Shown one piece after another: positions 1-64,000 of a stretch of DNA of 64,000 nt. The notes below the pieces were generated by a model that was not told the origin of the DNA, ran no database searches, and saw nothing but the letters and a program-made list of their open reading frames with translations. Within the stretch, counting starts at the first letter, position 1. The number at the start of each line of letters is the position of its first letter. The DNA comes from Solirubrobacterales bacterium. Its GTDB lineage: Bacteria; Actinomycetota; Thermoleophilia; Solirubrobacterales; Solirubrobacteraceae. Position numbers and translations under genes: made by a program. The stretch spans positions 23,908 through 87,907 of the forward strand of contig JACDGG010000002.1 in assembly GCA_013815355.1 (NCBI GenBank), written 5' to 3'.

Positions 1-40
1 TCCGTTGGCCGGTTGGAGCTCTTGAGGGTCTGTACTGGTT

Positions 41-256
41 ATGCAAGCACCAACAACAACAGCAGGGTCGCCGGCGGCGCTCTCGGAGGATCGGCTTCTT
101 CGCCCGGAGCAGGCCGCGTGGTATCTCAACGCCAAGACGAGCTGGGTCTACGAGGCTGTGAGGACTGGGTGGCTCCCTTGCCATCGGGTAGGCCGGCACA
201 TCCGCTTCACGCGCCCGATGCTGGACGAGTGGCTCGCCGAGCAACCACAGCAGTAG
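41..256 (+). CDS. Excisionase-family helix-turn-helix DNA-binding protein
   Basis: 71-aa ORF. WVYEAVRTGWLPCHRVGRHIRFTRPMLDEWL resembles Xis/MerR-like HTH excisionases. No integrase is visible inside the window. Confidence 0.55.
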   Translation: MQAPTTTAGSPAALSEDRLLRPEQAAWYLNAKTSWVYEAVRTGWLPCHRVGRHIRFTRPMLDEWLAEQPQQ

Positions 257-415
257 CACCCGCGAGCCCGATCGTGGAAACGACCTCCGCCTTGTCGAGG
301 CGGAACGGCGTGGGCACCGAGGGGCAGCGAAGGGCACGAAAAGGGCATGGATACAGGCGAAACGGGCTCTCGTAGGTTCCGACGCCTACCCGGCCATTCC
401 CGTGGTTTCCCGTCG

Positions 416-437
416 AGATGTGCGCCAGATGTGCGCC
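416..437. repeat. Perfect tandem duplication of an 11-bp unit (AGATGTGCGCC x2)
   Basis: Read directly. Lies in a non-coding, lower-GC stretch downstream of the Xis-like ORF. Confidence 0.9.
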
Positions 438-543
438 AAGCTACAGCGGAGCCTGCTCTCGTGGCGCCGCTCGCCCGCCTTGCCCGTCGAGCTGACGGCA
501 TATCCGTCTCACGCGCCAGATTGAGCAGCCTCGGTAGTAGCGG

Positions 544-696
544 CTAGGACTCGAACAGCGCGTCGATCTCGGGGCCCATGAGGTCGAGGACGTTGAGCCC
601 GTCCAGCGGCATCACGAGATGGCCGACGCTCGCCTGGGTGGTCTCGTTGCGCAGTTCCCTGATCGCATCCCAGCGTCCGCGCTTCTCGACCGGAGC
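544..696 (-). pseudogene. Stop-bounded 3' coding remnant of unknown family (...HLVMPLDGLNVLDLMGPEIDALFES*)
   Basis: 50 sense codons with about 90% G/C at third positions, like genuine genes here. An in-frame TAG at 697-699 leaves no plausible full-length start. Confidence 0.35.
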
Positions 697-886
697 CTAC
701 ACACGCTCTAAACAGCAGCAGTGAGAGGGTGACACTTCTTCACCAGCTCCCTTCTGCAAGTTACCTTTATAAGGTGAGGGGGTCAGCTACTGACCGACGC
801 TACAGGGTCAAAGAAAGAGCGCCACTGACAGCGTCATTTTGTCGCGCTCCCAGAAGACTGATGTACGACGGGAAGGGAGAGGCGGG

Positions 887-1459
887 ATGGCCAACCTCAT
901 CTATTCGGCGATCGCTTCGCTTGACGGATATGTCGAGGACACAGAGGGCAAGTTCGAGTGGGCGGCGCCGGATGACGAGGTGTTTGCGTTCGTCAACGAG
1001 CTTGAGAGGCCGATCGGCACCTACCTATACGGGCGCCGGATGTACGAGACGATGGTCTACTGGGAGACCGTGAGCACCGCCGATCAACGGCCAGTGTTCC
1101 GGGACTTCGCGGAGATCTGGCGGGCGGCCGAGAAGGTCGTGTATTCCCGAACGCTTCAAACGGTGTCCAGCGCGAGGAGGCGGATCGAGCGCGATTTCGA
1201 CATCGAGGAGGTCCGGCGGCTCAAGGAGACCTCAGGGCCCGACATCACGATCGGCGGTGCCCATCTGGCCGGACAGGCGATCAGGGCGGGATTGGTTGAC
1301 GAGTGCCATCTATTCCTCACGCCGATCGTGATAGGTGCCGGCAAGCCCGCACTGCCGGAAGATGTCCGCACGCCGCTCGAGCTGATGGGCGAGCGCCGCT
1401 TCGCAAGCGGGGTAGTTCACCTCCACTACCGCGTGAGCGTTGACTGCTCGTTCATCTGA
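887..1459 (+). CDS. Dihydrofolate reductase family protein (RibD C-terminal domain type)
   Basis: MANLIYSAIASLDGYVEDTEGKFEWAAPDDEV... and the later GPDITIGGAHLAGQ are typical of the family. Start moved to ATG 887, which follows GGAAGGGAGAGG. Confidence 0.85.
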   Translation: MANLIYSAIASLDGYVEDTEGKFEWAAPDDEVFAFVNELERPIGTYLYGRRMYETMVYWETVSTADQRPVFRDFAEIWRAAEKVVYSRTLQTVSSARRRIERDFDIEEVRRLKETSGPDITIGGAHLAGQAIRAGLVDECHLFLTPIVIGAGKPALPEDVRTPLELMGERRFASGVVHLHYRVSVDCSFI

Positions 1460-1503
1460 CCGGGTTTGCGATGCGCGTTGGGCTGGGCATCAGGGCTCGC
1501 GTC

Positions 1504-1917
1504 TCAGGGGGTGAGGGATTGCAGGCTCTCGGCGAGTGGGTGGATGCGGGCGAGGTGCTCGCGGGTGAGCGCCTCGAGCTGCTGGCGGCCTTGGTCGGTG
1601 AGTCGCAGGTGCACCCGGCGGTGGTCGGTGGGGTCCCGGTCTCGCTCGAGCAGTCCGGCGCTCTCGGCTCGTTGCGTGAGCTCGACGGCGCTGTGGTGGC
1701 GTATGTGCAGCTCCTCGGCGGCCTGGCCGATCGTCGGCCCGTGCGGGGCGGTGTAGCCGCGCACGACGAGCAGCAGCTGGTGAAGGGACGGGGTCAGCCC
1801 GGCGCGGTGGGCTGCCTGCTCGCTCCAGCGCATGAAGTCGCGCAGTTCGGTGCGGAACACGAGCAGCCGCTGATAGTCCTCCTCGCGCAGTGCGCGACTC
1901 GCGGGGATCCCGGTCAT
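1504..1917 (-). CDS. MarR family transcriptional regulator
   Basis: 137 aa with a winged-helix MarR pattern (LTPSLHQLLLVVRGY...TIGQAAEELHIRHHSAVELTQRAESAGLLER). Overlaps the upstream ClC gene by 4 nt. Confidence 0.9.
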   Translation of the reverse strand: MTGIPASRALREEDYQRLLVFRTELRDFMRWSEQAAHRAGLTPSLHQLLLVVRGYTAPHGPTIGQAAEELHIRHHSAVELTQRAESAGLLERDRDPTDHRRVHLRLTDQGRQQLEALTREHLARIHPLAESLQSLTP

Positions 1918-3794
1918 TGCGCTGGCTCACGTGTCGGGAGCAGCGTGCCCAATCCGCCCGTCAGTCCGCGAGGGCCGAGCGGCCGCTCGCGGTGGCGCTC
2001 CTCGACCAGGACCCGCTCGTGCGCCTTGAGCAGATCGAACTGGCTGATCAGGCCCAAGAGGCGCCCGGGCTCGCCGTGTTCGACCACGGGGAGGACGCCG
2101 TGGCCGCTTGAGACCATCAGGTCGGCCGCCGCGCGCAGCGTCTGGTCGGGCCGCACGAGCAGCGGCTGGCGGACCAGGGCGCTCGCGGTCACGGGGCCGC
2201 CTGTCTGCTGGACGGCCAGCACGTCTGACCACGCCAACACACCGGTAAGGACCCCGTCGCTGTCGAGTACCGGGTAAAGGCGTTGACGGCGACCGGGCGA
2301 GCCCTCGGGGAGCTGCCGGTAGAGCTCGCTGGCGGTCGTCTCAGCGGAGACCGTGAGGATCTCGGTACTCATGACGTCGCGGACCAGGAGGGCGTGCAGC
2401 GGGTCGACGTCGTACTCGCGGGTGACGTGGTAACCACGGCGGGCGACCTTCTCGGTCAGGATCGAACGCTTCAACGTCAGGACGCTCACCAAGTGCGCGA
2501 TCGTGCACGCCACCAGCAGCGCGAGCAGCGCGTTTACGTCGTGGGTGAGCTCGAGCGCGAACACGATGCTCGTAAACGGCGAGCGTGTCACGCCCGCGAG
2601 CGCGGCGGCCATGCCGAGCAGCGCCCAGGTCCCCTCCCCCGCCCCAGGCAGAATCGCTCCCAGAAGGCCTCCAAGCGCCGCGCCCAGCATCAGCAGCGGC
2701 GCGAGGATCCCACCGCTCGTGTTCGACCCCAGCGCGACTGACCACACGATCAGCTTGACCACCAGCAGCACCGCGAGGGTTCCGAGCGCGAGCTGTCCGG
2801 CGAGCTCGGAGCCGATCGTCGCGTAGCCGACGCCGAGCACCCGCGGTTCGATCAGACCACCCACGCCGACGACGACGCCACCGAGCGCCGGCCACCAGCC
2901 CCAATGCAACGGCAGGCGCCCGAACAGGTCCTCCGCGCCATACACGCAGCGAGTCATCACCCACGCAAGCCCACCGCACGCCACGCCGACCAGAACCGCA
3001 CTCACGGTCACCGAGAATCCCAGCGCACCGTGAGCGCTCATCGCAAAGAGCGGCGAGGCGCGCAGCAGCCCGCCGTGAACGAGCGCTTCCCGCAGCGCCT
3101 GCGCGGAGCACACCGCGAGCGCGACGGGGATCATCGAGCGCGGACGCCACTCGAACAGCAACAGCTCCACCGCCAGCAGCACCGCGGCGACGGGTGTGCC
3201 GAACACGGCGGTCATGCCCGCGGCCGCGCCGGCGACGAGCAGACAACGCCGCTCCGCGGCCGTGAGATGCAACAGCTGCCCGACGATGCTCCCCACCGCA
3301 CCGCCGGTGACGATGATCGGTCCCTCCGCGCCGAACGGCCCGCCCGTGCCGATGCTCACGGCACTGGAGATCGGCTTGAGCACCGCGAGCCGGGGTTCCA
3401 TGCGGCTGCCGCGCAACAGGATCGTTTCCATCGCCTCGGGGATCCCGTGGCCACGGATGCGCTCAGAGCCAAAGCGCGCCATCGCCCCCACGATCAAGCC
3501 GCCGATGACCGGCACGAGCACGCTCCACGGGCCCAGCACCGACGTGTCCGGCGGCGCGAGCGAGGTAGAGACGGTGCCGGTGTAGGCGAGGTGCGTGATC
3601 AGCCCGATCAGATCGAGTAGCCCCAGCGCGAGAAACGCCACGGCCACGCCGATGAACATCGCGAGCACGCCCAGCCCCAGCAGCCCACGCGTAGCGGTGA
3701 AGTCACCCAGCTCCCGCTCCGGGCCCTCACGCGGGCGGGAATCGGGTGTAACGATCGCGTCGCTCGGAAACCTGTCCACATGCTCGTCGACCAT
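1914..3794 (-). CDS. ClC-type voltage-gated chloride channel/antiporter with C-terminal CBS pair
   Basis: 626 aa, polytopic. ClC selectivity motifs GHGIPEAM and GPFGAEGP, with tandem CBS-like repeats at the C-terminus. Confidence 0.9.
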   Translation of the reverse strand: MVDEHVDRFPSDAIVTPDSRPREGPERELGDFTATRGLLGLGVLAMFIGVAVAFLALGLLDLIGLITHLAYTGTVSTSLAPPDTSVLGPWSVLVPVIGGLIVGAMARFGSERIRGHGIPEAMETILLRGSRMEPRLAVLKPISSAVSIGTGGPFGAEGPIIVTGGAVGSIVGQLLHLTAAERRCLLVAGAAAGMTAVFGTPVAAVLLAVELLLFEWRPRSMIPVALAVCSAQALREALVHGGLLRASPLFAMSAHGALGFSVTVSAVLVGVACGGLAWVMTRCVYGAEDLFGRLPLHWGWWPALGGVVVGVGGLIEPRVLGVGYATIGSELAGQLALGTLAVLLVVKLIVWSVALGSNTSGGILAPLLMLGAALGGLLGAILPGAGEGTWALLGMAAALAGVTRSPFTSIVFALELTHDVNALLALLVACTIAHLVSVLTLKRSILTEKVARRGYHVTREYDVDPLHALLVRDVMSTEILTVSAETTASELYRQLPEGSPGRRQRLYPVLDSDGVLTGVLAWSDVLAVQQTGGPVTASALVRQPLLVRPDQTLRAAADLMVSSGHGVLPVVEHGEPGRLLGLISQFDLLKAHERVLVEERHRERPLGPRGLTGGLGTLLPTREPAQ

Positions 3795-3805
3795 CGCTCA
3801 GCCCC

Positions 3806-3828
3806 AGCATATCGGGTGCCGATATGCT
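3806..3828. promoter_or_regulatory. 10-bp perfect inverted repeat AGCATATCGG-N3-CCGATATGCT, candidate MarR operator
   Basis: Read directly. Lies 12 nt upstream of the ClC start codon (3794, minus strand) at the head of the ClC-MarR operon. Confidence 0.4.
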
Positions 3829-3996
3829 CTGGGTCGAGGAGCTCTGCCTGGGGCCATCTCACTTGTGCAGCGGGCCTACGCGGCGACCGATCCCGCCGGT
3901 GGGATCATCTACTACGCAACGAGCATCCGATCGAGCTTTGGCTTCAGCGAATGGGGGATGCCGCCCGAAGCCGATACCCGCCGGGCGGTTTGCTTG

Positions 3997-5757
3997 TCAG
4001 ATCTCGTCGCGGTAGCCGAAGAACTCGTGGTCCTCCTGGTAGCCGCCGTAGCCGGCGAAGCGCTCTGAGAAGTGGCGCACGAACTCGATCTCGCCGATCC
4101 ACTTGACGTGCTTGAAGCCGAGCTGGTTCTCCACGCGCAGGCGCAGAGGCGCGCCGTGCAGGATCGGCAGGCGCTCACCGTTCATCTCGTACGCGAGCAG
4201 GCTCTGAGCGTGGCGCAGGTCGTGGATGCTGTGGGAGTCGTAGTAGACGCCGCCGTCCCCGCCCTTCGCCAGGGAGTAGAACATCACCCACTGCGCCTCG
4301 GGCTCGGGTTCCACGAGGTCGATCAGGGTGGAGAACGGCAGGCCGCCCCACTCGGCGATCCCAGACCAGCCCTGGATGCAGTTGTGCATCGTGATCTGCT
4401 GCTGCTTGGCCATCTCCCGCAGCTCGATGAGGGACAGCTCGACGGGGTGCTCGACAAGGCCGTGGACCTTCAGGCGATAGTCGCGAAAGTCGCCGTCTCG
4501 AAGCTGCTCCCACTCGGGACCTTCGGGCAGGCGGATGTGATTGGGCCAGAAGTACGGGCTTATGTCCTTGCGCTCGTATTGCACCTTGGGTGCGAAGTGA
4601 TCGAAAAGCAAGTCCATCACTCGTCCGACGGTGGCATTGGAGACGCGCTGCAGGATGCGGGTGTGCGTCCAGGAGAAGCGGACCGCCCACACGTTCAGGC
4701 CGATGACCAGCACGACGACGAGCAGCCAGATGGCAAAGCCGTTGAGATTGTCGGCGTTGCTGCCCAGCGTGATGTGATTCAGGTTTTTCGCGAGGCCCGT
4801 CAGGCCGACCAGCGCCATGTGCCCGAGGAAGAAGACGACGAAGCTGACCATGACCAGGAAGTGCAGCGAGCGGGCGATCTGGCGGTTGCCGAACGGGCGC
4901 GTGTACCAGCGGAAACGGTTATCGAGCGCCGGGGACATCGCGAGCCCCGTGAGGATCGCCAGCGGCGCGAGGATGAAAATGACCGCGAAGTAGCTGAGCT
5001 GCTGCAGCGCGTCATAACGGACCCAGGCGGTAGCTCCTTGGGGCAGATGCAGGCTCAGGTAGGTCACTCCGCATGACGCCGCTTCACCGAACAGTGACCA
5101 GCTTGTTGGAAGCAGACGGTGAAACCACGGCGTCGCGAAGAAGAACACGACGTAGGCGATCCCGTTGATGACGAACAGCATGTCGAAGATGAAGTGCCAG
5201 TGGCGGGCCACGCCGATCGTGTGGCGTCCGCCGGGAAGGCCCACGAGCGGGCTGAGAGTGATCGCGTCGTCCTTGGCCGTCCACACGCGATCCTGAGGCA
5301 CTGGGCCGCGAAAGCGCAGCCATTCCCGTCCCGGAGTGCAGTGCACCTTGCCATAGAGGCGTGGATGGTCGGCCAGCACCTGCAGCCCCGAGCGCACGAT
5401 CATGATCAGGAACACGAAGCTGAGCAGGTGCGTCCAGCGCACGAACGCTGGAACGCCGACCGGGGCGCTGGAGGCGTGGGCGATGCACACGTGGCGGGCG
5501 ACGAACGCGCGCCCGGAAGAGCTCGCCGCGTAGAGCTTGGCCGCCACGACGACGGCGACGCCGAGCCCGGCGACGGCGGCCAGCAGCCACCAGATCGAGA
5601 TGAACCGGCGCCCGAGGCGAATGTGCACGCGGGTGAGGCTCATCCGCGGATGCGCGCCGCTCTCGCTCAGCAGCGCCTGCTGCAGGTACTCGTCCTGCAG
5701 CTCGGCATCGTTGGGGGCCGACGCGAGAGGATCGTCCTCTGGAGGTCCACTGCTCAC
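3997..5757 (-). CDS. Fusion of cytochrome b-type membrane domain and molybdopterin-dependent (sulfite-oxidase fold, MsrP/YedY-like) oxidoreductase
   Basis: 586 aa. N-terminal multi-TM region has His-bearing helices (HWHFIFDMLF, SLHFLVMV). The C-terminal half has HNCIQGWSGIAEWGG and VENQLGFKHVKWI, typical of SUOX-fold Mo enzymes. Confidence 0.8.
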   Translation of the reverse strand: MSSGPPEDDPLASAPNDAELQDEYLQQALLSESGAHPRMSLTRVHIRLGRRFISIWWLLAAVAGLGVAVVVAAKLYAASSSGRAFVARHVCIAHASSAPVGVPAFVRWTHLLSFVFLIMIVRSGLQVLADHPRLYGKVHCTPGREWLRFRGPVPQDRVWTAKDDAITLSPLVGLPGGRHTIGVARHWHFIFDMLFVINGIAYVVFFFATPWFHRLLPTSWSLFGEAASCGVTYLSLHLPQGATAWVRYDALQQLSYFAVIFILAPLAILTGLAMSPALDNRFRWYTRPFGNRQIARSLHFLVMVSFVVFFLGHMALVGLTGLAKNLNHITLGSNADNLNGFAIWLLVVVLVIGLNVWAVRFSWTHTRILQRVSNATVGRVMDLLFDHFAPKVQYERKDISPYFWPNHIRLPEGPEWEQLRDGDFRDYRLKVHGLVEHPVELSLIELREMAKQQQITMHNCIQGWSGIAEWGGLPFSTLIDLVEPEPEAQWVMFYSLAKGGDGGVYYDSHSIHDLRHAQSLLAYEMNGERLPILHGAPLRLRVENQLGFKHVKWIGEIEFVRHFSERFAGYGGYQEDHEFFGYRDEI

Positions 5758-5898
5758 GCGTCAGCGCTCCTCGGCATGACCCGCCCGACGCCCTGGGTGC
5801 CTACACGGCGGCCGGCGTACCCACACATCGCGACAAAGTCTCCGTGGTCTCATGAGTGCCGACCACCACCGCCGGGCTGGGCCTTTTGGTTCCTCGAA

Positions 5899-6492
5899 TC
5901 ATGTCTCAGGGTACTGCGGGTCGCCGCGCGGGTCGTCGTGCTCGGCGGCCGCTTGGGGTGTGCGCACCTCGGTTGGCCCGGAGGTGGCCATGTTCACGTG
6001 CTCCGCCCGCCCCGGGATGAGCGCGTCCGCGAGCCGGGTGTCGGGCAGCTTGAGCACACGGTGGCCGTATACGAAGACGATTGTGCCGCCCAGGTAGCCG
6101 CCGACGATCAGGAAAACCTCGGCGATCACCCCGAGGATCCAGGCGACGGTCTTGACGTCGCCGTGGTTGTAGCCTGGGCGCTGCGCGAGCCACGTGAGCA
6201 CGAACAGCACGGTCGCGGACACCATCACCAGCAGGTGCACCGTCGCGACGCGTCGTAGCTCACTGCCCTTGGGCAGCTTGAGCCAGTCCAGCAGGCCGGT
6301 CACAGCCGCGAGCGCACCGAAGATCAGCCCGCCGCTGAGCGCCAACAGCGCACCGACCGCCATCTGGCTCTCCCGGACGTCCAGCGCCCCGAGTACCAGC
6401 ATGATGACGCTGATCGTGTACCCGCCGATCGCGACATCGGTCAGCGGCGGATGCGAGGGCTTCCCGGGAAACCCCCTAAGCAATCCGATCAT
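5899..6492 (-). CDS. DUF2231-like membrane protein
   Basis: GKPSHPPLTDVAIGGYT followed by 4-5 TM helices. Start moved to ATG 6492, which follows GGAGGAGGAG. The longer track ORF start lies inside the promoter motif. Confidence 0.75.
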   Translation of the reverse strand: MIGLLRGFPGKPSHPPLTDVAIGGYTISVIMLVLGALDVRESQMAVGALLALSGGLIFGALAAVTGLLDWLKLPKGSELRRVATVHLLVMVSATVLFVLTWLAQRPGYNHGDVKTVAWILGVIAEVFLIVGGYLGGTIVFVYGHRVLKLPDTRLADALIPGRAEHVNMATSGPTEVRTPQAAAEHDDPRGDPQYPET

Positions 6493-6537
6493 CTCCTCCT
6501 CCGATCCTGTAATGGACCCTGCGGTTTGCCATCCCTG

Positions 6538-6567
6538 TGTTAGCGTCACCGCCCGCCGAAACCTTAC
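6538..6567 (-). promoter_or_regulatory. Recurrent promoter-like motif instance GTAAGGTT-N15-GCTAACA
   Basis: Read on the minus strand. GAC precedes the GCT core. Points into the DUF2231/Mo-oxidoreductase genes. Confidence 0.5.
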
Positions 6568-6696
6568 CCCTGTTCGCCAGAGCCAGCTTGAACTGTGAGC
6601 AGAAGCTCAGGAGCTCGTCGCAGGCAGCATCGAATCTGCCCCTCCCTGGTCTCCGACCATAGTGCCGGGCTGTCCGTTCGGGCAAGCTAAAGGGTC

Positions 6697-7224
6697 GTGG
6701 CACACCAGCTGTGGACAATCGGACATTCCACCCACTCGTTGGAGGAGTTCGTCGGGCTGCTCTCACGCCACGAGATACGGCTGGTGTGCGATGTGCGTAC
6801 GGTGCCAAAGTCTCGACGTTACCCGCACTTCTTCGCAGACGCTCTCGCGGAGTCGCTCCCCGAGTACGGGGTTGACTATCGGCATCTCGCGGGATTGGGG
6901 GGATGGCGTCACGCTCAGCCTGATTCACCGAACGGGGCGTGGCGCAATGCGTCGTTTCGCGGGTACGCCGACTACGCGCTGAGCGCGGAGTTCGCTGACG
7001 CCCTGCTCGAGCTGTGCGAGCTGGCCATGCGAGGACGGACGGCCGTGATGTGCTCGGAGGCCCTATGGTGGCGCTGCCATCGTCGACTGATCGCCGACCG
7101 GCTCCTGACCGCTGGCTGGGAGGTGTGCCATATCGGGTCAGACGGACGCTCAAACCCACACGAGCTGGCCGACTTCGCTGTCGTGCGCTCAGACGGGATG
7201 GTGGTGTATCCGGGCGCCGCCTGA
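6697..7224 (+). CDS. DUF488 domain protein
   Basis: WTIGHSTHSLEEFVGLLSRHEIRLVCDVRTVPKSRRYPHF... is the canonical DUF488 N-terminus. Confidence 0.85.
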   Translation: MAHQLWTIGHSTHSLEEFVGLLSRHEIRLVCDVRTVPKSRRYPHFFADALAESLPEYGVDYRHLAGLGGWRHAQPDSPNGAWRNASFRGYADYALSAEFADALLELCELAMRGRTAVMCSEALWWRCHRRLIADRLLTAGWEVCHIGSDGRSNPHELADFAVVRSDGMVVYPGAA

Positions 7225-7248
7225 CTTGCGATGCTCACGAGGTAGGGC

Positions 7249-9242
7249 TCATGGTCCTTCTGATGGCCGCCGTGATGCCGGTGCCCTTCCCGGCGGCTGC
7301 GTGGGGATCTCGCGCGCGGGCGCCTTGGGGATCGGGCATGCCACTGGTTGGCCGACAGTGAGGAGTCCCGCACGGTCAGCGCCTCGTAGTAGGCGAAGTT
7401 GCGGGCCTTCTGCTCTTCGCTGAACGCGTCGCCGCGGAGGTGCATCGCCAACACGAGGTCGGCCTGCTTGACGACCTGCTTGCGATACAGGTCAAAGTAG
7501 GGGAAGTGCAGGAGCAGCGGGTACTGCTCGGGGGTGGTGGCGGCGAAGTCCCAGTGCTGGTGCTCGGTGAACCCTTCGGCTTGGGGATGGACGCCGAGCT
7601 GCTCGTCGTAGGGGATGCGCATGGCGTGCGAGGCGTCGCGCCAGGCGGCCGTCTCCTCGGTATCGACGCCGAGCTCAGCGGCACGATCGGGGTGGCGCTC
7701 GACCGCGTCTGCTGCCAAGCGCATGTTTCGCTGCGCCATGAGGTTGGTGTAGAGGTTGTTGTCGGCGACGGCGCTGTACTCGTCGGGGCCGGTGACCCCG
7801 TCGATACGAAATCCTCCGTCCATGTCGTGGTGGCCCAGTGAGCGCCACAGCCGCGCCGTTTCGACGAGTAGCTCCAGGCCGGTCTCACGTTCGAAGTCGT
7901 GATCGTCTGCGGCGGCTTGGTAGCGGCCGACGGCATCGGCGATGTCCGCGCCGACATGGAACGCCGCCGCTCCGGCTGGCCAGTACCCAGAGCATTCCTG
8001 TCCCTCGATCGTGCGCCACGGAAACGCGGCGCCGTTCAGACCCAGGAGCCTGGCACGCTCACGCGCCATCTCCAGCGTGGCGTGGCGCCAGCGCAGGGCG
8101 TCGCACGCGGCGTGCGGGGCGGTGTAGGTCAGGACGGGCAGGACGAACGTCTCGGTGTCCCAGAAGGCGTGCCCGTCATAGCCCGGGCCGGTCAGGCCCT
8201 TGGCGGCGATCGCGCGCTGCTCGCCCCTCGCGCCGGCCTGGAGCGTGTGAAACAGCGCGAAGCGCACCGCCTGCTGAAGCTCGGCGTCGCCTTCCAGCTC
8301 CACGTCTGCGCGCGCCCAGAAATCGTCGAGGTAGTCGCGCTGGCCGGCGAGCAGCCCGTCCCAGCCGGTGTGGCGCGCCTCCGCGAGTGCCGCGGAGACC
8401 TGGTCGCGCAGCGCCGCGCTCGAGCGCTGGCTCGACCACCCGTAGGCCAGCAGCTTGACCACACGCAGCCGTTGCCCGGGCTCGACGTCAGCGGTGACCG
8501 TCACGCGCGCGAGATCCTCGCTGCTCTCGGTCGCCGTCTCGATGCCGGATGGCCCCTCGACGATGTGGTCCATTCCGGCGGCCATCCGCAGCCCGCTCTT
8601 GCGCGTGACGTGAACCAGCACGGCGCGGGCGTCGTGGTCTGAGTGAAGCTCAGCGCGCAACGCCATGCCCAGCTCGGCCGCCGCCCTCGGGTCATTCTCG
8701 GCGAGAGGCATAGGCTCGTTGGCCACGAGCTCTGACTGCACGACCAGCCGCGCCGCGGCGTCCAGCGGCTCGACTTCATAGGACACGGCGGCCACCGCCC
8801 GCTGCACCAGAGAGACCACGCGCACCGAAGAGACCCGGACCCGCTTGCCTACCGGTGAGCGCCACTCGGCGCGGCGTCGCAGCACTCCGGCGCGGAAGTC
8901 CAGGATCCGCTCGTGGCTTTCCAGCTGACCGAAGCGCACATCGAAGGGCTCGTCATCGACCAGCAGGCGAATGATCTTGCCGTTGGTGACGTTGACCGCC
9001 GTCTGGTCCGCCTCGGGGTAGCCGTAGCCGGCCTCCGCGTAAGGCAGCGGACGCTCCTCGTAGAAGCCGTTGAGGTATGTGCCCGGCAGGCCCGGCGGCT
9101 CGCCCTCATCCAGATTGCCACGGAGCCCGATGTGCCCGTTTGCCAGTGCGAACACCGACCCGGCCTGGTCGAGCACGTCCAGGTCCAGCTCGGTCTCGCG
9201 GAGCGCCCACGGCTCCACGGCAAACGCCGGATGGGAGATCAC
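7249..9242 (-). pseudogene. GH65 disaccharide (kojibiose/trehalose/maltose-type) phosphorylase, internally deleted and frameshifted
   Basis: GH65 N-terminal and catalytic regions are continuous from 9242 to about 7350 (...FAYYEALTVRDSSLSA), then the frame turns into Arg-rich nonsense. The family C-terminal tail (PVACPIPKAPAREIPTQPPGRAP...*) sits at 7249-7347 in another frame. Roughly 130 codons are missing. Confidence 0.75.
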
Positions 9243-9982
9243 GAGCGCAGGAGATCGGCCAGGTCGGACACGACGATGTCGGCGCCATGCTCACGCAACG
9301 CGTCGGCCTGGCCGACCCGGTCCACCCCGATCACACAGCCAAACCCGCCGGCCCTACCCGCCGCCACGCCCGCCAGCGCGTCCTCGAACACAGCCGCCTG
9401 GGAAGGCTCGACGCCCAGCGCCCGCGCCCCGGCAAGGAATGTGTCCGGCGCGGGCTTGCCGTTCAGGTGATCGCGCTCGGCGACGACGCCGTCGATGCGC
9501 TGCTCGAAGAGATCCTCGATGCCCGCGGCGATCAGCACGTCGCGACAGTTGGTGCTCGAGGAGACCACCGCCCGGCGCAGCCCGGCCTCCCGCGCCGCGT
9601 GGACGTATCGCACCGACCCCTCATACGCCTGCACACCGTCGTCGCGGATCATTCCCAGCACGATCTCGTTCTTGCGGTTGCCGAGCCCATCAACAGTCTC
9701 CACATCCGGCGGATCGCTCTCCTTACCCTCTGGAAGGTCGATGCCGCGCGAGTCAAGGAATGAGCGCACCCCCTCATAGCGCGGCTTGCCATCGACGTAC
9801 TCCTCATAGTCACCGACCGCGTCAAATGCCACGAACTCCCCCCCGGCCCGCTCTGCCCGTTCGCGCAGATAGTCGTCAAACATCTCCTTCCAAGCAGCGG
9901 CGTGCACCTTGGCGGTTTGTGTGATCACGCCGTCGAGGTCAAACAGGCACGCACTTACACCGTCGGGCAAGCCGAGCATCAA
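9239..9982 (-). CDS. pgmB: Beta-phosphoglucomutase (HAD superfamily)
   Basis: [21 protein letters not shown]..., GKPAPDTFL and [15 protein letters not shown] motifs. Overlaps the GH65 start by 4 nt. ATG 9979 is the more likely start. Confidence 0.85.
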
Positions 9983-10008
9983 CAGAACCTACGGACCGTG
10001 CTCATCAT
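9979..10008 (-). other. 9-codon upstream ORF (MMSTVRRFC*) overlapping the pgmB start
   Basis: TAGGAG Shine-Dalgarno 3 nt upstream. Its TGA overlaps the pgmB ATG as TGATG. Confidence 0.3.
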
Positions 10009-10092
10009 TGACTCCTAAAAGATGGGGTTGTGTTGCTCGTGCCTGGCTGTGATCTGGGCAAGCGGCCTGCTGCGCACCCCCAATCGCTGTCT

Positions 10093-10122
10093 CTCTAGCG
10101 TCGTTTCGCGTGTAACTCTTAC
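10093..10122 (-). promoter_or_regulatory. Recurrent promoter-like motif instance GTAAGAGT-N15-GCTAGAG
   Basis: Minus strand. The extended -10 region GAAACGACGCTAGAGAG is identical to the copy at 30980-30996. Points into the uORF and the pgmB-GH65 genes. Confidence 0.55.
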
Positions 10123-10188
10123 CCCGACCTGGGATCGGCACCCGTGTGGTTCCGGTCGGGCGAGCCATCGAGAAAACGCCTGAGCCGC

Positions 10189-10218
10189 GTAAGAACCATG
10201 ATCGAGGCGACGCTAGAT
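10189..10218 (+). promoter_or_regulatory. Recurrent promoter-like motif instance GTAAGAAC-N15-GCTAGAT
   Basis: Plus strand, divergent partner of 10093-10122. Points into the USP gene at 10288. Confidence 0.55.
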
Positions 10219-10287
10219 GATGGAGGCAGCTGCGGTGACGTTGACTGCGTTCGTGGCCTTTACCTCAAGTCAGAAGGGAGCTCGCGG

Positions 10288-11175
10288 ATGTCGATGTTCA
10301 AGAACGTGCTGGTTGGCGTTGACGGGAGCAGTGGTGGCCGCGATGCTCTTGCCCTCGCGCTGAGACTCCTAAACGCCGCGGACCAGCTGACCTTGATTCA
10401 TGTCCATTTGGAAACGACGGGGATCGTCGTCCACGAGTTTGACTCCTCAGCGCGCGATGACGCCCAGAAGCTGCTGGAGAACGAGCGGGAAGCGGCGGGG
10501 CGGACGGCTGAGCTCCTCAGCATCGGAGCGGCGTCGGTTGGCGCCGGGCTGCACCGCGTCGCCGAACAAAACGCCGCGGATCTGCTAGCCGTGGGCACAT
10601 GCCGCCATGGTCTTGTTGGTCGCGTGCTGCTGGGTGACGACACGCGCGCTTCGCTTGACGGAGCCCCATGCGCGGTGGCAATCGCGCCCCTCGGGTACGC
10701 CCAAACGTCAGCGCCGATCGAGGTCATCGGTGTGGGCTACGACGCCTCGCCTGAGAGCGACGCTGCCCTCGCTCTGGCGCACACCCTGGCCTCTGACAGC
10801 GACGTGAAGGTCCGCGCGCTGAGCGTCGTCTCGGCGCTGCCCTACGCCTACGCCGGGCTTGCGCCGATGAACCTCGGCTCGCAGATCGACACGCTCTTGG
10901 GCGAAGCGCGCGATCGTTTGGACACACTCGACGGCGTGGAAGGCCGGGCAGCCTACGGGCTGCCCGGTGAGGAGCTCGCGGCGTTCACTGAAGAGGTCAA
11001 TCTGCTGCTCGTCGGGTCACGCAGCTACGGGCCCGTGCGGCACCTCATGCTGGGCAGCACCTCCAGGCATCTCACTCGCACCGCACGCTGCCCGCTCTTG
11101 GTCCTCCAACGCGCCGCCAGCAAGCCTGACCCGGGACAGGTAAGACCACGGGCTCAAGCGACGCTAGAGCAGTAA
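10288..11175 (+). CDS. Tandem-domain universal stress protein
   Basis: MSMFKNVLVGVDGSSGG... with two USP repeats and the terminal GSTSRHLTRTARCPLLVL motif. Start moved to ATG 10288, which follows GAAGGGAG. Confidence 0.85.
   Translation: MSMFKNVLVGVDGSSGGRDALALALRLLNAADQLTLIHVHLETTGIVVHEFDSSARDDAQKLLENEREAAGRTAELLSIGAASVGAGLHRVAEQNAADLLAVGTCRHGLVGRVLLGDDTRASLDGAPCAVAIAPLGYAQTSAPIEVIGVGYDASPESDAALALAHTLASDSDVKVRALSVVSALPYAYAGLAPMNLGSQIDTLLGEARDRLDTLDGVEGRAAYGLPGEELAAFTEEVNLLLVGSRSYGPVRHLMLGSTSRHLTRTARCPLLVLQRAASKPDPGQVRPRAQATLEQ
11140..11169 (+). promoter_or_regulatory. Recurrent promoter-like motif instance GTAAGACC-N15-GCTAGAG
   Basis: Embedded in the last codons of the USP gene. Followed by AAAGGAGGA and ATG 11196. 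Confidence 0.55.
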
Positions 11176-11195
11176 CGAGAAAGGAGGATCCGATC

Positions 11196-11393
11196 ATGCA
11201 TTGCTACCCATGCGCCGAGCAGGGCGTCAATCAACCAGCGGTCGCGCTGTGTCGCAGCTGCAGCGCCGGGCTGTGTCTCGAGCACCTGCGCGAAACGGCG
11301 GATATGTTCGCGGCGGGCCACATCCTCGAGTCTTGCCATCACGACACCTGGGGCGCGAGCAAGACCGGCAGGACAGGGGCGGTTGACCGCTAG
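11196..11393 (+). CDS. Small Cys-rich zinc-ribbon-like protein (DUF2180-like)
   Basis: MHCYPCAEQGVNQPAVALCRSCSAGLCLEHLRE matches the recalled DUF2180 pattern. Strong SD upstream. Confidence 0.65.
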   Translation: MHCYPCAEQGVNQPAVALCRSCSAGLCLEHLRETADMFAAGHILESCHHDTWGASKTGRTGAVDR

Positions 11394-11783
11394 ATGGACG
11401 TTCGCCTGAAGCGCGCGTATGACCCCGCGGCATCCACCGATGGCTATCGCGTGCTGATCGACAGGCTGTGGCCGCGCGGGGTCTCGCGCAAGCGGGCCAA
11501 GCTGGATGAGTGGGAGCGCGAGCTGCCGCCGAGCACCGAGCTGAGGAAGTGGTTCGGGCACGAGCCGAGCCGCTTCGAGGAGTTTCGCCGGCGCTACATG
11601 GGAGAGCTCGGCGATCAACGGTCGCGACTGACCGAGCTTCGGCGCAGGGCGCGGGAGGGCACGCTCACGCTCGTCTATTCCGCCCATGACACTGAGCACA
11701 ACGACGCGGTAGTTCTCGCGGAGGTTCTGCGACAGGGACTGCCGAAGACTCCCCGGAGTCCCAATCAAAGGAGCACACGATGA
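11394..11783 (+). CDS. DUF488 (YeaO-like) protein
   Basis: YRVLIDRLWPRGVSRKRAKLDEWERELPPSTELRKWFGHEPSRFEEF is the YeaO-type signature. Confidence 0.85.
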   Translation: MDVRLKRAYDPAASTDGYRVLIDRLWPRGVSRKRAKLDEWERELPPSTELRKWFGHEPSRFEEFRRRYMGELGDQRSRLTELRRRAREGTLTLVYSAHDTEHNDAVVLAEVLRQGLPKTPRSPNQRSTR

Positions 11784-13048
11784 GCAAGGAGACCCATGTG
11801 ATCGTCGGCGCGAGCCTGGCCGGCGCGAAGGCCGCCGAGGCCCTGCGGGAGCTCGGCTTCGACGGCCGAGTGATGTTGATCGGCTCAGAGCCCGAGCGTC
11901 CCTACGAACGCCCGCCGCTGTCCAAGGACTACCTGAGCGGCAAGGTCGGCGTCGAGAAGGTTTACGTCCACGACGAGAGCTTCTACGAGAGCCACGACAT
12001 CGAGTTGCGCACCGCCAGCACTGTCGAGCGCATCGAGCAAACTTCAGCGGAGGTCGTGCTCGCCGGAGGCGAGCGGCTGGGCTATGACCGGCTGCTGCTG
12101 GCGACCGGCGCCGAGCCGCGGAGCCTGTCGATCCCCGGCGCGGACCTCGACGGGATCTACTACCTGCGCACGCTCCCCGATTCGGCGCGGTTGCGCGAGC
12201 GGATCGAGCAGGGCGGCACGGTCGTCGTGATCGGGGCCGGCTGGATCGGCTGCGAGGTGGCCGCCTCGGCGCGCCAGGCCGGTCTGGAGGTGACCGTGAT
12301 CGACCCGGCATCGGTGCCGCTGGAGCGTGTGCTCGGCGCCGAGGCAGGAGCGATCTACCGCGACATCCACACCGACCACGGCGTCCAGATGCTGCTCGGC
12401 ATCGGTGTCAACGCCCTCGAAGGGGCTCGGGCGGTCGAGCGGGTGCGCACCTCAGATGGGCGCGTGATCGACTGCGACTTCGTCGTGGCGGGGATCGGCG
12501 CGACGCCACGCACCACTCTGGCCGATAACACAAAGGTCGTGGTCAAGAACGGCCTCGTCGTAAACGAGTACCTCGAGACTGCCGTGGAGGGCATCTTCGC
12601 TGCCGGCGACGTCGCCAACGCCCGCCACCCGCTGTATGGGCAGCTGCGTATCGAGCACTGGGCCAACGCGCTGAACCAGGGGCCGGCCGCCGCACGCAAC
12701 ATGCTCGGCTCAGTCGATGCCCAGGACCCGGTGCTCGACCACCCGGTCGCCTACGAGCGCATCCCGTACTTCTACTCCGATCAGTACGACGTCGGCATGG
12801 AGTACACCGGTCATGCCGTCGACTGGGACGAGGTGGTCTTCCGTGGCGATCCCGCGGCGCGCGAGTTCATCGCGTTCTGGCTCAAGGACGAGCGGATCCT
12901 GGCGGGCATGAACGTCAACGTGTGGGACGTCACCGAGCAGATCCAGGCGCTGATCCGCTCGCGCCTGCGGGTCGATCGCGACCGCCTCGCCGACCCCGAC
13001 ACGCCGCTGACGGAGCTGGCTCCGGAGGTCGCACATGCCGAGCATTGA
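11780..13048 (+). CDS. FAD-dependent pyridine nucleotide-disulfide oxidoreductase (ferredoxin/rubredoxin reductase type)
   Basis: VIVGASLAGAKAAE and VVVIGAGWIGCEVA dinucleotide folds, plus the AAGDVA motif. 422 aa. Confidence 0.85.
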   Translation: MSKETHVIVGASLAGAKAAEALRELGFDGRVMLIGSEPERPYERPPLSKDYLSGKVGVEKVYVHDESFYESHDIELRTASTVERIEQTSAEVVLAGGERLGYDRLLLATGAEPRSLSIPGADLDGIYYLRTLPDSARLRERIEQGGTVVVIGAGWIGCEVAASARQAGLEVTVIDPASVPLERVLGAEAGAIYRDIHTDHGVQMLLGIGVNALEGARAVERVRTSDGRVIDCDFVVAGIGATPRTTLADNTKVVVKNGLVVNEYLETAVEGIFAAGDVANARHPLYGQLRIEHWANALNQGPAAARNMLGSVDAQDPVLDHPVAYERIPYFYSDQYDVGMEYTGHAVDWDEVVFRGDPAAREFIAFWLKDERILAGMNVNVWDVTEQIQALIRSRLRVDRDRLADPDTPLTELAPEVAHAEH

Positions 13049-14942
13049 GGCACCGGTCAGCTCGGGTATTGGCGAGGGCGCCGCGTTGAGCGAGGAGCAC
13101 CTTGACCGCGTCCGCCGGCTGGCCGCCCAGTTGCGGGTGGACTCCATTCGCTGCAGCACCCAGGCCGGCTCGGGACATCCCACTTCCTCGCTGTCGGCAG
13201 CCGACCTGATGGCCGTTCTGCTCCTCAGGCACCTTCGCTATGACTGGGAGCAGCCTCACCTCGCCGGCAACGACCACCTGATCTTCTCCAAGGGCCACGC
13301 CTCGCCTCTGCTGTACTCGATGTTCCGGGCCGTGGGCGTGGTCAGCGAAGACGAGCTCATCCACACTTATCGGCAACTGGGGGCCCGCCTGCAGGGCCAC
13401 CCCACGCCTGTCCTGCCGTGGGTGGACGTGGCCACCGGCTCCCTCGGCCAGGGACTCCCCGACGCGGTCGGCGTCTGTTTGGCGGGGAGATATCTGGACA
13501 AGCTGCCCTATCACGTCTGGGTGCTGTGCGGGGACAGCGAGACCGCCGAGGGCTCGATCTGGGAGGCCCTGGATAAGGCCAGCTACTACAAGCTCGGCAA
13601 CCTCACCGCGATCGTCGACGTCAACCGCCTCGGCCAGCGGGGACCTACAGAGCTGGAGTGGGACCTGGATCGCTATGCCGCCCGGGTGCAGGCGTTCGGT
13701 GCGCGCCCGCTGGTGATCGACGGTCACGACCCGGTGGCCATCGACCAGGCCCTTGCCGAGGCCCGCGACGGCGGCGAGCAACCGACCGTGGTGCTGGCCC
13801 GGACTATCAAGGCCAAGGGCGTGCCTGAGCTAGAGGACAAGAACGGCTGGCACGGCAAGGCCCTCCCACCCGATATGGCCGCGCGCGCCATCGCCGCCCT
13901 GGGCGGGCCGAGCGATCTGCTCATCACCACCGCCTGCCCGCCGCCGGGGGCCCCGGCGATCACCGCCGACCCCACCGCTCCGATCACCCTTCCCACCTAT
14001 GGGCCGGGCGAGAAGATAGCGACCCGCGTCGCCTTCGGCGCTGCCCTGGCGGCCCTGGCCGCTCGCCCCGAGGTCGTCGTCGTGGATGGCGAGGTCGGCA
14101 ACTCCACCCACGCAGAAGAGTTCCAGAAGGTTTGCCCCGAGCGCTACTTCGAGGTGTTCATCGCCGAGCAGCAGCTGGTCGCGACGGCCGTCGGGCTCGC
14201 CGTCCGGGGCTATGTGCCGTTCGCCTCCACCTTCGCCGTGTTCTTCTCGCGGGCCTATGACTTCATCCGCATGGCCGGGATCTCGCAGGTGAACATCCGC
14301 CTGGTGGGCTCCCACGCCGGGAGCGAGATCGGCGAGGACGGTCCGTCTCAGATGGCGCTTGAGGACCTTGCCGCCCTGCGGGCGGTGCACGGCTCGGTCG
14401 TCCTGTACCCCGCCGACGGACCGTCGACCGCACAGCTCGTCGCCGAGATGGCCGACACCGACGGCATCGTGTACCTGCGCACCACCCGGGGCGCCTACCC
14501 GGTGATCTACCCACCCGACGAGACATTTCCGGTCGGGGGGTCCAAGGTCCACCGCGCCGGGCCCCACGACCAGGTAGCCCTGATCGGGGCGGGTGTGACG
14601 CTGCACGAGTGCCTCACCGCCGCCGAGGAGCTTCGGAGCTCGGGCGTCGCGGTGCGTGTCATCGACGCCTACTCGGTCAAGCCGATCGATCGCGACGCCC
14701 TGGTGCAGGCGTGCCGGGTGACCGATAGCCGCCTCGTGGTGGCCGAGGACCACTACCCGCAGGGCGGAATCGCCAGCGCCGTGCTCGAGGCCCTGGCCGA
14801 CGCCTCGGTGCCAGTGCTCAAGGTCGCCCACCTGGCCGTGCGGGGGCTGCCAACCTCGGGGACGCCCGCGCAGCTCCTGGACGCCGCCGGCATCTCCGCT
14901 GCTCACATCGTCGATGCCGCCCGCCGGCTCCTCGCGGCATGA
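13035..14942 (+). CDS. tkt: Transketolase
   Basis: 635 aa with the SGHPTSSLSAADLMAVL ThDP motif, GDSETAEGSIWEA and the pyrimidine-binding and C-terminal domains. Confidence 0.9.
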   Translation: MPSIEAPVSSGIGEGAALSEEHLDRVRRLAAQLRVDSIRCSTQAGSGHPTSSLSAADLMAVLLLRHLRYDWEQPHLAGNDHLIFSKGHASPLLYSMFRAVGVVSEDELIHTYRQLGARLQGHPTPVLPWVDVATGSLGQGLPDAVGVCLAGRYLDKLPYHVWVLCGDSETAEGSIWEALDKASYYKLGNLTAIVDVNRLGQRGPTELEWDLDRYAARVQAFGARPLVIDGHDPVAIDQALAEARDGGEQPTVVLARTIKAKGVPELEDKNGWHGKALPPDMAARAIAALGGPSDLLITTACPPPGAPAITADPTAPITLPTYGPGEKIATRVAFGAALAALAARPEVVVVDGEVGNSTHAEEFQKVCPERYFEVFIAEQQLVATAVGLAVRGYVPFASTFAVFFSRAYDFIRMAGISQVNIRLVGSHAGSEIGEDGPSQMALEDLAALRAVHGSVVLYPADGPSTAQLVAEMADTDGIVYLRTTRGAYPVIYPPDETFPVGGSKVHRAGPHDQVALIGAGVTLHECLTAAEELRSSGVAVRVIDAYSVKPIDRDALVQACRVTDSRLVVAEDHYPQGGIASAVLEALADASVPVLKVAHLAVRGLPTSGTPAQLLDAAGISAAHIVDAARRLLAA

Positions 14943-14965
14943 GCCGAGACGAGGAGGCAGGCGCG

Positions 14966-16096
14966 ATGAAGCCGACTCAGCGGCTGCACGAGGCGGGCCA
15001 GAGCCTGTGGCTGGACAACATCACCCGGGGTCTGCTCGACTCTGGGACGCTCGAGCGCTACATCGTCGAGGACGCGGTGACCGGGCTCACGTCCAATCCC
15101 ACGATCTTCGACAAGGCGATCGAGGGCGGCTCGGACTACGACACCGAGATCGCCGCCCGCAAGGCGGTGGGTACGTCTGAGGAGGAGGTGTTCTTCGAGT
15201 TGGCCCTGAGCGACCTGCGTCGCGCCGCTGACTTGTTCGCGTCGATCCACGACCACAGCGACGGCGTCGACGGGTGGGTCTCGCTCGAGGTCTCGCCGCT
15301 GCTGGCCCACTACACCCAGGCCACCATCGAGGAGGCCAAGGCGCTGCACTCAAAGGCAGAACGGCCCAACCTGTTCATCAAGATCCCCGGCACCCCCGAG
15401 GGCCTCCCAGCGATCGAGGAGTGCACCTTCTCCGGCGTTCCGATCAACGTCACGCTGTTGTTCTCGGCCGAGCAGTATGAGGCCGCGGCCGAGGCCTACC
15501 TGCGGGGCATCGAGCGGCGGGTGAAGGCCGGCCTTGACCCCGCCGTTCACTCGGTGGGCTCCGTCTTCGTGAGCCGTTGGGATACGGCGGTGGCCGACCG
15601 GGTCCCCGATGAGCTGCGTGACCGTCTGGGCATCGCCGAGGCTGGCCGGGCCTACCGCGCCTACCGGGAGCTGCTCGACTCTCCTCGCTGGGGCCACCTG
15701 GCGAATGAGGGGGCCCGCCCCCAGCGCCTGCTGTGGGCCAGCACCTCGACCAAGAACCCCGCGGCGCCCGACGTGCTGTACGTGAGCGCCCTGGCCGCGC
15801 CCTTCACCATCAACACCATGCCCGAGGCGACCCTGCTGGCATTCGCCGACCACGGACACCTAGAGAACCTGATGACGGCCGACGGCGGCGACGCCGAGAG
15901 AACCCTCGCGGCGTTCGCCGAGGCCGGCATCGACCACCAAGCCCTCGCCGGCCAGCTCCAGCGAGACGGGGCGCAGGCCTTCGATGAGTCGTGGAAGAGC
16001 CTGCTGGCCAGCATCGCCGCCAAGCACGAGCGGCTGACCAACAAGCGGCAGCTGACATCGAGCCAGCCCCCACACATGCGCTATGAGCAACCCTGA
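14966..16096 (+). CDS. tal: Transaldolase (long actinobacterial type)
   Basis: GQSLWLDNITRGLL, TSNPTIF and NLFIKIPGT motifs. Start set at ATG 14966, which follows GAGGAGG. Confidence 0.9.
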   Translation: MKPTQRLHEAGQSLWLDNITRGLLDSGTLERYIVEDAVTGLTSNPTIFDKAIEGGSDYDTEIAARKAVGTSEEEVFFELALSDLRRAADLFASIHDHSDGVDGWVSLEVSPLLAHYTQATIEEAKALHSKAERPNLFIKIPGTPEGLPAIEECTFSGVPINVTLLFSAEQYEAAAEAYLRGIERRVKAGLDPAVHSVGSVFVSRWDTAVADRVPDELRDRLGIAEAGRAYRAYRELLDSPRWGHLANEGARPQRLLWASTSTKNPAAPDVLYVSALAAPFTINTMPEATLLAFADHGHLENLMTADGGDAERTLAAFAEAGIDHQALAGQLQRDGAQAFDESWKSLLASIAAKHERLTNKRQLTSSQPPHMRYEQP

Positions 16097-17447
16097 AGCG
16101 CCCCATCGGGTCGTTGTGGTGGGCGGTGGCTTTGGTGGCCTGCAGGCCGTCCGTGGGCTTCGCCGGGCGCCGGTCGAGGTGACGCTGATCGATCGCCGTA
16201 ACTTCCACCTCTTCCAACCGCTGCTCTATCAGGTCGCGACGGGTGCCCTCTCGCCGGACGAGATAGCCACGCCGCTGCGCGCGATCCTCAAGCGCCAGCG
16301 CAACGTGCGCGTAGTGATGGGCGATGTCCGCCGGTTTGACCTCGACCGCCGAAGCGTCGTGATCGATGAGCTCCCAAACGGCGATCAGGGGGTCGCGATC
16401 GAATACGACACGCTGATCGTCGCCGGCGGCTCGCGTTACTCCTACTTCGGGCACGACGAGTGGCAGCGCTTCGCGCTGGAGATCAAGTCGCTGGAGAGCG
16501 CGCTTGCGGTCAGACGGCGGATCTTCACCGCGTTCGAGGCCGCCGAGATCGAACAGGACCCGGTGCGGCGCGAGGCCTGGTTGACCTTTGTGGTCGTCGG
16601 TGGCGGGCCGACCGGCGTCGAGATCGCCGGGCAGATCGCGGAGCTCGCGCGCGACACGCTGCCCCGCGACTTCCACGCGATCGATTCGCGCCACGCGCGG
16701 ATCCTGCTCATCGAGGCATCCGGACGCATCCTGCCGGCGTTCCCGGCGCGGCTATCAGCGAGAGCCGCCCGGGCGCTTGAGCGGCTCGGCGTCACGCTCG
16801 CGCTCGACACGGAAGTCGTCGACCTCGACCAGCGGTCGGTCTGCACTCGAGATCCTGACGGCACAACCGGGCACGTGCCGACGCAAACCATTGTGTGGGC
16901 GGCCGGCGTGGTCGCCTGCGAGCTCGCCGGTGCGCTCGCCGCCGCCACTGGGACTGAGCCCGACCGCACGGGAAGAGTGGCAGTGAGAGAAGACCTGACG
17001 ATCCAGGGACACCCTGAGGTGATCGCGCTCGGTGACATGGTCAGCGTGCACGACACCACTGGCAAGGATGTCCCGCTGCCCGGCCTGGCGTCGGTCGCGA
17101 TGCAGCAGGGTCGCTACGCCGCCAGGGCCGTCCGCGCGCGTCTACGAGGCGAGCGATCTCCGCCGTTCCGTTACGTCGATAAGGGAAACCTCGCCACGGT
17201 CGGCAGGGCGCGCGCCGTCGCGGACATCAAGGGCATCCAGATCAGCGGCACGCTCGCGTGGATGACCTGGCTGACGGTCCACATCTTCTACCTCATCGGC
17301 TTCCAGAACCGGCTGCTCGTCATAACCCGCTGGGCGTTCAGCTTCGTCACTCGCGGACGCGGCGCGAGACTGATCACCGGCTCTGCACACGCCGCCGCCG
17401 AGGCAGATGTCGTGAGCGCAGCGCCTGAGCGTAAGAACACGGGATGA
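16083..17447 (+). CDS. ndh: Type II NADH dehydrogenase (NDH-2)
   Basis: RVVVVGGGFGGL and FVVVGGGPTGVE folds, GDM motif and a C-terminal amphipathic/membrane segment. Confidence 0.9.
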   Translation: MSNPEAPHRVVVVGGGFGGLQAVRGLRRAPVEVTLIDRRNFHLFQPLLYQVATGALSPDEIATPLRAILKRQRNVRVVMGDVRRFDLDRRSVVIDELPNGDQGVAIEYDTLIVAGGSRYSYFGHDEWQRFALEIKSLESALAVRRRIFTAFEAAEIEQDPVRREAWLTFVVVGGGPTGVEIAGQIAELARDTLPRDFHAIDSRHARILLIEASGRILPAFPARLSARAARALERLGVTLALDTEVVDLDQRSVCTRDPDGTTGHVPTQTIVWAAGVVACELAGALAAATGTEPDRTGRVAVREDLTIQGHPEVIALGDMVSVHDTTGKDVPLPGLASVAMQQGRYAARAVRARLRGERSPPFRYVDKGNLATVGRARAVADIKGIQISGTLAWMTWLTVHIFYLIGFQNRLLVITRWAFSFVTRGRGARLITGSAHAAAEADVVSAAPERKNTG

Positions 17448-17460
17448 AGCGACGCTAGAG
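17431..17460 (+). promoter_or_regulatory. Recurrent promoter-like motif instance GTAAGAAC-N15-GCTAGAG
   Basis: Overlaps the ndh stop codon. ATG 17467 begins 13 nt after the G of GCT and no SD is present, so a leaderless arrangement. Confidence 0.6.
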
Positions 17461-17466
17461 AGAGAC

Positions 17467-17829
17467 ATGGACGCAACTCCCACACCGGCAGGCCTCGATG
17501 ATGCTCAGGCCCTCGAGCTGAACTGGGACGAGGTGCTCGAAGCGCTGGCAGCGCTCGAGGGCTCCCGCGTAGCGGTCCGTGTCGTTGAGCGCGGCGAGCA
17601 AGAGACGCTCGTTGTGGTCTTCCGTGGCCACCTCGGAGCAGCGACACGCGGAAAGCACCCAACGGTCTTCTTGCCGGTCCGCGCTGTCGGGGAAGACGAG
17701 CCCGGCGACGTGGAGGACACCGGCATCCACCTGCACCGCGATCGCTTTCACCCAAGCGTGGCCAGTCTCGGACGCACGGTTCTGCACATCGTCCAGGGCC
17801 CAGTGATCGTCAACGTGCGGGGCATATAG
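17467..17829 (+). CDS. Hypothetical protein (120 aa)
   Basis: GC3-rich ORF starting immediately after the motif. No family recognised. Confidence 0.55.
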   Translation: MDATPTPAGLDDAQALELNWDEVLEALAALEGSRVAVRVVERGEQETLVVVFRGHLGAATRGKHPTVFLPVRAVGEDEPGDVEDTGIHLHRDRFHPSVASLGRTVLHIVQGPVIVNVRGI

Positions 17830-17855
17830 TGCGCCGACGCGCGGCGTGCCTAACG

Positions 17856-17933
17856 CGCTGGCGTCCCTACGCGCGGATCGTCTACTTGCATCTGCTGCTC
17901 GACTCGCTGGCCGAGGTTAGCCTCGTGGCTAGG
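17856..17933 (+). pseudogene. 26-codon 3' remnant of an AlkA-type glycosylase paralogue
   Basis: RWRPYARIVYLHLLLDSLAEVSLVAR aligns with the C-terminus of the intact gene at 31322..32299 (RWRPYAGVIYLHLLLDSLSEAGLVAEA). The nucleotide similarity is obvious by eye. Confidence 0.6.
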
Positions 17934-18930
17934 GCGTCAATCTCGTCACCGCCTCGGCCGCGGGGATGACATCGTGCAGGCGGTGCATGGTCTCGCCGGC
18001 ATAGAGCGCACCGGCGTCGACGGTGCGCTCGGGCATACCGGCGAGCGGCAGGGCGGGCGTGAACAGCCCGAGCGCCGGGCGCTGGAGTGAGAGCATCCTG
18101 CCCAACATCCCCAGCGGGACGGCGCCGCCGAGCGGGCCGCTGAGCCTGCTGGCACGGCGTATCCAGCGCGGCCCGAGTTGATCGCCGCGACACCACCGCT
18201 CGGTGGCCGCGTTGGGGATCACCCGGTGACGCAGCGGCCAGCCAAAGCCAAACAACAACGTGACCAGCGTACGATCGGCGGCCAGCACGCGCTCACGGTA
18301 GGCGCGGTGCGCCCCCGACTCCGGGGTGAGCAGGAAGCGGGTGCCTGCGACCGCGGCGGTCGCGCCAGCCGCCAAGACCCGGCGCACGTCTGCAGCGTCG
18401 GCGACTCCGCCGGCGGCGAGCACGGGCTTACCGTCAGCCACCTCTAGTATCCGCGCCAGCGCGTCCATGAGCGGCTCGACGCCCACCAGGTGCCCACCCG
18501 CCTCCACGCCCTGGACGACCAGCCCGTCGGCGTCCTCGGCCAGCGCGCGGCGCGCCTGCTGCGCTGTACCGACGGTATAGAACACCAGCACGCCGCCGGC
18601 ACGCAGACGCGCTAGGAAGCGGGGCGCAAAGCCACCATGCAACACAACCAGCGCCGCGTTTGCCTCCAAGCACGCCGCGACGTGAGCGCTCTTGATGAAC
18701 GGCACGAGCAGGTTGGCCGCCACCGGGCGACCGGGCGCCTTCCGGTGCGCCTCGGCCAGCGCGGCGGCGAACGCCCGCGGCGCCATCATCCCGACTGTCC
18801 CCAGGCCGCCAGCTGCCGATACCGCGCCGGCGAGATCGCCGCCAGCCACCCCGCCGGCCATCCCGGCCTGCACCACCGGGCGCTCGAGCCCGATCTCCTG
18901 TAGGAAACCCACCGATGAAAAGTCTCTCAC
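17929..18930 (-). CDS. Nitronate monooxygenase (2-nitropropane dioxygenase family)
   Basis: RPVVQAGMAGGVAGGDLAGAVSAAGGLGTVG and VLAAGGVADAADV motifs. Start set at GTG 18930, which overlaps the zwf TGA as GTGA. Confidence 0.8.
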   Translation of the reverse strand: MRDFSSVGFLQEIGLERPVVQAGMAGGVAGGDLAGAVSAAGGLGTVGMMAPRAFAAALAEAHRKAPGRPVAANLLVPFIKSAHVAACLEANAALVVLHGGFAPRFLARLRAGGVLVFYTVGTAQQARRALAEDADGLVVQGVEAGGHLVGVEPLMDALARILEVADGKPVLAAGGVADAADVRRVLAAGATAAVAGTRFLLTPESGAHRAYRERVLAADRTLVTLLFGFGWPLRHRVIPNAATERWCRGDQLGPRWIRRASRLSGPLGGAVPLGMLGRMLSLQRPALGLFTPALPLAGMPERTVDAGALYAGETMHRLHDVIPAAEAVTRLTP

Positions 18931-20393
18931 GGCCTGCTGTAGGGCAGGTGCCAGCGATACGGAGTGACGAGCTCGTCGATCGCGTCGGGCCCCCATGACC
19001 CGCGAGCATAGGACAATGGTTTTGGGGGTTGCTCGAGCAACGGCGCCGCGACCTCCCAGAGCCGCTCGATTCCGTCGGCGCGGGTGAACAGCGTGTGGTC
19101 GCCGAGCATCGCGTCGTGGAGCAGCCGCTCGTAGCCCTCGAGGTCGTTGGTGACGTTGAACGAGTCGCCGTAGCGAAACGTCAGCGAAGCGGCCCCGAGG
19201 TCCATGCTCGCGCCCGGCTCCTTGGCGAGGAAGTCGACCCAGATCACGCCCGGATCAGACAGCTCGAAGGACAGCTCATTCGGGCGCGCAGCAGATGAGG
19301 CGCCGGCGGGGAACTCGAACATCGTCCGGGCTGGCTCCTTGAAGCCCACTGTGACGGTGTGGCGGCTCTCGGCGAGCGCCTTACCGGTCCGCAGCTGGAA
19401 CGGCACCCCGGCCCAGCGCTCGTTGTCTATGAGCACGTCGAGTGCGGCGAACGTCTCGACCGTCGAATCGGCCGCGACGCCGGGCTCTGAGCGGTAGCCG
19501 TCGTACTGACCGAAGATTGCCCGCCTAGGGTCGAACGCCATCAGGGCGTCGAATACGTTGCCGGTCGCGTCGCGTAGAGAGGGGGCGTCCAGGTGCGGCG
19601 GGGGCTCCATCGCGATGAACCCCAGCAGGTGCAGGAGGTGGGTGACGACCATGTCGCGGAACGTGCCGGTCTGCTCGAAGAATCCGGCGCGGCCCTCGAT
19701 CGTCAGCTGCTCCGGCACGTCGATCTGGACGTAGTCGACGTGCCGGCGGTTCCAGACCGGCTCGAACAGGCCGTTGGCGAAGCGAAAGGCAAGGATGTTC
19801 TGGACGGCCTCCTTGCCGAGGAAGTGGTCGATGCGAAAGATCTGCGACTCCTCGAGCGCGGTGTGCAGCGTCTGGTTGAGCGTGCGCGCCGAGGCCAGGT
19901 CGTGCCCGAACGGCTTCTCCACGATCAGCCGCGACCGCTCGTTCAGACCCGAGGCGCCAAGCATCGACACCATCGGCTCGAAGGCATCGGGCGGCACGGC
20001 CAGGTAGATGAGCCGCCGCGCATCGCCACCGAGGTCCCGTTCGGCGCGGGCCACCGCTTGCACGAGGGCATCCGGCTGCTCGGCGGTCGCGGCCGCGAAG
20101 GACAGGCGCTCCGCGAACGGCTCCCAGTTCTCGGCGGTGAGCTCCTGGCGGCCGAACTCGCCCAGCGCCTCGCGTACATGCGAGCGAAAGCCCTCCGCGT
20201 CCGGGGCGCCTTCAGGGCGCCCGGACCCGACGATCCGGTAGCGCTCGGGCATCATCCCCGCCACGGCGAGATGAAACAGGCCCGGCAGCAGCTTGCGCTT
20301 AGCCAGATCGCCGGTCGCACCGAACAGGATCAGCACGTGATCCTCAGGGACCGATGACCGCGCGAGGCGAGCGTCGGCGGCGGCTGTGGTCAT
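18927..20393 (-). CDS. zwf: Glucose-6-phosphate 1-dehydrogenase
   Basis: ILFGATGDLAKRKLLPGLF, RIDHFLGKE and the QNILAFRFANG signature. 488 aa. Confidence 0.92.
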   Translation of the reverse strand: MTTAAADARLARSSVPEDHVLILFGATGDLAKRKLLPGLFHLAVAGMMPERYRIVGSGRPEGAPDAEGFRSHVREALGEFGRQELTAENWEPFAERLSFAAATAEQPDALVQAVARAERDLGGDARRLIYLAVPPDAFEPMVSMLGASGLNERSRLIVEKPFGHDLASARTLNQTLHTALEESQIFRIDHFLGKEAVQNILAFRFANGLFEPVWNRRHVDYVQIDVPEQLTIEGRAGFFEQTGTFRDMVVTHLLHLLGFIAMEPPPHLDAPSLRDATGNVFDALMAFDPRRAIFGQYDGYRSEPGVAADSTVETFAALDVLIDNERWAGVPFQLRTGKALAESRHTVTVGFKEPARTMFEFPAGASSAARPNELSFELSDPGVIWVDFLAKEPGASMDLGAASLTFRYGDSFNVTNDLEGYERLLHDAMLGDHTLFTRADGIERLWEVAAPLLEQPPKPLSYARGSWGPDAIDELVTPYRWHLPYSRP

Positions 20394-20980
20394 CGCACGC
20401 TCTGTCCTGCCGGTGCCCGTGTGGAGGGCGTCGTGGTGGCCGCGGCAGCGTAGGTGTCGATCATACGGCGGTAGTTGCCCGCGATGCGCTCGGTCGCCGC
20501 GTCCTCGTGGAGGCGGCCGGCGAAATGCTCACCCAGCGCATCCAGCCAGATAGTCCGGCCGATCGCGAAGCCAACATAGCCCGGCACGGTAGCCGCTTGG
20601 GCGAGCCAGTCCGCGACGCGATCGATGGATGCGCCACGCCCGAGCACTACGCAGCTGACGCGCTCGCGCCCGTCCGTGCGGGCCTGTGCGGCGGCTCGCT
20701 CGCAGTCCTCGCGCGCGTCGAGGCCTTCGATCTTCCAGATGTCGGGCTCGACACCGCTGTCCTGGAGCTCAGCAATCGCGCGCACGACGAGCGCGGGCCG
20801 CAGCTCCCGGTCATAGCGGTCCTGCTCGCCGGCGACCTGGGCGAGCTGCGCAGCCGTAGCGGGAACGAGCAGCTCAAACAGGAGCTTGCGCTCGCGCTCT
20901 GAAAGCCACGCCGAGAGCTCGGCGAGCCGGGCGGCCTGGCGGCGGTTGAGCTGCTCCTCGCCGTCGGGGTTGTAGCGCAC
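20390..20980 (-). CDS. DUF2090 (IolC C-terminal/aldolase-like) domain protein, N-terminally truncated relative to the family
   Basis: VRYNPDGEEQ...DIWKIEGL...GFAIGRTIW pattern. About 100 N-terminal residues are absent. Family-like residues (DYRYDRNRGAPPLL) continue in frame upstream into the 3' end of the HAD gene. Confidence 0.6.
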   Translation of the reverse strand: MRYNPDGEEQLNRRQAARLAELSAWLSERERKLLFELLVPATAAQLAQVAGEQDRYDRELRPALVVRAIAELQDSGVEPDIWKIEGLDAREDCERAAAQARTDGRERVSCVVLGRGASIDRVADWLAQAATVPGYVGFAIGRTIWLDALGEHFAGRLHEDAATERIAGNYRRMIDTYAAAATTTPSTRAPAGQSVR

Positions 20981-21008
20981 AAGCAGAGGCGGCGCTCCGC
21001 GGTTGCGG

Positions 21009-21704
21009 TCATAGCGGTAGTCCTTCCTCGAGCGAGTCGATTGCGTAGTCGGCGCCGGCGTCGCGGAGTTCCTGCACGTTGAAGTGGTGGCTGGCGACGC
21101 CGACGCACTTGATCCCGGCGGCGTGGGCGCCCTGCACGTCGTGCGGTGTGTCGCCGACGACGATCGCCTGCTCCGGCATCACCGGCTCGCCGTAGACCAT
21201 GGTGGCGCGTTTGAGCGCTATGCGGGTCAGCTCGCCGCGGTCGGTGGAGTCAGAGCCATAGCCGCCGAAGGAGAAGAAGCGGTTCAGCCCAGCGCGGTGA
21301 AGCTTGATGTGGGCGGCGGCCTCGAGGTTCCCGGTGACCAGACCCAGCAGGTAGCCGTCCTCGATCAGCTTGGGCAGCAACTCCTCGACACCCGCCAGCA
21401 CCCGGTAGTCCTCGGATTCGGCGACCGTCTGGTGCAGGTAGTGCAGCCGGCGCTCGAGCAGCCGTGTGAACTCCTTGCGCTCGGGCTCACGGTGAAGCAC
21501 CGCTTGGAAGGTCTTGCGTCCCACGTCGGGGTCGGTCATCCCAGTGTCCGTGAACTCGCCGATGTCAGCCGGGATCCCATACAGCTCGTCGAAGGCCAGC
21601 CGCCAGGAGGCGGCGCCCGCGCCACCGGTGATGAGCAGCGTCCCATCTATGTCGAACAGGACAGCGATCCGCTCGTCGGCCCGGTGGTCCTCCGCGTTCG
21701 TCAT
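21009..21704 (-). CDS. HAD-family hydrolase (phosphoglycolate phosphatase-like)
   Basis: VLFDIDGTLL, the VTGN motif and VVGDTPHDVQGAHAAG. 231 aa. Confidence 0.85.
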   Translation of the reverse strand: MTNAEDHRADERIAVLFDIDGTLLITGGAGAASWRLAFDELYGIPADIGEFTDTGMTDPDVGRKTFQAVLHREPERKEFTRLLERRLHYLHQTVAESEDYRVLAGVEELLPKLIEDGYLLGLVTGNLEAAAHIKLHRAGLNRFFSFGGYGSDSTDRGELTRIALKRATMVYGEPVMPEQAIVVGDTPHDVQGAHAAGIKCVGVASHHFNVQELRDAGADYAIDSLEEGLPL

Positions 21705-22720
21705 TCGGCTGGCTTCTCGGCGTGCCCGCCGAACTGGCTGCGCATCGCCGACAGCGTCTGGTCAGCGAAATGGTCGAGGTCCCGCGAAGTGAACCTCGAG
21801 AACAGCGCGGTCGTGAGCACGGGTGCCGGGACGCCCTCCTCGATCGCGGCGATCGCGGTCCAGCGGCCCTCCCCGGAGTCGGACACCCTGCCCGAGAAGT
21901 CCTCGAGCTCGGGGGACTGGAGCAGCGCGGCGGCGGTGAGGTCCAAGAGCCAGGAGGCGATCACGCTTCCACGGCGCCACACCTCGGTCACGGCCGTCAG
22001 ATCGATGTCGTAGGGGTAGTCCTCGGGGTGCTCGAGTGGTGCTGTCTCGGCGTCATCCTCTCGCTTCATCGCGCCGGCGTTGGCATGCTTGAGGATGTTC
22101 AGCCCCTCGGCGTACGCGGCCATCGCCCCGTACTCGATGCCGTTGTGGACCATCTTCACAAAGTGCCCCGCACCGTTCGCCCCACAGTGCAGATAGCCCT
22201 GCTCGACACTCGCCGGCTCGCCGCTGCGGCCGGGGGTGCGCGGCGCGGCGTCGACGCCCGGCGCGATCGCCTGAAACAGCGGGGACAATCGGTCGACGAC
22301 CTCTGTCTCTCCGCCGATCATCAGTGAGTAACCGCGCTCCAGGCCCCACACGCCGCCGCTGGTGCCCACGTCGAGGTAGTGAATGCCCTTCTCCTTCAAC
22401 GTGGCGGCGCGCACGATGTCGTCGCGGTAGTAGGAGTTGCCGCCATCGATGATCACGTCCCCCGAGTCCATCCGCTCACCCAGCTCGGTGATGGTCTGCT
22501 CGGTGATCTCACCGGAGGGCACCATCACCCACACCGCGCGCGGCTTCTGAAGTGCAGAGACGAGCTCATCCAGCGAGCCCGCGCCGCTCGCGCCCTCGCC
22601 CGCCAGTTCCTTGACTGTGTCGGCGTTCACGTCAAAGACGACGCACTCATGCCCGGCGGGCAGCAGGCGCCGCACAAGGTTCGACCCCATCCGTCCCAGT
22701 CCGATCATCCCCAGTTGCAT
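21701..22720 (-). CDS. gnd: 6-phosphogluconate dehydrogenase, decarboxylating (short form)
   Basis: MQLGMIGLGRMGSNLVRRL and IIDGGNSYYRDD, followed by GTSGGVWGLERGYSLMIGG. 339 aa. Confidence 0.9.
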   Translation of the reverse strand: MQLGMIGLGRMGSNLVRRLLPAGHECVVFDVNADTVKELAGEGASGAGSLDELVSALQKPRAVWVMVPSGEITEQTITELGERMDSGDVIIDGGNSYYRDDIVRAATLKEKGIHYLDVGTSGGVWGLERGYSLMIGGETEVVDRLSPLFQAIAPGVDAAPRTPGRSGEPASVEQGYLHCGANGAGHFVKMVHNGIEYGAMAAYAEGLNILKHANAGAMKREDDAETAPLEHPEDYPYDIDLTAVTEVWRRGSVIASWLLDLTAAALLQSPELEDFSGRVSDSGEGRWTAIAAIEEGVPAPVLTTALFSRFTSRDLDHFADQTLSAMRSQFGGHAEKPAE

Positions 22721-23426
22721 CAGCTACCTCCGTTCGTCTGCTCAGATGAGCTGTCCATATCAGTCAGGGCGCGCTCGACTGCGTCCCTGAGTGCCTGCAG
22801 GCGGGGTGCGACATCGACCCCGACGTCAATGCGCAGCGCGCGCCGGCCACGCTTGGCGAGCACGTCGAAGTCGCTGCGCGCTTGGGCCTCCTTAACCGTC
22901 GAGAACGTGTAGGTGTGGCCGGGCACCGCCAGCTCGAATGGTGCGCCTGCTGATCAGTCCGCAGGCGCGGCACACCCTTGGTGAAAAGAAGCAGACCCAG
23001 CAGACAAAATTCCGCGAGCGGCCCCACATGCACACCATTAGCGCTTGTAAACGTGACGCGCAGCTCCTCGCTGGTCAGGCCGGCCGCCTTGACCTGCTCG
23101 CCCGTGCCCGCGGCGGTGCCCTGCACCCAACGCAGCCCCGGGTTGCTCCGCACCACCGCAGCCAGACCCTCCGGCGAGTCACCAGGAAGACCAAGCAGCA
23201 CCTCAGCGCTCTGAAGCATCTCCTGCCAGCGGCGCTCACCGTCCGCGTCACGAGTGAACCCTTCAACTCCCCGATGATCGCCGGGATAACGGAGCGCGGG
23301 CAGCAGATCCGGCTCGTAGAGCACTTCGACGCTGTCGGCGACCGCGCGTATCTGCTCGACCAGCTCCGGGGCGATCGGCGTGTCAATCGCGACCGTGAGC
23401 GTACGACTCGGGCTCTGCGTGCTCAC
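22720..23426 (-). pseudogene. D-2-hydroxyacid dehydrogenase-like gene lacking its NAD-binding half, followed by an unrelated tail coupled to gnd
   Basis: The first 150 aa or so look like the catalytic-domain N-terminus. No GxGxxG segment follows. The frame degenerates, and a second frame (...FELAVPGHTYTFSTVKEAQARSDFDVL...) runs to a TGATG overlap with gnd. Confidence 0.45.
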
Positions 23427-23666
23427 CAGGCTCCTTTCGGGCGAGCAGGCATCGCGTTTCGTGGTCGCGTCCTGCGCGCGTTCATCGAAGACGGCCGGGT
23501 GGCCCGCCGATCCGCAGGGGCCACCCGGTCATGCCGCGACATGGCGACAGGCGAGGGCGTGACCGTGACCTGGGGGAAGGGGTAGGACAAGCCTGCCTGC
23601 CGCGCCCGAGCGCTTGCCATCTGGATCTGAACGAGACGGACTAGCTCACTTTTGCCTGACACATCT

Positions 23667-23697
23667 CCCTAGCGTCGACTGGCCCCCAGGTTCTTAC
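23667..23697 (-). promoter_or_regulatory. Recurrent promoter-like motif instance GTAAGAAC-N16-GCTAGGG
   Basis: Minus strand. Heads the co-directional string from 23426 to 17929 (gnd, HAD, DUF2090, zwf, NMO). Confidence 0.55.
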
Positions 23698-23782
23698 GGT
23701 CGATTGCTCCCCGCCGCCAGTCAGAGCTGACGATCACGCCGACGCCGGCCGGCCGCGCTGGGTCGCGACCGCTTCGGGACGG

Positions 23783-23812
23783 GTAAGACCAGTGCTGGGA
23801 TTGACGCTAAAG
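23783..23812 (+). promoter_or_regulatory. Recurrent promoter-like motif instance GTAAGACC-N15-GCTAAAG
   Basis: Divergent partner of 23667-23697. ATG 23817 begins 11 nt after the G of GCT, so a leaderless arrangement. Confidence 0.6.
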
Positions 23813-23816
23813 AAAG

Positions 23817-24542
23817 ATGAGGCCCACGCGTCAGATGTCCTCTAGCGATACGCCACCGGCGACCACTGACCGTGCGCCAGCACCGCTCAAGACGGCCGGG
23901 GTTCTAAAACGCGCCCCCCACCTCGGGCCAGCGACCCAAGCGGCGTCGCGCGCCGAGGTGCTGTTCGAGGTGCCGTTTGAGAGCCCGATGAGCGACGCTG
24001 ACGTTGCCTGTTTGGTCGCCGTGTTGAACATGGTGGTGTGCCTGCATCCGAAGCTGCATGACAGCCCGGCGAGTGCCGGCATCGTTCGCCTCGACTTCGG
24101 CTCGGGTCTGTTTCTCCTCCACGGCAACACCCAAAACGAGTGGAGCATTCAGGCTCGCACTTGGGAACGCCCCGACGAGCAGACGATCCACGACTGGCGT
24201 CTGCTCGCCGCAGACGCGGCTCGCCTGCTCGACCCCAGCGTGCCTGAGCCGATTCGCGCCGGAGCTTCCTGTCGAGTGCCCGTCCAGATCCGGCCGCGGG
24301 GCCTGATACGCCGCTGGCGAAGCTCACGGGCCGGGCGTTTCGCCCGTGAGGACGCGTCCGTCGGGCTGACGAGCTCCCCGGCCGACCGGGCCTCGAGAGA
24401 CCGCTCCGTGAGCGGGCGATCATCACAACGCGTCGCCGAGACGACGAGGCGAGCAGGGGCGGTGCCGGCGCAGGACCTGGCTGGCATCGAGCGCTGGGTG
24501 AACGAGGGCGGCCACATAGCCACAGACACGGTGGTCGACTGA
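23817..24542 (+). CDS. Hypothetical protein (241 aa) with C-terminal ERWVNEGG motif
   Basis: ORF starts directly at the motif. The central part is globular-looking and the tail is Arg/Ser-rich, ending in IERWVNEGGHI. Confidence 0.55.
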   Translation: MRPTRQMSSSDTPPATTDRAPAPLKTAGVLKRAPHLGPATQAASRAEVLFEVPFESPMSDADVACLVAVLNMVVCLHPKLHDSPASAGIVRLDFGSGLFLLHGNTQNEWSIQARTWERPDEQTIHDWRLLAADAARLLDPSVPEPIRAGASCRVPVQIRPRGLIRRWRSSRAGRFAREDASVGLTSSPADRASRDRSVSGRSSQRVAETTRRAGAVPAQDLAGIERWVNEGGHIATDTVVD

Positions 24543-24613
24543 GAGCACCGCTGCCGAAGGATGGATCGTCACCGCTGGCGGCGGTCTCCGCGGTCTCCGC
24601 CATGATCGTGGCT

Positions 24614-24635
24614 GTCGACCCTTATTACGGTCGAC
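24614..24635. terminator. Hairpin GTCGACC-N8-GGTCGAC between convergent genes
   Basis: 7-bp perfect stem with an AT-rich loop, read directly. No clear U-tract. Confidence 0.3.
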
Positions 24636-24645
24636 GTGGCACGGT

Positions 24646-24864
24646 CTACTGTGGCTCGCTGGGGCCGATCTCCAGGAGCTCGTCGGAGAGTCGGCGCACG
24701 CGCCCCTGCTCAACGGCGCGCCTCAGCGCGTCCTCGAACATCCCCTGCGGCCACTCGGCCGCGTCAACGGCATCGGCCAAGCGCGCTCGAGTGAGCACGC
24801 GATAGCCGCGTAGCACGCGGACGATCTCCTCGACCCCGGCATCAACGTGTGAATGGATCGCCAT
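24646..24864 (-). CDS. Small hypothetical protein (72 aa), possibly winged-helix
   Basis: GAGGAG lies 5 nt before the ATG. Sequence is GC3-rich and helix-rich. Confidence 0.55.
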   Translation of the reverse strand: MAIHSHVDAGVEEIVRVLRGYRVLTRARLADAVDAAEWPQGMFEDALRRAVEQGRVRRLSDELLEIGPSEPQ

Positions 24865-24933
24865 CTCAGCTCCTCTGAGTCTCGCGTCGGCGCGGACGCC
24901 GCGGCGCCCCGCCAGGGTGCCCGCAACGCTCGT

Positions 24934-25197
24934 CTAGTGGGTCTTCCATCGGCCACTGTGCAACGCTGAGACGTGCCCTGGCCCTGCCAATGGGTCCAAC
25001 GACGCGCCGGATATGGACGCCAGGGCAGGCCACCGAGCAAACCCGCCTGGCTCGAGGTGATATGCAGCGAATGCGTAAGGCCGCCAGCCGCGCCCAACGA
25101 ATAGTTGGAGCGATCCACGTACAGCGAGGCTGTACGTGACAAAAGCAAGCGGGATCAGTCGCCGCCAGCGCTGTGAACTCAAGGCACTCGTGCTCAT
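24934..25197 (-). CDS. Small hypothetical protein (87 aa), one hydrophobic segment
   Basis: GAGGAGCTAGGAG lies immediately upstream of the ATG, but GC3 is only moderate for this genome. Confidence 0.3.
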   Translation of the reverse strand: MSTSALSSQRWRRLIPLAFVTYSLAVRGSLQLFVGRGWRPYAFAAYHLEPGGFARWPALASISGASLDPLAGPGHVSALHSGRWKTH

Positions 25198-25296
25198 CTC
25201 CTAGCTCCTCAGATCTCGTGTTTCTGGCCGGCACCATCGGCGGGCGTGAGACGCCCCACGATGCTCATCGCGTCCCCCTCGGTGGGGTTCACACGC

Positions 25297-25326
25297 CCAT
25301 AGCGTCGGCCGAGCCCCGGGTCTTAC
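25297..25326 (-). promoter_or_regulatory. Recurrent promoter-like motif instance GTAAGACC-N15-GCTATGG
   Basis: Minus strand, just downstream of the sigma gene. Points into the small ORFs at 25197 and 24864. Confidence 0.5.
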
Positions 25327-25389
25327 CCTGACTGTTGCGAAACTCCGCAACCCGGCAGACCCGCACCGGATCCGCGTTCCCCGGCCCGC

Positions 25390-26025
25390 TTAGATGAGCG
25401 CCAACTGCGTCTTTAGCTTCGTGCGGGCGTCATGCAACGTCTTATAGATCGCCCCGGGAGTTGTGTCGAGCTCGATCGCCAGCATTGCCGGCGAGTCGCC
25501 GTTGATCGCGATCGCGATCACAACGACCCGCTGGCGTTGCGTCAGCTGTCCGACGATCAGGTCGGTGACCGTCCTCAACAGCTTGCGGAGTTCAACGAGC
25601 TCCGGCGGAGAGCATCCGATGGCTGCCGGCTCTAGTTCGGGCGTGGTCTCGGCCGGCGCGAGCTGGTCGTGCCCCAGGCGGCGGCGGATGCTGACCGGCG
25701 CTTCGAGCTGGGCGAACCTGCGAGCCCAGGTCCAGAACTGACTGTCACCGCGATAGTCATCGAGCTTGCGCAACAGCGTCATGAGCGCGTCGCTGGCGGC
25801 CTGCACGGCGAGATCGTCCAGGTCGCTCCTGGAAAGCTCCGGTATGTGCCTTGCGCGCTTATGGATCTCGAATCTCGCCTCGCGGCGCAGACGCTCGTGA
25901 AGCTCTGCGATGGCGCAGCGACGCACCGGCTCGACCCCGTGCAGACGAGTTACCCAGGCTCGCGACTCGCCATCCAGCGTACGCCCTGACACGCTGGGGC
26001 ACTCGCGCAGCAGCTGCGGCGTCAC
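25390..26025 (-). CDS. ECF-like sigma-70 family RNA polymerase sigma factor (paralogue 1)
   Basis: Region 2 (DDLAVQAASDALMTLLRKLDDYRGDSQFWTWARRFAQLE) and region 4 (LTQRQRVVVIAIAINGDSPAMLAIELDTTPGAIYKTLHDARTKLK). Start set at the GTG preceded by GGGAG, and GTG 26034 is also possible. The track ORF extends to 26325. Confidence 0.75.
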   Translation of the reverse strand: MTPQLLRECPSVSGRTLDGESRAWVTRLHGVEPVRRCAIAELHERLRREARFEIHKRARHIPELSRSDLDDLAVQAASDALMTLLRKLDDYRGDSQFWTWARRFAQLEAPVSIRRRLGHDQLAPAETTPELEPAAIGCSPPELVELRKLLRTVTDLIVGQLTQRQRVVVIAIAINGDSPAMLAIELDTTPGAIYKTLHDARTKLKTQLALI

Positions 26026-26378
26026 CTGCGCCACTCCCGTGGCTGGGACGCGCTGGAAGGTCGTGTTCGGGATCGCCTGGACACCGTCCGCGACGAAACC
26101 GTGTGTCGCGGAGCCCGGCTTGTGCGGTCGAGTCGCATGCTGCTCCAGACGTTGGGATGCCGGTCGGTCAGGGACATCACCGGGGTCTCGGGCGACGCAA
26201 AAAGAGGAACTCCCGCTGAGAATACAGACCTCGCACTCCGGAAACCTTCCTGCGAAGCGATCGTCAGCGTACGAACAAAAACAGGAGGTCCCAGGTGCCC
26301 GATCCGCGCACGGCGGCCGTTCCAAGCTCTAGCTGTCGAGACGGGGTTGACGCTCGTGGACGCCGCGAGCGTCAGGGC

Positions 26379-27137
26379 TCACTCTTCGTCAGCAGGTTCT
26401 TCTCCCGCCAGCTGTCGAGAGCCGCTGCGCTCGTGCAACTTTCGCAGCTCCTCGGGCGGCTGTCCGAGCAGCAGCCACCGCGATCGTGGTAGCGAGCGAA
26501 TCCGGCCTTGATCGGCGAGCTGCCGCACAGCCAGGCTCACAGACGGGCGGCGGGCACCCACCACGGCGCCGAGCAGGTCGTGCGTGAGGCGGAAGTCGAG
26601 CCGCACGCCATCCGCGGTTACGGTACCCCAGCGGTCGCCAAAGTGCCACAGCACCAACAGGAGCCGCTCGTCGACGCGGCGAAGGTGACAAACCGCCAGG
26701 TGGAACGCCAGCCAGTGCGCGCGCAGCATCACTCGCCGGGAGATTGCCGCCGGGATCTCTGGCCACCTGGTCACTTGCTCGCAGAATGCGCGGCCGAGCA
26801 CAGCTGCCTGCACCGGCTGGACCACCTTCCAGTCGACCTCGGTGGCAACCGATGGTTCGGGGCCGACCCGCAGCCATGGCTGCAGCACGTCGCCTCGGCC
26901 GAGAAGCTCGGCGCAGGTGTGGCCCGCCACCGTGACATGGCGCGTAAGCAGGCCATCGATGAGCAGCAGTCCCAGGTTTGCGACCTGGTCGAAATCGTCT
27001 GGACCAACTGCCCATGCTCCGCGCGGATAGCTCGCCACATCGACCACGACGTGCTCCCGCGCGATCAGGAGCTCCTCGTCGCTGAGATCCTCGGCTAGGT
27101 CTGGATCGCGATCCAGAATCGAAACGACGCTAGGCAC
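26379..27137 (-). CDS. Crp/Fnr-family transcriptional regulator
   Basis: LDRDPDLAEDL N-terminus, a cNMP-binding-like barrel and a C-terminal HTH (RLTHDLLGAVVGARRPSVSLAVRQLADQG). Start set at GTG 27137, which follows GGAGAGGAG. Confidence 0.8.
   Translation of the reverse strand: MPSVVSILDRDPDLAEDLSDEELLIAREHVVVDVASYPRGAWAVGPDDFDQVANLGLLLIDGLLTRHVTVAGHTCAELLGRGDVLQPWLRVGPEPSVATEVDWKVVQPVQAAVLGRAFCEQVTRWPEIPAAISRRVMLRAHWLAFHLAVCHLRRVDERLLLVLWHFGDRWGTVTADGVRLDFRLTHDLLGAVVGARRPSVSLAVRQLADQGRIRSLPRSRWLLLGQPPEELRKLHERSGSRQLAGEEPADEE
27100..27117. promoter_or_regulatory. 18-bp perfect palindrome TCTGGATCGCGATCCAGA
   Basis: Read directly. Lies in the first codons of the Crp-like gene, abutting a -10-only copy of the recurrent motif (GAAACGACGCTAGGC, 27121-27135, plus strand). 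Confidence 0.35.
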
Positions 27138-27504
27138 TGCTCTCCTCTCCGGGTGGGCCGCGTAAAGTGCGGACGATCCTTTCACACCCGCAGACTCGGT
27201 CCTACAAGGCCGCAAGCCACCGTCAGTACACGAACAATTCCAGACCGCAACCTACGACCCGGTTCGTTATGTCCGTAGCACGCTCGAGCACAACCGGCGC
27301 GCGAGTGAGCGTGGCTGTTTCGTAGCGACGCCGACGCTTGGGCGTCATGTGAGCTCGTCCAGGGACATCCTCGGTCCCGGGCACCTAGTAGGCGTAACGT
27401 TGAGCGGGTGGCAAGCGATCGGTTGAGCGTGGTGCTGAGGGCCGTGGCAAATACCGATTGGGAACGGCGCCGGCTCGCCGGTCGACCGGGTATGCGCGGC
27501 CGCG

Positions 27505-28119
27505 GTGGCGCTGCTCTCGCTGCGGGGGGCGGGTCTCTCGCTGATCGTGGAGGGTGAGCTGCGCGGCACCGCCGGGGTATCCGAGCCCGGTATCGCGGTG
27601 GTGCAGGAGCTGCAGCTCACGCTGGGCGAAGGTCCGTGTGTGGATGCCTGGGCGAGCAGGGCAGCGGTGTTGGAGCCTGACCTGGCCGATCCCGCGGTGG
27701 TGCGCTGGCCCGCGTTTGCCCAGGCCGGCGTGGGCGCCGGCGTGCTGGCGGTGTTCGCCTTTCCGCTGGCTCTCGGGGCGATCCGGATCGGGGTGCTGGT
27801 GCTCTACCGCGATCGTCGGGGTTTGCTCAGCGCGGATGAGCTGGCCGACGGGCTGGTGCTGGCCCACGTTGCCACGCACATGGTTCTCGGCCTGCAGGCC
27901 GGGGCTCCGGCGGATACCTTGCACGAGCTGTTGGCGAAGGAGCCCCCGCACTGGGCGGAGATCCATCAGGCGACGGGCATGGTCTCCGTCCAGCTCGAGG
28001 CCCCTCTGGATGAGGCGTTCGTGCGCCTGCGCGCCCACGCGTTCGCTCACGATCTCCCGTTGCGCGACGTGGCGAGCGACGTGGTCGCGGGCCACCTGCG
28101 CCTGGAAGGTTCGGCCTGA
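27505..28119 (+). CDS. GAF-ANTAR RNA-binding regulator (short N-terminus)
   Basis: GAF core with LGEGPCVDAW. ANTAR helix pattern EIHQATGMVSVQLEAPLDEAFVRLRAHAFAHDLPLRDVA. Confidence 0.8.
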   Translation: MALLSLRGAGLSLIVEGELRGTAGVSEPGIAVVQELQLTLGEGPCVDAWASRAAVLEPDLADPAVVRWPAFAQAGVGAGVLAVFAFPLALGAIRIGVLVLYRDRRGLLSADELADGLVLAHVATHMVLGLQAGAPADTLHELLAKEPPHWAEIHQATGMVSVQLEAPLDEAFVRLRAHAFAHDLPLRDVASDVVAGHLRLEGSA

Positions 28120-28165
28120 CCCGTGACCGCTCACGTCATAATGGCTACGGGATCGAGGTGAAAGC

Positions 28166-28906
28166 ATGACACGAGAGCAGCGCATAGTGGAGACGTTCGT
28201 CGAGCTCGCCAACACGATGGTTGACGACTTCGACGTGGTCGAGTTCCTGCACCGGCTGACGGAGCGTTGCGTGGAGCTATTGGACTGCGCCGAGGCAGGG
28301 TTGCTGCTCGCGGACGCCGGAGGTGTCCTGCGGGTGATGGCCTCCTCGAGCGAGCGCTCCGACGCGCTTGAGCTGCTGCAGTCACAGAACGGGGAGGGTC
28401 CCTGCTGGGAGTGCTATCACCGCGGTAGAGCCGTGTTCAGCGAGGATCTCACGGCTGATGGGGATCGTTGGCCGACGTTCGCGCCCGTGGCCTCCGAGAT
28501 GGGGTTCTGTTCGGTGCACGCGGTCCCGATGCGGGTACGCGGCGAGACCGTCGGGACGCTGAACCTGTTTCGCGCCGCTCCCGGGCGAATCGCCGAGCAA
28601 GACATGCCACTCGCGCAGGGCATGGCCGACATCGCCGCGATCGCGCTGCTGCAGGAGCGCTCCGTGCGCGAGTCGCGCGGCGTCGTCGAGCAGCTCCAGG
28701 GCGCGCTCTCGAGCCGGGTGATCATCGAGCAGGCCAAGGGCGTGCTCGCCGAGCGCACTCACATCGGCGTTGACGCCGCGTTCTCAAGGCTTCGCGCACA
28801 CGCCCGGGAGCACCACCGTCGCCTGAGCGACATCGCCCACGAGCTCATCGACGGCCGCCTGGACGCCGCTGCCCTCGCCGACCTGACGACAGACCGCATG
28901 GGCTGA
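28166..28906 (+). CDS. GAF-ANTAR RNA-binding regulator
   Basis: GAF core with GEGPCWECY. ANTAR pattern IIEQAKGVLAERTHIGVDAAFSRLRAHAREHHRRLSDIA. Confidence 0.85.
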   Translation: MTREQRIVETFVELANTMVDDFDVVEFLHRLTERCVELLDCAEAGLLLADAGGVLRVMASSSERSDALELLQSQNGEGPCWECYHRGRAVFSEDLTADGDRWPTFAPVASEMGFCSVHAVPMRVRGETVGTLNLFRAAPGRIAEQDMPLAQGMADIAAIALLQERSVRESRGVVEQLQGALSSRVIIEQAKGVLAERTHIGVDAAFSRLRAHAREHHRRLSDIAHELIDGRLDAAALADLTTDRMG

Positions 28907-30060
28907 TGACGAGGTCGCTGTCGGGGTACACGCTGAGGCTCCGCCGCTTCGACCCGGAGTCGGGCAAGGGGCCCTACTGGCAGGAGTTCAAGGTCGAGCT
29001 TGAGGGTCACCGTTCGGTGCTCGACGCGATCCTCAAGCTGCGCGACGAGGTCGACGGCTCGATCGGGATCCGCTGCTCCTGCCGTCAGGCGATCTGCGGC
29101 TCCTGCGGCGTGAGGATCAACGACAAGCCGGGGCTGGCGTGTCACACCCACCTCGAGCGGGCGGCCCAGGCCGCCTCGGAGGGGAGCCGCGTCATCCAGG
29201 TCGAGCCGATGGGGAACATGCCGGTGATCAAGGACCTGATCGTGGACATGGACGCGGTGCACTGGAAGAAGATCCGACGCGTGACGCCGTGGCTGATCAA
29301 CAAGCAGCCTGTCCCCGAGCGTGAGTACATCGTCTCGCACGAGAGCATGGTCGACGTCACGCAGTCGATGGGCTGTATCCAGTGCGGCGCGTGCGTCTCA
29401 GACTGCCTGTCGATGGAGGTCGATCCGGAGTTCATCGGTCCGGCCCAGCTCGCCAAGGCATACCGCTTCGTCGGCGATCCGCGCGACGCACGGCAGTATG
29501 AGCGGCTGAAGGACCTCGCCGAGGATCCGCACGGCATCTATGACTGCACCCACTGCTGGATGTGCATTGACGCCTGCCCCAAGGACGTCGCGCCGATGAG
29601 CCAGATCATGCGCCTGCGCCGTCTCGCGGGCTCTGAGCACCAGATCGAGGACCGCAACAATGGGCACCGCCACGAGCACGCGTTCACCGAGAACATCGCT
29701 CGCAATGGGCTGCTGCACGAGGCCGACCTGCTGTCGGACTCCTACGGCGGCAAGCTCAGCCCGCGCGCCGTCCCCGTCCTGCTGGGCTCGCTGCCGGTGA
29801 TCCTCAGAGCGCTGATGCGACGCAAGATCACCCTCGGCCACGCACTCCTGCACCCCTATCGACGGCGCTATAAGGACCTGCGCCAGCTATTTGAGTCGAT
29901 CGAGCGCCGGGAGCGGCGCTACGAGCTGAACCTCTACGTCAGCGGCTACGACGGCGCGGAGCCCGCACAGGCCGCCGGCAACGGCCCGGCGATGGTCGCC
30001 ACCGGCACCAGCGGCGTGGGCGCCGGTCAAGCCCCGCGCGAGGAAGGAGAGGACATATGA
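28906..30060 (+). CDS. SdhB/FrdB-type iron-sulfur protein with a C-terminal extension of about 130 aa
   Basis: 2Fe-2S motif [13 protein letters not shown]...LAC, cluster motifs [11 protein letters not shown] and [12 protein letters not shown], then an extra segment with a hydrophobic stretch ([16 protein letters not shown]). Start overlaps the ANTAR gene stop. Confidence 0.8.
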
Positions 30061-30968
30061 GGGTCGCCTACTGGCCCGGCTGCGTCAGCCGCGGCTTCAC
30101 CCCGGAGCTGCATGGCTCGATGGCCAAGGTCGCGCCGCTGCTCGACATCGAGCTGGTCGAGATGGACCGCGCCGCGTGCTGCGGCGCCGGAGTGATCGCC
30201 GAGCACAACCAGGAGCTCGCGGACACGCTCAACGCCCGCACGTTCGCGCTCGCCCAGCAGACCGACGGCGAGCTGATGATGAACATCTGCTCGACCTGTC
30301 AAGGAGCGCAGACCGAGTGTCAGCAGCGCCTGGACGCCAACGACGCCTACCGCGACCACGTCAACGAGACGCTCGCCAGCGAGGGCCTGCGCTACGAGCG
30401 TGGCCTGACGAACAAGAACTTCCTCTGGCTGCTGGTCGAGGAGATCGGCCTGGCCGCGCTTCAGGCCAAGGTCACGCGACCGCTCAGCAACCTCAGGGTC
30501 GGCCCGTTCTACGGCTGTTACATCGTGCGTCCGATGGACCAGCTGGGAATCGACGACGACCACCCGCGCCACCGCTACCTGCAGTGGGTGATCGAGGCGC
30601 TCGGCGGCACCGTCGTGGACTACGCCGGCGTGTACAAGTGCTGCGGCTTTCCGATCATCACGATGAACCGCGAGGCCTCGCTGCGCCAGGCCGGCCGCCA
30701 CCTCGGCGATGCGCTCGACGCCGACGCCGACTGCCTCGTCACGCCCTGCCCACTGTGCCACCTCAACCTCGACCTGCAGCAGCCGCTGGCCGAGAAGGTC
30801 ATCGGCCGCGAGCTCGGGATGCCGGTGCTCCACCTGCCCCAGCTGGTCGGGCTCGCACTCGGCCTGGAACCCCGGCAGCTCGGCATGAGCAAGCACGTCG
30901 TGCGCCCGGCATCGGTGATCGACTGGAGCGCCGCGGTCGTCGGTGCGAGGGCGGACGCCCAAGCGTAA
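30057..30968 (+). CDS. CCG-domain protein (HdrB / type-E SdhE-like)
   Basis: Two Cys-rich CCG repeats (AACCGAG...CSTCQ and YKCCGFP...[10 protein letters not shown]). Overlaps the previous gene by 4 nt. Confidence 0.8.
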
Positions 30969-30994
30969 GAACGTGGGGTGAAACGACGCTAGAG
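30965..30994 (+). promoter_or_regulatory. Recurrent promoter-like motif instance GTAAGAAC-N15-GCTAGAG
   Basis: The TAA stop of the CCG gene lies inside the GTAAGAAC element. Followed by GGAGG and GTG 31018. Confidence 0.55.
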
Positions 30995-31017
30995 AGGCAC
31001 CTATATCGGAGGCCCAA

Positions 31018-31314
31018 GTGTCAGAAGACCCCAGCAGCGACATCGGTAGCGCTCGCAGCATCGATCCCGAGCGCGGTGCGTTCGACCCCCCTGATCACCC
31101 GCCGTTGCGCGATAGCGAGACCAACCCGCGCGGCGTCCGTCACATCGACGAGACGGCCCAGGACGACATGGCGGTCGCAGACCGTCCGCGCTACCAGGCC
31201 GCCCAGCGCCGTCGCTCTGGCATGATCGCCTCAGCGATCGGACGCTTGAAGAACAAGGCGAACCGTAGGGCTGCGCCGTCTCGCTGCGCCCCCGATGATC
31301 CCGAGGTCCCGTAG
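31018..31314 (+). CDS. Small low-complexity/disordered protein (98 aa)
   Basis: GGAGG lies 6 nt before the GTG. Acidic N-terminal half and basic C-terminal half. No family recognised. Confidence 0.5.
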   Translation: MSEDPSSDIGSARSIDPERGAFDPPDHPPLRDSETNPRGVRHIDETAQDDMAVADRPRYQAAQRRRSGMIASAIGRLKNKANRRAAPSRCAPDDPEVP

Positions 31315-31321
31315 CAGGGAC

Positions 31322-32299
31322 ATGGATGGCACTCCCGTACCGGCAGACCTCGATGACACTGACGCCCCTGGGCTGAGACGCCGGTTCGAGGTTGAGCCGG
31401 CCGCGCCGTTTCGGCTCGAGCTGACGGCGTGGGCGCTGCGACGTCGCGCTCACAACGAAGTAGACCGCTGGGACGGGCACATCTATTCGCGCGTGTTGCT
31501 GCTCGGCGACGAGGCGGTGGCGCTCTCGGTGACCCAGAGCGGTCCGCGAGACGCGGCGCGTCTTGCGGTCGCACTGGCGGGCGGACCCATCGATCGGCGC
31601 TGCGAGGCGCTTGCACGCGGCACGCTGGACAAGCTCCTGGGTCTGGAGGTCGACCTATCCGGGTTCGCGGCGATGGCGGCGCGGGACCCGGTGCTCGAGG
31701 AGCTGGCCGCGCGTATGCGAGGGTTCAAGCCGCCGCGCTTCCCGACCGTCTTTGAGGCGCTCGTGAATGCCGTCGCCTGCCAGCAGCTCTCGATCACCGT
31801 CGGGGTCCATCTGCTCAATCGCCTCGCCGCCGCTCACGGCCGGGCGGTGTCAGGGGTGCCCGGTGGCGCCAGTGCGTTCCCGGGTCCGCAGGAGCTCTCG
31901 GGCGTGGCGCCGGAGGAGCTCAAGCTCCTGGGGTTCAGCTTGACGAAGGCGCGTACGATCATCGGCGCCGCCCAAGCGATCGTCGCGGGCGAACTTGACC
32001 TCGAGGGCCTGGAGCTCCTTGACGACGATGTGGCGATCGGGCGGCTGATGGGCCTGTACGGCGTGGGGCGTTGGACCGCGGAGTACGTGATGCTCCGCGG
32101 CCTGGGCCGGCTGCACATCTTCCCCGGAGACGACGTCGGCGCCCGCAACAAGCTTGAGCGTTTCCTCGACATCGAAAGCAAACTCGACTACGCCGGGGTG
32201 GCGCAGGTACTCGCGCGCTGGCGCCCCTACGCCGGGGTCATCTACCTGCACCTGCTGCTCGACTCGCTGTCCGAAGCCGGCCTCGTTGCCGAGGCATGA
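31322..32299 (+). CDS. DNA-3-methyladenine glycosylase II (AlkA, HhH-GPD family)
   Basis: FEALVNAVACQQLS and the HhH LYGVGRWTAEYVMLRGLGRLHIFPGDDVG. ATG 31295 is an alternative start. Confidence 0.8.
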   Translation: MDGTPVPADLDDTDAPGLRRRFEVEPAAPFRLELTAWALRRRAHNEVDRWDGHIYSRVLLLGDEAVALSVTQSGPRDAARLAVALAGGPIDRRCEALARGTLDKLLGLEVDLSGFAAMAARDPVLEELAARMRGFKPPRFPTVFEALVNAVACQQLSITVGVHLLNRLAAAHGRAVSGVPGGASAFPGPQELSGVAPEELKLLGFSLTKARTIIGAAQAIVAGELDLEGLELLDDDVAIGRLMGLYGVGRWTAEYVMLRGLGRLHIFPGDDVGARNKLERFLDIESKLDYAGVAQVLARWRPYAGVIYLHLLLDSLSEAGLVAEA

Positions 32300-32368
32300 A
32301 CGACGGCCCGGACCGGCCATCGGGCTCGACGCGGTCGGCTGCCGTGCCGGCGTCCTAACCACGGTAGG

Positions 32369-32382
32369 TCACTGATCAGTGA
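32369..32382. promoter_or_regulatory. 14-bp perfect palindrome TCACTGATCAGTGA upstream of the SulP gene
   Basis: Read directly. Lies 13 nt before GTG 32395. Confidence 0.35.
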
Positions 32383-32394
32383 TTAGGATGTGAT

Positions 32395-34059
32395 GTGCAA
32401 GCTCGTCTGATCCCGTCGACGTTGCGTGGCTACCAGGCGTCGTGGTTGGGGTCCGACGTGTTGGCCGGTCTGGCGCTCGTCGCTATCGCGGTGCCTGGGG
32501 AGATGGCGACAGCCCGCCTGGTGAACGTCCCGGCGGTTGCCGGTCTCTATGCGTTCATCGCCGGGTCGCTGGCGTTTGCCGTGCTGGGCCGCAGCCCCCA
32601 GATGTCAGTCGGGGCCGACTCCACGATCGCGCCCGTCCTCGCAGCCGCCGTCGCGAGCGTCGCGGCGCTCGGTACGCCGCGCTACCTCGAGCTCGTCTCG
32701 TTCCTCGCCCTCATGACCGGGGCGCTCCTCGTCGCGGTGGGCCTGTTGCGGTTGGGGTGGATCTCCGAGTTCCTCTCGTTGCCGGTGATCACCGGCGTCC
32801 TGGCCGGGATCGCGGTCGAGATCGTGGTCCGCCAGCTCCCTTCGATCCTCGGGTTGGCGGGCGGAGGGACGACGACCGCGGGTCGGGTGCAGAAGGTCGC
32901 CGAGGAGATCGGCCACCTCAACGGCTGGTCCTTGGGGATCGCTGTGGCCGTGTTCGTCGTGGTCGTGGTGGCCGAGCGAGTCGATCGCCGGATCCCCGGG
33001 GCGCTGATCGGCTTGGTCGCGTCGATCGTGGCAGTCGCCGCTTTCGGTCTGAAGTCTCGTGGGGTCATGGTGCTCGGCGCGGTCCATGGTGGCCTGCCGC
33101 CCTTCGGTGTGCCCTCGGCGTCCTGGGCCGACGTTCGCCGCCTGATCGGCCCGGCGCTGACCGTCGCGTTCATCTGCGTGGCGCAGACGGCGGCGACCGT
33201 GCGCGCGTCGAATGCGGACGCGCCGAGCACCGATGATTTCAACCGCGATCTGATGGCGGTGGGAGCGGGAAGCCTTCTCGCCGGCGTGAGCGGATCGTTC
33301 GCCGTTAACTCCAGTCCGCCGCGTACCGAGGTCGTGACGGCCTCGGGCGGACGGTCACAGCTGACAAGCATCGTCGCCGCGCTCGTCGTACTGGGCGTGG
33401 TCCTGTTGGCAACCGGCCTGCTGAAGGACCTGCCGCAGGCCACGCTCGGAGCGATCCTCCTCTACGTCGCCACGAGACTGTTCCGGGTAGGTGACCTGCG
33501 CTCGATTCTGCGCTTCGATCGCCTCGAGTTCGCACTGGCAGTCATCGCCCTGCTAGTCGTGTCGCTCATTGGAATCGAGCAGGGAGTCGTCGTGGCGATA
33601 CTGCTCTGCCTAGCAGACCGGACCCGCCGAGCCGCGCGACCCCAGGATGTGATCCTCGGCCGCGAACCCGGCACCGACCACTGGATTCCGCCCGACGTCG
33701 GACGCCCGACCGAGCAGATCCCCGGTGTAGTGGTGTACCTGATCTACGGGCCGCTCTGGTATGGCAACGCCGACCACATCCGATCGAGGATCCGCGAGAT
33801 CATCGACTCCGCGGTCCACCCGGTGCACGCCATCGTGCTGGACGCCAACGGAATGTCCGACATCGACTACACCGCAGCGCAGACGCTCGCCGCGCTCGCG
33901 ACCGAGCTCGAGCAACAGGACGTTACGACCGGTATCGCACGGTCCTCACACCTCGTCCACCACGACCTCAAGCACAGCGGGCTCCTCGAGATCATTGGTC
34001 CGGACCACCTTTTCGCCACCGTTGAAGAGGCAATCGACGCCCTGGCCAAAGAAATCTGA
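32395..34059 (+). CDS. SulP-family anion transporter with C-terminal STAS domain
   Basis: 554 aa. Polytopic core followed by a STAS-like tail (VVVYLIYGPLWYGNADHIRSRI...VLDANGMSDIDYTAAQTL). Confidence 0.9.
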   Translation: MQARLIPSTLRGYQASWLGSDVLAGLALVAIAVPGEMATARLVNVPAVAGLYAFIAGSLAFAVLGRSPQMSVGADSTIAPVLAAAVASVAALGTPRYLELVSFLALMTGALLVAVGLLRLGWISEFLSLPVITGVLAGIAVEIVVRQLPSILGLAGGGTTTAGRVQKVAEEIGHLNGWSLGIAVAVFVVVVVAERVDRRIPGALIGLVASIVAVAAFGLKSRGVMVLGAVHGGLPPFGVPSASWADVRRLIGPALTVAFICVAQTAATVRASNADAPSTDDFNRDLMAVGAGSLLAGVSGSFAVNSSPPRTEVVTASGGRSQLTSIVAALVVLGVVLLATGLLKDLPQATLGAILLYVATRLFRVGDLRSILRFDRLEFALAVIALLVVSLIGIEQGVVVAILLCLADRTRRAARPQDVILGREPGTDHWIPPDVGRPTEQIPGVVVYLIYGPLWYGNADHIRSRIREIIDSAVHPVHAIVLDANGMSDIDYTAAQTLAALATELEQQDVTTGIARSSHLVHHDLKHSGLLEIIGPDHLFATVEEAIDALAKEI

Positions 34060-34218
34060 ACGACGCATCGAGCCGTCTATGCCCATGACCTGCGCCCCCA
34101 ACGCCTTTCAAAACGGCCAAGGGCTCATCCGGCTCGAGCCGGGGCAGTCGCTCACGACGCGCTGGGGTGTGCGGCTCGCCTGAAGGCAGCCCCTCGCTGA
34201 ACTGCGACACTGGCTGCG

Positions 34219-34551
34219 ATGGACACCTGGGATCTCAAACGCCGTGAGTGGACACCGCATCGTCCTGAGATCCTGTCCTCAACCCAGGAGGGACGCGCGA
34301 TTGCGCTTGACCTTCCCGCGGGCGAGATACTCGCCGAGCATCAGGTTCACGAGGGCGCCTGGATCACTGTCATCGACGGTGAGGTGAGCATCTCAAGCGA
34401 TACCGGGCAAACCGTCGAGGCTCAGCCCGGGATCCTGGTGCATTTCGCGCCCGCGGAGCGCCATGATGTCAAAGCCATCACGGACGCCCGTCTTCTTTTG
34501 CTTCTCACTCCGTGGCCCGGCGCCGGCCATCCGGGAACCTGGAAACGATGA
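34219..34551 (+). CDS. Cupin-domain protein
   Basis: 110 aa with HQVHEGAWITVIDGEV...ERHDV. Paralogue of 37151..37549. Confidence 0.8.
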   Translation: MDTWDLKRREWTPHRPEILSSTQEGRAIALDLPAGEILAEHQVHEGAWITVIDGEVSISSDTGQTVEAQPGILVHFAPAERHDVKAITDARLLLLLTPWPGAGHPGTWKR

Positions 34552-34598
34552 CTCTCGAGCTGACCATGGTTCTCACTCTCGCCCGTTCTCTGCCCGGT

Positions 34599-36323
34599 TC
34601 AGGTGACCTGATAGTTGGGCCCTGCGCCGCCCTCCGCCGGCGTGAGGCGGCCTCCCTTTGCGGTGGTCGCGCCACACTGAACGCAGTTTGACGGCGTTAC
34701 GTGCACATCGACCATGCGGCTCTCGCCGCCGTCGCCGTTTGATCGGAGATCCTTGATCGCCTCCTCGGGGACCTCATAGACCTGCGCAGGGCACATGTGC
34801 TGCCACATCAGGCCGACCGACAAGGGCACGCGGCGTTGGATGCGGATGTGGTTGGGGGCGTCGTCACGGGTCGCGTTGCCCGATAGGAACACGCTGCTCA
34901 GCTTGTCGAACGTCAGCTTGCCGTCCGGCCGCGGGTAGCTTTTGTCGCGCTCGCCGATGAACACGCCGATCTCGGCGTCACTGTGGTTGCGCCAGTGCCC
35001 GCCGGGCAGGCGCCCGCCGGAGAGCTCCATAGCGTTCGCGATCGCGGCGCCGGCGAGGAATCCTTTGGTGAACGGCTGGCGCATGTTGCGAGAGCGGTAA
35101 AGCTCGCTCTCGATCGTGCTCGAGCGGACCATCGCATCGTACGCCGAGAGATCGTCCGTGGAGCCGTGCCTGAGCGCTTGAAAGATCGCCTCCGCGGCGA
35201 GCATCCCAGCGTGCATCGCGAGGTGGATGCCCTTCAGCCTGGGCACGTTGACCATGCCCGTCGAGTCGCCCGCGAGCACCATGCCCGGCGCCCACAACCG
35301 CGCCGGCATCGACCAGTAGCCGCCAGCCGGGATCGTCTTGGCCCCCCACGCGACGCGCCTGCCGCCCTCAAGGATCACACGGACCATCGGATGTGTCTTG
35401 AACTCTTGCAGCAGGTCGTGGAGGGACAGCGTCGCGTCGCGGTAGTCCAGCCCGGCGACAAAGCCCACCGAGACGTGGTCCTGACCCATCGGGTAGATAA
35501 AGCTGCCCCCGAACTCGCGATACTTCGCGGCGTAGCGCAGCGGCCAGCCCATCGTGTGAATGACGCGGTCGAGGGGCCTGCTGACCTCCCACACCTCCTT
35601 GACGCCCAACTCCCAGCCCTGTGGGTCCTGCGAACCCAGGCCAAAGCGCTCAATCGCGGCCAGCGCGAGATGGCCCTGAGTGCCCTCGGCGAGCACTGTC
35701 GCCCGCCCGACCAGCTCCGAGCCCGCCTCGAAGTTCGACAGCTTCTCACCGTCGCGCCCGCGGCCCTTCTCGCCGGTGCGCACCCCGCACACGACACCAT
35801 CCCTGACGAGCAGCTCATACGCTGTGGTCTCCGGGAGGATGTAGACGCCGGCCTCCTCCGCACGCTCGCCGAGCCAGCGCCCGAGCTGTGCGATCGAGAC
35901 GATGTGGTTGCCACGATTGCGAAACGGCGGCGGCACGCGCGGTAGCCTGATCGCGCGCCGCTTGCCCATCAGGTAGACCGCCTCCTTCTCAACCGGACCG
36001 TACGTCGGCCATGCGCTCTCCGGGAGCCCCGGGAACAGCCGGCGCATCGCCGACGGATCCATCGCCGCGCCTGAGAGCAGGTGAGACCCGGTGCTCCTGC
36101 CCTTCTCCACGAGCGCGACCGGGACCTCGCCGAGGGACTCAGCGAGCGCCGGCTCGGACTCCAGCAGCCCCATCAGGCGGATCGCGCACGCCAAGCCCGC
36201 CGGGCCGCCACCGACGATCACCACACCCACCTCCACTCGCTCACCCGGTGCATCTGCCGGCTCCGCTACGAACTCACCCGCTCTCACGGGCGGCGGATAG
36301 TCAGCCGGCCGCTCAACCATCAT
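34599..36323 (-). CDS. Electron-transfer flavoprotein:quinone oxidoreductase (ETF-QO)
   Basis: VVIVGGGPAGLACAIRL FAD fold and a C-terminal 4Fe-4S ferredoxin-like CPAQVYE...CVQCGA. 574 aa. Confidence 0.9.
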   Translation of the reverse strand: MMVERPADYPPPVRAGEFVAEPADAPGERVEVGVVIVGGGPAGLACAIRLMGLLESEPALAESLGEVPVALVEKGRSTGSHLLSGAAMDPSAMRRLFPGLPESAWPTYGPVEKEAVYLMGKRRAIRLPRVPPPFRNRGNHIVSIAQLGRWLGERAEEAGVYILPETTAYELLVRDGVVCGVRTGEKGRGRDGEKLSNFEAGSELVGRATVLAEGTQGHLALAAIERFGLGSQDPQGWELGVKEVWEVSRPLDRVIHTMGWPLRYAAKYREFGGSFIYPMGQDHVSVGFVAGLDYRDATLSLHDLLQEFKTHPMVRVILEGGRRVAWGAKTIPAGGYWSMPARLWAPGMVLAGDSTGMVNVPRLKGIHLAMHAGMLAAEAIFQALRHGSTDDLSAYDAMVRSSTIESELYRSRNMRQPFTKGFLAGAAIANAMELSGGRLPGGHWRNHSDAEIGVFIGERDKSYPRPDGKLTFDKLSSVFLSGNATRDDAPNHIRIQRRVPLSVGLMWQHMCPAQVYEVPEEAIKDLRSNGDGGESRMVDVHVTPSNCVQCGATTAKGGRLTPAEGGAGPNYQVT

Positions 36324-36380
36324 CGGTCCCCGATGCTCTGATATGGGCTACGCCGTTGCGCCACACCTTGGCCCTCATTA

Positions 36381-36766
36381 TCAGCTGGCCGGCAGGTCCG
36401 TGAGCTCACCGAAGCCGAGCGTGCTCGACGCCACGGACTCAAGTGGGATCTCGATGGGGATCACATCCTCACCCTGGGGCATGACGTCGAGGGCCTCGCC
36501 GACCTGGCTCGAGAGATAGGGCGCGAGGTAGCACCGAGCTCAACCGCGGTGTCTTTTAGCCGCAGGCCACGCCAACGCCTCGCCTTGAATGGCTCCTCGA
36601 CGGCCATCGACAGGTTGACGAACCTCAGCTCCGGCGCCATCACCGTGACATCCACACGATCTCGCGCAAGCGCGCGCAGCGCCAAGAGTGTCTCCAGCCC
36701 GGCGACGCCGCCGCCGGCGATGACCACCCGTGGAAGGGACGGCTGGTGGCGGGGTCGGCTCGGCAT
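36381..36766 (-). pseudogene. Internally deleted paralogue of the SQR-like flavoprotein at 58971..60233
   Basis: The first 79 codons or so (MPSRPRHQPSLPRVVIAGGGVAGLETLL...AVELGA) join out of frame to the last 50 codons or so (YLAPYLSSQVGEALDVMPQGEDVIPIEIPLESVASSTLGFGELTDLPAS*). The junction is at a GCT microhomology. Confidence 0.8.
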
Positions 36767-36789
36767 GTCGGTCAATGTTCCTCTACTCG

Positions 36790-36820
36790 CTTAAGCGCGC
36801 GCGCATGTCCGTGTTCTTAC
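36790..36820 (-). promoter_or_regulatory. Recurrent promoter-like motif instance GTAAGAAC-N16-GCTTAAG
   Basis: Minus strand, upstream of the deleted SQR-like pseudogene. Mirrors the copy upstream of the intact paralogue. Confidence 0.5.
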
Positions 36821-37026
36821 GTCGTTACTTTCGGCGCGGCAGCCGGGTGTGGTCGCTGCGGCGCCGCGGCGGGAGAATTAACCTCTACAGCGAACCCGAA
36901 CGGGCGGATCCAGGATGCGACCGTGTCGTTGAGATTCGAGACCCCGACTAGACACCATTCCGCCCAAGCGCACGGCGTCCAGCCACTCTCATCTAATCGC
37001 GAACGCGGACCCCGACCGAGCGCATG

Positions 37027-37146
37027 TCTAGATCGATTGCCGGTAGCCGAAGAACTCGTGGTCCTCGTTGTAGCCGCCGTAGCCACCGCCAATCTCGGAG
37101 GAGTGGGCGAGGAACTCGATGCCCTTGAGCCATGCTGGGACGTGCG
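37027..37146 (-). pseudogene. 39-codon 3' remnant of a Mo-oxidoreductase paralogue
   Basis: AHVPAWLKGIEFLAHSSEIGGGYGGYNEDHEFFGYRQSI* aligns with the C-terminus of 3997..5757 (KHVKWIGEIEFVRHFSERFAGYGGYQEDHEFFGYRDEI*). Confidence 0.7.
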
Positions 37147-37150
37147 CCCA

Positions 37151-37549
37151 TCACCCCGATGTCTGCTCAGATGACTTGACGTGCTCGGCGGCGCGGGTCC
37201 GGACCTCCGCCTTCTGCTCGAGGGTCATCGTGTGTGGATGACCCTCCCCCGGCCACGGCGTCAACATCAACAGAAAGCGAGCATCAGACAGCGCGGTGAC
37301 CTCGTGGCGCTCACCCGGGCCGAACTCCACCAATAGCCCTGGCCCACCCGTGACGCGCGCGCCCGCCGCAGTGGAGATCTCAACCTCACCCGCGATCAGC
37401 ACTACCCAGGCACGCTCGTGAACCTGATGATCGCGCAGATGCTCTCCTTCCAGGAGGCTGAGCACGATCGCACGTGCGTCCCCCGATGAAGAGACAATGT
37501 GCGGCTTTCGCGGCTCTACGTCCAGCGCGTTGATGTGCCAGCTATCCAT
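37151..37549 (-). CDS. Cupin-domain protein
   Basis: MDSWHINALDV...HQVHERAWVVLIAGEV...ERHEV. Start set by alignment with its paralogue at 34219. Confidence 0.75.
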   Translation of the reverse strand: MDSWHINALDVEPRKPHIVSSSGDARAIVLSLLEGEHLRDHQVHERAWVVLIAGEVEISTAAGARVTGGPGLLVEFGPGERHEVTALSDARFLLMLTPWPGEGHPHTMTLEQKAEVRTRAAEHVKSSEQTSG

Positions 37550-37655
37550 ATGTACGCTCGTTTCTCTCGTTGTCGTCACCCATCCTCCCACCTCGACAGG
37601 CATGACTAGACGGCGCACTCGCCCGCCCAGCCCCTCCGAGGACGCAGCCCGCTCG

Positions 37656-38312
37656 TCAGGGCTCGATCAGGCCTCGTCGGATGGCGTAGCGGGTCAGCTC
37701 GACGCGGTCGCGCATGCCGAGCTTCTCCAGCGTGTTCGCGCGATGGCGCTCGACTGTCTTCTCGCTGATCACCAGCATTTGAGCGATCTCTCGGCTGGTG
37801 TTGCCTTCGGCGATCAGCTTGACGATCTGGGTCTCTCTGGGTGTGAGCGGGTCACCAGGAACCTCCTCGCCGTTGCGGGCCCGCTCGAGGTAATCGCGGA
37901 TCAGCGCGGTCACTGCGCCTGGGTAGAGAAATGGCTCGCCGCGCATCGTGGCACGGACGGCCTCGACGAGGTCGCGATCAGCCACCGACTTCAGCACGTA
38001 CCCCGAGGCCCCCGCCTTCAGGGCCTCATACAGATACTGCTCGTTGTCGTGCATCGAGAGAATCAGGATGCGTAGCTCGGGGCGAAGGCGGCGCAACTCG
38101 CTGGCGGCGTGCAGTCCGGTCATGTTTGGCATGCTCACGTCGAGGATCGCCAGATCGAGTTCCTCGCTGGTTCCCTTCTCGACTGCCTGAACACCGTCGT
38201 CCGCTTCGGCAACTACGACGAGGTCGGGCTCTGATTCCAGGACGAGGCGCAGCCCGCGCCGTACCACGGCATGGTCATCGGCGAGCAGGATGCGGGTCTT
38301 CAACGGTGTCAC
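37656..38312 (-). CDS. NarL/LuxR-family response regulator
   Basis: RILLADDHAVVRRGL, acceptor LAILDVSMP and a C-terminal LTPRETQIVKLIAEGNTSREIAQML HTH. Confidence 0.9.
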   Translation of the reverse strand: MTPLKTRILLADDHAVVRRGLRLVLESEPDLVVVAEADDGVQAVEKGTSEELDLAILDVSMPNMTGLHAASELRRLRPELRILILSMHDNEQYLYEALKAGASGYVLKSVADRDLVEAVRATMRGEPFLYPGAVTALIRDYLERARNGEEVPGDPLTPRETQIVKLIAEGNTSREIAQMLVISEKTVERHRANTLEKLGMRDRVELTRYAIRRGLIEP

Positions 38313-39355
38313 GCGGTTGGATCTTTCAGCGGCAGGTCAAGGCGCACCTCGGTTCCGCCACCGGTGGGGCTGTGCACGGACAGCTCGCCCCAAATCAGCG
38401 CGGCGCGCTCACGCATCCCCTGCATTCCCGTGCCGTCCATCTGCGCCGGGTCAATGCCGACGCCGCGGTCACGCACCAGGAGGATCAGGTGATCCTCCTG
38501 GTGCTCCAGTGAGAGCTCAGCGCGGTCGGTCCCCGCGTGGCGTACGACGTTGGTTAGTGCCTCCTGCGCGACGCGGTAGACGACGAGCTCGGACTCGCGG
38601 TCGAGGTAAGGGAGCCCTTGCCGTATCTGTCTGCTCACCTGAAGGCCGGTGCGCTCCCGCAGCCGGTCCGTCAGTGCGACCAATGCGCGCGCGAGACCGA
38701 AATCGTCGAGGGCCTCGGGGCGCAACTCGATCGAGATCCTCCGCACATCCTCGAGGCTTGCCCGCACGACCTCCTGAACCTCGGCTAGGTCGCTCTGTAG
38801 GTCCGCCGGTGCGCGCTTGAGCACGGGAGACAGCTGCAGCAGGACACCGGTCAACGTCTGGCCGACCTCGTCGTGAAGCTCTCGCGCCACTCGTAGCCGC
38901 TCTGCCTCCTGCGCGGCTATCGCCCGGCGGGTAGAGTCGCGGCGCTCGGCTTCCAGGCGGTTGAGCATCTCGTTGAAACCCGCGGCGAGGTCGCCGGCCT
39001 CGGAGTCCCGTCGGGGAATCGGCACACGCTGACCGGGCCTGGTCAGGTCCACGTGTCGGGAGAGCGTGAGCAGCGCGCCGAGAGGAGCGAACGCGCGACG
39101 CAGCAGCACCACGTTGACAGCTATCACGAGACTCAACGCGCACCCCAGCAAGACAGCCTCATCCACCGCGAAAGACGAAATCTTCTCGGGCGAGAGCACG
39201 AGGACCGTCAACAGGCAGGCCGCCAACAACACCAGGGCGTTCGTGGCCGCCACCCGCCACACCAACGGCGCATAACGACGCGGCGGCCGATCCTCGGGGA
39301 GGCCTGACGGCAGCGGGAAGCTCATCGGTCCTCCAGTGTCATCGAGACTGGCCAC
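38309..39355 (-). CDS. Sensor histidine kinase (HisKA_3 type)
   Basis: Two TM segments, a HAMP-like linker, the H-box ARELHDEVGQTL and ATPase motifs (ALTNVVRHA, DRGVGI). Overlaps the regulator gene by 4 nt. Confidence 0.85.
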   Translation of the reverse strand: MASLDDTGGPMSFPLPSGLPEDRPPRRYAPLVWRVAATNALVLLAACLLTVLVLSPEKISSFAVDEAVLLGCALSLVIAVNVVLLRRAFAPLGALLTLSRHVDLTRPGQRVPIPRRDSEAGDLAAGFNEMLNRLEAERRDSTRRAIAAQEAERLRVARELHDEVGQTLTGVLLQLSPVLKRAPADLQSDLAEVQEVVRASLEDVRRISIELRPEALDDFGLARALVALTDRLRERTGLQVSRQIRQGLPYLDRESELVVYRVAQEALTNVVRHAGTDRAELSLEHQEDHLILLVRDRGVGIDPAQMDGTGMQGMRERAALIWGELSVHSPTGGGTEVRLDLPLKDPTA

Positions 39356-39572
39356 GACCGTAATGCTCTCATGCCACCATCCTCACCCCAGCAGGCCCCC
39401 ACCTAGCCTCGCGCAGCCCCGTTCTCGGCAGCCCGTTGTCGATAAAGCGCCCGTGCGAGTCTCACCGGCCGTGATGGGGGCCCGCCAACGTCCAGATGCG
39501 CTCTGCACCCCATTGCTGTTCGCTGCTCATGCTGTGAGGCTCGAGATACACCCCGATCTGAGGAGAACCGCG

Positions 39573-40334
39573 ATGACCAGCACAGCGATAGCCACCCCAA
39601 GCCCGAGCATGTCCGACACACTGCAATACCCCAGCGGCGTTGGCGCCAGCGATCCGACGCTGTCGGCCAGCGGGCTCGTGCGGGTGCTGCTCGTCGATGA
39701 CCACCCCGCGGTACGCCTCGGGATCAAGCGGGTGCTCGAGGCTGAGTACGACATCGTGCTCGCCGCCAGCACCGCGACGGCGCGCGAGGCACTGACCACG
39801 GCGGACGCCTCGCCGGTCGATGTCGCAATCGTCGATTTCGAGCTCGGCGGGGAAAACGGTTTGACGCTCGCGCGAACCCTCAGCAAACTCCCCCGGCCAC
39901 CACGCATACTGATCTACACCGCGTACGCGGACGTGACGATGACGCTCGGCGCGATCGTTGCTGGCGCAGACGGGCTGTTGAGCAAGGGGAGCTTCGGCGA
40001 CGAGCTCTGTCACGTCATCCGCACGCTCGCACATGGACGACGCCATTTCCCAGCCGTCACACGACCAGTCGCCGAGGGCGTGCTCGCCCGCCTGGACCCG
40101 CGCGAGCAGGCGATCACAGGCATGCTCATCCACGGCCTAGACCCCGCGACCATCTCCCAGACACTCAACATCACAGACGCGGAGCTCAACGCGCAACGCT
40201 GGAACATCCTCAAAGCGCTGACCGCGCAACCGTCAAGCGACACTGGTCTACTGCCCTCCCCACGACGACACACACTGCTCGACTACGACCGGCTCCTCCG
40301 CCAGCCAGCCCGTCAAGCCCCGCGCGCATCATGA
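39573..40334 (+). CDS. Response-regulator-like protein with LuxR-type HTH
   Basis: VRVLLVDDHPAVRLGI, VAIVDFELG and a C-terminal LDPREQAITGMLIHGLDPATISQTL. Start moved to ATG 39573, which follows GAGGAG. Confidence 0.75.
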   Translation: MTSTAIATPSPSMSDTLQYPSGVGASDPTLSASGLVRVLLVDDHPAVRLGIKRVLEAEYDIVLAASTATAREALTTADASPVDVAIVDFELGGENGLTLARTLSKLPRPPRILIYTAYADVTMTLGAIVAGADGLLSKGSFGDELCHVIRTLAHGRRHFPAVTRPVAEGVLARLDPREQAITGMLIHGLDPATISQTLNITDAELNAQRWNILKALTAQPSSDTGLLPSPRRHTLLDYDRLLRQPARQAPRAS

Positions 40335-40449
40335 GCACGCCCGCGTCGTACGGACAAGCGGCAGCAGCGCAGTGAAGGCTAGCCCAATGCCTTCACCGCT
40401 TGGAAATAAGCGGCAACGCTCGCAGTAGTCTCAAGGCAACGATAAGGAG

Positions 40450-41322
40450 ATGACGATGTTCAAGAACGTGCTCGTGGGAGTGGATGGCCGGCCAAATGGC
40501 AGCGACGCCATCGCGCTTGCCTCGCGCCTCACCGATCCCGACGGAACACTCACGTTTGCCCATGTCCACACAGGCAAACTGCACCCACTCCACGCGATTA
40601 CCCCCGGTCTCCTCGCCGAGGAGCGCGAAGCTTCCGCGAAGCTGCTCGAGGAGGCGCGCGCCGGCGCCGATGTCAGTGCGGATCTCGCCAGCATCGTCTC
40701 CATCAGCCCGGGGCGAGGTCTCCACGAGCACGCCGAGGAGCTGAATGCCGACCTGCTCGTGGTGGGCTCCTGCAGTCATGGCACTCTCGGCCGTGTCATG
40801 CTCGGCGACGACACCCGCGCCGCGTTGAACGGCGCTCCCTGTGCAGTCGCGATCGCCGCCCGCGGCTATGCCGAGCATCCCACGCCGATCGCTAAGGTCG
40901 GCGTGGGCTACAACGAATCGCCGGAGAGCCAGACGGCGCTCGACGCCGCCCGCAAGCTCGCGGCCTTCACCCGGGCGACGGTCGACGTCCTACAAGTCGT
41001 CTCGATACCCAGCTACGCCTACGCCGGACCGATATCGGCCGCGATCGGAGATATCGACACGATGCTCTCCGAAGCCAAGGACCGCATGAAGGACCTGCTC
41101 GACGTCGAGGGGCGCGCGGTATACGGGCTCACCGGCGAGGAGCTGGCCGCCTTCGGCAACGACGTCGACATCCTGGTTGTCGGTTCGCGCGGCTATGGGC
41201 CCGTGCGCCGCTTGGTGCTCGGCAGCACATCCGAGTACTTGGAGCGCCACGCCCGCTGCTCCCTGCTTGTGCTACCCCGTATGACGAAGGGCCCAGCCGG
41301 AGATTCTCCGATCAGCGGCTAG
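40450..41322 (+). CDS. Tandem-domain universal stress protein (paralogue of 10288..11175)
   Basis: MTMFKNVLVGVDGRPNG... and GSTSEYLERHARCSLLVL. TAAGGAG upstream. Confidence 0.85.
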   Translation: MTMFKNVLVGVDGRPNGSDAIALASRLTDPDGTLTFAHVHTGKLHPLHAITPGLLAEEREASAKLLEEARAGADVSADLASIVSISPGRGLHEHAEELNADLLVVGSCSHGTLGRVMLGDDTRAALNGAPCAVAIAARGYAEHPTPIAKVGVGYNESPESQTALDAARKLAAFTRATVDVLQVVSIPSYAYAGPISAAIGDIDTMLSEAKDRMKDLLDVEGRAVYGLTGEELAAFGNDVDILVVGSRGYGPVRRLVLGSTSEYLERHARCSLLVLPRMTKGPAGDSPISG

Positions 41323-41861
41323 CTTTAGATTCGAGGCCCTGCTTATCCATCACCGGGGCGGGCGTCGCCGTGCTGGTGCCCGCCCCGGGGGCTGCGTGGG
41401 AGCTTCGCGTTCCGGGGATCGCGATCACACACACGAGCGGCTGCTCGGGGTCGACTGCGACGCTCTTGCTGTGGTGGGTGATCTGCAGCGTCGAGCCCTG
41501 AATCAGCGAGTAGGTCGCGTGCTGTCCTGGAGGTCGGTGAGATCCATCAGCCCCGACTCGCAGAGGTAGTGGTAGGCCAGTTCGAGATGACCCACCTCGG
41601 CGGCCAGGACGGCCTGTGTGCAGGCCGAGAGCGATGAGTCACGGACGGTCAGTGCCTCGTAGTAGGCGAAGTCGCGGGCCTTTTCCTCCTCACTGAACGC
41701 ATCGCCGCGCAGATACAACGCGAGCACGAGGTCCGCCTGCTTGACCACCTGCTTGCGATACAGGTCGTAGTAGGCGAAGTGCAGCAGCAGCGGATACTGC
41801 TCGGGGGTGGTCGCGCGGAAGTCCCAGACCGCGTGCTCGGTGAACCCCTCGGCCTGAGGGC
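41313..41861 (-). pseudogene. Second GH65 phosphorylase remnant (mid-catalytic segment plus C-terminal tail, frameshifted)
   Basis: PQAEGFTEHAVWDF...YYEALTVRDSSLSACTQAVLAAEVGHLELAYHYLCESGLMDLTDLQDST, then a frame change to ATYSLIQGSTLQITHHSKSVAVDPEQPLV.... Lacks the first 545 codons or so. Confidence 0.75.
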
Positions 41862-42157
41862 ACCGCGCCGGCATGCCGCGTTGCCACAACCTCCCGATCC
41901 TCTATGCCGGCGACGAAGTCGACTGCGGCGAAGCGTCCGACTCGACCCGCCACCGACCTGCTCGGAAAGCGGTGCAGGCCCGGATCGACCGGTAGCGCGC
42001 GCAGCCACGCCCGGTGATCGCCCAGCGCCTATCCCCAACGCACGCCGACCTGACGCAGCACCAAAAGCTCCTGCTCGTCCAGGCCGGCAACCGTCGAGGC
42101 CCGGCCCGACGTCACTCAGCGCCACGGGAGGACCAGGATCAAGCCGCGGACCTTGGA

Positions 42158-42607
42158 CTAGGCTTCGTCCCGTCCCACGACGTGCCCGTGCTCGTCGAAG
42201 TAGAACACGATCGTCGGCACGTCGAAGTGTCCGCGCACGTTCTTGGCGATCTGGTGCTCACGCCAGTTCTCGCCCTCGCTGCCTGGGGCATGCAGTCTGA
42301 GCACGATCAGATCAGCATCGAACTTTGCCAGCGCATCGGCGATCGCGGTGACTTGGTTCTCGCTTCCCACCGTCCCGGCGGGCTCCAGGCCACCGGCGTG
42401 CATGTGGTCAAACACCGTCTGCAGACGCTCGTCGGCCGATACACGGGCGTGGTCAACGTCGCTGGCCACCCATTGCAGCCAAGTCGTCAACGCCGGCGCG
42501 ACGACGTAGACCTCCTCGGCCTCGTCGAAAAGCGGGCGGATCGCCTCAGGCACCTCGTTGGCGTCCGCCAAGATCTCATTGGTCACGACAAGCACGCGCT
42601 TAGCCAT
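42158..42607 (-). CDS. USP-like alpha/beta protein (distant; hypothetical)
   Basis: 149 aa. RVLVVTNE...EVYVVAPAL...DLIVLRLH topology resembles the USP / adenine nucleotide alpha-hydrolase fold. No ATP-binding motif recognised. Confidence 0.55.
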   Translation of the reverse strand: MAKRVLVVTNEILADANEVPEAIRPLFDEAEEVYVVAPALTTWLQWVASDVDHARVSADERLQTVFDHMHAGGLEPAGTVGSENQVTAIADALAKFDADLIVLRLHAPGSEGENWREHQIAKNVRGHFDVPTIVFYFDEHGHVVGRDEA

Positions 42608-43070
42608 TGGTTCCTCTCGGGTTGGGGAGCAGCGCTACGGGCGTCAATTCCCAGGTTAGACGGAGTGATTGGCGCTCCGACGGTCCTCGGCGACACGTCA
42701 AACTTCGAGGCCGTCGAGCACGTGGCACACAGCGCGATCCCAGGTTCGCGATCCCCATGTCGCTCACCAGGCGAGCGATCCGTCCGTACGGTCGAAATCG
42801 AGCCCGTGCGCTGACAGCTGGGCTTCGGGCGCCGGCACGAGCGGGGCATCCTCGACCATGGGTCGCCATCGCGCTACCCGTCGCCAGCAGTACACCGATC
42901 GCGACCAAGGTGCCCCAGCCAAATCGGCGTGCGACCGCTCTCAGCTGCTCGAGGTCGCCGGAGCGGCGTGCGACGGGGACGACGGCGACGGCGAGCAGCA
43001 GTTGGCCACCGACGAAGAACGCCATCGCCAGCACGTGCAGCCACAGTACCCCCAGCCAAACGTGGCTCAC
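42600..43070 (-). CDS. Small membrane protein (CopD-like helices), C-terminal half doubtful
   Basis: The first 75 aa or so form two or three clear TM helices (VWLGVLWLHVLAMAFFVGGQLLLAVAVVP...). The remainder is Arg-rich and may be out of frame. Confidence 0.45.
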   Translation of the reverse strand: MSHVWLGVLWLHVLAMAFFVGGQLLLAVAVVPVARRSGDLEQLRAVARRFGWGTLVAIGVLLATGSAMATHGRGCPARAGARSPAVSARARFRPYGRIARLVSDMGIANLGSRCVPRARRPRSLTCRRGPSERQSLRLTWELTPVALLPNPRGTNG

Positions 43071-43495
43071 GGCGCGGCCGCCAGCAGCCGGTCGCCGAGG
43101 ACAGAAAGCTCCGCGGCGGTGAGGCTCCGTTCGATGAGTGGAAACAGCTCGTGCTCCTCGAGGCGCACATGCAAGGCGAGCCGCTCACCGAGCGCGTGCA
43201 GTCTCTGAAGGGACACTTCGCTCGCGAGCAGCTCCGCGTCGCAGCGAATGCTCAGGTGGTCGAGGAGAACTCTGACGACCACAGGATGGCCGGGGTCGCC
43301 GTGCGCCGCGTAGGCCGGCAGCAGGATCTCCTCCTCGATGCGGAAGTGCAGCTTCTCCTCGAGCTCCCAGGCGGCCAGAAACCCCGCGGCTGCCTGCTCT
43401 GCGGTCGCGGGCGTTGCGCGGCGGAGGCGCTGAGCGATTGCGAGGGTGTGCTGGTGATCACGTGAGAGCGGGGCCAGTGCGGGGTGGCGCTTCAC
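43067..43495 (-). CDS. Hemerythrin (HHE cation-binding) domain protein
   Basis: LSRDHQH..., HFRIEEEILLP and HVRLEEHELFPLI motifs. 142 aa. Confidence 0.8.
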   Translation of the reverse strand: MKRHPALAPLSRDHQHTLAIAQRLRRATPATAEQAAAGFLAAWELEEKLHFRIEEEILLPAYAAHGDPGHPVVVRVLLDHLSIRCDAELLASEVSLQRLHALGERLALHVRLEEHELFPLIERSLTAAELSVLGDRLLAAAP

Positions 43496-44679
43496 GATCG
43501 TGCTCCAGCGGGTGAGCGCAGCGCTCGTGCGGCAAGCACGAGCACACGTCCGCCGAGCAGCGTCAGCACCGCCAGCAGCAGGATCGCCGCCGGCCCGCCG
43601 AGCGCTTGGAGGCTGGGCGCATGAGACGCCGCCAGGAAACTGATGGCGATGCCCGCCGCGAGGGTCAGGGCATGGTCGCGCTTAGGTTTGGGGGCCGGCA
43701 TCGTCCGGCTGAAGTGGCGCACCGCGAGCAGGTGCAGCAGTGCGCCGCATACCGTCAGGCCGATCCAACCTGCGAGCAGCAGAACCGCCAGGACGTTGTG
43801 GTCGGTCCCGAGCAACGCCTCGTTGGATCCCTGAGTGATGGTTACGGCCAGTGCGAACAGCAGGCCCGCCGCGAGAAACGTCTGTGCCAGCGCGATCAGC
43901 TGCGCCGGCAGCGCCAGCGGGCGTGGCGCGGCGTGCAGAGATGCCGCGAGGTTGATGCTCAGCAGGCAGGCGGCGAGCACGAGTCCCAGCCAGCCCGAGG
44001 CGATTGTGACCTGAGTCCCGAACGCGGCGCCGAACGCGAGTCCTCCGACGCCGATCACCCACAGCACGAACGTCGGGCCCTGTAGGACGGGGAAACGCAG
44101 CCGCGTTTGTGTCAGGGAGGGAAAGAACGTGTGCAGCGTCCCGACGATCGCCATACCCAGCCATCCTGCGAGGTTGAGCGCCAGATGAGCGCCGAGCAGG
44201 CTCCCCGCCGACCACGTCGTTCCGCGTGCGAGCAGGATCCCGATTAGCGCTCCCAGCCCCAAACAGGCGGCACACGCCTGATACCAGCGCACTGCCCAGC
44301 GCGCGCGCTGCAGCGAGCGGCGCTGCATGCCGTGCAGGGCGGCGGCGAACAGCACGAGTCCGACCGCGATCAGCACCCCGCCCACGTCCACGAGTGAGCC
44401 CGTGGCGCTCGGGACCCCGACCGCGACGAGCAGCGTCCCGGTGTTCCACGCCAACAGCTGTGCCGCGATCAGCCGCCGCGACGGCGGGTCGGTAGCCAGG
44501 AACGCACACACGAAGAACTGCCCGGCGCCGAGCACGAGTTGTGAGACGCCACCGAGCAGCGCCAGGTGCAGCGCCAGCCAGTGCAGCCAATCGCGCCCCG
44601 TGACGACGTACGCCAAAGCGGCGCCGGCGGCAGCCAGCAGCAGGACGATCGCCGGCACGAAGAACACGCTCACGAGCAT
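43492..44679 (-). CDS. Polytopic membrane protein with His-bearing helix pairs (unassigned; NnrS/heme-copper-oxidase-like flavour)
   Basis: About 12 TM helices with motifs LHWLALHLALLGGVSQLVLGAGQFF and AHLALNLAGWLGMAIVGTLHTFFP. Start set at ATG 44679. The track ORF extends to 44775. Confidence 0.7.
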   Translation of the reverse strand: MLVSVFFVPAIVLLLAAAGAALAYVVTGRDWLHWLALHLALLGGVSQLVLGAGQFFVCAFLATDPPSRRLIAAQLLAWNTGTLLVAVGVPSATGSLVDVGGVLIAVGLVLFAAALHGMQRRSLQRARWAVRWYQACAACLGLGALIGILLARGTTWSAGSLLGAHLALNLAGWLGMAIVGTLHTFFPSLTQTRLRFPVLQGPTFVLWVIGVGGLAFGAAFGTQVTIASGWLGLVLAACLLSINLAASLHAAPRPLALPAQLIALAQTFLAAGLLFALAVTITQGSNEALLGTDHNVLAVLLLAGWIGLTVCGALLHLLAVRHFSRTMPAPKPKRDHALTLAAGIAISFLAASHAPSLQALGGPAAILLLAVLTLLGGRVLVLAARALRSPAGARS

Positions 44680-44771
44680 GCTGGGGCGAGGCGAGGAGGG
44701 GCTGAGGTTGCGGGGACGGCAGCGGCGCCCCGCAGGTCGCATGCTCTGTGGCGCCCCGGCCGCTGCCGGGC

Positions 44772-45461
44772 TCACTTCTCGCTCTGGCTCGTCGCTATCC
44801 CGGTGAGCTTGATCAGGCAGCCCGCGACATCGGGGTCGTGCGGCTCGAAGCCGGTGAGCTTGGCGCCCGGCGCCTGTACGTCGAGCAGCCCGCGTGTGAT
44901 GCCTCTGTGCAGTGTGCAGATCAGCGGCTGGTTCTCGCGCGCCGCATCCTGGTAGGGACAGTTGCGAAGGCTGATTGTGAGCGCCTTGCCCGTGCGGTCA
45001 TGTACCTGTGGTTGGAAGCCCAGCGAGCTCAGCACCGACTTGAAGGCATCCTCGCCGGTGGTGTCCTGGCGTGAGGCGAGCTCTCGTCCGATCTCACGGC
45101 CCGTGGCCTCGATCCCGCGCAGTCCGGGAGAGCCTGATCCCATCGCCCGGGCGAGCCAGCGGACGAGATCGGCATAGGCGCGTGGCGGGCGTCCGCCGGG
45201 CTGTGCGTCGGGCGCGATCTGCCAGCTGTCTCGTGGGCGTCCGCGTGGCTGGGGCTCGGTTGCGCGTACGAGCAGACCTTCTCCCTCCAGGCGCTCGAGG
45301 TGCAGGCGCACTCCGTTGGGGTGCAGGCCGACTTGCTCGGCGAGCTCGACGGTGCCGGCCGGCCGGGCGAGCTCGCCGAGCAGCTCGAACAGGCGCGCCC
45401 TAGTCGGCTGGGAGAGACCGTCGTCGGGAAGCATGGCTGGCGGCTGGTCGATCATGCCCAA
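44772..45461 (-). CDS. ArsR-type winged-helix regulator with C-terminal extension
   Basis: TRARLFELLGELARPAGTVELAEQVGLHPNGVRLHLERLEGEGLL HTH, then a conserved Cys-containing tail (NCPY...CTLHRGITRGLL). Confidence 0.8.
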   Translation of the reverse strand: MGMIDQPPAMLPDDGLSQPTRARLFELLGELARPAGTVELAEQVGLHPNGVRLHLERLEGEGLLVRATEPQPRGRPRDSWQIAPDAQPGGRPPRAYADLVRWLARAMGSGSPGLRGIEATGREIGRELASRQDTTGEDAFKSVLSSLGFQPQVHDRTGKALTISLRNCPYQDAARENQPLICTLHRGITRGLLDVQAPGAKLTGFEPHDPDVAGCLIKLTGIATSQSEK

Positions 45462-45555
45462 ATCATTTTACACAGGCGGCATAGGTAAAACGAGTCTGCG
45501 TGATACGGTTTCTTCCAGCGGTGCTGTGAAAAGCGACTTGGAAGGGAGCTCGCCC

Positions 45556-45825
45556 GTGACCTACGTGATCAATGAGCCCTGCATTGGCACGAAGGACTCC
45601 TCCTGTGTGGAGGTCTGCCCGGTGGACTGCATCCATCCAACGCCGGATGAGCCGGGCTTCGCCGAGGCCGAGATGCTGTACATCGACCCCGCCGAGTGCA
45701 TCGACTGCGACGCGTGCGTCGAGGCGTGTCCGGTGGACGCGATCACCGCGGGGGACCAAGTGCCGCCTGAGTGGGAGAAGTACATCCAGATCAACGCCGC
45801 CTACTACGAGCAGGTCAGCTCATGA
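45556..45825 (+). CDS. 7Fe-type ferredoxin
   Basis: VTYVINEPCIGTKDSSCVEVCPVDCIHP...CIDCDACVEACPVDAI. GTG start follows GGAAGGGAG. Confidence 0.85.
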   Translation: MTYVINEPCIGTKDSSCVEVCPVDCIHPTPDEPGFAEAEMLYIDPAECIDCDACVEACPVDAITAGDQVPPEWEKYIQINAAYYEQVSS

Positions 45826-45880
45826 TCGCCGCCGGTCTCCCGGCCCTCGCCCTGTGCCTCGCCGGCCAAGGCCCACGCTG

Positions 45881-46225
45881 ATGGAAACCAAGGTGATCGT
45901 GATGTTCGCGATCCTGCACGGGTCCGCGATCGTGCTCGGCACATGGCTAGTGGTAATGCTGGCTCGCTCAGCGCCCGACTTGGCGTCTCAGGGCAGCGAG
46001 GGCTCAGACGGCGGAGATGGTCGTCTCCCGATCCCGTCCAGCCCCAGCCCATCCGGCGGCGAACTGCCGTTGCCCGACTCACGGCCAGCGCGGGTACGCC
46101 TCCGCGAACCCATCCAGCCGGGCGCGCTATGGGCCCGTCCGGCGCGCAGGCCTCACCCCGAGATCGACCCGCGACCGGCACCCGCGAAGCGCCCGCTACG
46201 CCTCAGCGGTGCGGAGACCCGATGA
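45881..46225 (+). CDS. Small membrane-anchored Pro-rich protein (hypothetical)
   Basis: One N-terminal TM helix (VIVMFAILHGSAIVLGTWLVVML). ATGA overlap with the next ORF. Low complexity afterwards. Confidence 0.35.
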   Translation: METKVIVMFAILHGSAIVLGTWLVVMLARSAPDLASQGSEGSDGGDGRLPIPSSPSPSGGELPLPDSRPARVRLREPIQPGALWARPARRPHPEIDPRPAPAKRPLRLSGAETR

Positions 46226-46746
46226 GCACGGCACGTGTCCAGGATCAGCGGTGCGTCGAGACGCACACCCGCTCGGAGACGAGGACGGTGCTTCTTGGCG
46301 TGAGTGCCGCGTTCCTGCTCGCCAGTGCTCTGGGAGTGGTAGTCAACACCGCCTCCCCGTTTCAACACGGCTGGTGGCTTGTGGCGTACCTGAGTCTCGT
46401 TGGCGGCCTCTCCCAACTTCTGCTCGGGGCCGGCCTGTCCGTCCTCGCCGAGCGCACCCAGAGCCAAACGCCACCGGACACGCTGCTCCTGGCGCAGGTT
46501 GGGCTGTGGAGTCTCGGCACCGCAGCGGTAGCCACCGGCGACCTGGCCGGTACGAGGCTGGTCCTGCTCCTCGGCAGCGCTCTCTTGTTGATCGATTTGG
46601 TGCTGTTCACCGTGGGGCTCTCGCGCCTGAAACACGACGCCGCACGGCGTGCGCCAGCCTGGGAGCGCTGCTACGCCGCGCTACTCGTCTTCCTAGCCAT
46701 CAGCGTGCTGGTGGGCAGCTCACTCGCGGGCGCGCTGCCCGGATAG
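46222..46746 (+). CDS. Four-TM membrane protein sharing the LVGGLSQLLLGAG helix motif
   Basis: 174 aa. QHGWWLVAYLSLVGGLSQLLLGAG resembles the first His-helix of 43492..44679. Confidence 0.5.
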   Translation: MSTARVQDQRCVETHTRSETRTVLLGVSAAFLLASALGVVVNTASPFQHGWWLVAYLSLVGGLSQLLLGAGLSVLAERTQSQTPPDTLLLAQVGLWSLGTAAVATGDLAGTRLVLLLGSALLLIDLVLFTVGLSRLKHDAARRAPAWERCYAALLVFLAISVLVGSSLAGALPG

Positions 46747-46754
46747 GCGGATCG

Positions 46755-49142
46755 ATGCAACTCCCGCAAGCCGCTCACGAGGAGACTGCCGCTGAGCAAC
46801 CCGCCACCCAGCTACGACCGCAGGCGCGCAGGCACGCGGCAGCCAACGGCCTCACGACCGCCGTCCTGGGGATGCCGCGGATCGGTCGCAGGCGCGAGCT
46901 GAAGGCGGCACTCGAGTCCTATTGGAATCAACAGACACCGGCCAACGAGCTCGAGCGTGTGGCGAGTGACCTGCGCCTGGGACACCTGACGAGGGCAGCA
47001 GCCGCGGGGATAGACGTCCTACCCTCCAACGACTTCTCGCTGTATGACCACGTACTCGACACGTGCGTGCTCGTCGGAGCGATCCCGGAGCGCTTCCGGG
47101 GCCTGGAGGTGTCCTCGATGGAGCGCTACTTCGCGATGGCGCGCGGTTCGGGCGACGTGCGGCCATTGGCGATGACCAAGTGGTTTGACACCAACTACCA
47201 CTACCTCGTACCCGAGATCTCCCCGGATACGCAGTTTGAGCTGTGTGCAGAGAAGCCGCTCTCAGAGTTCCGCGAGGCGCTGGAGTGGGGGCTCTCCACC
47301 CGACCGGTGTTGCTCGGCCCCGTCTCGTTTCTGCTGCTGGCCAGGCCCGAGCGCCCGGATACCCGGCCGCTGGACGCGTTGGAGAGGCTGTTGCCGGTAT
47401 ATGAACAGTTGCTCTGCGAGTTGGGGGCTGCTGGTGTGCAGTCGGTCCAGATCGACGAGCCCTGCCTCGTCACCGACCTAACCGCTGCCGAGCTGGCGGC
47501 GATCGAGCGCTCCTGGGCACGCTTGGCTGGCGCCGCGTCCGGTATCGAGCTCACATTGGCTACCTATTTCGGCGGCCTCGGCGAGAACCTCGAGCGCATG
47601 CTGAGCCTGCCCGCTCACGAATTCCACCTCGACCTGGTCCGTGCGCCTGAGCAACTAGAGCCCGCGGTCCGGACGCTAGGGCCCACCGCGCGCCTCTCGC
47701 TCGGGGTCATCGACGCGCGGAACGTGTGGGCCAGCGACCTGACGGCCATCGTGCACCTCGTCCAGCCTGTCCTCTCACGCCTCGGTGCAGGGCGTGTGCG
47801 CCTGGCGCCCTCGGGCTCTCTGTTGCACATCCCCTATTCGCTCACGCGCGAGCAGCGGATCGATAGCGAGCTCAGCAGCTGGCTGGCGTTTGGCGAGGAG
47901 AAGCTGCGCGAGCTACAGACGCTCAGGGAGGCGCTCACCACGATGCCGACCCGATGGCGCGAGGCGCTCGAGACCAACCGCAAGATGCTCGACGCGCGCG
48001 GCGCCTCGCCGCGCGTACACGATGTCCAGGTGGGGGCTCGGCTGGCCGGTCTCCACGATGCCGACGTCGCGCGCCGCTCGCCCTACGCCGAGCGTGCGCA
48101 GGCCCACGCGCAGCGGCTGAGCCTGCCCGATCTGCCGACCACGACGATCGGCTCGTTTCCGCAAACCCAAGGGATACGGTCCGCTCGCCGCGAATGGGCT
48201 GACGGGACACTTGACCCGCAGGAGTACGATCACTTTCTCGAGGACGAGATCCGCACCGCGATCGAACGTCAGGAGCAGGTGGGGTTGGACGTGCTCGTGC
48301 ATGGCGAGCCCGAGCGCAACGATATGGTCGCCTACTTCGCCGAGCGGCTACGAGGCTTTGCCGTCACCGAAAACGGGTGGGTGCAGTCATATGGATCGCG
48401 CTGCGTGAAGCCGCCAATCCTGTTCGGTGACGTCTCGCGTGCAGAGCCGATCAGCGTTCGCTGGTGGCGCTTTGCCCAGGGACTGACCGATCGTCCTGTC
48501 AAGGCCATGCTCACCGGCCCGGTCACGATGCTGGTCTGGTCCTTCGTTCGCGACGACCAGCCACGGGAACTCACCGCCCGCCAGCTCGCCCTCGCGATCG
48601 GTGATGAGGCTCGGGATCTCGAGCGGGCCGGCGCTCAGATCATCCAGATCGACGAGGCCGCGTTGCGTGAGGGCCTGCCCCTGCGCCACACGGCGCAGGC
48701 CGCCTACCTGCGCTGGGCTGTGGACTGCTTTCGCCTCGCTTGCGCCGGCCTGGGCGATGCAACCCAGGTGCACGCCCACATGTGCTACTCCCAGTTCGAG
48801 GAGATCATCGAGCACATCCTCCGAATGGACGCCGACGTGCTCTCGATCGAGGCATCGCGCTCAGACGCGCGGCTGCTCGACGCATTCGGCGGTGACGCCT
48901 ACCCGAACCAGCTCGGCCCCGGTGTCTATGACGTCCACTCGCCGCGCGTGCCCAGCGTGCAGGAGATCGAGACGCTCCTGGCAAACGCCGAACGACACAT
49001 CCCACGGGAGCGCCTTTGGGTCAACCCCGACTGCGGCCTGAAGACCCGCACCTGGGATGAGGTTCTGCCCGCCCTCGAGCACGTCGTCGCGGCCGCCAAG
49101 CAGCGCCGACTCACCCCGCGAGCGACGACTGATAGATCGTGA
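46755..49142 (+). CDS. metE: Cobalamin-independent methionine synthase
   Basis: LGMPRIGRRRELKAALESYW N-terminus, duplicated barrel, and the Zn motifs HMCYS and NPDCGLKTR. Only ATG 46755 leaves the conserved N-terminus intact. Confidence 0.9.
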   Translation: MQLPQAAHEETAAEQPATQLRPQARRHAAANGLTTAVLGMPRIGRRRELKAALESYWNQQTPANELERVASDLRLGHLTRAAAAGIDVLPSNDFSLYDHVLDTCVLVGAIPERFRGLEVSSMERYFAMARGSGDVRPLAMTKWFDTNYHYLVPEISPDTQFELCAEKPLSEFREALEWGLSTRPVLLGPVSFLLLARPERPDTRPLDALERLLPVYEQLLCELGAAGVQSVQIDEPCLVTDLTAAELAAIERSWARLAGAASGIELTLATYFGGLGENLERMLSLPAHEFHLDLVRAPEQLEPAVRTLGPTARLSLGVIDARNVWASDLTAIVHLVQPVLSRLGAGRVRLAPSGSLLHIPYSLTREQRIDSELSSWLAFGEEKLRELQTLREALTTMPTRWREALETNRKMLDARGASPRVHDVQVGARLAGLHDADVARRSPYAERAQAHAQRLSLPDLPTTTIGSFPQTQGIRSARREWADGTLDPQEYDHFLEDEIRTAIERQEQVGLDVLVHGEPERNDMVAYFAERLRGFAVTENGWVQSYGSRCVKPPILFGDVSRAEPISVRWWRFAQGLTDRPVKAMLTGPVTMLVWSFVRDDQPRELTARQLALAIGDEARDLERAGAQIIQIDEAALREGLPLRHTAQAAYLRWAVDCFRLACAGLGDATQVHAHMCYSQFEEIIEHILRMDADVLSIEASRSDARLLDAFGGDAYPNQLGPGVYDVHSPRVPSVQEIETLLANAERHIPRERLWVNPDCGLKTRTWDEVLPALEHVVAAAKQRRLTPRATTDRS

Positions 49143-50029
49143 ACGCTGCCACGAGATCGTCGTGGCGCAGTCGTGAGCTGGGACCGCTCGCGGCCAGGAT
49201 CACAATCACCGTCACGATGCTCCTGGTTGGGAGGTTGGCCGGCGCCGGGCCGGCTTGGGCCGGCGTGATCACCCCCGAATCGGGTGGGTCCTCGAATGCC
49301 GACAGCATCGAGGGGCTCTACAAGATCGTGTTGATCATCGCGACGGTGATTTTCTGTGCCGTCGCGGGGGCGCTCGTGTTCTTCCTCGTGCGCTACCGAG
49401 CGCGTCCTGGTCACGTTGCCTCACAGATTCGTGGAAACACCCGGCTCGAGCTCGCCTGGACTGGCGCCGCGGCGCTGATCCTCGTCGTCCTGGCGGCGTT
49501 GACGTTCTCCAGCTTGCACGGGATCGTCACCCCTGCCGCATCGGGTGACGATGCGGGCGCGATATTCGCGACGGTGGATCAGCCGCCCGCACCGGGCGAC
49601 CATGCGCTTCACATCAAGGTCACCGGCCGTCAGTTCGTGTGGCGTTTTGACTATCCAAACGGCGCCTACTCCTATGAGGAACTGCAGGTTCCGATCGACA
49701 CGACTGTCATCGTCGATATCTATTCCCTCGATGTCAACCATTCTTGGTGGGTGCCGAAGCTCGGCGGCAAGTTCGACGCGATCCCCGGCTATGTCAACCA
49801 CACGTGGTTCAAGATAACCAAGCCGGGTGTGTTCACGGGGCAGTGCGCTGAGCTGTGCGGCCAACATCACGCCCAGATGATCGCCACGGTCCGTGCGGTA
49901 CCCGCTGCGGCCTGGGAAAACTGGGTAGCTACGCAAAAGCAGCTGATCGCACAAGCCGGAACGGCCGATGCGCTTGCGCACGCGAAACTGAACTCCCAGG
50001 TTGGCGCCGGCCAGGTCGAGAACCCCTAA
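49139..50029 (+). CDS. ctaC: Cytochrome c oxidase subunit II
   Basis: CuA motif HSWWVPKLGGKFDAIPG...CAELCGQHHAQM. The GTG overlaps the metE TGA. ATG 49217 is an alternative start. Confidence 0.85.
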   Translation: MNAATRSSWRSRELGPLAARITITVTMLLVGRLAGAGPAWAGVITPESGGSSNADSIEGLYKIVLIIATVIFCAVAGALVFFLVRYRARPGHVASQIRGNTRLELAWTGAAALILVVLAALTFSSLHGIVTPAASGDDAGAIFATVDQPPAPGDHALHIKVTGRQFVWRFDYPNGAYSYEELQVPIDTTVIVDIYSLDVNHSWWVPKLGGKFDAIPGYVNHTWFKITKPGVFTGQCAELCGQHHAQMIATVRAVPAAAWENWVATQKQLIAQAGTADALAHAKLNSQVGAGQVENP

Positions 50030-50052
50030 GAGATCCAGGAGATCAGCTCGAC

Positions 50053-51798
50053 ATGGCCACCACCACCTCCCTCGCTCCGGTCCCGCAGATAGCTACCCAT
50101 CGCGCCGAGCCTGACCGGGGCGACTGGACGAGCTGGGTCACGACCACCGACCATAAGCGCATCGGCATCCTCTACCTCGTCACCTGCTTTGTGTTTTTCA
50201 TGGTCGGTGGCGTCGAGGCGCTGTTGATGCGCAGCCAGCTTGCCGTGCCGAACAACACGCTGATCAACGCCGAGCATTACAACCAGCTGGTCACGATGCA
50301 CGGCACGACGATGATCTTCCTGTTCGTGATCCCCGTCTGGGCTGGCTTTGCGAACTACATGGTGCCGCTGATGATCGGGGCACGCGACATGGCTTTCCCT
50401 CGGCTGAACGCACTCTCTTACTGGCTGTTCGTCGCCGGCGGCGTGGTGTTCTACAGCTCTGTGTTCTGGAACCCGCCTGACGCGGGCTGGTTCTCCTACA
50501 CACCGTTGTCGAACGGCACGTATTCTCCGACAGCGGGCCAGGACACCTGGATCTATCTAATTCATCTCACCGGGCTGGCGTCCGCGATCGGCGCGATCAA
50601 CATCGTCGTCACGATCGCCACGATGCGCGCTCCCGGGATGGGCTGGGGTCGGCTGCCGCTGTTCTGCTGGGGGGTGCTGACCCAGGCGATCATGCTGATC
50701 GTTGCGATCCCTGTGATCGCGGGTGCGGTCACGATGCTGCTCACCGACCGCCACTTTCACACCTGTTACTTCGACCCGCGCTGCGGCGGCTCGCCGTTGC
50801 TCTGGCAGCACCTGTTCTGGTTCTTCGGTCACCCCGAGGTGTACATCATGATCTTGCCCGGGTTCGGTGTGATCTCGGAGGTGCTGCCCGTCTTTGCCCG
50901 CAAGCCGATCTTTGGTTATAGGGCGATCGCCGCGTCCACGGTGGGCATCGCGTTCCTGTCGGTGCTGGTGTGGGCACACCACATGTTCACCGCGCCGATC
51001 CCGCTCGTGGTGCTGGCGTTCTTCATGATCTCCTCGATGGCGATCGCGGTGCCGACCGGAGTGAAGGTGATCAACTGGGTGGCGACGCTGTGGCGAGGGT
51101 CGATCGTGTTCCGCACGCCGCTGTATTTCGCCTGTGGGTTTCTCGTGCTGTTCACGCTCGGCGGGCTGAGCGGGGTGATGCTCGCGATCTTCCCGATCGA
51201 CTGGCAGGTGCACGGCAGCTACTTCGTCGTCGCACACTTCCATTTCGTGCTCGTCGCCGGCGCGGTATCGGCCGTCATGGCTGCCATCTACTTCTGGTTC
51301 CCGAAGATGACGGGACGGATGCTCTCAGAGTCCCTTGGCAAGCTTTCCTTCTGGTTTCAGTTCGTCGGGTTCCTCGTTACCTTCGGTGTACAACACTCCC
51401 TCGGCCTGTCAGGCATGCCACGGCGCGTCTACACCTACAACGCCGACACAGGTTGGGGCACCGACAACCTGATCTCCACGATCGGCGCGTTCATCCTCGC
51501 GACGGGTGTCCTGTTGACCGTTTTCAACGTCGTTCGTAGCCTCAAATACGGTGTGGTCGCTGGCCCTGACCCGTGGAAGGCCAATACGCTGGAGTGGTTC
51601 TCCACCTCGCCACCGCCGGCGCATAACTTTGACGTGATCCCGAAGGTCACATCGGTCGAACCAATGAAGGACCTGCGCGCCCAGATAGCACAGGACTCTC
51701 GCAACGCTCGCGCCACGCCGACGGCGCGCATGAGACTGCCAGTGGGCGCTGCCGGCGCTGTCCAGTCAGCTACGTCGGGCGGAGGTGAGCATGTCTAG
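50053..51798 (+). CDS. ctaD: Cytochrome c oxidase subunit I
   Basis: TTDHKRIGILYL, WFFGHPEVYIMILP and VAHFHFVLV motifs. CAGGAG precedes ATG 50053. Confidence 0.92.
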   Translation: MATTTSLAPVPQIATHRAEPDRGDWTSWVTTTDHKRIGILYLVTCFVFFMVGGVEALLMRSQLAVPNNTLINAEHYNQLVTMHGTTMIFLFVIPVWAGFANYMVPLMIGARDMAFPRLNALSYWLFVAGGVVFYSSVFWNPPDAGWFSYTPLSNGTYSPTAGQDTWIYLIHLTGLASAIGAINIVVTIATMRAPGMGWGRLPLFCWGVLTQAIMLIVAIPVIAGAVTMLLTDRHFHTCYFDPRCGGSPLLWQHLFWFFGHPEVYIMILPGFGVISEVLPVFARKPIFGYRAIAASTVGIAFLSVLVWAHHMFTAPIPLVVLAFFMISSMAIAVPTGVKVINWVATLWRGSIVFRTPLYFACGFLVLFTLGGLSGVMLAIFPIDWQVHGSYFVVAHFHFVLVAGAVSAVMAAIYFWFPKMTGRMLSESLGKLSFWFQFVGFLVTFGVQHSLGLSGMPRRVYTYNADTGWGTDNLISTIGAFILATGVLLTVFNVVRSLKYGVVAGPDPWKANTLEWFSTSPPPAHNFDVIPKVTSVEPMKDLRAQIAQDSRNARATPTARMRLPVGAAGAVQSATSGGGEHV

Positions 51799-52669
51799 CG
51801 CTGCGCCAGGTTGGGGAGAATGGAGCATCGACCCAGGGCCAATCATCGCGATCGTGCTCACCGGGGCCGCATACATCGCCTGCTATCGCCGCGCCCACCG
51901 GCGCACAGGCCGACGCTACGCTGCGCATCTACTCGCATTCACGAGCGGGCTGGGCCTGATCGCCGTCGCGCTGCTCTCGCCGCTTGACTCGATCGGAGAC
52001 CGCTGGCTGCTCAGCGCGCACACCCTCCAGCACGTCCTACTCGCCGACGTCGCCCCAGCGCTGCTTGTGCTCGGCGTGCGCCCGCCGCTGCTCGCGCACG
52101 GGCTTCCACCCGAGCTCCTGCGCGCGCTCTCGCCGCGAGCGCGGATCGGCCGGGTGCTTCGCAGCCAATGGTTCGCTCCGGTCGCGCTCGGATTTTGGGT
52201 CGCGACGCAATGGGCTTGGAGCATCCCGGTCGTCTTTGACACCGCTGCCGCGCATCCGTTGCTGCACACGATCGAGCATCTCTGCCTGCTCGGCAGCGGA
52301 GTTCTCCTGTGGACGGTCGTCGTCGACCCGCTGCCCGGCCAAGGCCGCCGCGCCGTGTGGGGACGGCTGGGCTACCTCGGCGCTTCGCGCGCGGCCGCCG
52401 CCGTCGTCTGCCTGCCGCTGACGTGGCTGGATCACACGCTCTATTCACGCTACGCCGACGCACCCCGCGCCTACGGCATATCAGCACTGACCGACCAGCA
52501 CATCGGCGGCGCGGGCATGTGCCTGATCGAGTTTCTAGTCTTCGGTGTAGCGTTCATCATCGTCTTCTTGGACCTTCTCGGTCGCGAGGAGCAGGGAACA
52601 CGGGTAACCGAACGCGCCTCTCAGCCCGACCTTCCCAAGCCCGCCCGGAACCCCCTCAACGTGTCCTGA
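51791..52669 (+). CDS. Cytochrome c oxidase assembly factor (caa3-type CtaG family membrane protein)
   Basis: Polytopic, with SAHTLQHVLLADVAPALLVLG and HTIEHLCLL motifs. GGAGG precedes the ATG. Confidence 0.75.
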   Translation: MSSAAPGWGEWSIDPGPIIAIVLTGAAYIACYRRAHRRTGRRYAAHLLAFTSGLGLIAVALLSPLDSIGDRWLLSAHTLQHVLLADVAPALLVLGVRPPLLAHGLPPELLRALSPRARIGRVLRSQWFAPVALGFWVATQWAWSIPVVFDTAAAHPLLHTIEHLCLLGSGVLLWTVVVDPLPGQGRRAVWGRLGYLGASRAAAAVVCLPLTWLDHTLYSRYADAPRAYGISALTDQHIGGAGMCLIEFLVFGVAFIIVFLDLLGREEQGTRVTERASQPDLPKPARNPLNVS

Positions 52670-53004
52670 TGTCCACCAGCGCGTCAAGTACCGGCACGGA
52701 TGACGACCTCGCCTCGCGGGCGAGTCGCAAGGCCCCGCAGTACGACCGCCGGCACCCGGGCGGCGACCATCAAATCATCGGCCTGATCAGCCTGTTCACC
52801 GGCGCGATCCTCGTCGTCGTCGGGGCGGTATGGGCACTCACCGCCGTCGGTGGCTGGTGGATGCTCGGGCTCGCCGTCGCTGTCCATCTGCTCGCGAGCA
52901 CGATCGTGCTGGCCGAGGTCGCGGCTGTCCTGACCGACCAGTCACTAACGATGGCTGTGATCGACCGCATCGCCTCGTATCGACGCGCACACCGGAAACA
53001 CTGA
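52669..53004 (+). CDS. Small two-TM membrane protein (hypothetical)
   Basis: TGATG overlap with the previous gene. Two clear hydrophobic helices. Confidence 0.45.
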   Translation: MSTSASSTGTDDDLASRASRKAPQYDRRHPGGDHQIIGLISLFTGAILVVVGAVWALTAVGGWWMLGLAVAVHLLASTIVLAEVAAVLTDQSLTMAVIDRIASYRRAHRKH

Positions 53005-53010
53005 CTCGCC

Positions 53011-54363
53011 ATGTTGGCGGCTTTCGCGCTTGTCCCCGTCCAGCAGTCCTACCTGTTGCAGGCGCGCCAGATGCAGGCGCTCTCGTTCTCGGTGCACATC
53101 CCACTGGTCTGCTTCGGGATCGCGCTGCCCGCGATCATCCTGTACGCCGAGTGGCGCTTCTTGCGCACCGGCGATCCGCTGTACCGGGTCCTCGCCCAGC
53201 GCTGGACACGGATCATGGCCGCACTGTTCGCCGTGGGCGTGATCACCGGCACGATCCTCAGCTTCGAGATGGGTCTGCTGTGGCCAAACTTCACGGCCAC
53301 CTTTGGTTCCGTCTTCGGCCTTGGCTTCGCCGTCGAGGGCTTCTCGTTCTTCATCGAGGCGATCTTTATCGGCATCTACGTCTACGGCTGGGACCGCCTC
53401 TCCCCGCGCGCGCACTTCGCCAGTGGCATCCCGATGGCGCTCTCCGGGATAACCGGCTCGCTGATGGTGATCGCCGTGAACGGCTGGATGAACCACCCGA
53501 CCGGCTTTCGCCTCGTCGGCGGCAAGGCGGTCGACGTGCACCCGTTCAAGGCGCTGTTCGAGAACAGCTACTTCTGGCACGAGCTCGTGCACATGTACCT
53601 CGCCGGCTACATCGTCACCGGCTTCCTGCTCGCAGGCGCGTATGCGATCGGGCGTATGCGCGGTAAATGGGGGCGTTACGAGCGCACTGCGCTCGCGATC
53701 CCGCTGACGATCGCGGCGCTCGTCGCTCCAGTGCAGATCCTCGTCGGCGACTGGGCTGCGCGCGAAGTCGCGAAAACCCAGCCGCTGAAGCTCGCCGCGA
53801 TCGAGGGCCTCGCGCACACGACCAAGGGCGCGCCCGAGCACCTGCTCGGCTGGTACTCAGGCGGCCAGGTCAAGTACGGGATCGCGATCCCAAAAATGCT
53901 GTCCCTGCTCGCCTTCCACAACCCCAACGCGACCGTCACCGGCCTGGACTCCGTGCCACCCGACGAACGCCCCCCGGACGTAAACGTCGTGCGCGTCGCG
54001 TTCCAAACGATGGTCGGGATCGGCACGCTCCTGGCTTTGCTCGCCGTCGGCTACCTCGCGACCCTCTACCGGCGCAAACGGCTACCCGAATCGGCCTGGT
54101 TCTACCGCGTGCTGGCGCTCGCCGGGCCGCTGTCCGTCGTCGCGCTGATCGCCGGCTGGGTCACGACCGAGGTCGGCCGACAACCGTGGGTCGTCTACGG
54201 CGTGATGCACACCTCCGAAGCCGTCACCGGAGCCGGCGGCATCCCGATCGGCTACGGCGCGCTGGCCTTGATCTACGTCGGCGTCGGCCTGGCCGTCGTG
54301 TGGATACTGCGGCGACTGGCGCGCGCCCCGCTTGACCTGCCCGAGGGGCCGGCGGAGAGCTGA
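53011..54363 (+). CDS. cydA: Cytochrome bd ubiquinol oxidase subunit I
   Basis: Fits my recollection of the family: SFSVHIPLV, the Q-loop region and GWVTTEVGRQPWVV. 450 aa. Confidence 0.9.
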   Translation: MLAAFALVPVQQSYLLQARQMQALSFSVHIPLVCFGIALPAIILYAEWRFLRTGDPLYRVLAQRWTRIMAALFAVGVITGTILSFEMGLLWPNFTATFGSVFGLGFAVEGFSFFIEAIFIGIYVYGWDRLSPRAHFASGIPMALSGITGSLMVIAVNGWMNHPTGFRLVGGKAVDVHPFKALFENSYFWHELVHMYLAGYIVTGFLLAGAYAIGRMRGKWGRYERTALAIPLTIAALVAPVQILVGDWAAREVAKTQPLKLAAIEGLAHTTKGAPEHLLGWYSGGQVKYGIAIPKMLSLLAFHNPNATVTGLDSVPPDERPPDVNVVRVAFQTMVGIGTLLALLAVGYLATLYRRKRLPESAWFYRVLALAGPLSVVALIAGWVTTEVGRQPWVVYGVMHTSEAVTGAGGIPIGYGALALIYVGVGLAVVWILRRLARAPLDLPEGPAES

Positions 54364-54368
54364 GCGCG

Positions 54369-55670
54369 ATGCACTTCAACGAAATCCCACTGCTGTTCGT
54401 CCTCATCGGCCTCGTGCTGTACACGGTCCTGGCGGGCGCCGACTTCGGCGCCGGGTTCTGGCAGCTGACGGCGGGCTCCGGCGAGCGGGGCGAGCGCATC
54501 CGCGACCACGCCCACCACTCGATGGCGACGGTCTGGGAGGCCAACCATGTGTGGCTGATCTTCGTCCTCACCGTCTTCTGGACGGCCTACCCGACAGCGT
54601 TCGGGTCGATCGCCTCGACCCTGTGCGTCGCGCTGTTCATCGCCGCCGTCGGGATCATCTTCCGCGGCGCGGCCTACGCGCTGCGCGCGGGTACCGAGAC
54701 CGCGCGCGAGGCGCGCACGGTCGATCTGGTCGCGGCGCTGTCCTCGATCCTCACCCCGTTCGCGCTCGGTGCGGCCGTCGGCGGGATCGCCTCGCGGCGC
54801 GTGCCCGTCGGCAACGCGGCCGGCAACCTGATCACGAGCTGGTTGAACCCCACCTCGATCCTGATCGGCGTGCTCGCGGTCGCGACCTCCGCCTACCTGG
54901 CGGCCGTATACCTGGCGGCTGACGCCGCGCGATTGGGGGATCGCGACCTGGAGCAGCGCTTCCGCATGCGCGCGCTCGGCGCGGGGCTCGCAGGCGGGGC
55001 GATCGCGATGGGCGGCCTCGTGGTGCTGCACGCCGATGCGCACCCGCTGTATGACCGGCTGCTCGCCGGCACCGGCCTCCCCGCGCTGATCATCTCTGTG
55101 CTTGCCGGCCTGACCACGCTCGGTCTGGTCTGGGTCAGGCGATTCGAGCCGGCGCGCTACACCGCCGCGCTGGCCGTCGCCGCGATCATCGCCGGATGGG
55201 CGCTGGCGCAGCGCCCGTCACTGCTGCCCGGCCTGACGATCGCCCAGGCGGTGGCGCCCCACGAAACCCTGGTCGCCGTGATCATCGCGGTGCTCGCGGG
55301 CGCCGCGATCCTGTTCCCCTCGCTCGGCCTGCTGTTCAAACTGACGCTCTCCGGTCGACTCGAACACGGAGAGGACAAAGGAGACAACCAGGACAAACAG
55401 CGGCCCGCCCACCAGGGTCAGATCCCGATCCAGATCACCCCGGCGCGGGCGGCGCTGTCGCCAACGGCCAGGCCAGGATTGTCGATCCGGCTCGCCGCCG
55501 CCTGCTTGATCATGGGTGTCGGCTTCCTGACATTCGCCGAAGCCGGCTGGGCGCACCTGATCGGCGTCGTAGCGCTGCTCGGTTTTATCGCCATCGGATT
55601 TGTGGCCGTCGCACCGGGAGAGGTGGCGGAACAAGGCACCGCCGATGTGCAGGACGGACGTCTAGGCTAA
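54369..55670 (+). CDS. cydB: Cytochrome bd ubiquinol oxidase subunit II with a C-terminal extension of about 105 aa
   Basis: LAGADFGAGFWQL and WEANHVWLIF. The core ends near residue 328, followed by a charged linker and two further hydrophobic helices. Confidence 0.85.
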   Translation: MHFNEIPLLFVLIGLVLYTVLAGADFGAGFWQLTAGSGERGERIRDHAHHSMATVWEANHVWLIFVLTVFWTAYPTAFGSIASTLCVALFIAAVGIIFRGAAYALRAGTETAREARTVDLVAALSSILTPFALGAAVGGIASRRVPVGNAAGNLITSWLNPTSILIGVLAVATSAYLAAVYLAADAARLGDRDLEQRFRMRALGAGLAGGAIAMGGLVVLHADAHPLYDRLLAGTGLPALIISVLAGLTTLGLVWVRRFEPARYTAALAVAAIIAGWALAQRPSLLPGLTIAQAVAPHETLVAVIIAVLAGAAILFPSLGLLFKLTLSGRLEHGEDKGDNQDKQRPAHQGQIPIQITPARAALSPTARPGLSIRLAAACLIMGVGFLTFAEAGWAHLIGVVALLGFIAIGFVAVAPGEVAEQGTADVQDGRLG

Positions 55671-55707
55671 AGCTCCGTGCGTTTACTGCAGCCGCTTAGC
55701 GCGCGCG

Positions 55708-56556
55708 TCACGCGCCCGTCTCGACGGGGACTCCGACGAGGCTGCCCCACTCCGTCCAGGAGCCGTCGTAATTCTTGACCTGCTCGTGGCCGAGCAGCTC
55801 GTGCAGCACGAACCAGGTATGCGCCGAGCGCTCGCCGATGCGGCAGTAGGCGATGATCTCCTCGCCGTTCAGGACGCCCTTGCCGGTGTATAGGTCACGC
55901 AGCTCCTGCGCCGACTTGAACGTGCCGTCCTCCTGCACGGCCTGCGTCCACGGCACCGAGGCGGCGCTCGGGATGTGCCCGGCGCGCTGCGCACCCTCGT
56001 GCTCGTAGCCGGACGGTGAGACGATCTCGCCCGCGAACTCCGCCGGGGAGCGCACGTCGACGAGCCTTGTCGGGGCATCGACGGCCGCGAGCACCTCGTC
56101 GCGGTACGCGCGGATCGCGTCGTCGCCGGGCTGGGCGGCAAACTCAGCGGCCGGATAGTCAGGGACCGCGGTGCTCGTCGGTCGTCCGTCTGCGATCCAC
56201 TTTTCGCGCGGCCCGTTGAGCAGCAGCACCCTCTCGTGGCCGTAGTACTTCAGGTACCAGTAGGTGTAGGCGGCGAACCAGTTGTTGCGGTCGCCGTACA
56301 GCACGATCGTGTGCTCGCCTGAGACGCCGCGGCTCCCGAACAACCGGCCGAAGTCCTCGGGGCCGAGGAAGTCACGCCTGAGAGGGTCCTGCAAGTCCTG
56401 CTGCCAGTCCAAGCCGATCGCACCGGGTATGTGCGCCGCGGCATACAGCGTGTGGTTCTCATCGACCTCGATGATGCGTATCTCCTCGTCATTCAAGTGC
56501 TGTTCGAGCCACTGCGCCTCTACGAGTACGTCCTTCGCGTAATCAGACACGGGCAA
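55708..56556 (-). CDS. Thiosulfate/3-mercaptopyruvate sulfurtransferase (tandem rhodanese)
   Basis: Two rhodanese repeats and the active-site loop YCRIGERSAH. GTG 56550 (VSDYAK...) is an alternative start. Confidence 0.9.
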   Translation of the reverse strand: MPVSDYAKDVLVEAQWLEQHLNDEEIRIIEVDENHTLYAAAHIPGAIGLDWQQDLQDPLRRDFLGPEDFGRLFGSRGVSGEHTIVLYGDRNNWFAAYTYWYLKYYGHERVLLLNGPREKWIADGRPTSTAVPDYPAAEFAAQPGDDAIRAYRDEVLAAVDAPTRLVDVRSPAEFAGEIVSPSGYEHEGAQRAGHIPSAASVPWTQAVQEDGTFKSAQELRDLYTGKGVLNGEEIIAYCRIGERSAHTWFVLHELLGHEQVKNYDGSWTEWGSLVGVPVETGA

Positions 56557-57211
56557 ATCGCCTTTCCTGTTGGTGTTGATCCTCCGCGGCTCGGTCGGCG
56601 AGGCGCTGTTTAAGCTTGCATCGGGCGTCGTGGAGCGTCTTGTAGAGAGCTCCCGGCGTCGAGTCCAGCCGCTCCGCGAGCTCCTTCGCCGCCACGTCGT
56701 TGACAGCCATGGCGATCAGGACCTCACGCTGGTGGGAGCTCAGATCATGCGCAATCAGATGACCGATCGTGCGGGCGAGCTCACTCGCCTCGCTGAGATC
56801 TTGCGGGTCGTCCCCATCGCCGACACGCTCAACAGGCCACTGCTCGCCATCGGTTGGTGTCTCGCGGGTATGCCCCAAGCGCCGTCGGATCTCGCCCGGC
56901 ACCTCGAGCTGAGCAAAACGACGCGCCCAGGTGGTGAACAGCGCATCGCCGCGGAACTGGTCAAGCTTTCCCAGGATCGCCATCAGCGCATCATCTGCGG
57001 CCTGCAGCGCGAGCTCGTCGAGATCGCGACCTGAAGGGTGCGCCAATCCCGCGGTTCGCCGCCGAACCTCGAAGCGAGCCTCACTCAGCAGAACTGCGTG
57101 CAGCCTTCGGATGGCCGCCTCACGCACCAAGCCCTCGGAGCGCAGCTGCTCGAGCCACCTGCGCGACTGCGGATCAAGCCTGCGTCCCACGGCTGGAGTG
57201 GGCACGCTCAT
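56543..57211 (-). CDS. ECF-like sigma-70 family RNA polymerase sigma factor (paralogue 2)
   Basis: Region 2 (DELALQAADDALMAILGKLDQFRGDALFTTWARRFAQLE) and region 4 (LSSHQREVLIAMAVNDVAAKELAERLDSTPGALYKTLHDARCKLK). Start set at ATG 57211. The track ORF extends to 57418. Confidence 0.75.
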   Translation of the reverse strand: MSVPTPAVGRRLDPQSRRWLEQLRSEGLVREAAIRRLHAVLLSEARFEVRRRTAGLAHPSGRDLDELALQAADDALMAILGKLDQFRGDALFTTWARRFAQLEVPGEIRRRLGHTRETPTDGEQWPVERVGDGDDPQDLSEASELARTIGHLIAHDLSSHQREVLIAMAVNDVAAKELAERLDSTPGALYKTLHDARCKLKQRLADRAAEDQHQQERRFARV

Positions 57212-57467
57212 CGCAGGCCCAACAGGCGACGCCCCAGCCCGGCGGAGTGCCTGTGCGCCACCCGGCCAGGTGGATGCCCTGATGGCCTCGATATGGTCGG
57301 CGCATGGGAACGCAACCGGCGAACCGTCGCGTCGCTGGTGCTGGACCGATATCTCGGTGTCGTTGCGAGCGGGGCCGTGGTGCTCATTTGCTGCCTCCGG
57401 ACCGTCGAGGAATGCCATTTACACACTCGTACTGTAGATAAGCTATCACGTCCGCCAGCAACGAGCT

Positions 57468-57917
57468 TCATGCTCGTCCCGCGCTGGCGCGTATCCACGC
57501 GAGCGCTCGCTTGCGTCGTCCGCGACGGTCAGGGTGTGGCTCGACGATGGAGGTGTCGGCGGCGAGGAAGGCAGTCATCAGCCAGACCGCGATATCCCCA
57601 TCGGTGAGCACAAACCCGGCGTGATCCAGGCGGGCCACGACGTCCTCGCAAAACGACCGGCACACCAGGTCTGTCGGTCGGTGCCCCGTTGCGTCGGCGA
57701 GCATCGCAAACGCCAGCTCCAGCGCGCCCGGTGCCACGCGCCCCCAGTCGAACACGGCGGTGTCCCGGTATTCGAGGTGCGTCAGAGGCTGCAGATCGGT
57801 GCCGACGACGAGGTAGACCTCGGTCGCTTCAGGGCGGCGCCCGACGTAGTGGCGCTCCGGCCGCGAGCGTCGACGGCGCCGGCGTTCATGCCAATGTTCG
57901 GGCGATAGCGCGCGCAT
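57468..57917 (-). CDS. Hypothetical protein (150 aa), small actinobacterial DUF-like
   Basis: YVGRRPEATEVYLVV...FDWGRVAPGALELAFAMLAD...DIAVWL core. ATG 57917 begins 12 nt after the G of the motif core. Confidence 0.6.
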   Translation of the reverse strand: MRALSPEHWHERRRRRRSRPERHYVGRRPEATEVYLVVGTDLQPLTHLEYRDTAVFDWGRVAPGALELAFAMLADATGHRPTDLVCRSFCEDVVARLDHAGFVLTDGDIAVWLMTAFLAADTSIVEPHPDRRGRRKRALAWIRASAGRA

Positions 57918-57922
57918 ATACT

Positions 57923-57953
57923 CAATAGCGTCAAACGTCGATGCGCGTCTTAC
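57923..57953 (-). promoter_or_regulatory. Recurrent promoter-like motif instance GTAAGACG-N16-GCTATTG
   Basis: Minus strand. Heads the string of hypothetical gene, sigma gene and rhodanese gene. Leaderless arrangement. Confidence 0.6.
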
Positions 57954-57993
57954 GAGCGCCGGACAACACGCTGCTCCGGGCCGCGCATGGGTG

Positions 57994-58024
57994 GTAAGAA
58001 AGCGTGGCGCGTCGGACGCTGAAG
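57994..58024 (+). promoter_or_regulatory. Recurrent promoter-like motif instance GTAAGAAA-N16-GCTGAAG
   Basis: Divergent partner of 57923-57953. ATG 58029 begins 11 nt after the G of GCT. Confidence 0.55.
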
Positions 58025-58028
58025 AGAT

Positions 58029-58235
58029 ATGAGCACCCCTCCTCTTCCCGGCGCGGCGCATGCGCCCAGCATTTCGTCGGGCGCGCGTGGTCGGCTGGCG
58101 AGCATCAATCCCGCGGTGCGATCACGTCGCGTTGCAGCTGTGCGTCGAGCGATGCGTCGCCGCGATCAAAGCACCGCGCACGCATCGCCCGCGACCGGCA
58201 ACCCCGCACCACCCCTGCAGGCCCGGCGCAGGTGA
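58029..58235 (+). CDS. Small Arg-rich protein (68 aa), doubtful
   Basis: Begins exactly at the leaderless position of the motif, with the same ATGAGCACC opening as 60314. Only moderate GC3. Could instead be a non-coding or antisense transcript. Confidence 0.3.
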   Translation: MSTPPLPGAAHAPSISSGARGRLASINPAVRSRRVAAVRRAMRRRDQSTAHASPATGNPAPPLQARRR

Positions 58236-58261
58236 TGCAGCAATGGGTCCAAACAGCGGCT

Positions 58262-58708
58262 TTAGGAGGGTTCCAGCTCGCCGTGGACGCTGATCTTGAC
58301 GCCGGGGCGCAGCGCGTTTGACACGGGGCAGAGGTCGCTCGCCGCTGCGACGTGGCGCTCGAAGGCAGATGCGTCGAGCCCGGCCACGCGGGCGCGGACG
58401 CTGAGCTCGATGGTTGCGATCCGCGGCGCCCCATCGACCTCGTCCAAAGTGCACACAGCGGCCACCGCCAAATGCTCCGGGGGGCTCTCGGCTTCACCGA
58501 GCACGAGCGCAAGGGCCATCGCAAAGCAGCTTGAATGTGCGGCCGAGATGAGCTCCTCCGGGCTCGTCTTGCCGTCCGGCTGCTCGGTGCGCGAGGCCCA
58601 CGTGACGGGCAGTTGATCGAGCGCGCCACTTCGCGTCGATAGCGTGCCCGTTCCGCGTGCGAGCGTGCCGTCCCAGGTGATCTCTGCTTGTCTGACTGCG
58701 ATGGCCAT
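58262..58708 (-). CDS. OsmC-family peroxiredoxin
   Basis: SPEELISAAHSSCFAMAL and LCPVSNAL Cys motifs. Start set at ATG 58708. Confidence 0.85.
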   Translation of the reverse strand: MAIAVRQAEITWDGTLARGTGTLSTRSGALDQLPVTWASRTEQPDGKTSPEELISAAHSSCFAMALALVLGEAESPPEHLAVAAVCTLDEVDGAPRIATIELSVRARVAGLDASAFERHVAAASDLCPVSNALRPGVKISVHGELEPS

Positions 58709-58821
58709 AGGTTTTTCCTGTCTCTGGTTGGTGTAGGAGGCTGGGATGGGTGCCCGGCCCGGTCGCGCCGTTGCGGCGAGCACCCGTGCTCGAGGGGCGT
58801 GAGCGGTCGTGCGCTCACCTA

Positions 58822-58852
58822 CCTCAGCGTCGCCCAACAGCTCCGGTCTTAC
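58822..58852 (-). promoter_or_regulatory. Recurrent promoter-like motif instance GTAAGACC-N16-GCTGAGG
   Basis: Minus strand, about 110 nt upstream of the OsmC start. Confidence 0.5.
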
Positions 58853-58903
58853 CTACTGGCATCACAGCCCCGGACTCGCCGGCCATCTCGGATGCACCGC
58901 GAC

Positions 58904-58933
58904 GTAAGAACTTGCCGTGCTCGGGCGCTATGA
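58904..58933 (+). promoter_or_regulatory. Recurrent promoter-like motif instance GTAAGAAC-N15-GCTATGA
   Basis: Divergent partner of 58822-58852. Followed by GAGAGGAG and ATG 58971. Confidence 0.55.
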
Positions 58934-58970
58934 AGTAACGGAACATTGATCGAGAGGAGCATTGATCGCC

Positions 58971-60233
58971 ATGCCAAGCCGAGCCATACACAAGCCCTCT
59001 CTTCCACGCGTGGTTGTTGCCGGCGGCGGAGTCGCTGGGCTGGAGACGCTATTGGCGTTGCACGCGCTTGCGCGAGACCGTGTGGATGTCACGGTGCTGG
59101 CACCGGAGCTGAGGTTCGTCAACCTCTCGATGGCCGTCGATCAACCCTTCAAGCCGAAGCGTGGTCGTGGCTTTCGCCTCGAGGACACCGCGGTCGAGCT
59201 CGGTGCTCGCTGGCACCACGGAGTTCTCGACCACATCGAGCACGAAGCACATCGAGTGTTCACCAGGGATGGCGAGGAGCTCCCGTACGACATGCTCGTT
59301 CTTGCCGTCGGGGCTCATCCCGAACGGGAGTGGCAGTCGGTGGATGTCCTGACCTATCACGGCGGGCACGACGGGCCCAGCTACGAGCTGCTGCTCCACC
59401 ACCTTCTCGAGGGGCAGATCAGCAGGGTGGCGTTCGTCAAGCCAGCAGGAGCGAGCTGGCCGCTGCCGCTTTATGACCTGGCGTTGATGACCGCCGCGGA
59501 ATGCGCCCGTCACGGGCGCTCCGGGGTCGAGCTGAGCCTGATAACGCCCGAGGAGGAGCCGCTGGGGATGTTTGGCGCTGCCGCCAGCGCTAAGGTCCGC
59601 GAGCTTCTGGAGGCTGCCGGGGTCACTCTGCACACGAGCAGCTACGGCGCGCCGACTCACCGGGGATGGCTCGAGATCTCTCCCGGCGAGCGCGGTATGC
59701 GGGTCGACCGAGTCATCACCGAGCCACGACTGGCCGGTCCCCGGCTGCGCGGCATCGCGTGTGCGGCCGATGGGTTCATACAAACCGATGCCCACGGTCG
59801 GGTGATCGGCTTGGACGATGTGTTCGCAGCGGGTGACGCGACGACGTTTCCGGTCAAGCAGGGTGGCCTCGCCGCCCAGGAAGCCGACGCCGTCGCCGAA
59901 GCGATCGCTGCATCCGTGGGTGCCGAGATCGAGCCGCAGCCGTTTCATCCGATTCTCCGCGGCGTGTTGCTGACCGGGGGACCCGCGCGCTACATGCGCG
60001 CGGACATCAGCGGCGGCGCCGGCGATGACTCGACGATCTCTCGCGAGGCGCTGTGGTGGCCGCCGGACAAGATCTCCGGACGCTACCTCGCGCCCTATCT
60101 CTCGAGCCAGGTCGGCGAGGCCCTTGACGTCATGCCTCAGGGTGAGGATGTGATCCCCATCGAGATCCCACTTGAGTCCGTGGCGTCGAGCACGCTCGGC
60201 TTCGGTGAGCTCACGGACCTGCCGCTCAGCTGA
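58971..60233 (+). CDS. FAD-dependent oxidoreductase, sulfide:quinone oxidoreductase-like
   Basis: RVVVAGGGVAGLETLLAL fold and FAAGDATTFPVKQGGLAAQEA. ATG 58971 preferred over the TTG at 58962. Confidence 0.8.
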   Translation: MPSRAIHKPSLPRVVVAGGGVAGLETLLALHALARDRVDVTVLAPELRFVNLSMAVDQPFKPKRGRGFRLEDTAVELGARWHHGVLDHIEHEAHRVFTRDGEELPYDMLVLAVGAHPEREWQSVDVLTYHGGHDGPSYELLLHHLLEGQISRVAFVKPAGASWPLPLYDLALMTAAECARHGRSGVELSLITPEEEPLGMFGAAASAKVRELLEAAGVTLHTSSYGAPTHRGWLEISPGERGMRVDRVITEPRLAGPRLRGIACAADGFIQTDAHGRVIGLDDVFAAGDATTFPVKQGGLAAQEADAVAEAIAASVGAEIEPQPFHPILRGVLLTGGPARYMRADISGGAGDDSTISREALWWPPDKISGRYLAPYLSSQVGEALDVMPQGEDVIPIEIPLESVASSTLGFGELTDLPLS

Positions 60234-60279
60234 CGATCAACACGACGCGCGAGAACGTCAGCGCCCCGGGCGGTCCTGC

Positions 60280-60309
60280 GTAAGAAACCGCTCCAGCAGC
60301 GCGCTAAGG
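60280..60309 (+). promoter_or_regulatory. Recurrent promoter-like motif instance GTAAGAAA-N15-GCTAAGG
   Basis: ATG 60314 begins 11 nt after the G of GCT and no SD is present, so a leaderless arrangement. Confidence 0.6.
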
Positions 60310-60313
60310 ATAT

Positions 60314-61792
60314 ATGAGCACCACGACTTCGAGCAGCGTCGATATACCATCGGATTCTCGGCGCCGTTCGGTCGGCTCGCCGAACCCGACCACCCAGGTC
60401 GAGAGGCTCGCGCGGTTCGTTGCCGACTCGCGCTGGGAGGACATCTCCGATGCGGCCCGTGAGCAGCTGAAGCTCCGCGTCCTTGACTCGCTGGGCTGCG
60501 CGCTCGGCGCGCTGGGCGCCGAGGTGCCCGCGATGGTGCGTGCGCAGGTCCACGAGTTCGGTGGTGCGCCCCTGGCCACGCTGATCGGCGGGGGAAAGAG
60601 CGCACCCGATCGCACGGCTCTCTACAACGGCGCGCTCGTGCGCTACCTGGACTTCAACGATTCCTATCTCGCGCCCGGGGAGACATGCCACCCAAGCGAC
60701 AATCTCGCGGCGGTGCTCGCCGCTAGCGAGTACGCCGGTACGAACGGCCGCACGCTATTGACCGCGCTCGCGGTCGCCTATCAGGTGCAGAATCGTCTCA
60801 GCGAGGTTGCGCCGGTGCGCGCCAAGGGGTTTGACCACACGACGCAGGGAGCCTACGCGGTGGCCGCCGGGGTGGCGCGCGCACCCGGACTTGACGAGCA
60901 GCGGATCGCGAACGCGGTCGCGATCGCCGGGACGTCCCTGAACGCGTTGCGCGTGACCCGCACCGGCGAACTGTCGCACTGGAAGGGCCTCGCCTATCCG
61001 GCAACCGCAGCTGGTGCGACGCAGGCGGCGTTCCTCGCGAGGCTCGGCGTCACTGGCCCGCGCGAAGTGTTCGAGGGCAACAAGGGCTTCATCGAGGCGA
61101 TCGCGGGCCCGTTTGAGATCGACTGGGCCCGGGAGGATCTCGAGTCTGTACGGCGCACGATCCTCAAGCGCTATGACGCCGAGGTTCACTCCCAATCGGC
61201 GATCGAAGCATTGCTCGAGCTGCGCTCCAAGCACGATCTGAACGCGAGCGACGTCGAGCGCATCGAGCTCGACACGTTTCAGGTCGCCTACGACATCATC
61301 GGCGGCGGCGAGGAGGGCGAGAAGCACTCAATCGCCACCAAGGAGGAGGCCGACCACTCACTGCCCTACCTACTCGCGGTAGCGATGATCGACGGCCAGG
61401 TACTGCCCGAGCAGTATCTCACGGAGCGGATCGTCGCTGAGGACGTTCAGGGGCTCTTGGGTCGCGTGGAGGTGCGCCCCGATGGGGAGTTCTCACGACG
61501 CTTCCCGGCTGAGCACAGCGCCCGTGTGCGGCTGTACCTGCGCGACGGGCGCACGCTCGAGCGTGAGCAGCATGACTACGAAGGCTTTCACACGCGGCCG
61601 ATGAGCTGGGACACCGTGGCCGCAAAGTTCGACCGGCTCGCAGGCGCGCACATCGAGTCCGGGCTTCGCGCCCGGATCCAAGACGCGGTGAGCAACCTCG
61701 ACGAGCTGGAAGTCCAGGAGCTCACGGCGCTGCTCGCCGGCACGACGCAAGCCGATCTGGACCCCGCACTGAGACGAAGGAGACAAAGATGA
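60314..61792 (+). CDS. MmgE/PrpD-family protein (2-methylcitrate dehydratase-like)
   Basis: 492 aa. LDSLGCALGA, CHPSDN, FDHTTQG and the C-terminal domain are typical of the family. Confidence 0.85.
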   Translation: MSTTTSSSVDIPSDSRRRSVGSPNPTTQVERLARFVADSRWEDISDAAREQLKLRVLDSLGCALGALGAEVPAMVRAQVHEFGGAPLATLIGGGKSAPDRTALYNGALVRYLDFNDSYLAPGETCHPSDNLAAVLAASEYAGTNGRTLLTALAVAYQVQNRLSEVAPVRAKGFDHTTQGAYAVAAGVARAPGLDEQRIANAVAIAGTSLNALRVTRTGELSHWKGLAYPATAAGATQAAFLARLGVTGPREVFEGNKGFIEAIAGPFEIDWAREDLESVRRTILKRYDAEVHSQSAIEALLELRSKHDLNASDVERIELDTFQVAYDIIGGGEEGEKHSIATKEEADHSLPYLLAVAMIDGQVLPEQYLTERIVAEDVQGLLGRVEVRPDGEFSRRFPAEHSARVRLYLRDGRTLEREQHDYEGFHTRPMSWDTVAAKFDRLAGAHIESGLRARIQDAVSNLDELEVQELTALLAGTTQADLDPALRRRRQR

Positions 61793-62636
61793 CACCCGAC
61801 ACGCTAACCGCAACCGACGAGCTGGCATTCTCGTTCCTGCGCGCCAACCACCGCCCGTCAAAGCCGCGGACACGCGGCGTCACCGAGATCCGCGGCCCCT
61901 ACTACTCCGTGATGGGACCGCGCTACCTCAGGGACGTGCTCGAGACGATGGGCGAGCACGTCGACGCGCTGAAGTTCGCGGGCGGCTCCTTCACGCTGAT
62001 ACCCGAGCAGACATTGCGAGAGATCATCAAGATCGCCCACGAGCACGATGTGCTCGTCTCCACAGGCGGCTTCATCGAGCATGTCCTCACGCAAGGCCCC
62101 GACGCGGTCGAGCAGTACATCGACGAGGTCGCCCGATTGGGCTTCGACATACTCGAGGTCTCCGCCGGCTTTATCAGCATCCCCACTGACGACATGCTGC
62201 GCCTGGTCGAGCGCGTCCAGCGCACCGGACTGAAGGCAAAGCCAGAGGTCGGCATCCAGTTCGGCGCCGGCGGCGCCACCACCCCCAAGAGCTCGAGCAG
62301 GAGGGCACACGCGATGTCGGCTACGCGATCGACCTCGCACGCCGATGCCTTGACGCCGGCGCGTACATGATCATGATCGAGTCTGAGGGCATCACCGAGG
62401 AGGTCACGAGCTGGCGCACCGACGTGGTCGCAACGATCGCTCGCGAGCTTGGCCTTCAGAACGTCATGTTCGAGGCCGCTGACCCCGAGGTGTTCGGCTG
62501 GTACGTAAAGAACTATGGGCCAGAGGTCAACCTGTTCGTCGACCACTCACAGATCGTGCAGCTCGAGTGCCTGCGGCGCGGACTCTGGGGCACCAAGAGC
62601 CTCTGGGGCCGTGTCCTCACATACCCGGGAACGTGA
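61789..62636 (+). pseudogene. Phosphosulfolactate synthase (ComA)-like gene with a -1 frameshift in a C5 run
   Basis: ORF 61789..62370 carries the family N-terminus (RPSKPRTRGVTEIRGPYY...LKFAGGSF...). The family sequence ELEQEGTRDVGYAIDLARRCLDAGAYMIMIESEGI continues in the next frame from 62289 and runs to 62636. The break is at CCCCC 62282-62286. Confidence 0.75.
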
Positions 62637-62642
62637 GCGACC

Positions 62643-62996
62643 ATGACCATCCACGTAAAGGCCAAGCGGATCTACGATCCGCCGGAGCGGAGCGACGGCT
62701 ACCGGGTGCTGGTCGACCACATCTGGCCACGCGGAGTCTCCAAGGAGGGCGCTCACCTTGACCAGTGGGCGCGCGAGCTGGCACCGAGCGACGAGCTGCG
62801 CCGCTCGTTCGACCACGTCCCCGAGCGCTTCGCTCAGTTCAGCTCGCGTTATCGCGAGGAGCTTGCCGCACATGGCGAGCTCATAGATGAGCTGAGCGGC
62901 CGCGCCCGCAAGGGACCCGTGACGATCGTCTACGCCGCCCGCGACCAGGAGCACAACAACGCCGTTGTCCTGCGAGATCTGCTGCGCTGGGGCTAG
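62643..62996 (+). CDS. DUF488 (YeaO-like) protein (paralogue of 11394..11783)
   Basis: YRVLVDHIWPRGVSKEGAHLDQWARELAPSDELRRSFDHVPERFAQF. Confidence 0.85.
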   Translation: MTIHVKAKRIYDPPERSDGYRVLVDHIWPRGVSKEGAHLDQWARELAPSDELRRSFDHVPERFAQFSSRYREELAAHGELIDELSGRARKGPVTIVYAARDQEHNNAVVLRDLLRWG

Positions 62997-63043
62997 GCCG
63001 CGAGCGCGCGCCGAGCCAACCGCCCCGTCGGACGTTCGCGGGG

Positions 63044-64000
63044 TCAGTCGCGCGTGGTGATGCCGTAACTGACGTGCTCGGGAGGACCCTCGGGTCCCTC
63101 GTCGGCGGGTTCCACGTTGCCGGTGTGGGCAGGCTCGCTGTAGCTCCTGCCGGTGAGGTAGCGGTCGACCATGCGTGCGCACTGGCGGCCCTCGTTGATC
63201 GCCCACACGATCAGTGACTGACCCCGGTGGGCGTCTCCCGCAGCAAAGACACCTTTCACGGAGGTGCTGTAGGGAGGCGTCGTCTTGACGTTACCTCGGG
63301 GGTCCTTCGCGACCCCGAGGTCGTCAAGCAGCTGCGGTTCGGGGTGCAGGAATCCCATCGCCAGCAGCACGAGGTCGGCCCGCAGCTCGCGCTCGGTGCC
63401 CGCGACGGGGGCGAACGGCACGGTCGACTCGGCGCGGGAGAAGCACAAGCCGCTGACGGCGCCGGCGGCGCCGATGAAGTGAGTGGTCGCGATCGAGTAG
63501 TCCTGCTCGCCGCGTCCCAGCTCTCGCGCCTCCTGCATCGCGTAGCTCAAGCGAAACTTGTCGGGCCAAAGCGGCCATGGGGTGCGGTCATCGGGCCGCT
63601 GTGGCGGGGGCAGCGGCAACAGCTCGAGCTGCGTGACCGACGCGGCGCCCTCGCGCAGGGCGTTGCCGACGCAGTCCGCGCCGGTGTCGCCGCCGCCGAT
63701 GACGACGACATGCTTTTCGGAGGCGTTGATCGGCTCGCTCGGTCGGGGAGGGGCGGGCATCGTTGGCTCGGGTCCTTGCTGGCCGGCCACCCAGCGGTTG
63801 CGCTGATACAGATAGTCCATCGCGAGGTGGATGCCACCAAGGTCGCGACCCTCGACCGGCAGGTCGCGCGGCACGCGCGAGCCGGTGGCGAGCACGGTCG
63901 CGTCGAACCCCTTCAGCAGATCCGTGACGGGGCCGTCGCGGCCGATGTCGACCCCGCAGCGCAGCTCGACGCCCTCGTCGATCAGCTGTTGCACGCGTCG
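63044..64000 (-). CDS. gltD: Glutamate synthase small (beta) subunit-like NADPH oxidoreductase, 5' end outside the window
   Basis: VVVIGGGDTGADCVG and VFAAGDAHRGQSLIVWAINEGRQCA. The reading frame is still open at the window edge. Confidence 0.8.
   Translation of the reverse strand, partial: RRVQQLIDEGVELRCGVDIGRDGPVTDLLKGFDATVLATGSRVPRDLPVEGRDLGGIHLAMDYLYQRNRWVAGQQGPEPTMPAPPRPSEPINASEKHVVVIGGGDTGADCVGNALREGAASVTQLELLPLPPPQRPDDRTPWPLWPDKFRLSYAMQEARELGRGEQDYSIATTHFIGAAGAVSGLCFSRAESTVPFAPVAGTERELRADLVLLAMGFLHPEPQLLDDLGVAKDPRGNVKTTPPYSTSVKGVFAAGDAHRGQSLIVWAINEGRQCARMVDRYLTGRSYSEPAHTGNVEPADEGPEGPPEHVSYGITTRD

Follow-up and report, generated by a model that had tools for sequence, protein, structure and literature searches.

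A bipartite promoter motif ahead of stress and redox genes in the Solirubrobacteraceae and a divergent ECF-type sigma family as its likely reader

A 64-kb stretch of DNA (the window, analysed as a whole) from the genome of a member of the Solirubrobacteraceae, in the class Thermoleophilia, had been predicted to carry 15 copies of a promoter-like motif, raising the question of whether these copies form one promoter class and which sigma factor might read it. We conclude that the repeat is genuine and that it serves as the core promoter for a large set of stress and redox genes. In our judgement the 15 sites probably act as core promoters for a single alternative-sigma regulon with a role in stress and redox supply, whose reader would most likely be a divergent ECF family linked to the sites. 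Control by alternative sigma factors is a well-known, standard mechanism; what is new is its lineage and example, the host family being an unstudied group of soil actinobacteria, and our literature search found no publication on this promoter or sigma factor.

Fifteen sites in the window and the genes behind them

Re-reading of the window showed that all 15 predicted sites carry the motif at the coordinates and on the strands first given, and a matrix scan found none missed and none false. The sites scored 21–40 bits, the next independent match in the 64 kb scored 11–14 bits and the maxima of 20 shuffles against the same matrix were 8–18 bits; because the position matrix was trained on the same 15 sites that it scores, this gap shows the completeness of the list only, not its significance. 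The two strands of the window together contain 25 copies of GTAAG, as against ∼63 expected from composition, and 15 of these 25 copies are followed by GCT at 18 nt (10 sites) or 19 nt (5 sites; binomial tail 8e-16), while 500 dinucleotide-type shuffles gave a mean of 1.1 such pairs and a maximum of 5. The fixed spacing of the original prediction stands, with the qualification that its ‘N15/16’ counts from GTAAGAMC to GAC-GCT, while the distance from GTAAG to GCT is 18/19. The 13-mer GAAACGACGCTAG is indeed present three times, although only two copies, at 10093(−) and 30965(+), lie in listed sites; the third (27121–27133, +) lacks a GTAAG box and falls within the first codons of an opposite-strand Crp-like gene. 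Four back-to-back divergent pairs are real, their GTAAG starts being 67, 86, 41 and 52 nt apart. Fifteen sites among some 35 transcription units make for a very high density over the 64 kb.

Gene contents of the neighbourhoods were checked with Pfam; the genes first assigned to the sites were mostly right, and those at sites 6, 8 and 10 had to be corrected. Site 1 (6538–6567, −), the weakest at 21.3 bits, precedes genes for a DUF2231 membrane protein (6492–5899) and a molybdopterin oxidoreductase/cytochrome b561 (5757–3997). Site 2 (10093–10122, −) faces a β-phosphoglucomutase-like HAD hydrolase (9982–9239) and then a GH65 phosphorylase (9242–6972), and diverges from site 3 (10189–10218, +), which faces a tandem universal stress protein (USP; 10288–11175). 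Site 4 (11140–11169, +) lies inside the last USP codons, ahead of DUF2180 (11196–11393), DUF488, a ferredoxin-reductase-like flavoprotein, transketolase, transaldolase and NDH-2 (to 17447); site 5 (17431–17460, +), the best at 39.9 bits, overlaps the end of ndh and precedes a predicted leaderless 120-amino-acid ORF with no Pfam match (17467–17829). Site 6 (23667–23697, −), with GTG at the predicted start, faces gnd (22720–21701), HAD, DUF2090, zwf (20393–18927) and NMO (18996–17929) genes, as had been proposed, except that a truncated 2-hydroxyacid dehydrogenase gene comes first. It diverges from site 7 (23783–23812, +), which precedes a putatively leaderless 241-amino-acid ORF with a C-terminal ERWxNEGG motif (23817–24542).

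Site 8 (25297–25326, −), which lies 64 nt past the stop codon of the sigma-W gene described below, drives merely the remnant of an MFS transporter gene, frameshifted and truncated, and a 72-amino-acid ORF (24864–24646); the MFS gene is intact in three related loci (L002, L098 and L099). Site 9 (30965–30994, +) overlaps the stop of an HdrB-like CCG gene and precedes genes for a 98-amino-acid ‘FDPERG’ protein (31018–31314), an AlkA-like glycosylase and a SulP/STAS transporter (to 34059). Site 10 (36790–36820, −) faces a fragment encoding the 104 N-terminal amino acids of an SQR-like flavoprotein (36775–36461), a correction to the earlier assignment, followed by ETF-ubiquinone oxidoreductase (ETF-QO; 36323–34599); this cassette is paralogous to that of site 14. 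Site 11 (57923–57953, −) precedes a predicted leaderless DUF6166 gene (57917–57468) and then, probably, sigma-2 and rhodanese genes. Divergent from it, site 12 (57994–58024, +) precedes a possibly leaderless 68-amino-acid basic ORF of doubtful coding quality (58029–58235); its transcript would run convergently into the 3′ end of the OsmC gene. Sites 13 (58822–58852, −) and 14 (58904–58933, +) diverge towards genes for an OsmC-like peroxiredoxin (58783–58262) and an SQR-like pyridine-nucleotide-disulfide oxidoreductase (58962–60233), respectively, and site 15 (60280–60309, +) precedes an apparently leaderless PrpD/MmgE gene (60314–61792), a split ComA-like gene and DUF488 (to 62996).

Conservation, placement and start-codon geometry

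A matrix scan of relatives found the motif, in the form (C/G)GTAAGA(A/C)C-N-GACGCTAGAG, conserved upstream of orthologous genes in Solirubrobacteraceae genomes (related MAGs) and about 75 metagenome contigs. In four MAGs (L002–L005) with 71–84% protein identity it precedes the orthologues of tkt, tal, DUF488, ETF-QO, USP, MFS, SQR-like and PrpD genes. Scanning of metagenome contigs with a strict pattern yielded 87 stretches, about 75 of them at 61–73% GC, whose flanks hold many extra matrix matches outside the strict-pattern selection; the 90 sites not picked by that pattern, from all high-GC loci outside the window, gave the same consensus. The total is 170 unique sites, with a spacer of N18 in 144 and N19 in 26. 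Most loci were picked via the motif or regulon genes, which inflates both the density of sites and the size of the regulon.

This conservation bears on the idea that the motif is a dispersed repeat or a mobile cassette that regulates nothing. Cassettes of a promoter and a gene fragment are sometimes duplicated, as at sites 10 and 14 with their SQR-like fragments, but conservation is confined to the two boxes, spacers and flanks vary, terminal repeats are absent and orthologous positions keep their sites across genomes; we practically dismiss the idea.

The expected intergenic placement and orientation held in the 170-site set: 9% of the sites fall inside genes, where 75% of random positions do, and a gene starts on the same strand within 150 nt of 58% of them, a share that drops to 19% when they are flipped. 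An ATG or GTG stands exactly 9 nt past the T of GCT in 77 of the 170 sites (45%), with about 5 for each other offset. A recount found RTG at this +9 offset in 79 sites, 50 of which open short ORFs only, so that the +9 signal does not come purely from leaderless genes. With a start codon at this fixed offset there is no space for another core promoter, and the boxes fall at −35 and −10: (C/G)GTAAGA(A/C)C would occupy about −35 to −28 and GACGCTA(G)(A)G about −14 to −5, with the narrower boxes spanning −34 to −29 and −14 to −8, the elements lying 17–18 nt apart when counted from GTAAG to CGCT. Transcription is predicted, from start-codon phasing, to begin at the purine 9 nt past the T of GCT. 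This purine is the first base of ATG or GTG in about 45% of sites, so that many transcripts would be leaderless, and leaderless mRNAs may be frequent among motif-driven genes.

The same geometry indicates a core promoter rather than an operator. A bipartite operator for a DNA-binding regulator acting on housekeeping promoters, whether the Crp-like protein encoded at 26379–27215 or a response regulator, would fit the presence nearby of genes for Crp-like, LuxR-type and ANTAR regulators, and some activators also have conserved bipartite sites of fixed spacing. We nevertheless consider it very improbable: the two halves are unrelated, with no direct or inverted repeat between them, orientation is strictly toward the gene, a separate −10 would not fit ahead of the phased start codons, and there is no TANNNT with a conserved final T within or after the motif.

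In neither the 15 window sites nor the 170-site set does the −10 box conserve the final T of a TANNNT hexamer, which indicates that the motif is not a housekeeping promoter. That it could be this lineage's housekeeping promoter, read by a sigma-A of altered specificity, is suggested by the high site density and by the fact that no sigma-70-like (TTGACA/TATAAT-like) promoters were found in the scanned stretches. Against this, sigma-A promoters throughout the Actinobacteria have TANNNT as their −10 region (quoted for HrdB in PMC12019637); the matrix scan found no sites in a 20-kb stretch (37–57 kb) containing metE, cytochrome oxidase, cydAB and two-component genes, nor in the upstream regions of the two window sigma genes themselves; and the downstream functions are stress and redox, not ribosomal or biosynthetic. 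We find such a role hardly credible.

A linked sigma family and the proposed regulon

Both sigma factors expected in the window were found. The gene for sigma-W (25393–26016, −; about 208–211 amino acids), an ECF-type sigma factor and candidate cognate sigma, and that for its paralogue sigma-2 (56543–57211, −; 222 amino acids, 51% identical to sigma-W), which lies downstream of the DUF6166 gene behind site 11 and whose stop overlaps the start of a rhodanese gene (56556–55708), belong to one family. All ECF-like sigma genes detected near the sites are of this family, of which a family HMM found 25 members in 776 kb, with only about 3 weak matches to other ECFs. Sigma-W orthologues, 55–70% identical over at least 13 motif-selected loci, were found by tblastn at 55–67% identity in 13 motif-selected contigs; where loci span the 3′ flank of the orthologue, a site usually lies 18–65 nt past the sigma stop, and in two of three loci chosen by sigma alone it lies 62–64 nt past the stop. 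In two loci (L035 and L012) a site is followed by two genes and then sigma-W, and in five (L022, L098, L041, L063 and L069) a third paralogue, sigma-P, is directly behind a leaderless motif variant. The sigma-W class scores 38–50 bits against the NCBIfam sigma70-ECF model, matches Pfam region 4_2 and has sigma-E/AlgU as its best PDB relatives, and the family reaches the cutoff of no named NCBIfam subfamily; judged by sequence, it is ECF-type, divergent and lineage-specific.

Autoregulation is a usual hallmark of ECF sigma factors. The motif is absent upstream of sigma-W itself in the window, L098 and L014, so that this hallmark is missing for the best-linked paralogue, and no anti-sigma gene is evident adjoining sigma-W or sigma-2. 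The linkage could merely reflect clustering of sigma genes and targets in a ‘stress island’. All three paralogues are candidate readers, and the most likely reader of the motif is a lineage-specific alternative (ECF) sigma, present in two copies in the window.

The proposal of an alternative, ECF-style sigma regulon is thus supported by conservation, placement, the +9 start codon and linkage to one sigma family that includes both window sigmas. The holoenzyme reading the sites would most likely carry a member of this family. Sigma-2 is probably transcribed from site 11 as part of the same operon, which would create a positive feedback loop. The regulon would supply reducing power and stress protection, through the oxidative and non-oxidative pentose-phosphate pathway (zwf, gnd, tkt, tal), NDH-2, ferredoxin reductase and ETF-QO, and also the SQR-like flavoprotein, OsmC, USP, disaccharide phosphorylase and β-PGM, AlkA and transporters. 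Its function would resemble that of a general stress or dormancy response.

Comparison with known systems

The spacing of the FliA consensus is N15. The sites might instead be promoters of another alternative sigma encoded elsewhere in the genome, such as a group-3 WhiG/FliA homologue or a SigB/SigF-like stress sigma, as Thermoleophilia are reported to possess WhiG homologues and the motif does not autoregulate sigma-W. The sigma-28/WhiG consensus (−35 TAAA, −10 GCCGATAA; PMC8325347) can be superimposed on TAAG-N15-GACGCTAG at equal N15 spacing, sharing a TAA core in the −35 and a CG.TA core in the −10. There are, however, 4 mismatches in 12 consensus positions, one of them the near-invariant C of CGC in place of the critical CGA of sigma-28 promoters; none of about 170 downstream genes is a motility, pilus or sporulation gene; and a search that used no dedicated group-3 model saw no group-3 sigma gene near the sites, as against 25 members of the ECF family. 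We regard promoters of such a sigma as unlikely.

The regulons of Bacillus and Streptomyces SigB, mycobacterial SigF and alphaproteobacterial EcfG/PhyR are analogous in gene content to the set described here, which has USP, OsmC, AhpD-like CMD, PRC-barrel and SPFH proteins, sugar-phosphorylase and NADPH-supply genes, and many promoters spread across a stress gene cluster. Their consensuses (GTTT-N-GGGTA for SigB/F; GGAAC-N16-17-CGTT for EcfG) are nevertheless unrelated to the motif, and no partner-switching genes (RsbV/W, PhyR/NepR) were seen beside the sigma genes.

The closest known architecture is that of ECF40, comprising the Corynebacterium/Mycobacterium SigD promoter (GTAAC(A/G)...GAT; GTAAC-N17-18-CGAT; PMC6338062; PMC12019637) and the Streptomyces ShbA promoter (CGTAAC-N16-CGATGA). 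The window motif, GTAAG-N17/18-CGCT(A), nearly matches that of SigD in architecture and spacing, and both systems are actinobacterial with two-domain ECF sigmas. Here, in contrast, the fifth base of the −35 is an invariant G, not C, the −10 CGNT has an invariant C, not A, and the targets are a stress and redox set rather than the cell envelope (SigD) or hrdB (ShbA). Assignment of the sigma to ECF40 was rejected, its scores against the NCBIfam ShbA model being 19–21 bits (cutoff 209); the family profile gave 18.8 bits on SigD region 4 and did not reach ShbA (9ISN/9M84) at E ≤ 0.01.

Compared with ECF regulons generally, the system differs in the lack of an adjoining anti-sigma gene and of a motif upstream of sigma-W. 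Like those of Escherichia coli sigma-E, Bacillus subtilis sigma-W/X and Streptomyces sigma-R, its promoters have two parts, the −35 with an A-rich core and the −10 containing CG, its sigma factors are small, with regions 2 and 4 only, its targets are stress-related and some paralogues (sigma-P, probably sigma-2) lie behind their own promoter type. Set beside these systems, the regulon described here seems exceptionally large, with central redox metabolism predominating.

Motif sites in the window and in related genomes

The original prediction listed 15 sites in the window, each combining a −35-like box around GTAAG with a −10-like box around GCT, and all 15 hold the described sequence at the listed position and on the listed strand. 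With a position matrix, which was trained on the same 15 sites and speaks only to the completeness and cleanness of the list, they score 21–40 bits; no score falls between 14 and 21 bits, so that the list is complete and clean, and maxima in shuffled sequence were 8–18 bits. The window has a G+C content of 67%, and GTAAG is rare in it, with 25 occurrences on both strands as compared with ∼63 expected from composition. In 15 of the 25, GCT follows at exactly 18 or 19 nt (binomial tail 8e-16), while 500 dinucleotide-type shuffles contained 1.1 such GTAAG–GCT pairs on average and never more than 5. The scarcity of GTAAG, together with the finding that 60% of its occurrences in the window are −35 boxes, is consistent with selection against stray copies.

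Three sites had been said to share the 13-mer GAAACGACGCTAG. The 13-mer does occur three times, but the third copy, at 27121–27133(+), lies outside the list; a chance match of this length is not to be expected (0 of 100 shuffles). We rejected this copy as a sixteenth site, since it is without a −35 box and lies inside coding sequence. This −10 half is antisense to the first codons (VPSVVS) of a Crp-like gene and faces GAF-ANTAR genes 370 nt away.

A query of GTDB genomes with the SQR-like flavoprotein (58962–60233) returned nine loci, mostly from Solirubrobacteraceae/Solirubrobacterales metagenome-assembled genomes (MAGs). A matrix check of relatives, of the sort that the original prediction had called for, found the motif kept upstream of orthologs of window genes in four of the nine (L002–L005; 71–84% protein identity, ∼67% G+C), namely those for transketolase, transaldolase, DUF488, ETF-QO, USP, the SQR-like protein and an intact MFS transporter. 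The motif is absent from three more distant relatives (L006–L008) and is present in a drifted version in L009.

JGI metagenome contigs were covered in one scan with the strict pattern GTAAGAMC-N12/13-GACGCTAGAG, which returned 87 stretches, ∼75 of them at 61–73% G+C; the ∼10 stretches of low G+C look like chance matches. The flanks of these contigs hold many further matrix matches outside the strict-pattern selection, and in all there are 170 unique sites in 712 kb of window and compared loci. Ninety of these are independent, being neither in the window nor seed-selected, and their consensus is unchanged, (C/G)GTAAGA(A/C)C ... C-GACGCTA-G-A-G, in which G, T, A, A, G, A and C, G, C, T hardly vary.

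Predicted promoter geometry and the genes downstream

The spacer from GTAAG to GCT is N18 in 144 of the 170 sites and N19 in the remaining 26. Among 128 testable sites, 9% lie deep within called genes, as compared with 75% of random positions, and 58% have a same-strand gene start within 150 nt, as compared with 19% of flipped sites and 7% of random positions. Sites therefore avoid genes and face gene starts, the outcome that a genome-wide scan for intergenic and orientation enrichment had been expected to give; within the window, all 15 sites are intergenic or lie in the last codons of an upstream gene.

At 77 of the 170 sites, ATG or GTG is positioned exactly 9 nt from the T of GCT (+9), as compared with ∼5 sites for each other offset. 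In the window, the +9 offset is found for the genes after sites 6 (23667–23697(−)), 7 (23783–23812(+)), 12 (57994–58024(+)) and 15 (60280–60309(+)), with offsets of 10–11 at sites 11 (57923–57953(−)) and 5 (17431–17460(+)). A start codon this near leaves no room for another −10 element, and the codon purine is consequently our best estimate of +1. Transcription would then start at the purine of RTG, 9 nt past the T of GCT, placing GTAAGA at −34 to −29 and GACGCTA at −14 to −8, and many transcripts would be leaderless. With +1 at this estimated position, the motif has the two-box, non-symmetric layout of sigma-70-family promoters, with ∼17 nt between the boxes. The fixed spacer, the placement and orientation of sites and the start-codon offset together support, at the level of sequence, a core-promoter role for the motif.

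When sites were counted again after deduplication, in a set of somewhat larger size, 79 had RTG at +9. Only 29 of these open a long ORF, while 50 open ORFs of 6–55 codons, for example at L051:843(−), L057:1290(+), L019:305(−) and L076:12695(+). Because short ORFs make up so much of this set, RTG at +1 could be either a preferred initiating sequence or else the start of leaderless upstream ORFs.

Pfam confirmed the genes that had been named downstream of the sites. The targets are DUF2231 and a molybdopterin oxidoreductase with cytochrome b; a beta-PGM-like HAD hydrolase and GH65; USP; DUF2180, DUF488, a ferredoxin-reductase-like flavoprotein, transketolase, transaldolase and NDH-2; gnd, HAD, DUF2090, zwf and NMO; an AlkA-like glycosylase and SulP; and ETF-QO, OsmC, the SQR-like flavoprotein, PrpD/MmgE and DUF6166. 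Extra targets that recur on the metagenome contigs are a pyruvate-oxidase-like TPP enzyme and PRC-barrel, MpsC-like, SPFH/Band 7, AhpD-like CMD, SDR and glycosyltransferase proteins. To judge from these predicted products, the regulon would be a programme of general stress and redox functions (NADPH supply).

Some of the short ORFs that open at +9 are kept between contigs, for example M(D/N)LxLIEL... before a ferredoxin-reductase gene and VSD(T/K)P... before an MFS transporter. Site 12 (57994–58235(+) with its ORF) drives only a 68-aa Arg- and Pro-rich ORF whose coding quality is poor. The transcript would head for the 3' end of OsmC, which is convergent, and may thus be no mRNA but a small RNA or an antisense RNA.

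Several window genes are decayed or partial, and the majority directly follow a promoter site. The set comprises a frameshifted, truncated MFS transporter (24866–25290(−)) that is intact in L002 and in two loci selected by sigma protein (L098, L099), a truncated 2-hydroxyacid dehydrogenase (22764–23426(−)), a 104-aa N-terminal fragment of an SQR-like protein with its own promoter copy (36461–36775(−)), a 128-aa GH65 fragment (41503–41889(−)) and a GH65 gene whose final ∼150 codons are junk-like (6972–7450(−)). Gene decay, cassette shuffling or assembly errors could account for them. A second tandem-USP gene (40450–41322(+)) is very similar to the N-terminal part of the USP encoded at 10288–11175, and the GH65 fragment adjoins it; from their sequences, the two look like a partial duplicate of the 7–11 kb region, and no copy of the promoter motif is found within 40450–41889. 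The metE ORF (46017–49142) begins with ∼240 codons that are unlike protein, so that ∼0.9 kb ahead of the true start of MetE (45800–46750) is probably non-coding.

A candidate family of sigma factors

The two sigma factors that had been proposed in the window are both ECF-type and belong to one family. One candidate cognate factor, sigma-W (25393–26016(−)), and its orthologs are ∼200 aa long and have only regions 2 and 4, as ECF sigma factors do. Pfam found Sigma70_r4_2 in this family, and the NCBIfam sigma70-ECF model gave 38–50 bits relative to a cutoff of 42.9, with sigma-W of the window just under it and the orthologs over. Sigma-W does not reach the cutoff of any named NCBIfam subfamily. 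Among PDB entries it is most similar to E. coli sigma-E and AlgU-type ECFs, and of its >1300 public homologs, those nearest to it are named just 'ECF subfamily' or come from Solirubrobacteraceae MAGs.

Site 8 (25297–25326(−)) lies 64 nt past the sigma-W stop codon. Orthologs of sigma-W (55–67% identity) were found by tblastn in 13 motif-selected contigs and, where their 3' flanks are covered, a high-scoring site usually lies 18–65 nt past the stop, while the next gene varies. In loci chosen by sigma protein alone (L098–L100), a site lies 62–64 nt past the stop in two of three; there it precedes genes for a sugar transporter of the MFS type and for aldose epimerase, the window counterpart of that transporter being the frameshifted remnant.

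The second factor, sigma-2 (56543–57211(−)), is 222 aa long and 51% identical to sigma-W; a plus-strand ORF that overlaps it (56570–57034) was rejected as a spurious call on the basis of tblastn and the ORF listing. Site 11 and the leaderless DUF6166 gene precede sigma-2, whose stop overlaps with the beginning of a rhodanese gene (56556–55708). The 257-nt gap ahead of sigma-2 holds no terminator-like or sigma-70-like signal, and autoregulation from site 11 is plausible from this arrangement. No compared locus has a close ortholog (>50% identity) of sigma-2.

A third paralog, sigma-P, is missing from the window. In L022 (531–1721(+)) and L098 (2983–4173(+)) it is a single 396-aa ORF, and it is also present in L041, L063, L069 and L099 (78–689). 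The long form combines an ECF core with an N-terminal 'AWRxxRLxxAGF...HALLELVDRGCxxELAARI' segment and a ZAS-like C-terminal HxxxCxxC segment, the latter confined to sigma-P; at full length it matches no Pfam family. In L041 and L063 the 'AWRxxRLxxAGF' segment is a separate 74-aa gene, and no such small protein or domain ('AWR...AGF...HALLELV') is present in the window. The sigma-P start is leaderless, right behind a variant of the motif, GTAAGAAAGCTGCTCTCCGGC(G/C)TCGCTTATGgagcGTG, in L022, L098, L041, L063 and L069, a layout that fits autoregulation.

A family HMM run over every ORF of 776 kb found 25 members and ∼3 weak matches to other ECFs; sigma genes near the motif are thus essentially all of one family. 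This, with the core-promoter geometry, supports the original prediction of an ECF-style alternative-sigma regulon, and the linkage makes it fairly probable that the cognate factor is a member of the sigma-W/sigma-2/sigma-P family. Two findings weigh against this assignment. The motif was not found upstream of sigma-W in the window, L098 or L014, although autoregulation of sigma-W is plausible from the sequence of L035 and L012. In addition, Pfam detected no anti-sigma domain next to sigma-W (Crp-like gene, MFS remnant) or sigma-2 (DUF6166, rhodanese). Several ECF groups are without anti-sigmas, and a missing anti-sigma gene does not therefore exclude an ECF factor.

Genes for GAF-ANTAR or receiver-ANTAR proteins (RNA-binding antiterminators) adjoin sigma-W in the window (27505–28906(+)) and in the three sigma-selected loci (L098:9005–9658, L099:5739–6389, L100:8782–9531). 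The 250–300 nt upstream of sigma-W orthologs are conserved in L098 (9710–10000), L099 (9700–10000), L066 (8500–8800(−)) and L022 (2620–2900), with an imperfect inverted repeat, GATTTGTCATYGGYCAAACWATCC, and a block, GCAGGCCGAAGAATGATCGGC; in the window and L100 the leader is another one, CCAGACCCYGGTGAYGT...CCAACGTCTGGAGC. At E≤1, Rfam gave no ANTAR-target or other RNA in the sigma-W leader and no cobalamin or other riboswitch upstream of metE, so that the presence of such a known RNA at either place is unsupported. No Rfam family reached its gathering threshold anywhere in the window.

Wider reading and comparison with known promoter types

Taken together, the sequence comparisons support an undescribed ECF-style alternative-sigma regulon with two candidate sigma factors in the window, conserved across a soil actinobacterial family. 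Solirubrobacteraceae are among the commonest actinobacterial families in soil and, with the class Thermoleophilia, are abundant in soils and deserts and almost uncultured; we know of no described promoters or regulons from either. An alternative sigma factor with a bipartite promoter is a textbook mechanism. The mechanism is not surprising; what is new is the lineage and its candidate sigma–promoter pair.

A more ambitious reading, which we offer tentatively and regard as rather unlikely in its entirety, is that this would be the master general-stress regulon of Solirubrobacteraceae, serving desiccation, oxidative stress or dormancy. Its sigma factors would form a previously unclassified ECF family, expanded to three or more paralogs (sigma-W, sigma-2, sigma-P) that have one promoter type in common, differ in their inputs and lack a classical anti-sigma. 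With a purine-TG start as part of the promoter itself, nearly half of the transcripts would open with a leaderless gene or a leaderless short upstream ORF, and such starts would add a layer of translational control.

With a signature as sharp as 27 bits, a whole stress regulon could be annotated straight from MAGs and metagenomes. The regulon hints at co-induced functions, among them pentose-phosphate NADPH supply, alternative respiratory flavoproteins, peroxiredoxins, USPs and disaccharide phosphorylases. The sigma–promoter pair is testable and may be orthogonal to known ones, which would be of use in synthetic biology.

Our literature search found no paper on promoters or sigma regulons of Solirubrobacterales or Thermoleophilia, and nothing relevant on promoters of Solirubrobacter or Conexibacter or on GTAAGA with ECF factors; the ECF Hub may already list a predicted motif for this sigma group. 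The available portions of the ECF reclassification paper, text and supplement, mention neither the motif nor these taxa.

Three known promoter types bear comparison with the motif. In the sigma-A −10 hexamer, TANNNT, positions 2 (A) and 6 (T) are conserved, whereas GCTA in the motif is followed by G/A, A/G and G. Without a conserved T at the sixth position, the motif is not a housekeeping promoter; a consensus scan found no sigma-70-type sites in 22.5–37.5 kb or 55.6–58.1 kb of the window. Sigma-28 (FliA) promoters have a spacing of N15 between boxes, and the motif can be overlaid on TAAA-N15-GCCGATAA, but only with four mismatches, among them an invariant CGC in place of CGA; nor does the gene content match. 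We rejected this type, as at most two mismatches are allowed to the flagellar/WhiG consensus of TAAA and GCCGATAA (PMC8325347).

Judged by its boxes, ECF40 is the nearest described promoter type, comprising GTAAC(A/G)...GAT or GTAAC-N17-18-CGAT for SigD of corynebacteria and mycobacteria and CGTAAC-N16-CGATGA for ShbA of Streptomyces (PMC6338062; PMC12019637). Counted in the same way, the window motif is GTAAG-N17/18-CGCT(A), which is the same architecture. Membership of ECF40, as this similarity suggested, was rejected on the sigma sequence scores: the NCBIfam ShbA model gives 19–21 bits against a cutoff of 209, and in a PDB search the family profile scores 18.8 bits for region 4 of SigD (E 0.009), with no ShbA match and with sigma-E and AlgU ranked higher. 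The boxes themselves also differ from those of ECF40, at two nearly invariant bases: the fifth base of the −35 element is G rather than the C of GTAAC in 89 of the 90 independent sites, and C in 88 of the 90 makes the −10 core CGCT rather than CGAT.

Follow-up and report, generated by a model that had tools for sequence, protein, structure and literature searches.

The 64-kb stretch of DNA analysed here (the window, out of a 93-kb contig from a soil actinobacterium of the order Solirubrobacterales) encodes an iron-sulfur subunit and a CCG-domain subunit of the succinate dehydrogenase (SDH) type, SdhB2 and SdhE2, with no gene for the SdhA flavoprotein. The sdhB2-sdhE2 pair is probably a functional accessory copy that borrows an SdhA encoded elsewhere, located in a stress island and behind an independent tandem of ANTAR regulators. 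The observation made in a preliminary description of this region is confirmed, and the interpretation it offered is partly supported.

The four-gene unit and its redox proteins

The unit is composed of four co-directional ORFs on the forward strand (27505–28119, 28166–28906, 28906–30060 and 30057–30968) encoding, in order, GAF-ANTAR regulators 1 and 2, a long SdhB and a CCG-domain (HdrB-like) SdhE. The layout and its 1-base and 4-nt overlaps are as first described: the second regulator gene and sdhB2 share one nucleotide in the stop/start sequence TGATG (28904–28908), and sdhB2 and sdhE2 overlap by 4 nt at ATGA (30057–30060), with GGAAGGAGAGG just 5' of this junction. The reported lack of an SdhA-like flavoprotein is borne out by tblastn of the 64 kb with two SdhA proteins of related operons, which gave a best E-value of 0.05 and no candidate. 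A promoter and terminator scan identified no sigma-70-like promoter, and terminator-like sites were not above shuffles.

The sdhB2 gene (28906–30060, forward strand) encodes a 384-aa SDH/fumarate reductase iron-sulfur subunit in the style of type E, with Fer2_3 and 4Fe-4S dicluster domains identified by Pfam and further matches in NCBIfam. All three cluster motifs attributed to this protein align with those of E. coli FrdB and SdhB and comprise cysteines 59/64/67/79, 157/160/163/167 and 214/217/220/224. Residues 214–225 pair in the alignment with CTFVGYCSEVCP from FrdB and CHSIMNCVSVCP from SdhB, and Cys217 is an extra residue. For this reason the third motif would be expected to coordinate a second [4Fe-4S] cluster instead of [3Fe-4S]. 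The long tail with a hydrophobic stretch, noted earlier as a feature of this protein, is real but common to all relatives; conservation extends to around residue 347, also in the copies from sdhA operons, and the stretch itself (residues 286–304) has a Kyte-Doolittle value of 1.40, which is below transmembrane level. The C-terminal half of SdhB weakly resembles HdrC. An AlphaFold2 model of SdhB2 built on a 55-sequence alignment had a mean pLDDT of 50 and was too poor for use.

The next gene, sdhE2 (30057–30968, forward strand), encodes a 303-aa protein presumed to be a monotopic membrane-docking, quinone-side subunit. The two CCG repeats for which it was likened to HdrB and SdhE are identified by Pfam (CCG, 96.7 bits) and by an end-to-end alignment with HdrB of 5ODC (5ODC_B; residues 1–282, E-value 8e-44), in which both cysteine sets (9/41/42/78/81 and 154/195/196/231/234) are kept. 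NCBIfam analysis gives MFR_anch_SdhE (187 bits) and HdrB (171 bits), both under their equivalog cut-offs. No transmembrane helix was found in SdhE2, the maximum hydropathy being 1.27.

Relatives of the pair and their genomic setting

The family is assigned to SDH by context, because 143 of the 145 informative loci at 62–76% identity carry sdhA immediately before sdhB, in an sdhA-sdhB(long)-CCG operon, and the CCG gene follows sdhB in 148 of 150 relatives at less than 77% identity. At 77% identity or more, sdhA is absent within up to 10 kb in all 20 loci, so that a type-E-style SdhB and an SdhE/HdrB-like partner without a flavoprotein gene, as proposed for this locus, hold here and in every clade member. 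With either protein the orphan copies form one monophyletic clade; this clade is recovered in 200/200 bootstraps and nested inside canonical diversity, with an orphan-to-canonical distance of 28% against 24% between canonical copies. Seven positions in SdhB and one in SdhE discriminate the clade from canonical copies, and the CCG protein is 75–86% identical to copies in sdhA operons. The ORFs are full-length in all 20 orphan loci except for one frameshifted sdhE2 allele, which is present in two independent assemblies beside an identical SdhB2 protein. The Fe-S ligands are all kept across the clade, including the 13 + 12 cysteines of SdhB2 and SdhE2, and dN/dS values of 0.12–0.33 (sdhB2 0.20–0.33; sdhE2 0.12–0.26) at dS up to 0.66 show purifying selection. 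SdhB2 diverges along its length as the canonical copies do, which indicates that constraint on the N-terminal domain facing SdhA has not loosened. Most relatives lie beside sdhA. The orphan pair is not a one-off rearranged fragment, since the clade to which it belongs is monophyletic, retains intact genes and evolves under purifying selection. On plasmids, no relative above 60% identity was found. The same order, Solirubrobacterales, also has an SdhB-YceI fusion with no sdhA or CCG gene in its vicinity.

Canonical operons are consistently flanked by housekeeping genes (M50 peptidase, asd/ask, recR, dnaX). Orphan pairs always lie in a shuffled island that encodes Usp, NDH-2, pentose-phosphate genes and a sigma-like gene, and they occupy at least seven different immediate contexts, always surrounded by members of the same set of island genes. 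The island also holds cytochrome bd, ETF-QO, trehalose genes and a DosR-like two-component system. The most constant neighbour is the sigma-like gene (25390–26325, reverse strand), whose product contains sigma-70 region 4 only (Pfam Sigma70_r4_2, weak); tblastn found it at 57–88% identity in orphan loci L004, L006, L009, L010, L089, L169/170 and L171 and in no canonical locus. A Crp-like regulator (26379–27215, reverse strand; Pfam HTH_Crp_2) is divergent from the ANTAR genes and has homologues of 69–93% identity at other orphan-pair loci (L006, L009, L010). Downstream of the unit, two genes that recur in the island (31018–32299, forward strand; Pfam HhH-GPD, AlkA_N), one for a conserved hypothetical protein of 98 aa and one for an AlkA-like HhH-GPD glycosylase, are possibly on the same transcript as sdhB2-sdhE2, and their homologues in L004, L006, L008, L169 and L172 are arranged otherwise. 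Among the recurring island genes are ferredoxin-reductase-like and NDH-2 ones; L004 has the order ferredoxin reductase, transketolase, sdhB2. No flavoprotein is consistently adjacent to the pair across the orphan loci, and nothing was found for the link to ETF-QO or the SQR-like protein suggested in the preliminary description, neither of which is a consistent neighbour. Aligned upstream regions of seven orphan pairs have no conserved leader beyond close relatives, a search of 11 upstream regions for shared 8/9-mers was not above null, and the 178-aa ORF that precedes sdhB2 in L009 lacks conservation. Besides the frameshifted regulator gene described below, the damaged genes of the window include a GH65 fragment and a split ComA.

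The GAF-ANTAR tandem

The two GAF-ANTAR regulators proposed for this unit are both present, the second with strong Pfam matches and the first frameshifted and below cut-off; GAF domains are found in both. Regulator 2 (28166–28906, forward strand; 246 aa) occupies the second place in a conserved tandem cassette and matches GAF_2 (69 bits), GAF (61 bits) and ANTAR (61.2 bits, cut-off 27.3). Regulator 1 (27505–28119, forward strand) is 204 aa as now read and falls just under the Pfam gathering cut-offs for GAF_2 (26.4 against 28.6) and ANTAR (27.1 against 27.3); a local ANTAR HMM gives an E-value of 6e-24, and its orthologues are called ANTAR (PF03861). This protein is truncated or frameshifted compared with the 236-aa family to which it belongs. 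Translation ancestrally began at a GTG at 27408, and one inserted nucleotide near 27455–27460, seen as a 1-nt indel when the DNA is aligned with that of the 92% orthologue from L006, disrupts the reading frame. The displaced N-terminal coding remnant (27408–27504, forward strand) was identified from this alignment, the orthologues and a three-frame translation, in which the conserved N-terminus VASDRLSVVLRAVAN appears in another frame. Three 236-aa orthologues, that of Conexibacter woesei among them, share this N-terminus, and the frameshift removes roughly the first 32 residues of the family sequence.

The two regulators are diverged paralogues with 31% identity. Regulator 1 is 76–92% identical to its orthologues in L175, L177 and L006, and regulator 2 has thousands of homologues at 74–95% identity in Solirubrobacterales, C. 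woesei included. The tandem is a cassette in its own right, widely conserved and found without sdhB downstream in C. woesei and others (loci L175 and L177), at 76–84% identity. It is joined to sdhB2 only here and in one 94% relative, in which the stop/start overlap is kept, and it is not carried at orphan pairs of 77–87% identity. The position of the regulators directly before the redox module is a recent lineage-specific junction, and the possibility raised at the outset that the ANTAR genes are unlinked to the pair in relatives largely applies. The embedding of ANTAR regulators with a redox module had been called unusual. An ANTAR regulator encoded within an operon that it may control is no exception; AmiR is encoded inside the ami operon and EutV inside the eut locus.

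ANTAR-domain genes are found near orphan pairs at 7 of 20 loci, in four arrangements, and at none of 155 canonical loci (2.06 Mb). These include other architectures (REC-ANTAR), and because they recur near orphan pairs only, some regulatory tie may exist. No ANTAR gene is located within 10 kb of the orphan pairs in L004, L008, L169 and L174. The dual-hairpin RNA targets expected of ANTAR proteins were searched for with pattern scans (stems of at least 4 bp and at least 3 bp), which have low sensitivity, as published actinobacterial matches reach only 10–18 bits. In 16 leader regions of sdhB2 and regulator 1, no dual hexaloop (A1/G4) hairpins were found against 0.15–0.74 expected, and the whole window has three against 5.4 expected, with no excess over shuffles. 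Rfam gave nothing relevant in the whole window at gathering thresholds or in 26000–32500 at E-values up to 10. GAF-ANTAR is the commonest ANTAR architecture in actinobacteria, and mycobacterial ANTAR proteins act as translational repressors of metabolic mRNAs and alter redox metabolism.

Function, alternative readings and known systems

The succinate:quinone oxidoreductase typical of Solirubrobacterales is type-E-like and heme-free, and SdhB2 and SdhE2 would be an accessory copy of two of its three subunits, with SdhB2 as the iron-sulfur electron wire and SdhE2 as the CCG-domain membrane-docking subunit. Lacking its own flavoprotein gene, the pair would have to assemble with an SdhA from elsewhere, most likely that of a housekeeping sdhA-sdhB-sdhE operon, and the product would be an isoenzyme. 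Electrons may pass from FAD through [2Fe-2S], [4Fe-4S] and the second [4Fe-4S] cluster to the SdhE clusters and quinone, or in reverse. Co-expression of the pair with its shuffled stress/respiratory-flexibility island is probable, and in this lineage it appears to have landed directly behind the GAF-ANTAR tandem, with which it would share a transcript and translational coupling. Accessory status is backed by the shifting contexts among the same island genes and by the frameshifted sdhE2 allele, which points to dispensability. If SdhA is shared with the housekeeping SdhB and SdhE, bacterial complex II isoenzymes would arise by swapping the electron-exit half, a simple route to adjust, under stress, how the enzyme couples to quinone or in which direction it runs (succinate oxidation versus fumarate reduction). 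The comparison also defines a conserved stress/respiratory island in Solirubrobacterales, a very abundant and little-studied soil group, and brings to notice a widespread GAF-ANTAR tandem cassette.

The recurrence of ANTAR genes at orphan but not canonical loci counts against this accessory-copy reading, as it hints at a regulatory tie closer than accidental juxtaposition. GAF-ANTAR proteins, or REC-ANTAR proteins elsewhere, could bind the sdhB2-sdhE2 mRNA and control its expression, the adjacency being selected; the overlap that ties sdhB2 translation to regulator 2 and is kept in the 94% relative fits such control, as do the mycobacterial precedents. A selected adjacency of this kind is nevertheless rather doubtful, given the hairpin counts, the lack of Rfam matches and of a conserved leader, the tandem kept in genomes where it is not beside sdhB, the four orphan pairs with no ANTAR gene within 10 kb and the frameshift in regulator 1. 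It is unlikely that the pair is instead the only SdhB and SdhE of its lineage, a housekeeping SDH from which sdhA has moved away. Such a split is consistent with nesting in canonical diversity at only slightly greater distance, with the GC3 values of sdhB2 (0.90) and sdhE2 (0.93), the highest in the window, and with the unlinked sdh genes of Synechocystis, a cyanobacterial parallel. The L009 and L010 genomes, which carry the orphan pair, likewise show no canonical operon among the best 80 of about 570 genome matches, and because only these were covered the unseen copy is uninformative. Against a housekeeping role, nearly every orphan locus has a different context of accessory island genes, and a frameshifted sdhE2 in two independent assemblies is hard to square with a sole TCA-cycle enzyme.

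A module independent of SdhA, either paired with another flavoprotein (for example of the ferredoxin-reductase type, feeding the quinone pool) or acting as a stand-alone HdrCB-like unit in disulfide reduction, is quite unlikely. It would account for the missing sdhA at all 20 loci, for a CCG protein as near to HdrB as to SdhE in its NCBIfam scores and aligned over its full length with HdrB, and for the HdrC likeness of SdhB; the recurring ferredoxin-reductase-like and NDH-2 genes would offer partners, and the SdhB-YceI fusion illustrates re-use of SdhB modules in this order. A change of partner should leave a mark, however, and the SdhA-facing domain evolves as in canonical copies with almost no clade-specific substitutions; the CCG protein stays close to its sdhA-operon counterparts, and no flavoprotein keeps an adjacent place. 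A free-standing, SdhA-free module that links an island flavoprotein, such as the ferredoxin-reductase-like one, to quinone or disulfide and is controlled by ANTAR proteins through a non-canonical RNA target is very unlikely. That the pair is a decaying, non-functional leftover of a rearranged sdh operon is extremely improbable and largely refuted by the selection analysis: the missing sdhA, the population with a frameshifted sdhE2 and the other damaged genes of the window would agree with decay, but the ORFs and cysteines are retained, dN/dS is low and the clade persists across contexts.

The closest known systems share parts of this arrangement. The type E SQR (SdhABEF) of Sulfolobus and Acidianus has the extra third-motif cysteine (CxxCxxCxxxCP; PMC2754724) that SdhB2 also carries, and an SdhE with two CCG motifs (CXnCCGXmCXXC), no transmembrane helix and no heme anchor (PMC2754724), as here. 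The present proteins differ in being bacterial (Thermoleophilia), in the conserved SdhB tail of about 110 aa and in the orphan copy without adjacent SdhA; judged by gene order only, no SdhF-like fourth gene follows the CCG gene in canonical loci L001–L003. The methylmenaquinol:fumarate reductase (SdhABE) of Wolinella and Campylobacter has the sdhA-sdhB-sdhE order of the canonical relatives (PMC2680327), and MFR_anch_SdhE is the best NCBIfam match of the CCG protein, but scores are far under the equivalog cut-offs (187 against 500; 131 against 600) and the orphan pair has no SdhA altogether. The canonical SdhA here begins MPRHDVLIIGAG and is probably cytoplasmic, not periplasmic, because the N-terminal twin-arginine (RR) motif is absent. 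TfrB of thiol:fumarate reductase and HdrBC likewise join an SdhB-type ferredoxin module to an HdrB-type CCG module, whereas here the modules are separate polypeptides with relatives in sdhA operons of aerobic actinobacteria; the window annotation includes no HdrA, HdrC or thiol cofactor genes, and the HdrB score of 171 bits compares with a cut-off of 345. The regulators share a C-terminal ANTAR and an N-terminal sensor domain with AmiR, EutV, NasR and PdtaR, and differ in forming a tandem of two diverged paralogues with no dual-hairpin target found. The SDH of Synechocystis sp. PCC 6803 is encoded by unlinked genes (slr1233, SdhA; sll1625 and sll0823, SdhB; slr0201, HdrB-like) and is a precedent for an SdhB apart from sdhA and for two SdhB proteins per SdhA. 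Here, by difference, SdhB and the anchor would be duplicated jointly as a translationally coupled pair in a stress island, and the complete canonical operon type exists in the same taxonomic order.

The four-gene unit and its predicted products

Four ORFs at 27505–30968 of the window run in one direction through high-GC DNA (approximately 67%), and the database names of the closest homologues point to the actinobacterial order Solirubrobacterales. The first two genes encode GAF-ANTAR proteins: ANTAR1 (27505–28119, + strand) is a weak match in which both Pfam domains fall slightly below their gathering scores, and ANTAR2 (28166–28906, + strand) is a strong one. The next gene, sdhB2 (28906–30060, + strand), encodes a protein with the Pfam Fer2_3 and 4Fe-4S dicluster domains of SdhB/FrdB, and the final gene, sdhE2 (30057–30968, + strand), encodes a protein with two CCG repeats. 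The stop/start overlaps reported in the preliminary description are seen as TGATG at 28904–28908 (ANTAR2/sdhB2) and ATGA at 30057–30060 (sdhB2/sdhE2). Because of this overlap and the lack of a gap, sdhB2-sdhE2 is likely to be co-transcribed with the ANTAR cassette in the window. The description also held that no SdhA/FrdA-like flavoprotein is encoded in the 64 kb, and tblastn with two SdhA proteins from related operons agrees, identifying no SdhA homologue in the window (best E 0.05), which takes up 64 kb of the 93-kb contig it lies on.

SdhB2 is placed by NCBIfam within the succinate dehydrogenase/fumarate reductase Fe-S subfamilies, with its best matches to two "long" models (317–330 positions) that reach into the tail up to residue 337. 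This tail is kept to approximately residue 347 across all 55 aligned relatives and is thus a feature of the family rather than of the window copy. When aligned with FrdB and SdhB of E. coli, SdhB2 has every ligand in register, with the [2Fe-2S] cysteines at 59/64/67/79, the second motif CxxCxxCxxxC at 157–167 and the third motif CxxCxxCxxxCP at 214–225. SdhB2 differs from these classical enzymes in carrying Cys217 where they have Val or Ile; this is the extra cysteine that characterises type E enzymes, which hold a second [4Fe-4S] cluster in place of [3Fe-4S] (PMC2754724). By NCBIfam, SdhE2 is equally close to the methylmenaquinol:fumarate reductase SdhE anchor and to HdrB, below the equivalog cut-off of both. 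Residues 1–282 align with HdrB of 5ODC (E 8e-44), and both five-cysteine sets of the CCG protein are kept. No segment of transmembrane-level hydrophobicity was identified in SdhB2 (maximum 1.40) or SdhE2 (maximum 1.27), which fits a predicted monotopic, heme-free anchor.

Canonical operons and the orphan clade

Loci with a long SdhB (n = 175) were collected by exact-protein look-ups, a metagenome scan and a scan of species-representative genomes, the last contributing the best 80 of approximately 570 matches. Below 77% identity, sdhA lies directly upstream in 143 of the 145 informative loci, and the CCG gene is downstream in 148 of the 150 loci with enough downstream sequence, which identifies the family as supplying the iron-sulfur subunit to an enzyme encoded by three genes, sdhA-sdhB-sdhE. 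The surroundings of these canonical operons are housekeeping genes (M50 peptidase, asd/ask, recR, dnaX). The two exceptions to this layout are SdhB-YceI fusions of 533–539 aa (relative loci L137, 4475–6094, and L157, 1932–3533), in which a long SdhB (68–72% identical) is joined to a C-terminal YceI-like domain. Both sdhA and a CCG gene are absent from the vicinity of this third arrangement. YceI-like proteins bind polyisoprenoids and quinones. In eight loci (L062, L063, L071, L075, L082, L107, L108, L112), the type-E-like sdhA-sdhB-CCG operon is immediately preceded, roughly 2–5 kb upstream, by a second, classical sdhA-sdhB pair (approximately 30% identical), so several Solirubrobacterales encode two distinct complex II enzymes in adjacent positions.

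At 77% identity or above, all 20 loci, the window included, contain the CCG gene, and in none of the 20 was sdhA found in flanks of up to 10 kb each. Neighbour-joining trees of SdhB and of the CCG protein each show these orphan pairs to be monophyletic; with an outgroup, the orphan clade is recovered in 200/200 bootstraps, nested inside the canonical diversity. Pairwise dN/dS is 0.20–0.33 for SdhB2 and 0.12–0.26 for SdhE2, with dS up to 0.66, which marks the pair as a living one kept by purifying selection. Only seven positions in SdhB, including F218W in the third cluster motif, and one in SdhE separate orphans from canonical copies. Divergence along SdhB2 has the same distribution as in canonical copies, and the N-terminal domain, which faces SdhA in solved complexes, is not more relaxed (N-terminal/C-terminal divergence ratio 2.2 versus 1.8). 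The few separating positions and the canonical-like divergence are taken to mean that SdhB2 would still require an SdhA-type partner.

From these comparisons, the most economical reading is that sdhB2-sdhE2 specifies an accessory isoform for the half of a type-E-like complex II that handles electron transfer and docking; the SdhA of this enzyme would come from a gene at another site. A precedent for a shared SdhA is Synechocystis, where a single sdhA is accompanied by two unlinked sdhB genes and an HdrB-like anchor. The main rival is that the orphan pair is the lineage's sole SdhB/SdhE, with sdhA relocated. The variable accessory context of the pair argues against this, as does a recurrent broken sdhE2 allele: the same 1-nt deletion turns the gene into a pair of ORFs in each of two independent assemblies of one population (L171, 11179–11785; L173, 1311–2212), and a third assembly (L172, 1879–2781) has the intact gene, all three encoding identical SdhB2. 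On the strength of this allele, the pair seems dispensable. A partner other than SdhA is also possible, though it has left no trace in the sequence. The observation in the preliminary description, an ANTAR pair coupled to a flavoprotein-less SdhB-like/CCG pair, holds with corrections, and the interpretation given there is supported in part.

The ANTAR genes

Homologues of ANTAR2 with 74–95% identity number in the thousands. The same tandem, in which a weak GAF-ANTAR gene of 236 aa precedes one of approximately 250 aa (76–84% identity), is present in Conexibacter woesei DSM 14684 (CP001854; L175, 9217–10747) and on a 183-kb metagenome contig (L177, 9244–10777). In both it is followed by unrelated genes and not by sdhB, which marks it as an independent conserved cassette; these two diverged genes lie there amid c-di-GMP and two-component signalling genes. 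The junction of the tandem with sdhB2 is found only in the window and one relative (SdhB 94% identical). Compared with all three orthologues, ANTAR1 of the window carries a frameshift, with its conserved N-terminus in another frame at 27408–27504 and the rest split off by a 1-nt insertion near 27455–27460; either a genuine mutation or a fault in the assembly may account for this.

Four orphan pairs without the tandem have REC-ANTAR or ANTAR-alone genes beside them or within 4 kb, all on the − strand (L009, 12081–12764; L091, 2764–3444; L010, 5527–6348; L171, 8178–8582), the REC-ANTAR products being PdtaR-like. An ANTAR HMM gave zero matches in six-frame translations of 2.06 Mb of canonical loci. 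The ANTAR RNA target of two hexaloop hairpins (A1 and G4) was not identified in any leader, nor enriched in the window, and Rfam returned nothing for an ANTAR-type target; both are weak tests, since published actinobacterial targets score just 10–18 bits.

Surroundings of the orphan pair

The immediate neighbours of the orphan pair vary: the GAF-ANTAR tandem (window and L006), a transketolase (L004), a GH65 phosphorylase (L169), an acetyltransferase (L008 and L174), a permease (L009), a sugar transporter (L010) or a divergent Fpg glycosylase (L171). The wider gene set is constant and comprises a sigma-like protein, a Crp-like regulator, NDH-2, a ferredoxin-reductase-like flavoprotein, DUF488, an AlkA-like glycosylase, small conserved hypotheticals, pentose-phosphate enzymes, GH65/beta-phosphoglucomutase and Usp. 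Within the window (839–24864 and 34219–64000) these include two Usp, GH65 with beta-phosphoglucomutase, transketolase, transaldolase, G6PD, 6PGD, NDH-2 and two DUF488. The window additionally encodes ETF-QO, a HisKA_3/REC-GerE two-component pair, hemerythrin, cytochrome oxidase, cytochrome bd, OsmC and rhodanese. The region has the appearance of a frequently rearranged island for stress and respiratory flexibility.

The most constant neighbour is the sigma-like protein (eight contexts), encoded in the window at 25390–26325 (− strand) with only region 4 detectable; a paralogue with 45% identity is encoded at 56597–57373 (− strand). A 128-aa ORF at 41503–41889 (− strand) matches just positions 241–358 of the GH65 catalytic domain and is probably a pseudogene remnant, the full-length GH65 gene being at 6972–9242. 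A frameshift or sequencing error divides the ComA-like (phosphosulfolactate synthase) gene at 61789–62636 (+ strand) into two ORFs that overlap, one matching profile positions 1–145 and the other 161–242.

Follow-up and report, generated by a model that had tools for sequence, protein, structure and literature searches.

Within a 64-kb stretch of DNA from a Solirubrobacterales bacterium, referred to here as the window, a gene for a divergent ECF-like sigma factor lies in a string of genes headed by a recurrent bipartite motif. Does this sigma factor, which we call sigA, read that motif and so drive its own operon? A sequence-only reading of the locus had proposed it as a candidate for an autoregulated cognate sigma. 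Most ECF sigma factors drive their own expression, and ECF promoters are conventionally predicted on that basis (PMC7826278). We estimate a probability of about 0.7 that the motif is a promoter read by this ECF-like sigma family and that sigA thereby activates its own gene as well as a large set of stress and redox genes. The operon is composed of the following features.

57926..57953, minus strand: promoter motif at the operon head (-35 GTAAGA at 57953-57948, 15-nt spacer, -10 GACGCTA at 57932-57926)
57917..57468, minus strand: DUF6166 gene, first in the operon (Pfam PF19663, 51.4 bits against a cut-off of 27)
57440..57448, minus strand: candidate internal sigma-A-type extended -10, TG-A-TAGCTT, a putative element read from the sequence
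57208..57387, minus strand: 59-codon relic of a sigma-coupled partner gene (GGAGG 6 nt before the ATG; stop overlapping the sigA start, ATGA)
57211..56543, minus strand: sigA, divergent ECF-like sigma factor, 222 aa
56556..55708, minus strand: tandem-rhodanese (thiosulfate sulfurtransferase-like) gene (PF00581 Rhodanese, E = 1.1e-30, two domains)

The motif, the DUF6166 gene, sigA and the rhodanese gene lie on one strand, as the sequence-only reading had laid them out. The rhodanese gene overlaps the sigA stop codon (56545-56543), also as claimed, by 14 or 8 nt according to whether it starts at TTG 56556 or GTG 56550. The sigA start at 57211 is confirmed by 22 homologues, all of which start at the corresponding residue. 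The DUF6166 match, above the Pfam gathering score, covers model positions 1-91 of 93, and the gene occupies the same position in L002-L006, L065, L066, L070, L071 and L139. Its ATG (57917) lies 36 nt from the G of GTAAGA; because this falls within the 33-36 nt distance of other motif copies, the transcript is probably leaderless. Linkage of the rhodanese gene to sigA is confined to the closest relative (L139-L142, 96% identical), and its GC3 of 0.89 is higher than the 0.73-0.77 of sigA and the DUF6166 gene, a point against the autoregulation reading. In L139-L142 both motif elements are kept and five spacer bases are changed; the start position is also kept, with ATG replaced by GTG, and the N-terminal coding region differs.

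The motif consensus, G-TAAGA-(N14/15)-GACGCTA, is asymmetric and bipartite, with a fixed 14/15-nt spacer. The window holds 13 copies with at most one mismatch in 12 positions, compared to none in the reversed window and a mean of 0.27 (maximum 2) in 60 Markov-1 simulations. A start codon follows the G of GTAAGA by 33-36 nt at seven window copies and, in relatives, at 50 of 83. With this distance, GTAAG falls at about -34 to -30 and CGCTA at about -12 to -8, the positions of the two elements in ECF promoters. Copies elsewhere in the window are listed here.

58825..58852, minus strand: motif before the OsmC gene (58708..58262), sharing the strand of the DUF6166 promoter and directly upstream of it
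57994..58021, plus strand: divergent copy followed by ATGAGCACC, read as a probable relic of a prpD promoter and start
58904..58930, plus strand: motif heading the FAD-dependent pyridine nucleotide-disulphide oxidoreductase gene 58962..60233
60280..60306, plus strand: motif heading the leaderless MmgE/PrpD-family gene 60314..61792
10096..10122, minus strand: motif heading HAD (9982..9239) and GH65 phosphorylase (9242..6972) genes
10189..10215, plus strand: motif heading the tandem-USP gene 10288..11175
11140..11166, plus strand: motif heading a string of DUF2180, DUF488, ferredoxin-reductase-like, transketolase, transaldolase and NDH-2 genes (11196..17447)
17431..17457, plus strand: motif heading the leaderless 120-aa gene 17467..17829
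23670..23697, minus strand: motif at the head of a string of 6PGD, HAD, DUF2090, G6PD and NMO genes (22720..17929)
23783..23809, plus strand: motif before the leaderless 241-aa gene 23817..24542
30965..30991, plus strand: motif heading the 98-aa gene 31018..31314 and an HhH-GPD gene
6541..6567, minus strand: weaker copy (GTAAGG) upstream of the DUF2231 gene 6549..5899, which is motif-headed in another genome too

The divergent copy at 57994..58021 falls in a segment missing from L139-L142, and its start context matches that of the prpD promoter at 60280 and in L002. Motif-headed functions include trehalose use, the oxidative and non-oxidative pentose-phosphate pathway, USP, OsmC, an AhpD-like protein, the FAD oxidoreductase and GTP cyclohydrolase I.

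The AF2 model of sigA has two helical domains, sigma-2 (residues ~14-111) and sigma-4 (~136-221), joined by a disordered 25-aa linker (115-139). As in ECF factors, these are its only domains, with neither sigma-3 nor region 1.1. Foldseek returned sigma-E, Mtb sigma-H and sigma-L, AlgU, SigW and CnrH as top matches, all with probability 1.0, and a profile-versus-PDB search found ECF sigmas only. About 38 NCBIfam ECF models match sigA from sigma-2 to sigma-4 (best E = 8e-11). Curated models fall short for sigA and its window paralogue sigB alike: Pfam Sigma70_r2 gave no match, Sigma70_r4_2 gave 19.7 and 24.0 bits (cut-off 25.7) and TIGR02937 scored 36.5 and 37.6 (cut-off 42.9). We use the label ECF-like, rather than calling sigA a curated member, because these Pfam and TIGRFAM cut-offs are missed. 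The family is distributed over Thermoleophilia and Gemmatimonadota. The sigma-4 helix GAIYKTLHDAR is invariant in the loci retrieved, an invariance that is partly ascertainment since the same peptide was used to retrieve them.

The paralogue lies elsewhere in the window, in the following setting.

25390..26025, minus strand: sigB, in an orthologous sub-family separate from that of sigA
26379..27137, minus strand: Crp-like HTH regulator upstream of sigB (Pfam HTH_Crp_2)
25300..25326, minus strand: motif copy 64 nt past the sigB stop, directed away from sigB

The sequence-only reading had described a close paralogue adjoining a Crp-like gene, with a motif copy just downstream. The paralogue, its neighbor and the copy are all there; the word close is too strong for 48% identity and a separate sub-family. 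Upstream of sigB there is no motif, either in the window or in the sigB orthologues.

A comparison set of about 300 related loci links the motif to the sigma genes. Where the DUF6166 gene lies upstream on the same strand, the motif precedes it in 9/9 loci. In sub-family II, a small gene with a leaderless start precedes sigma, and GTAAG[AG] stands at a fixed 34-36 nt ahead of that start in 39 of 41 loci. Several sigma genes, among them those of L108, L127 and L128, are themselves leaderless directly behind the motif. The motif comes right after the sigma gene in 17 of 27 sigB-type loci (+610 to +998), and among Gemmatimonadota homologues (37-41% identity) the form GGTAAGAT-N13-GC[GC][AC]C[GA]CTAAC ends the sigma-ZAS gene pair in 24/26. 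The motif therefore heads the operon in two sub-families and flanks sigma in two more, one of which is in another phylum, in keeping with the proposed cognate role. Autoregulation is not universal in the family, since sigB, its orthologues and the Gemmatimonadota sigma genes are not motif-headed. Away from sigma neighborhoods the background is 21 matches in 497 kb, and, by crude gene calls, the motif accompanies 23% of the transcription units that contain sigma but 10% of the rest (p = 0.002).

The reverse search used the exact DNA motif alone as query and returned 66 high-GC loci. A sigma-family gene lies within 8 kb in 26 of these and within ~1.1 kb in 20, compared to a chance expectation of ~1%, an enrichment of about 40-fold. 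This two-way association of sigma gene and motif, like the operon anatomy and its conservation, is observed directly in silico. The conserved bipartite promoter expected on an ECF factor's own operon is likewise present, in silico, for sigA of the window. Together, these results make sigA a candidate autoregulated cognate sigma that is well supported in silico, and we infer from them that the sigma binds the motif.

One reading that competes with autoregulation, and which we think unlikely, is that the motif drives the DUF6166 gene alone and that most transcription of sigA and the rhodanese gene comes from their own promoter in the gap between DUF6166 and sigA, so that sigA is not autoregulated in this genome, even if the family reads the motif. 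At 256 nt (57467-57212), the gap is longer than usual within an operon, and two genes that occupy it in relatives are deleted here, so that the operon is a rearranged one. The gap also contains the putative extended -10 at 57448-57440, within a conserved AT-rich patch (TG-A-TAACTT in L139-L142) similar to the -10 boxes of tRNA genes in relatives (GCGCTAnnnT). The consensus promoter scan, which needs a -35, did not report this element. Against this reading, a search of the gap found no terminator-like site and its RNA structure is not unusual (z = -0.32). It also keeps a translationally coupled 59-codon ORF (57387..57208) with a ribosome-binding site, overlooked by the sequence-only reading, and the motif, DUF6166 and sigma lie on one strand with short intergenic gaps in 9/9 relatives. 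A terminator or independent promoter in the gap, combined with a lack of effect of sigma deletion on motif-bearing genes, had been named in advance as counting against autoregulation; a terminator was not seen and a candidate promoter was. ECF operons often pair a constitutive promoter with an autoregulated one, and sigA may also have a promoter of its own through the extended -10.

The main rival has a sigma-28/FliA/WhiG-type (group 3) factor as the reader of the motif, in which case the ECF-like sigma operons would be its targets, in a cascade rather than by autoregulation. We consider this improbable, somewhat more so than a separate gap promoter. In its favor, TAAG-N15-GACGCTAA differs from the sigma-28 consensus TAAA-N15-GCCGATAA at three of 12 positions, and at only two in GCCGCTAA copies, spacing and start distance are identical, and Thermoleophilia have WhiG homologues (PMC8325347). 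However, the G of TAAG and the C of CGCTA never revert to the sigma-28 bases, and canonical sites with at most one mismatch are absent from ~0.8 Mb. A scan of 95 motif-headed genes found no ribosomal, translation, flagellar, motility, pilus or c-di-GMP genes, and the motif-headed genes are of stress and redox type. Known WhiG regulons comprise 10-20 promoters, compared to hundreds here. The best motif copies cluster by ECF-like sigma genes in two phyla, which a cascade does not predict, and sigA itself lacks sigma-3. FliA/WhiG models are absent from the best 25 of the 38 NCBIfam matches of sigA and from all 13 of sigB.

It is very improbable that the motif represents no more than the lineage's housekeeping (sigma-A) promoter, which would tell us nothing specific about the sigma operon. 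The motif is abundant, with 13 copies in 64 kb and on ~10% of neighboring transcription units, so its presence before a given operon is less special than it would be for a small ECF regulon, and CGCTA is common to the motif and the tRNA -10 region. However, the tRNA genes of relatives carry GCGCTAnnnT in 5/5 cases and GTAAGA in none, whereas the position equivalent to T-7 is T in 1/13 window copies and lacking in the other 12. The TA at -9/-8 of the leaderless start is too close for a sigma-A -10, the motif scan found no copy in the central 20 kb of the window, translation and ribosomal genes are missing from the motif-headed set, and the same motif stands beside homologous sigma genes in Gemmatimonadota. 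Least probable of all is a transcription-factor binding site, for instance of the Crp-like protein, since the motif, though sharply conserved and present where a Crp-like gene adjoins sigB, is non-palindromic, strictly gene-oriented and fixed at 33-36 nt from leaderless start codons, and the Crp-like gene is missing from almost all related motif-bearing loci.

Of an ECF sigma factor, a co-encoded cognate anti-sigma would be expected. The sequence-only reading found no adjacent anti-sigma, and Pfam and NCBIfam models bear this out, with no ASD, ZAS or transmembrane protein beside sigA or sigB. Its two suggested partners are not supported. The upstream 150-aa protein is the DUF6166 product, which is a conserved first gene in one operon type only and is without a ZAS; it carries H-x6-C-x3-C (…GHRPTDLVCRSFCED…) rather than the ZAS H-x3-C-x2-C, its His is Gln in L003, and anti-sigma Pfam models gave no match. 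The Crp-like gene adjoins sigB orthologues in 5/27 loci and occurs so in 0/91 other loci. As judged from the sequences, the conserved partner is instead a gene of 180-190 aa, which in 13 relatives overlaps the start of sigma. The relic in the gap retains the two ends of these genes, an N-terminus (MSTTAPLATTPR) and a C-terminus (GLGRRLLGLR), and its ~110-aa core is gone by an internal in-frame deletion; in L140-L142 it is annotated as a 50-aa gene. An intact member of the family is found elsewhere in the window.

23817..24542, plus strand: leaderless 241-aa gene, intact paralogue of the sigma-coupled partner family

Its product is 42% identical to the L003 partner (E = 8e-24), and the core of its AF2 model has a pLDDT of ~90, with no fold match in the PDB. 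Upstream partners in Thermoleophilia are of two types, a 66-86-aa 'WRRRRL...RGCPP...ILAPL' protein or the 180-190-aa alpha/beta protein, and neither matched a known fold or family. In Gemmatimonadota homologues, the sigma gene is followed by an overlapping 76-aa gene with H-x3-C-x2-C.

In the mechanism we propose, RNA polymerase with the ECF-like sigma would read the consensus, and the copy at 57953-57926 would start a leaderless transcript at or near ATG 57917. The transcript would span the DUF6166 gene, the relic, sigA and the overlapping rhodanese gene, a co-transcription of four genes predicted from their arrangement. Active sigA would then raise its own synthesis, which is positive autoregulation, and the extended -10 may add basal expression. 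SigA, sigB or both would drive the other 12 window copies, with trehalose, pentose-phosphate, USP, OsmC, FAD oxidoreductase and PrpD genes as targets. Its composition suggests a regulon for redox, stress or dormancy, with presumably some 150-300 promoters in each genome.

In soils, Thermoleophilia (Solirubrobacterales, Gaiellales) and Gemmatimonadota rank with the most abundant bacteria and also with the least studied, and to our knowledge almost nothing is known of their gene regulation. If the assignment is true, a single short motif allows a large regulon to be predicted across thousands of genomes of uncultured bacteria, a sigma family has been overlooked by ECF classifications on account of domains below Pfam thresholds, an ECF-type promoter mimics a sigma-28 promoter, and the partners are pointers to new candidate anti-sigma proteins. 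Orthogonal sigma-promoter pairs such as sigA and its motif would be useful parts for synthetic circuits. More tentatively, an undescribed ECF-like clade, in Thermoleophilia and Gemmatimonadota and scattered in Acidimicrobiia, Kribbella and Specibacter, might act as a general stress, redox or dormancy sigma with new partner types. The sigma-28-like promoter GTAAGA-N14-GACGCTAA would then be read on hundreds of mostly leaderless genes. At least two new partner types, the 'WRRRRL...RGCPP' and the alpha/beta proteins, would both be new classes of anti-sigma or sigma co-factor, and the core deletion in the sigA-coupled partner could leave sigA deregulated here.

Comparison with known systems places sigA nearest to the ECF factors. 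Its two-domain fold is that of E. coli sigma-E and of actinobacterial SigR/SigH, which have the ZAS anti-sigmas RsrA/RshA, and the gene pair of the Gemmatimonadota homologues resembles SigR/SigH with their ZAS proteins. As in autoregulated ECF operons, a bipartite ~-35/-10 promoter heads the sigma's own operon and neighboring redox genes. Unlike in these systems, the promoter is GTAAGA / GACGCTA rather than of the GGAAC / CGT type, most targets are leaderless, the regulon is apparently far larger than usual, and Thermoleophilia loci have new upstream partners in place of a recognisable anti-sigma. An analogy, and only that, can be drawn to EcfG-NepR-PhyR of Alphaproteobacteria, where an autoregulated ECF-type sigma and a very small partner protein govern a broad stress regulon. 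The sigma-EcfG regulon includes USP- and OsmC-type genes. Beyond the ECF fold, however, there is no sequence relationship, the EcfG promoter is GGAAC-N16-CGTT, and the loci examined contain no PhyR-like anti-anti-sigma. With sigma-28/FliA/WhiG promoters the motif has 9-10 of 12 consensus bases in common, whereas the protein has a 25-residue linker in place of sigma-3 and no FliA/WhiG model among the NCBIfam matches shown. The sigA family would fall outside ECF classification 2.0, whose criterion is a Pfam match to Sigma70_r2 and to Sigma70_r4 or _r4_2 (PMC7826278). SigI, ComX and VP0055 were left out of that classification as one domain misses its Pfam model (PMC7826278), and sigA is, like them, a sigma-70-related protein with divergent domains below Pfam thresholds. 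No homology to these factors was seen, and, in contrast to them, both domains of sigA are detectable by NCBIfam ECF models and by fold.

The ECF-like sigma gene sigA sits in an operon headed by a copy of the motif, the putative promoter GTAAGA-N14/15-GACGCTA, and probably encodes the autoregulated sigma factor that reads this motif, a reading to which we give a probability of roughly 0.7 on strong, purely computational evidence. The sequence-only reading had proposed sigA as such a candidate, and the proposal is now supported by an association between sigma genes and motif that holds in both directions. The window has 67% G+C, and its closest homologues place it in a Solirubrobacterales-like member of Thermoleophilia. 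The features concerned are as follows.

Features at sigA and at its paralogue sigB
57953-57926, minus strand: operon motif (GTAAGA 57953-57948, GACGCTA 57932-57926, spacing 15 nt)
57917..57468, minus strand: motif-headed DUF6166 gene, 149-aa product, ATG at 57917, 8 nt past GACGCTA
57448-57440, minus strand: conserved AT-rich stretch holding TG-A-TAGCTT, which resembles an extended -10, downstream of the DUF6166 gene and ahead of the relic
57387..57208, minus strand: relic, a 59-codon ORF preceded at 6 nt by GGAGG and sharing ATGA with the sigA start
57211..56543, minus strand: sigA, start residue the same in 22 homologues
Overlapping the sigA stop by 8 or 14 nt, minus strand: tandem-rhodanese gene
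27137..26379, minus strand: Crp-like gene
26025..25390, minus strand: sigB, 48% identity to sigA
25326-25300, minus strand: motif copy after sigB
23817..24542, plus strand: intact partner-family paralogue, motif-headed and leaderless

The gene string around sigA, with its motif, starts and rhodanese overlap, is where the earlier reading had placed it, and the sigB, Crp-like and motif features are as it described them. In the closest relative (loci L139-L142), the sigma is 96% identical and the gene order is the same; both promoter elements are kept with five spacer bases changed, the start position is kept (ATG to GTG), and the DUF6166 gene carries a 31-codon in-frame insertion. The rhodanese gene was rejected as a conserved operon member because its linkage is confined to this nearly identical relative.

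sigA gave no Sigma70_r2 match in Pfam, a sub-threshold Sigma70_r4_2 match and a TIGR02937 match under the cut-off. About 38 NCBIfam ECF models align over it from sigma-2 to sigma-4, SigW is its best PDB sequence match, and ECF sigmas were the sole matches in a family profile search. In the AF2 model (pLDDT 76) a disordered 25-residue linker connects two helical domains, and the top Foldseek ranks are sigma-E, M. tuberculosis sigma-H and sigma-L, AlgU, SigW and CnrH. In fold and architecture sigA is thus ECF-like, though outside curated ECF membership. The authors of ECF classification 2.0 left out sigmas with domains missing the Pfam models (PMC7826278). A literature search found no paper on DUF6166, on Thermoleophilia promoters or on the ECF group of sigA. 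The family is large (3652 matches; more than 438 genomic loci) and ranges over Solirubrobacterales, Thermoleophilaceae, Gaiellales and Miltoncostaeaceae; in the window its profile finds sigA and sigB only.

A consensus scan of the minus strand over 55500-58400 returned no sigma-70-type promoter and no terminator, the RNA fold of the 256-nt gap before sigA showed no unusual structure and could not be told from that of shuffles, and tRNA and Rfam scans of the whole window gave no matches. The TG-A-TAGCTT at 57448-57440 is a plausible sigma-A-type extended -10 and, as such, a candidate second sigA promoter. sigA may therefore have a basal and an autoregulated promoter, a pair compatible with autoregulation. 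The sequence-only reading had counted a terminator or an independent promoter between 57468 and 57211, together with a lack of effect of sigma deletion on motif-bearing genes, against its proposal; no terminator was found, and the candidate at 57448-57440 would answer to the independent promoter, one part of that condition. That a purely internal promoter drives sigA is rather unlikely, and such a promoter would not exclude the autoregulated reading.

Other observations concern base composition and the region upstream. GC3 is 0.73-0.77 for sigA and the DUF6166 gene (56543-57917) versus 0.89 for the adjoining rhodanese gene. A codon- and GC3-based gene caller chose antisense frames for both of the former, and transcription-unit statistics on the motif are therefore only rough. 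A divergent motif copy and the ATGAGCACC after it, at 57994-58040 (plus strand), resemble a remnant of a prpD promoter with its start; the segment of about 90 nt that contains them is missing from L139-L142. The 68-codon ORF that follows scores poorly in coding statistics and is aimed at the OsmC gene's 3' end.

The window holds 13 motif copies (at most one mismatch over 12 core positions). None occurs in the reversed window, and the average over 60 Markov-1 simulations was 0.27, with no run exceeding 2. Each copy is oriented towards a gene. At seven of them the start codon is 33-36 nt downstream of the G in GTAAGA, while the remaining ones have short leaders with Shine-Dalgarno sequences; leaderless geometry also occurs in 50/83 motif-headed genes of relatives. 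With starts so placed, GTAAG falls near -34 to -30 and CGCTA near -12 to -8, as suits an ECF-type or sigma-28-type promoter and not a sigma-A -10 box. Across 91 related loci (739 kb) there are 94 copies versus 2 in the reversed control, with sharp peaks just 5' of the sigma operon and just 3' of the sigma gene and a density of about 0.04 per kb away from sigma genes. The gene orders are these.

Arrangement of sigma gene and motif by group
Sub-family I (sigA type): motif, DUF6166 gene, 67-aa gene, 180-190-aa gene overlapping the sigma start, sigma
Sub-family II (about 50% identity): motif, leaderless 66-86-aa gene, sigma
sigB type: no upstream motif; motif right after the gene in 17/27 orthologues, as in the window
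Gemmatimonadota homologues (L185-L219; 37-41% identity): sigma, overlapping 76-aa gene, motif, alpha/beta-hydrolase gene

The motif precedes DUF6166 in all nine loci with a same-strand upstream DUF6166 gene. GTAAG[AG] stands at a fixed distance in 39 of the 41 sub-family II loci, where in a few cases the sigma gene itself lacks a leader and stands behind the motif. The Gemmatimonadota form, GGTAAGAT-N13-GC[GC][AC]C[GA]CTAAC, lies at the end of the 76-aa gene, an arrangement found in 24/26 loci. The reverse search, for exact GGTAAGA-N13-CGACGCTAR over 185,579 species genomes and independent of locus choice, yielded at least 118 loci. About half of the matches listed are low-GC chance matches and 66 are high-GC; 26 of these listed 66 share their 8 kb with a sigma-family gene (chance expectation, about 1%), and in 20 of the 26 the motif is within about 1.1 kb of the sigma gene, in the upstream or downstream places described above. 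Exact matches also occur in Kribbella isolates (L228, L234, L297) and Acidimicrobiia (L248, L272), with a sigma-family homologue (38-42% identity) less than 1 kb from the motif in L234 (K. pratensis) and L248; the sigma-motif module is thus not confined to Thermoleophilia and Gemmatimonadota. We accept the cognate assignment mainly because the two-way association spans two phyla, and such association is the usual criterion for predicting ECF promoters (PMC7826278).

Motif-headed genes and strings in the window
HAD and GH65 phosphorylase pair
Tandem-USP gene
DUF2180, DUF488, ferredoxin-reductase-like, transketolase, transaldolase, NDH-2
6PGD, HAD, G6PD, nitronate monooxygenase
OsmC; FAD-dependent disulphide oxidoreductase; PrpD-family gene

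The motif blocks at 6541-23697 and 57926-60306 cover trehalose, pentose-phosphate and redox genes. The central 20 kb (34-53 kb) has zero copies and encodes ETF-QO, a DosR-like NarL/HisKA_3 two-component pair, a second tandem-USP, hemerythrin, MetE and COX1. Also there, a 128-aa ORF at 41503-41889 (minus strand) aligns with the GH65 catalytic domain over positions 241-358 alone and is probably what is left of a second trehalose/maltose phosphorylase gene, as a fragment or a pseudogene. Motif-headed genes in other genomes encode pyridine nucleotide-disulphide oxidoreductases, GTP cyclohydrolase I, OsmC and AhpC, as well as CMD/AhpD-like, DoxX, transaldolase, DUF488, USP, DUF2231, PPK2 and nitroreductase proteins. 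By these contents we infer what looks like a redox, stress or dormancy regulon, not a motility or housekeeping one.

The most serious rival, distinctly unlikely in our estimate, is that a sigma-28/WhiG-type factor reads the motif, which has the same spacing as TAAA-N15-GCCGATAA (PMC8325347) and 9-10 of 12 bases in common with it. However, the two bases that deviate from the sigma-28 consensus are fixed in the motif, canonical sigma-28 sites in 0.8 Mb amount to none beyond chance-level matches and motif variants, the genes that the motif heads are not those expected under WhiG or FliA control, and its best copies gather around ECF-like sigma genes, in two phyla. A housekeeping promoter is very unlikely from the tRNA genes of related loci (n=5; L081, L084, L114, L122, L128), which carry GCGCTAnnnT, probably the lineage's housekeeping style, without GTAAGA or a recognisable -35, and from the T-7-equivalent position, a T in 1/13 window copies; a transcription-factor site is given similarly slight odds.

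The first ~16 and last ~25 residues of the relic match both ends of the relatives' 180-190-aa partner genes, but it lacks their conserved core (about 110 aa). The partner gene beside sigA has thus undergone an internal in-frame deletion, and the 67-aa gene has been lost; the counterpart in the closest relative has 50 codons. The partner family (alignment A4) comprises about 36 hypothetical proteins with a conserved 105-aa alpha/beta core (MFxVPFxTAMSDADI...SGLFL...W..EGRTW...W...AA.AA..LDP), and its sigma-adjoining members end in ...RLAxLRRRLVGLP. The AF2 core of the 23817..24542 protein is confident; it has no Pfam family and a PDB fold search gave no match at E < 0.09, so no function can be assigned to the partner family. 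Pfam and NCBIfam likewise gave no family for the 67-aa, 186-aa and small 'WRR' proteins. The last, of 66-86 aa, is a candidate regulator of sigma: its gene lies about -380 to -40 from the sigma start (L012, L073-L138) in 41 loci across Thermoleophilia, and also upstream of sigma in Specibacter sp. RAF43 (L191). Its sub-family II pattern is WRRRRL..AGF..DLHxLLxLxxRGCPPxLAARILAPL, more fully WRRRRLxAAGF...VDLHELLxLLDRGCPPxLAARILAPL. The Gemmatimonadota 76-aa protein (for example L188 3614-3844, +614 to +844 from the sigma start at 3001) has a ZAS-like H-x3-C-x2-C (…THMANCAACRED…) and is a candidate anti-sigma. These candidates replace two guesses of the sequence-only reading that gained no support. 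DUF6166 has no ZAS motif and no anti-sigma family match and is two genes away from sigma in relatives; the Crp-like protein was rejected because its linkage is found in 5/27 sigB orthologues and nowhere else. Genes directly 3' of sigma in relatives vary (flavodoxin-like, DoxX-like, SRPBCC-like, OsmC, GTP cyclohydrolase I) and thus offer no common downstream partner.

Behind the copy downstream of sigB comes GTG-TGA; another GTG, overlapping it, begins an ORF of just 27 codons, which is no clear gene. Two minus-strand ORFs are candidate products of this copy: 25197..24934 (87 codons, good ribosome-binding site, low GC3) and 24864..24646 (72 codons), which has homologues after sigB in three related loci (L144, L145, L170).

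An autoregulated ECF-type sigma is a known arrangement; what would be new here, as read from sequence, is that the sigma belongs to an unclassified clade, that its promoter is unusual, that its regulon is large and mostly leaderless, and that its candidate partners are novel.
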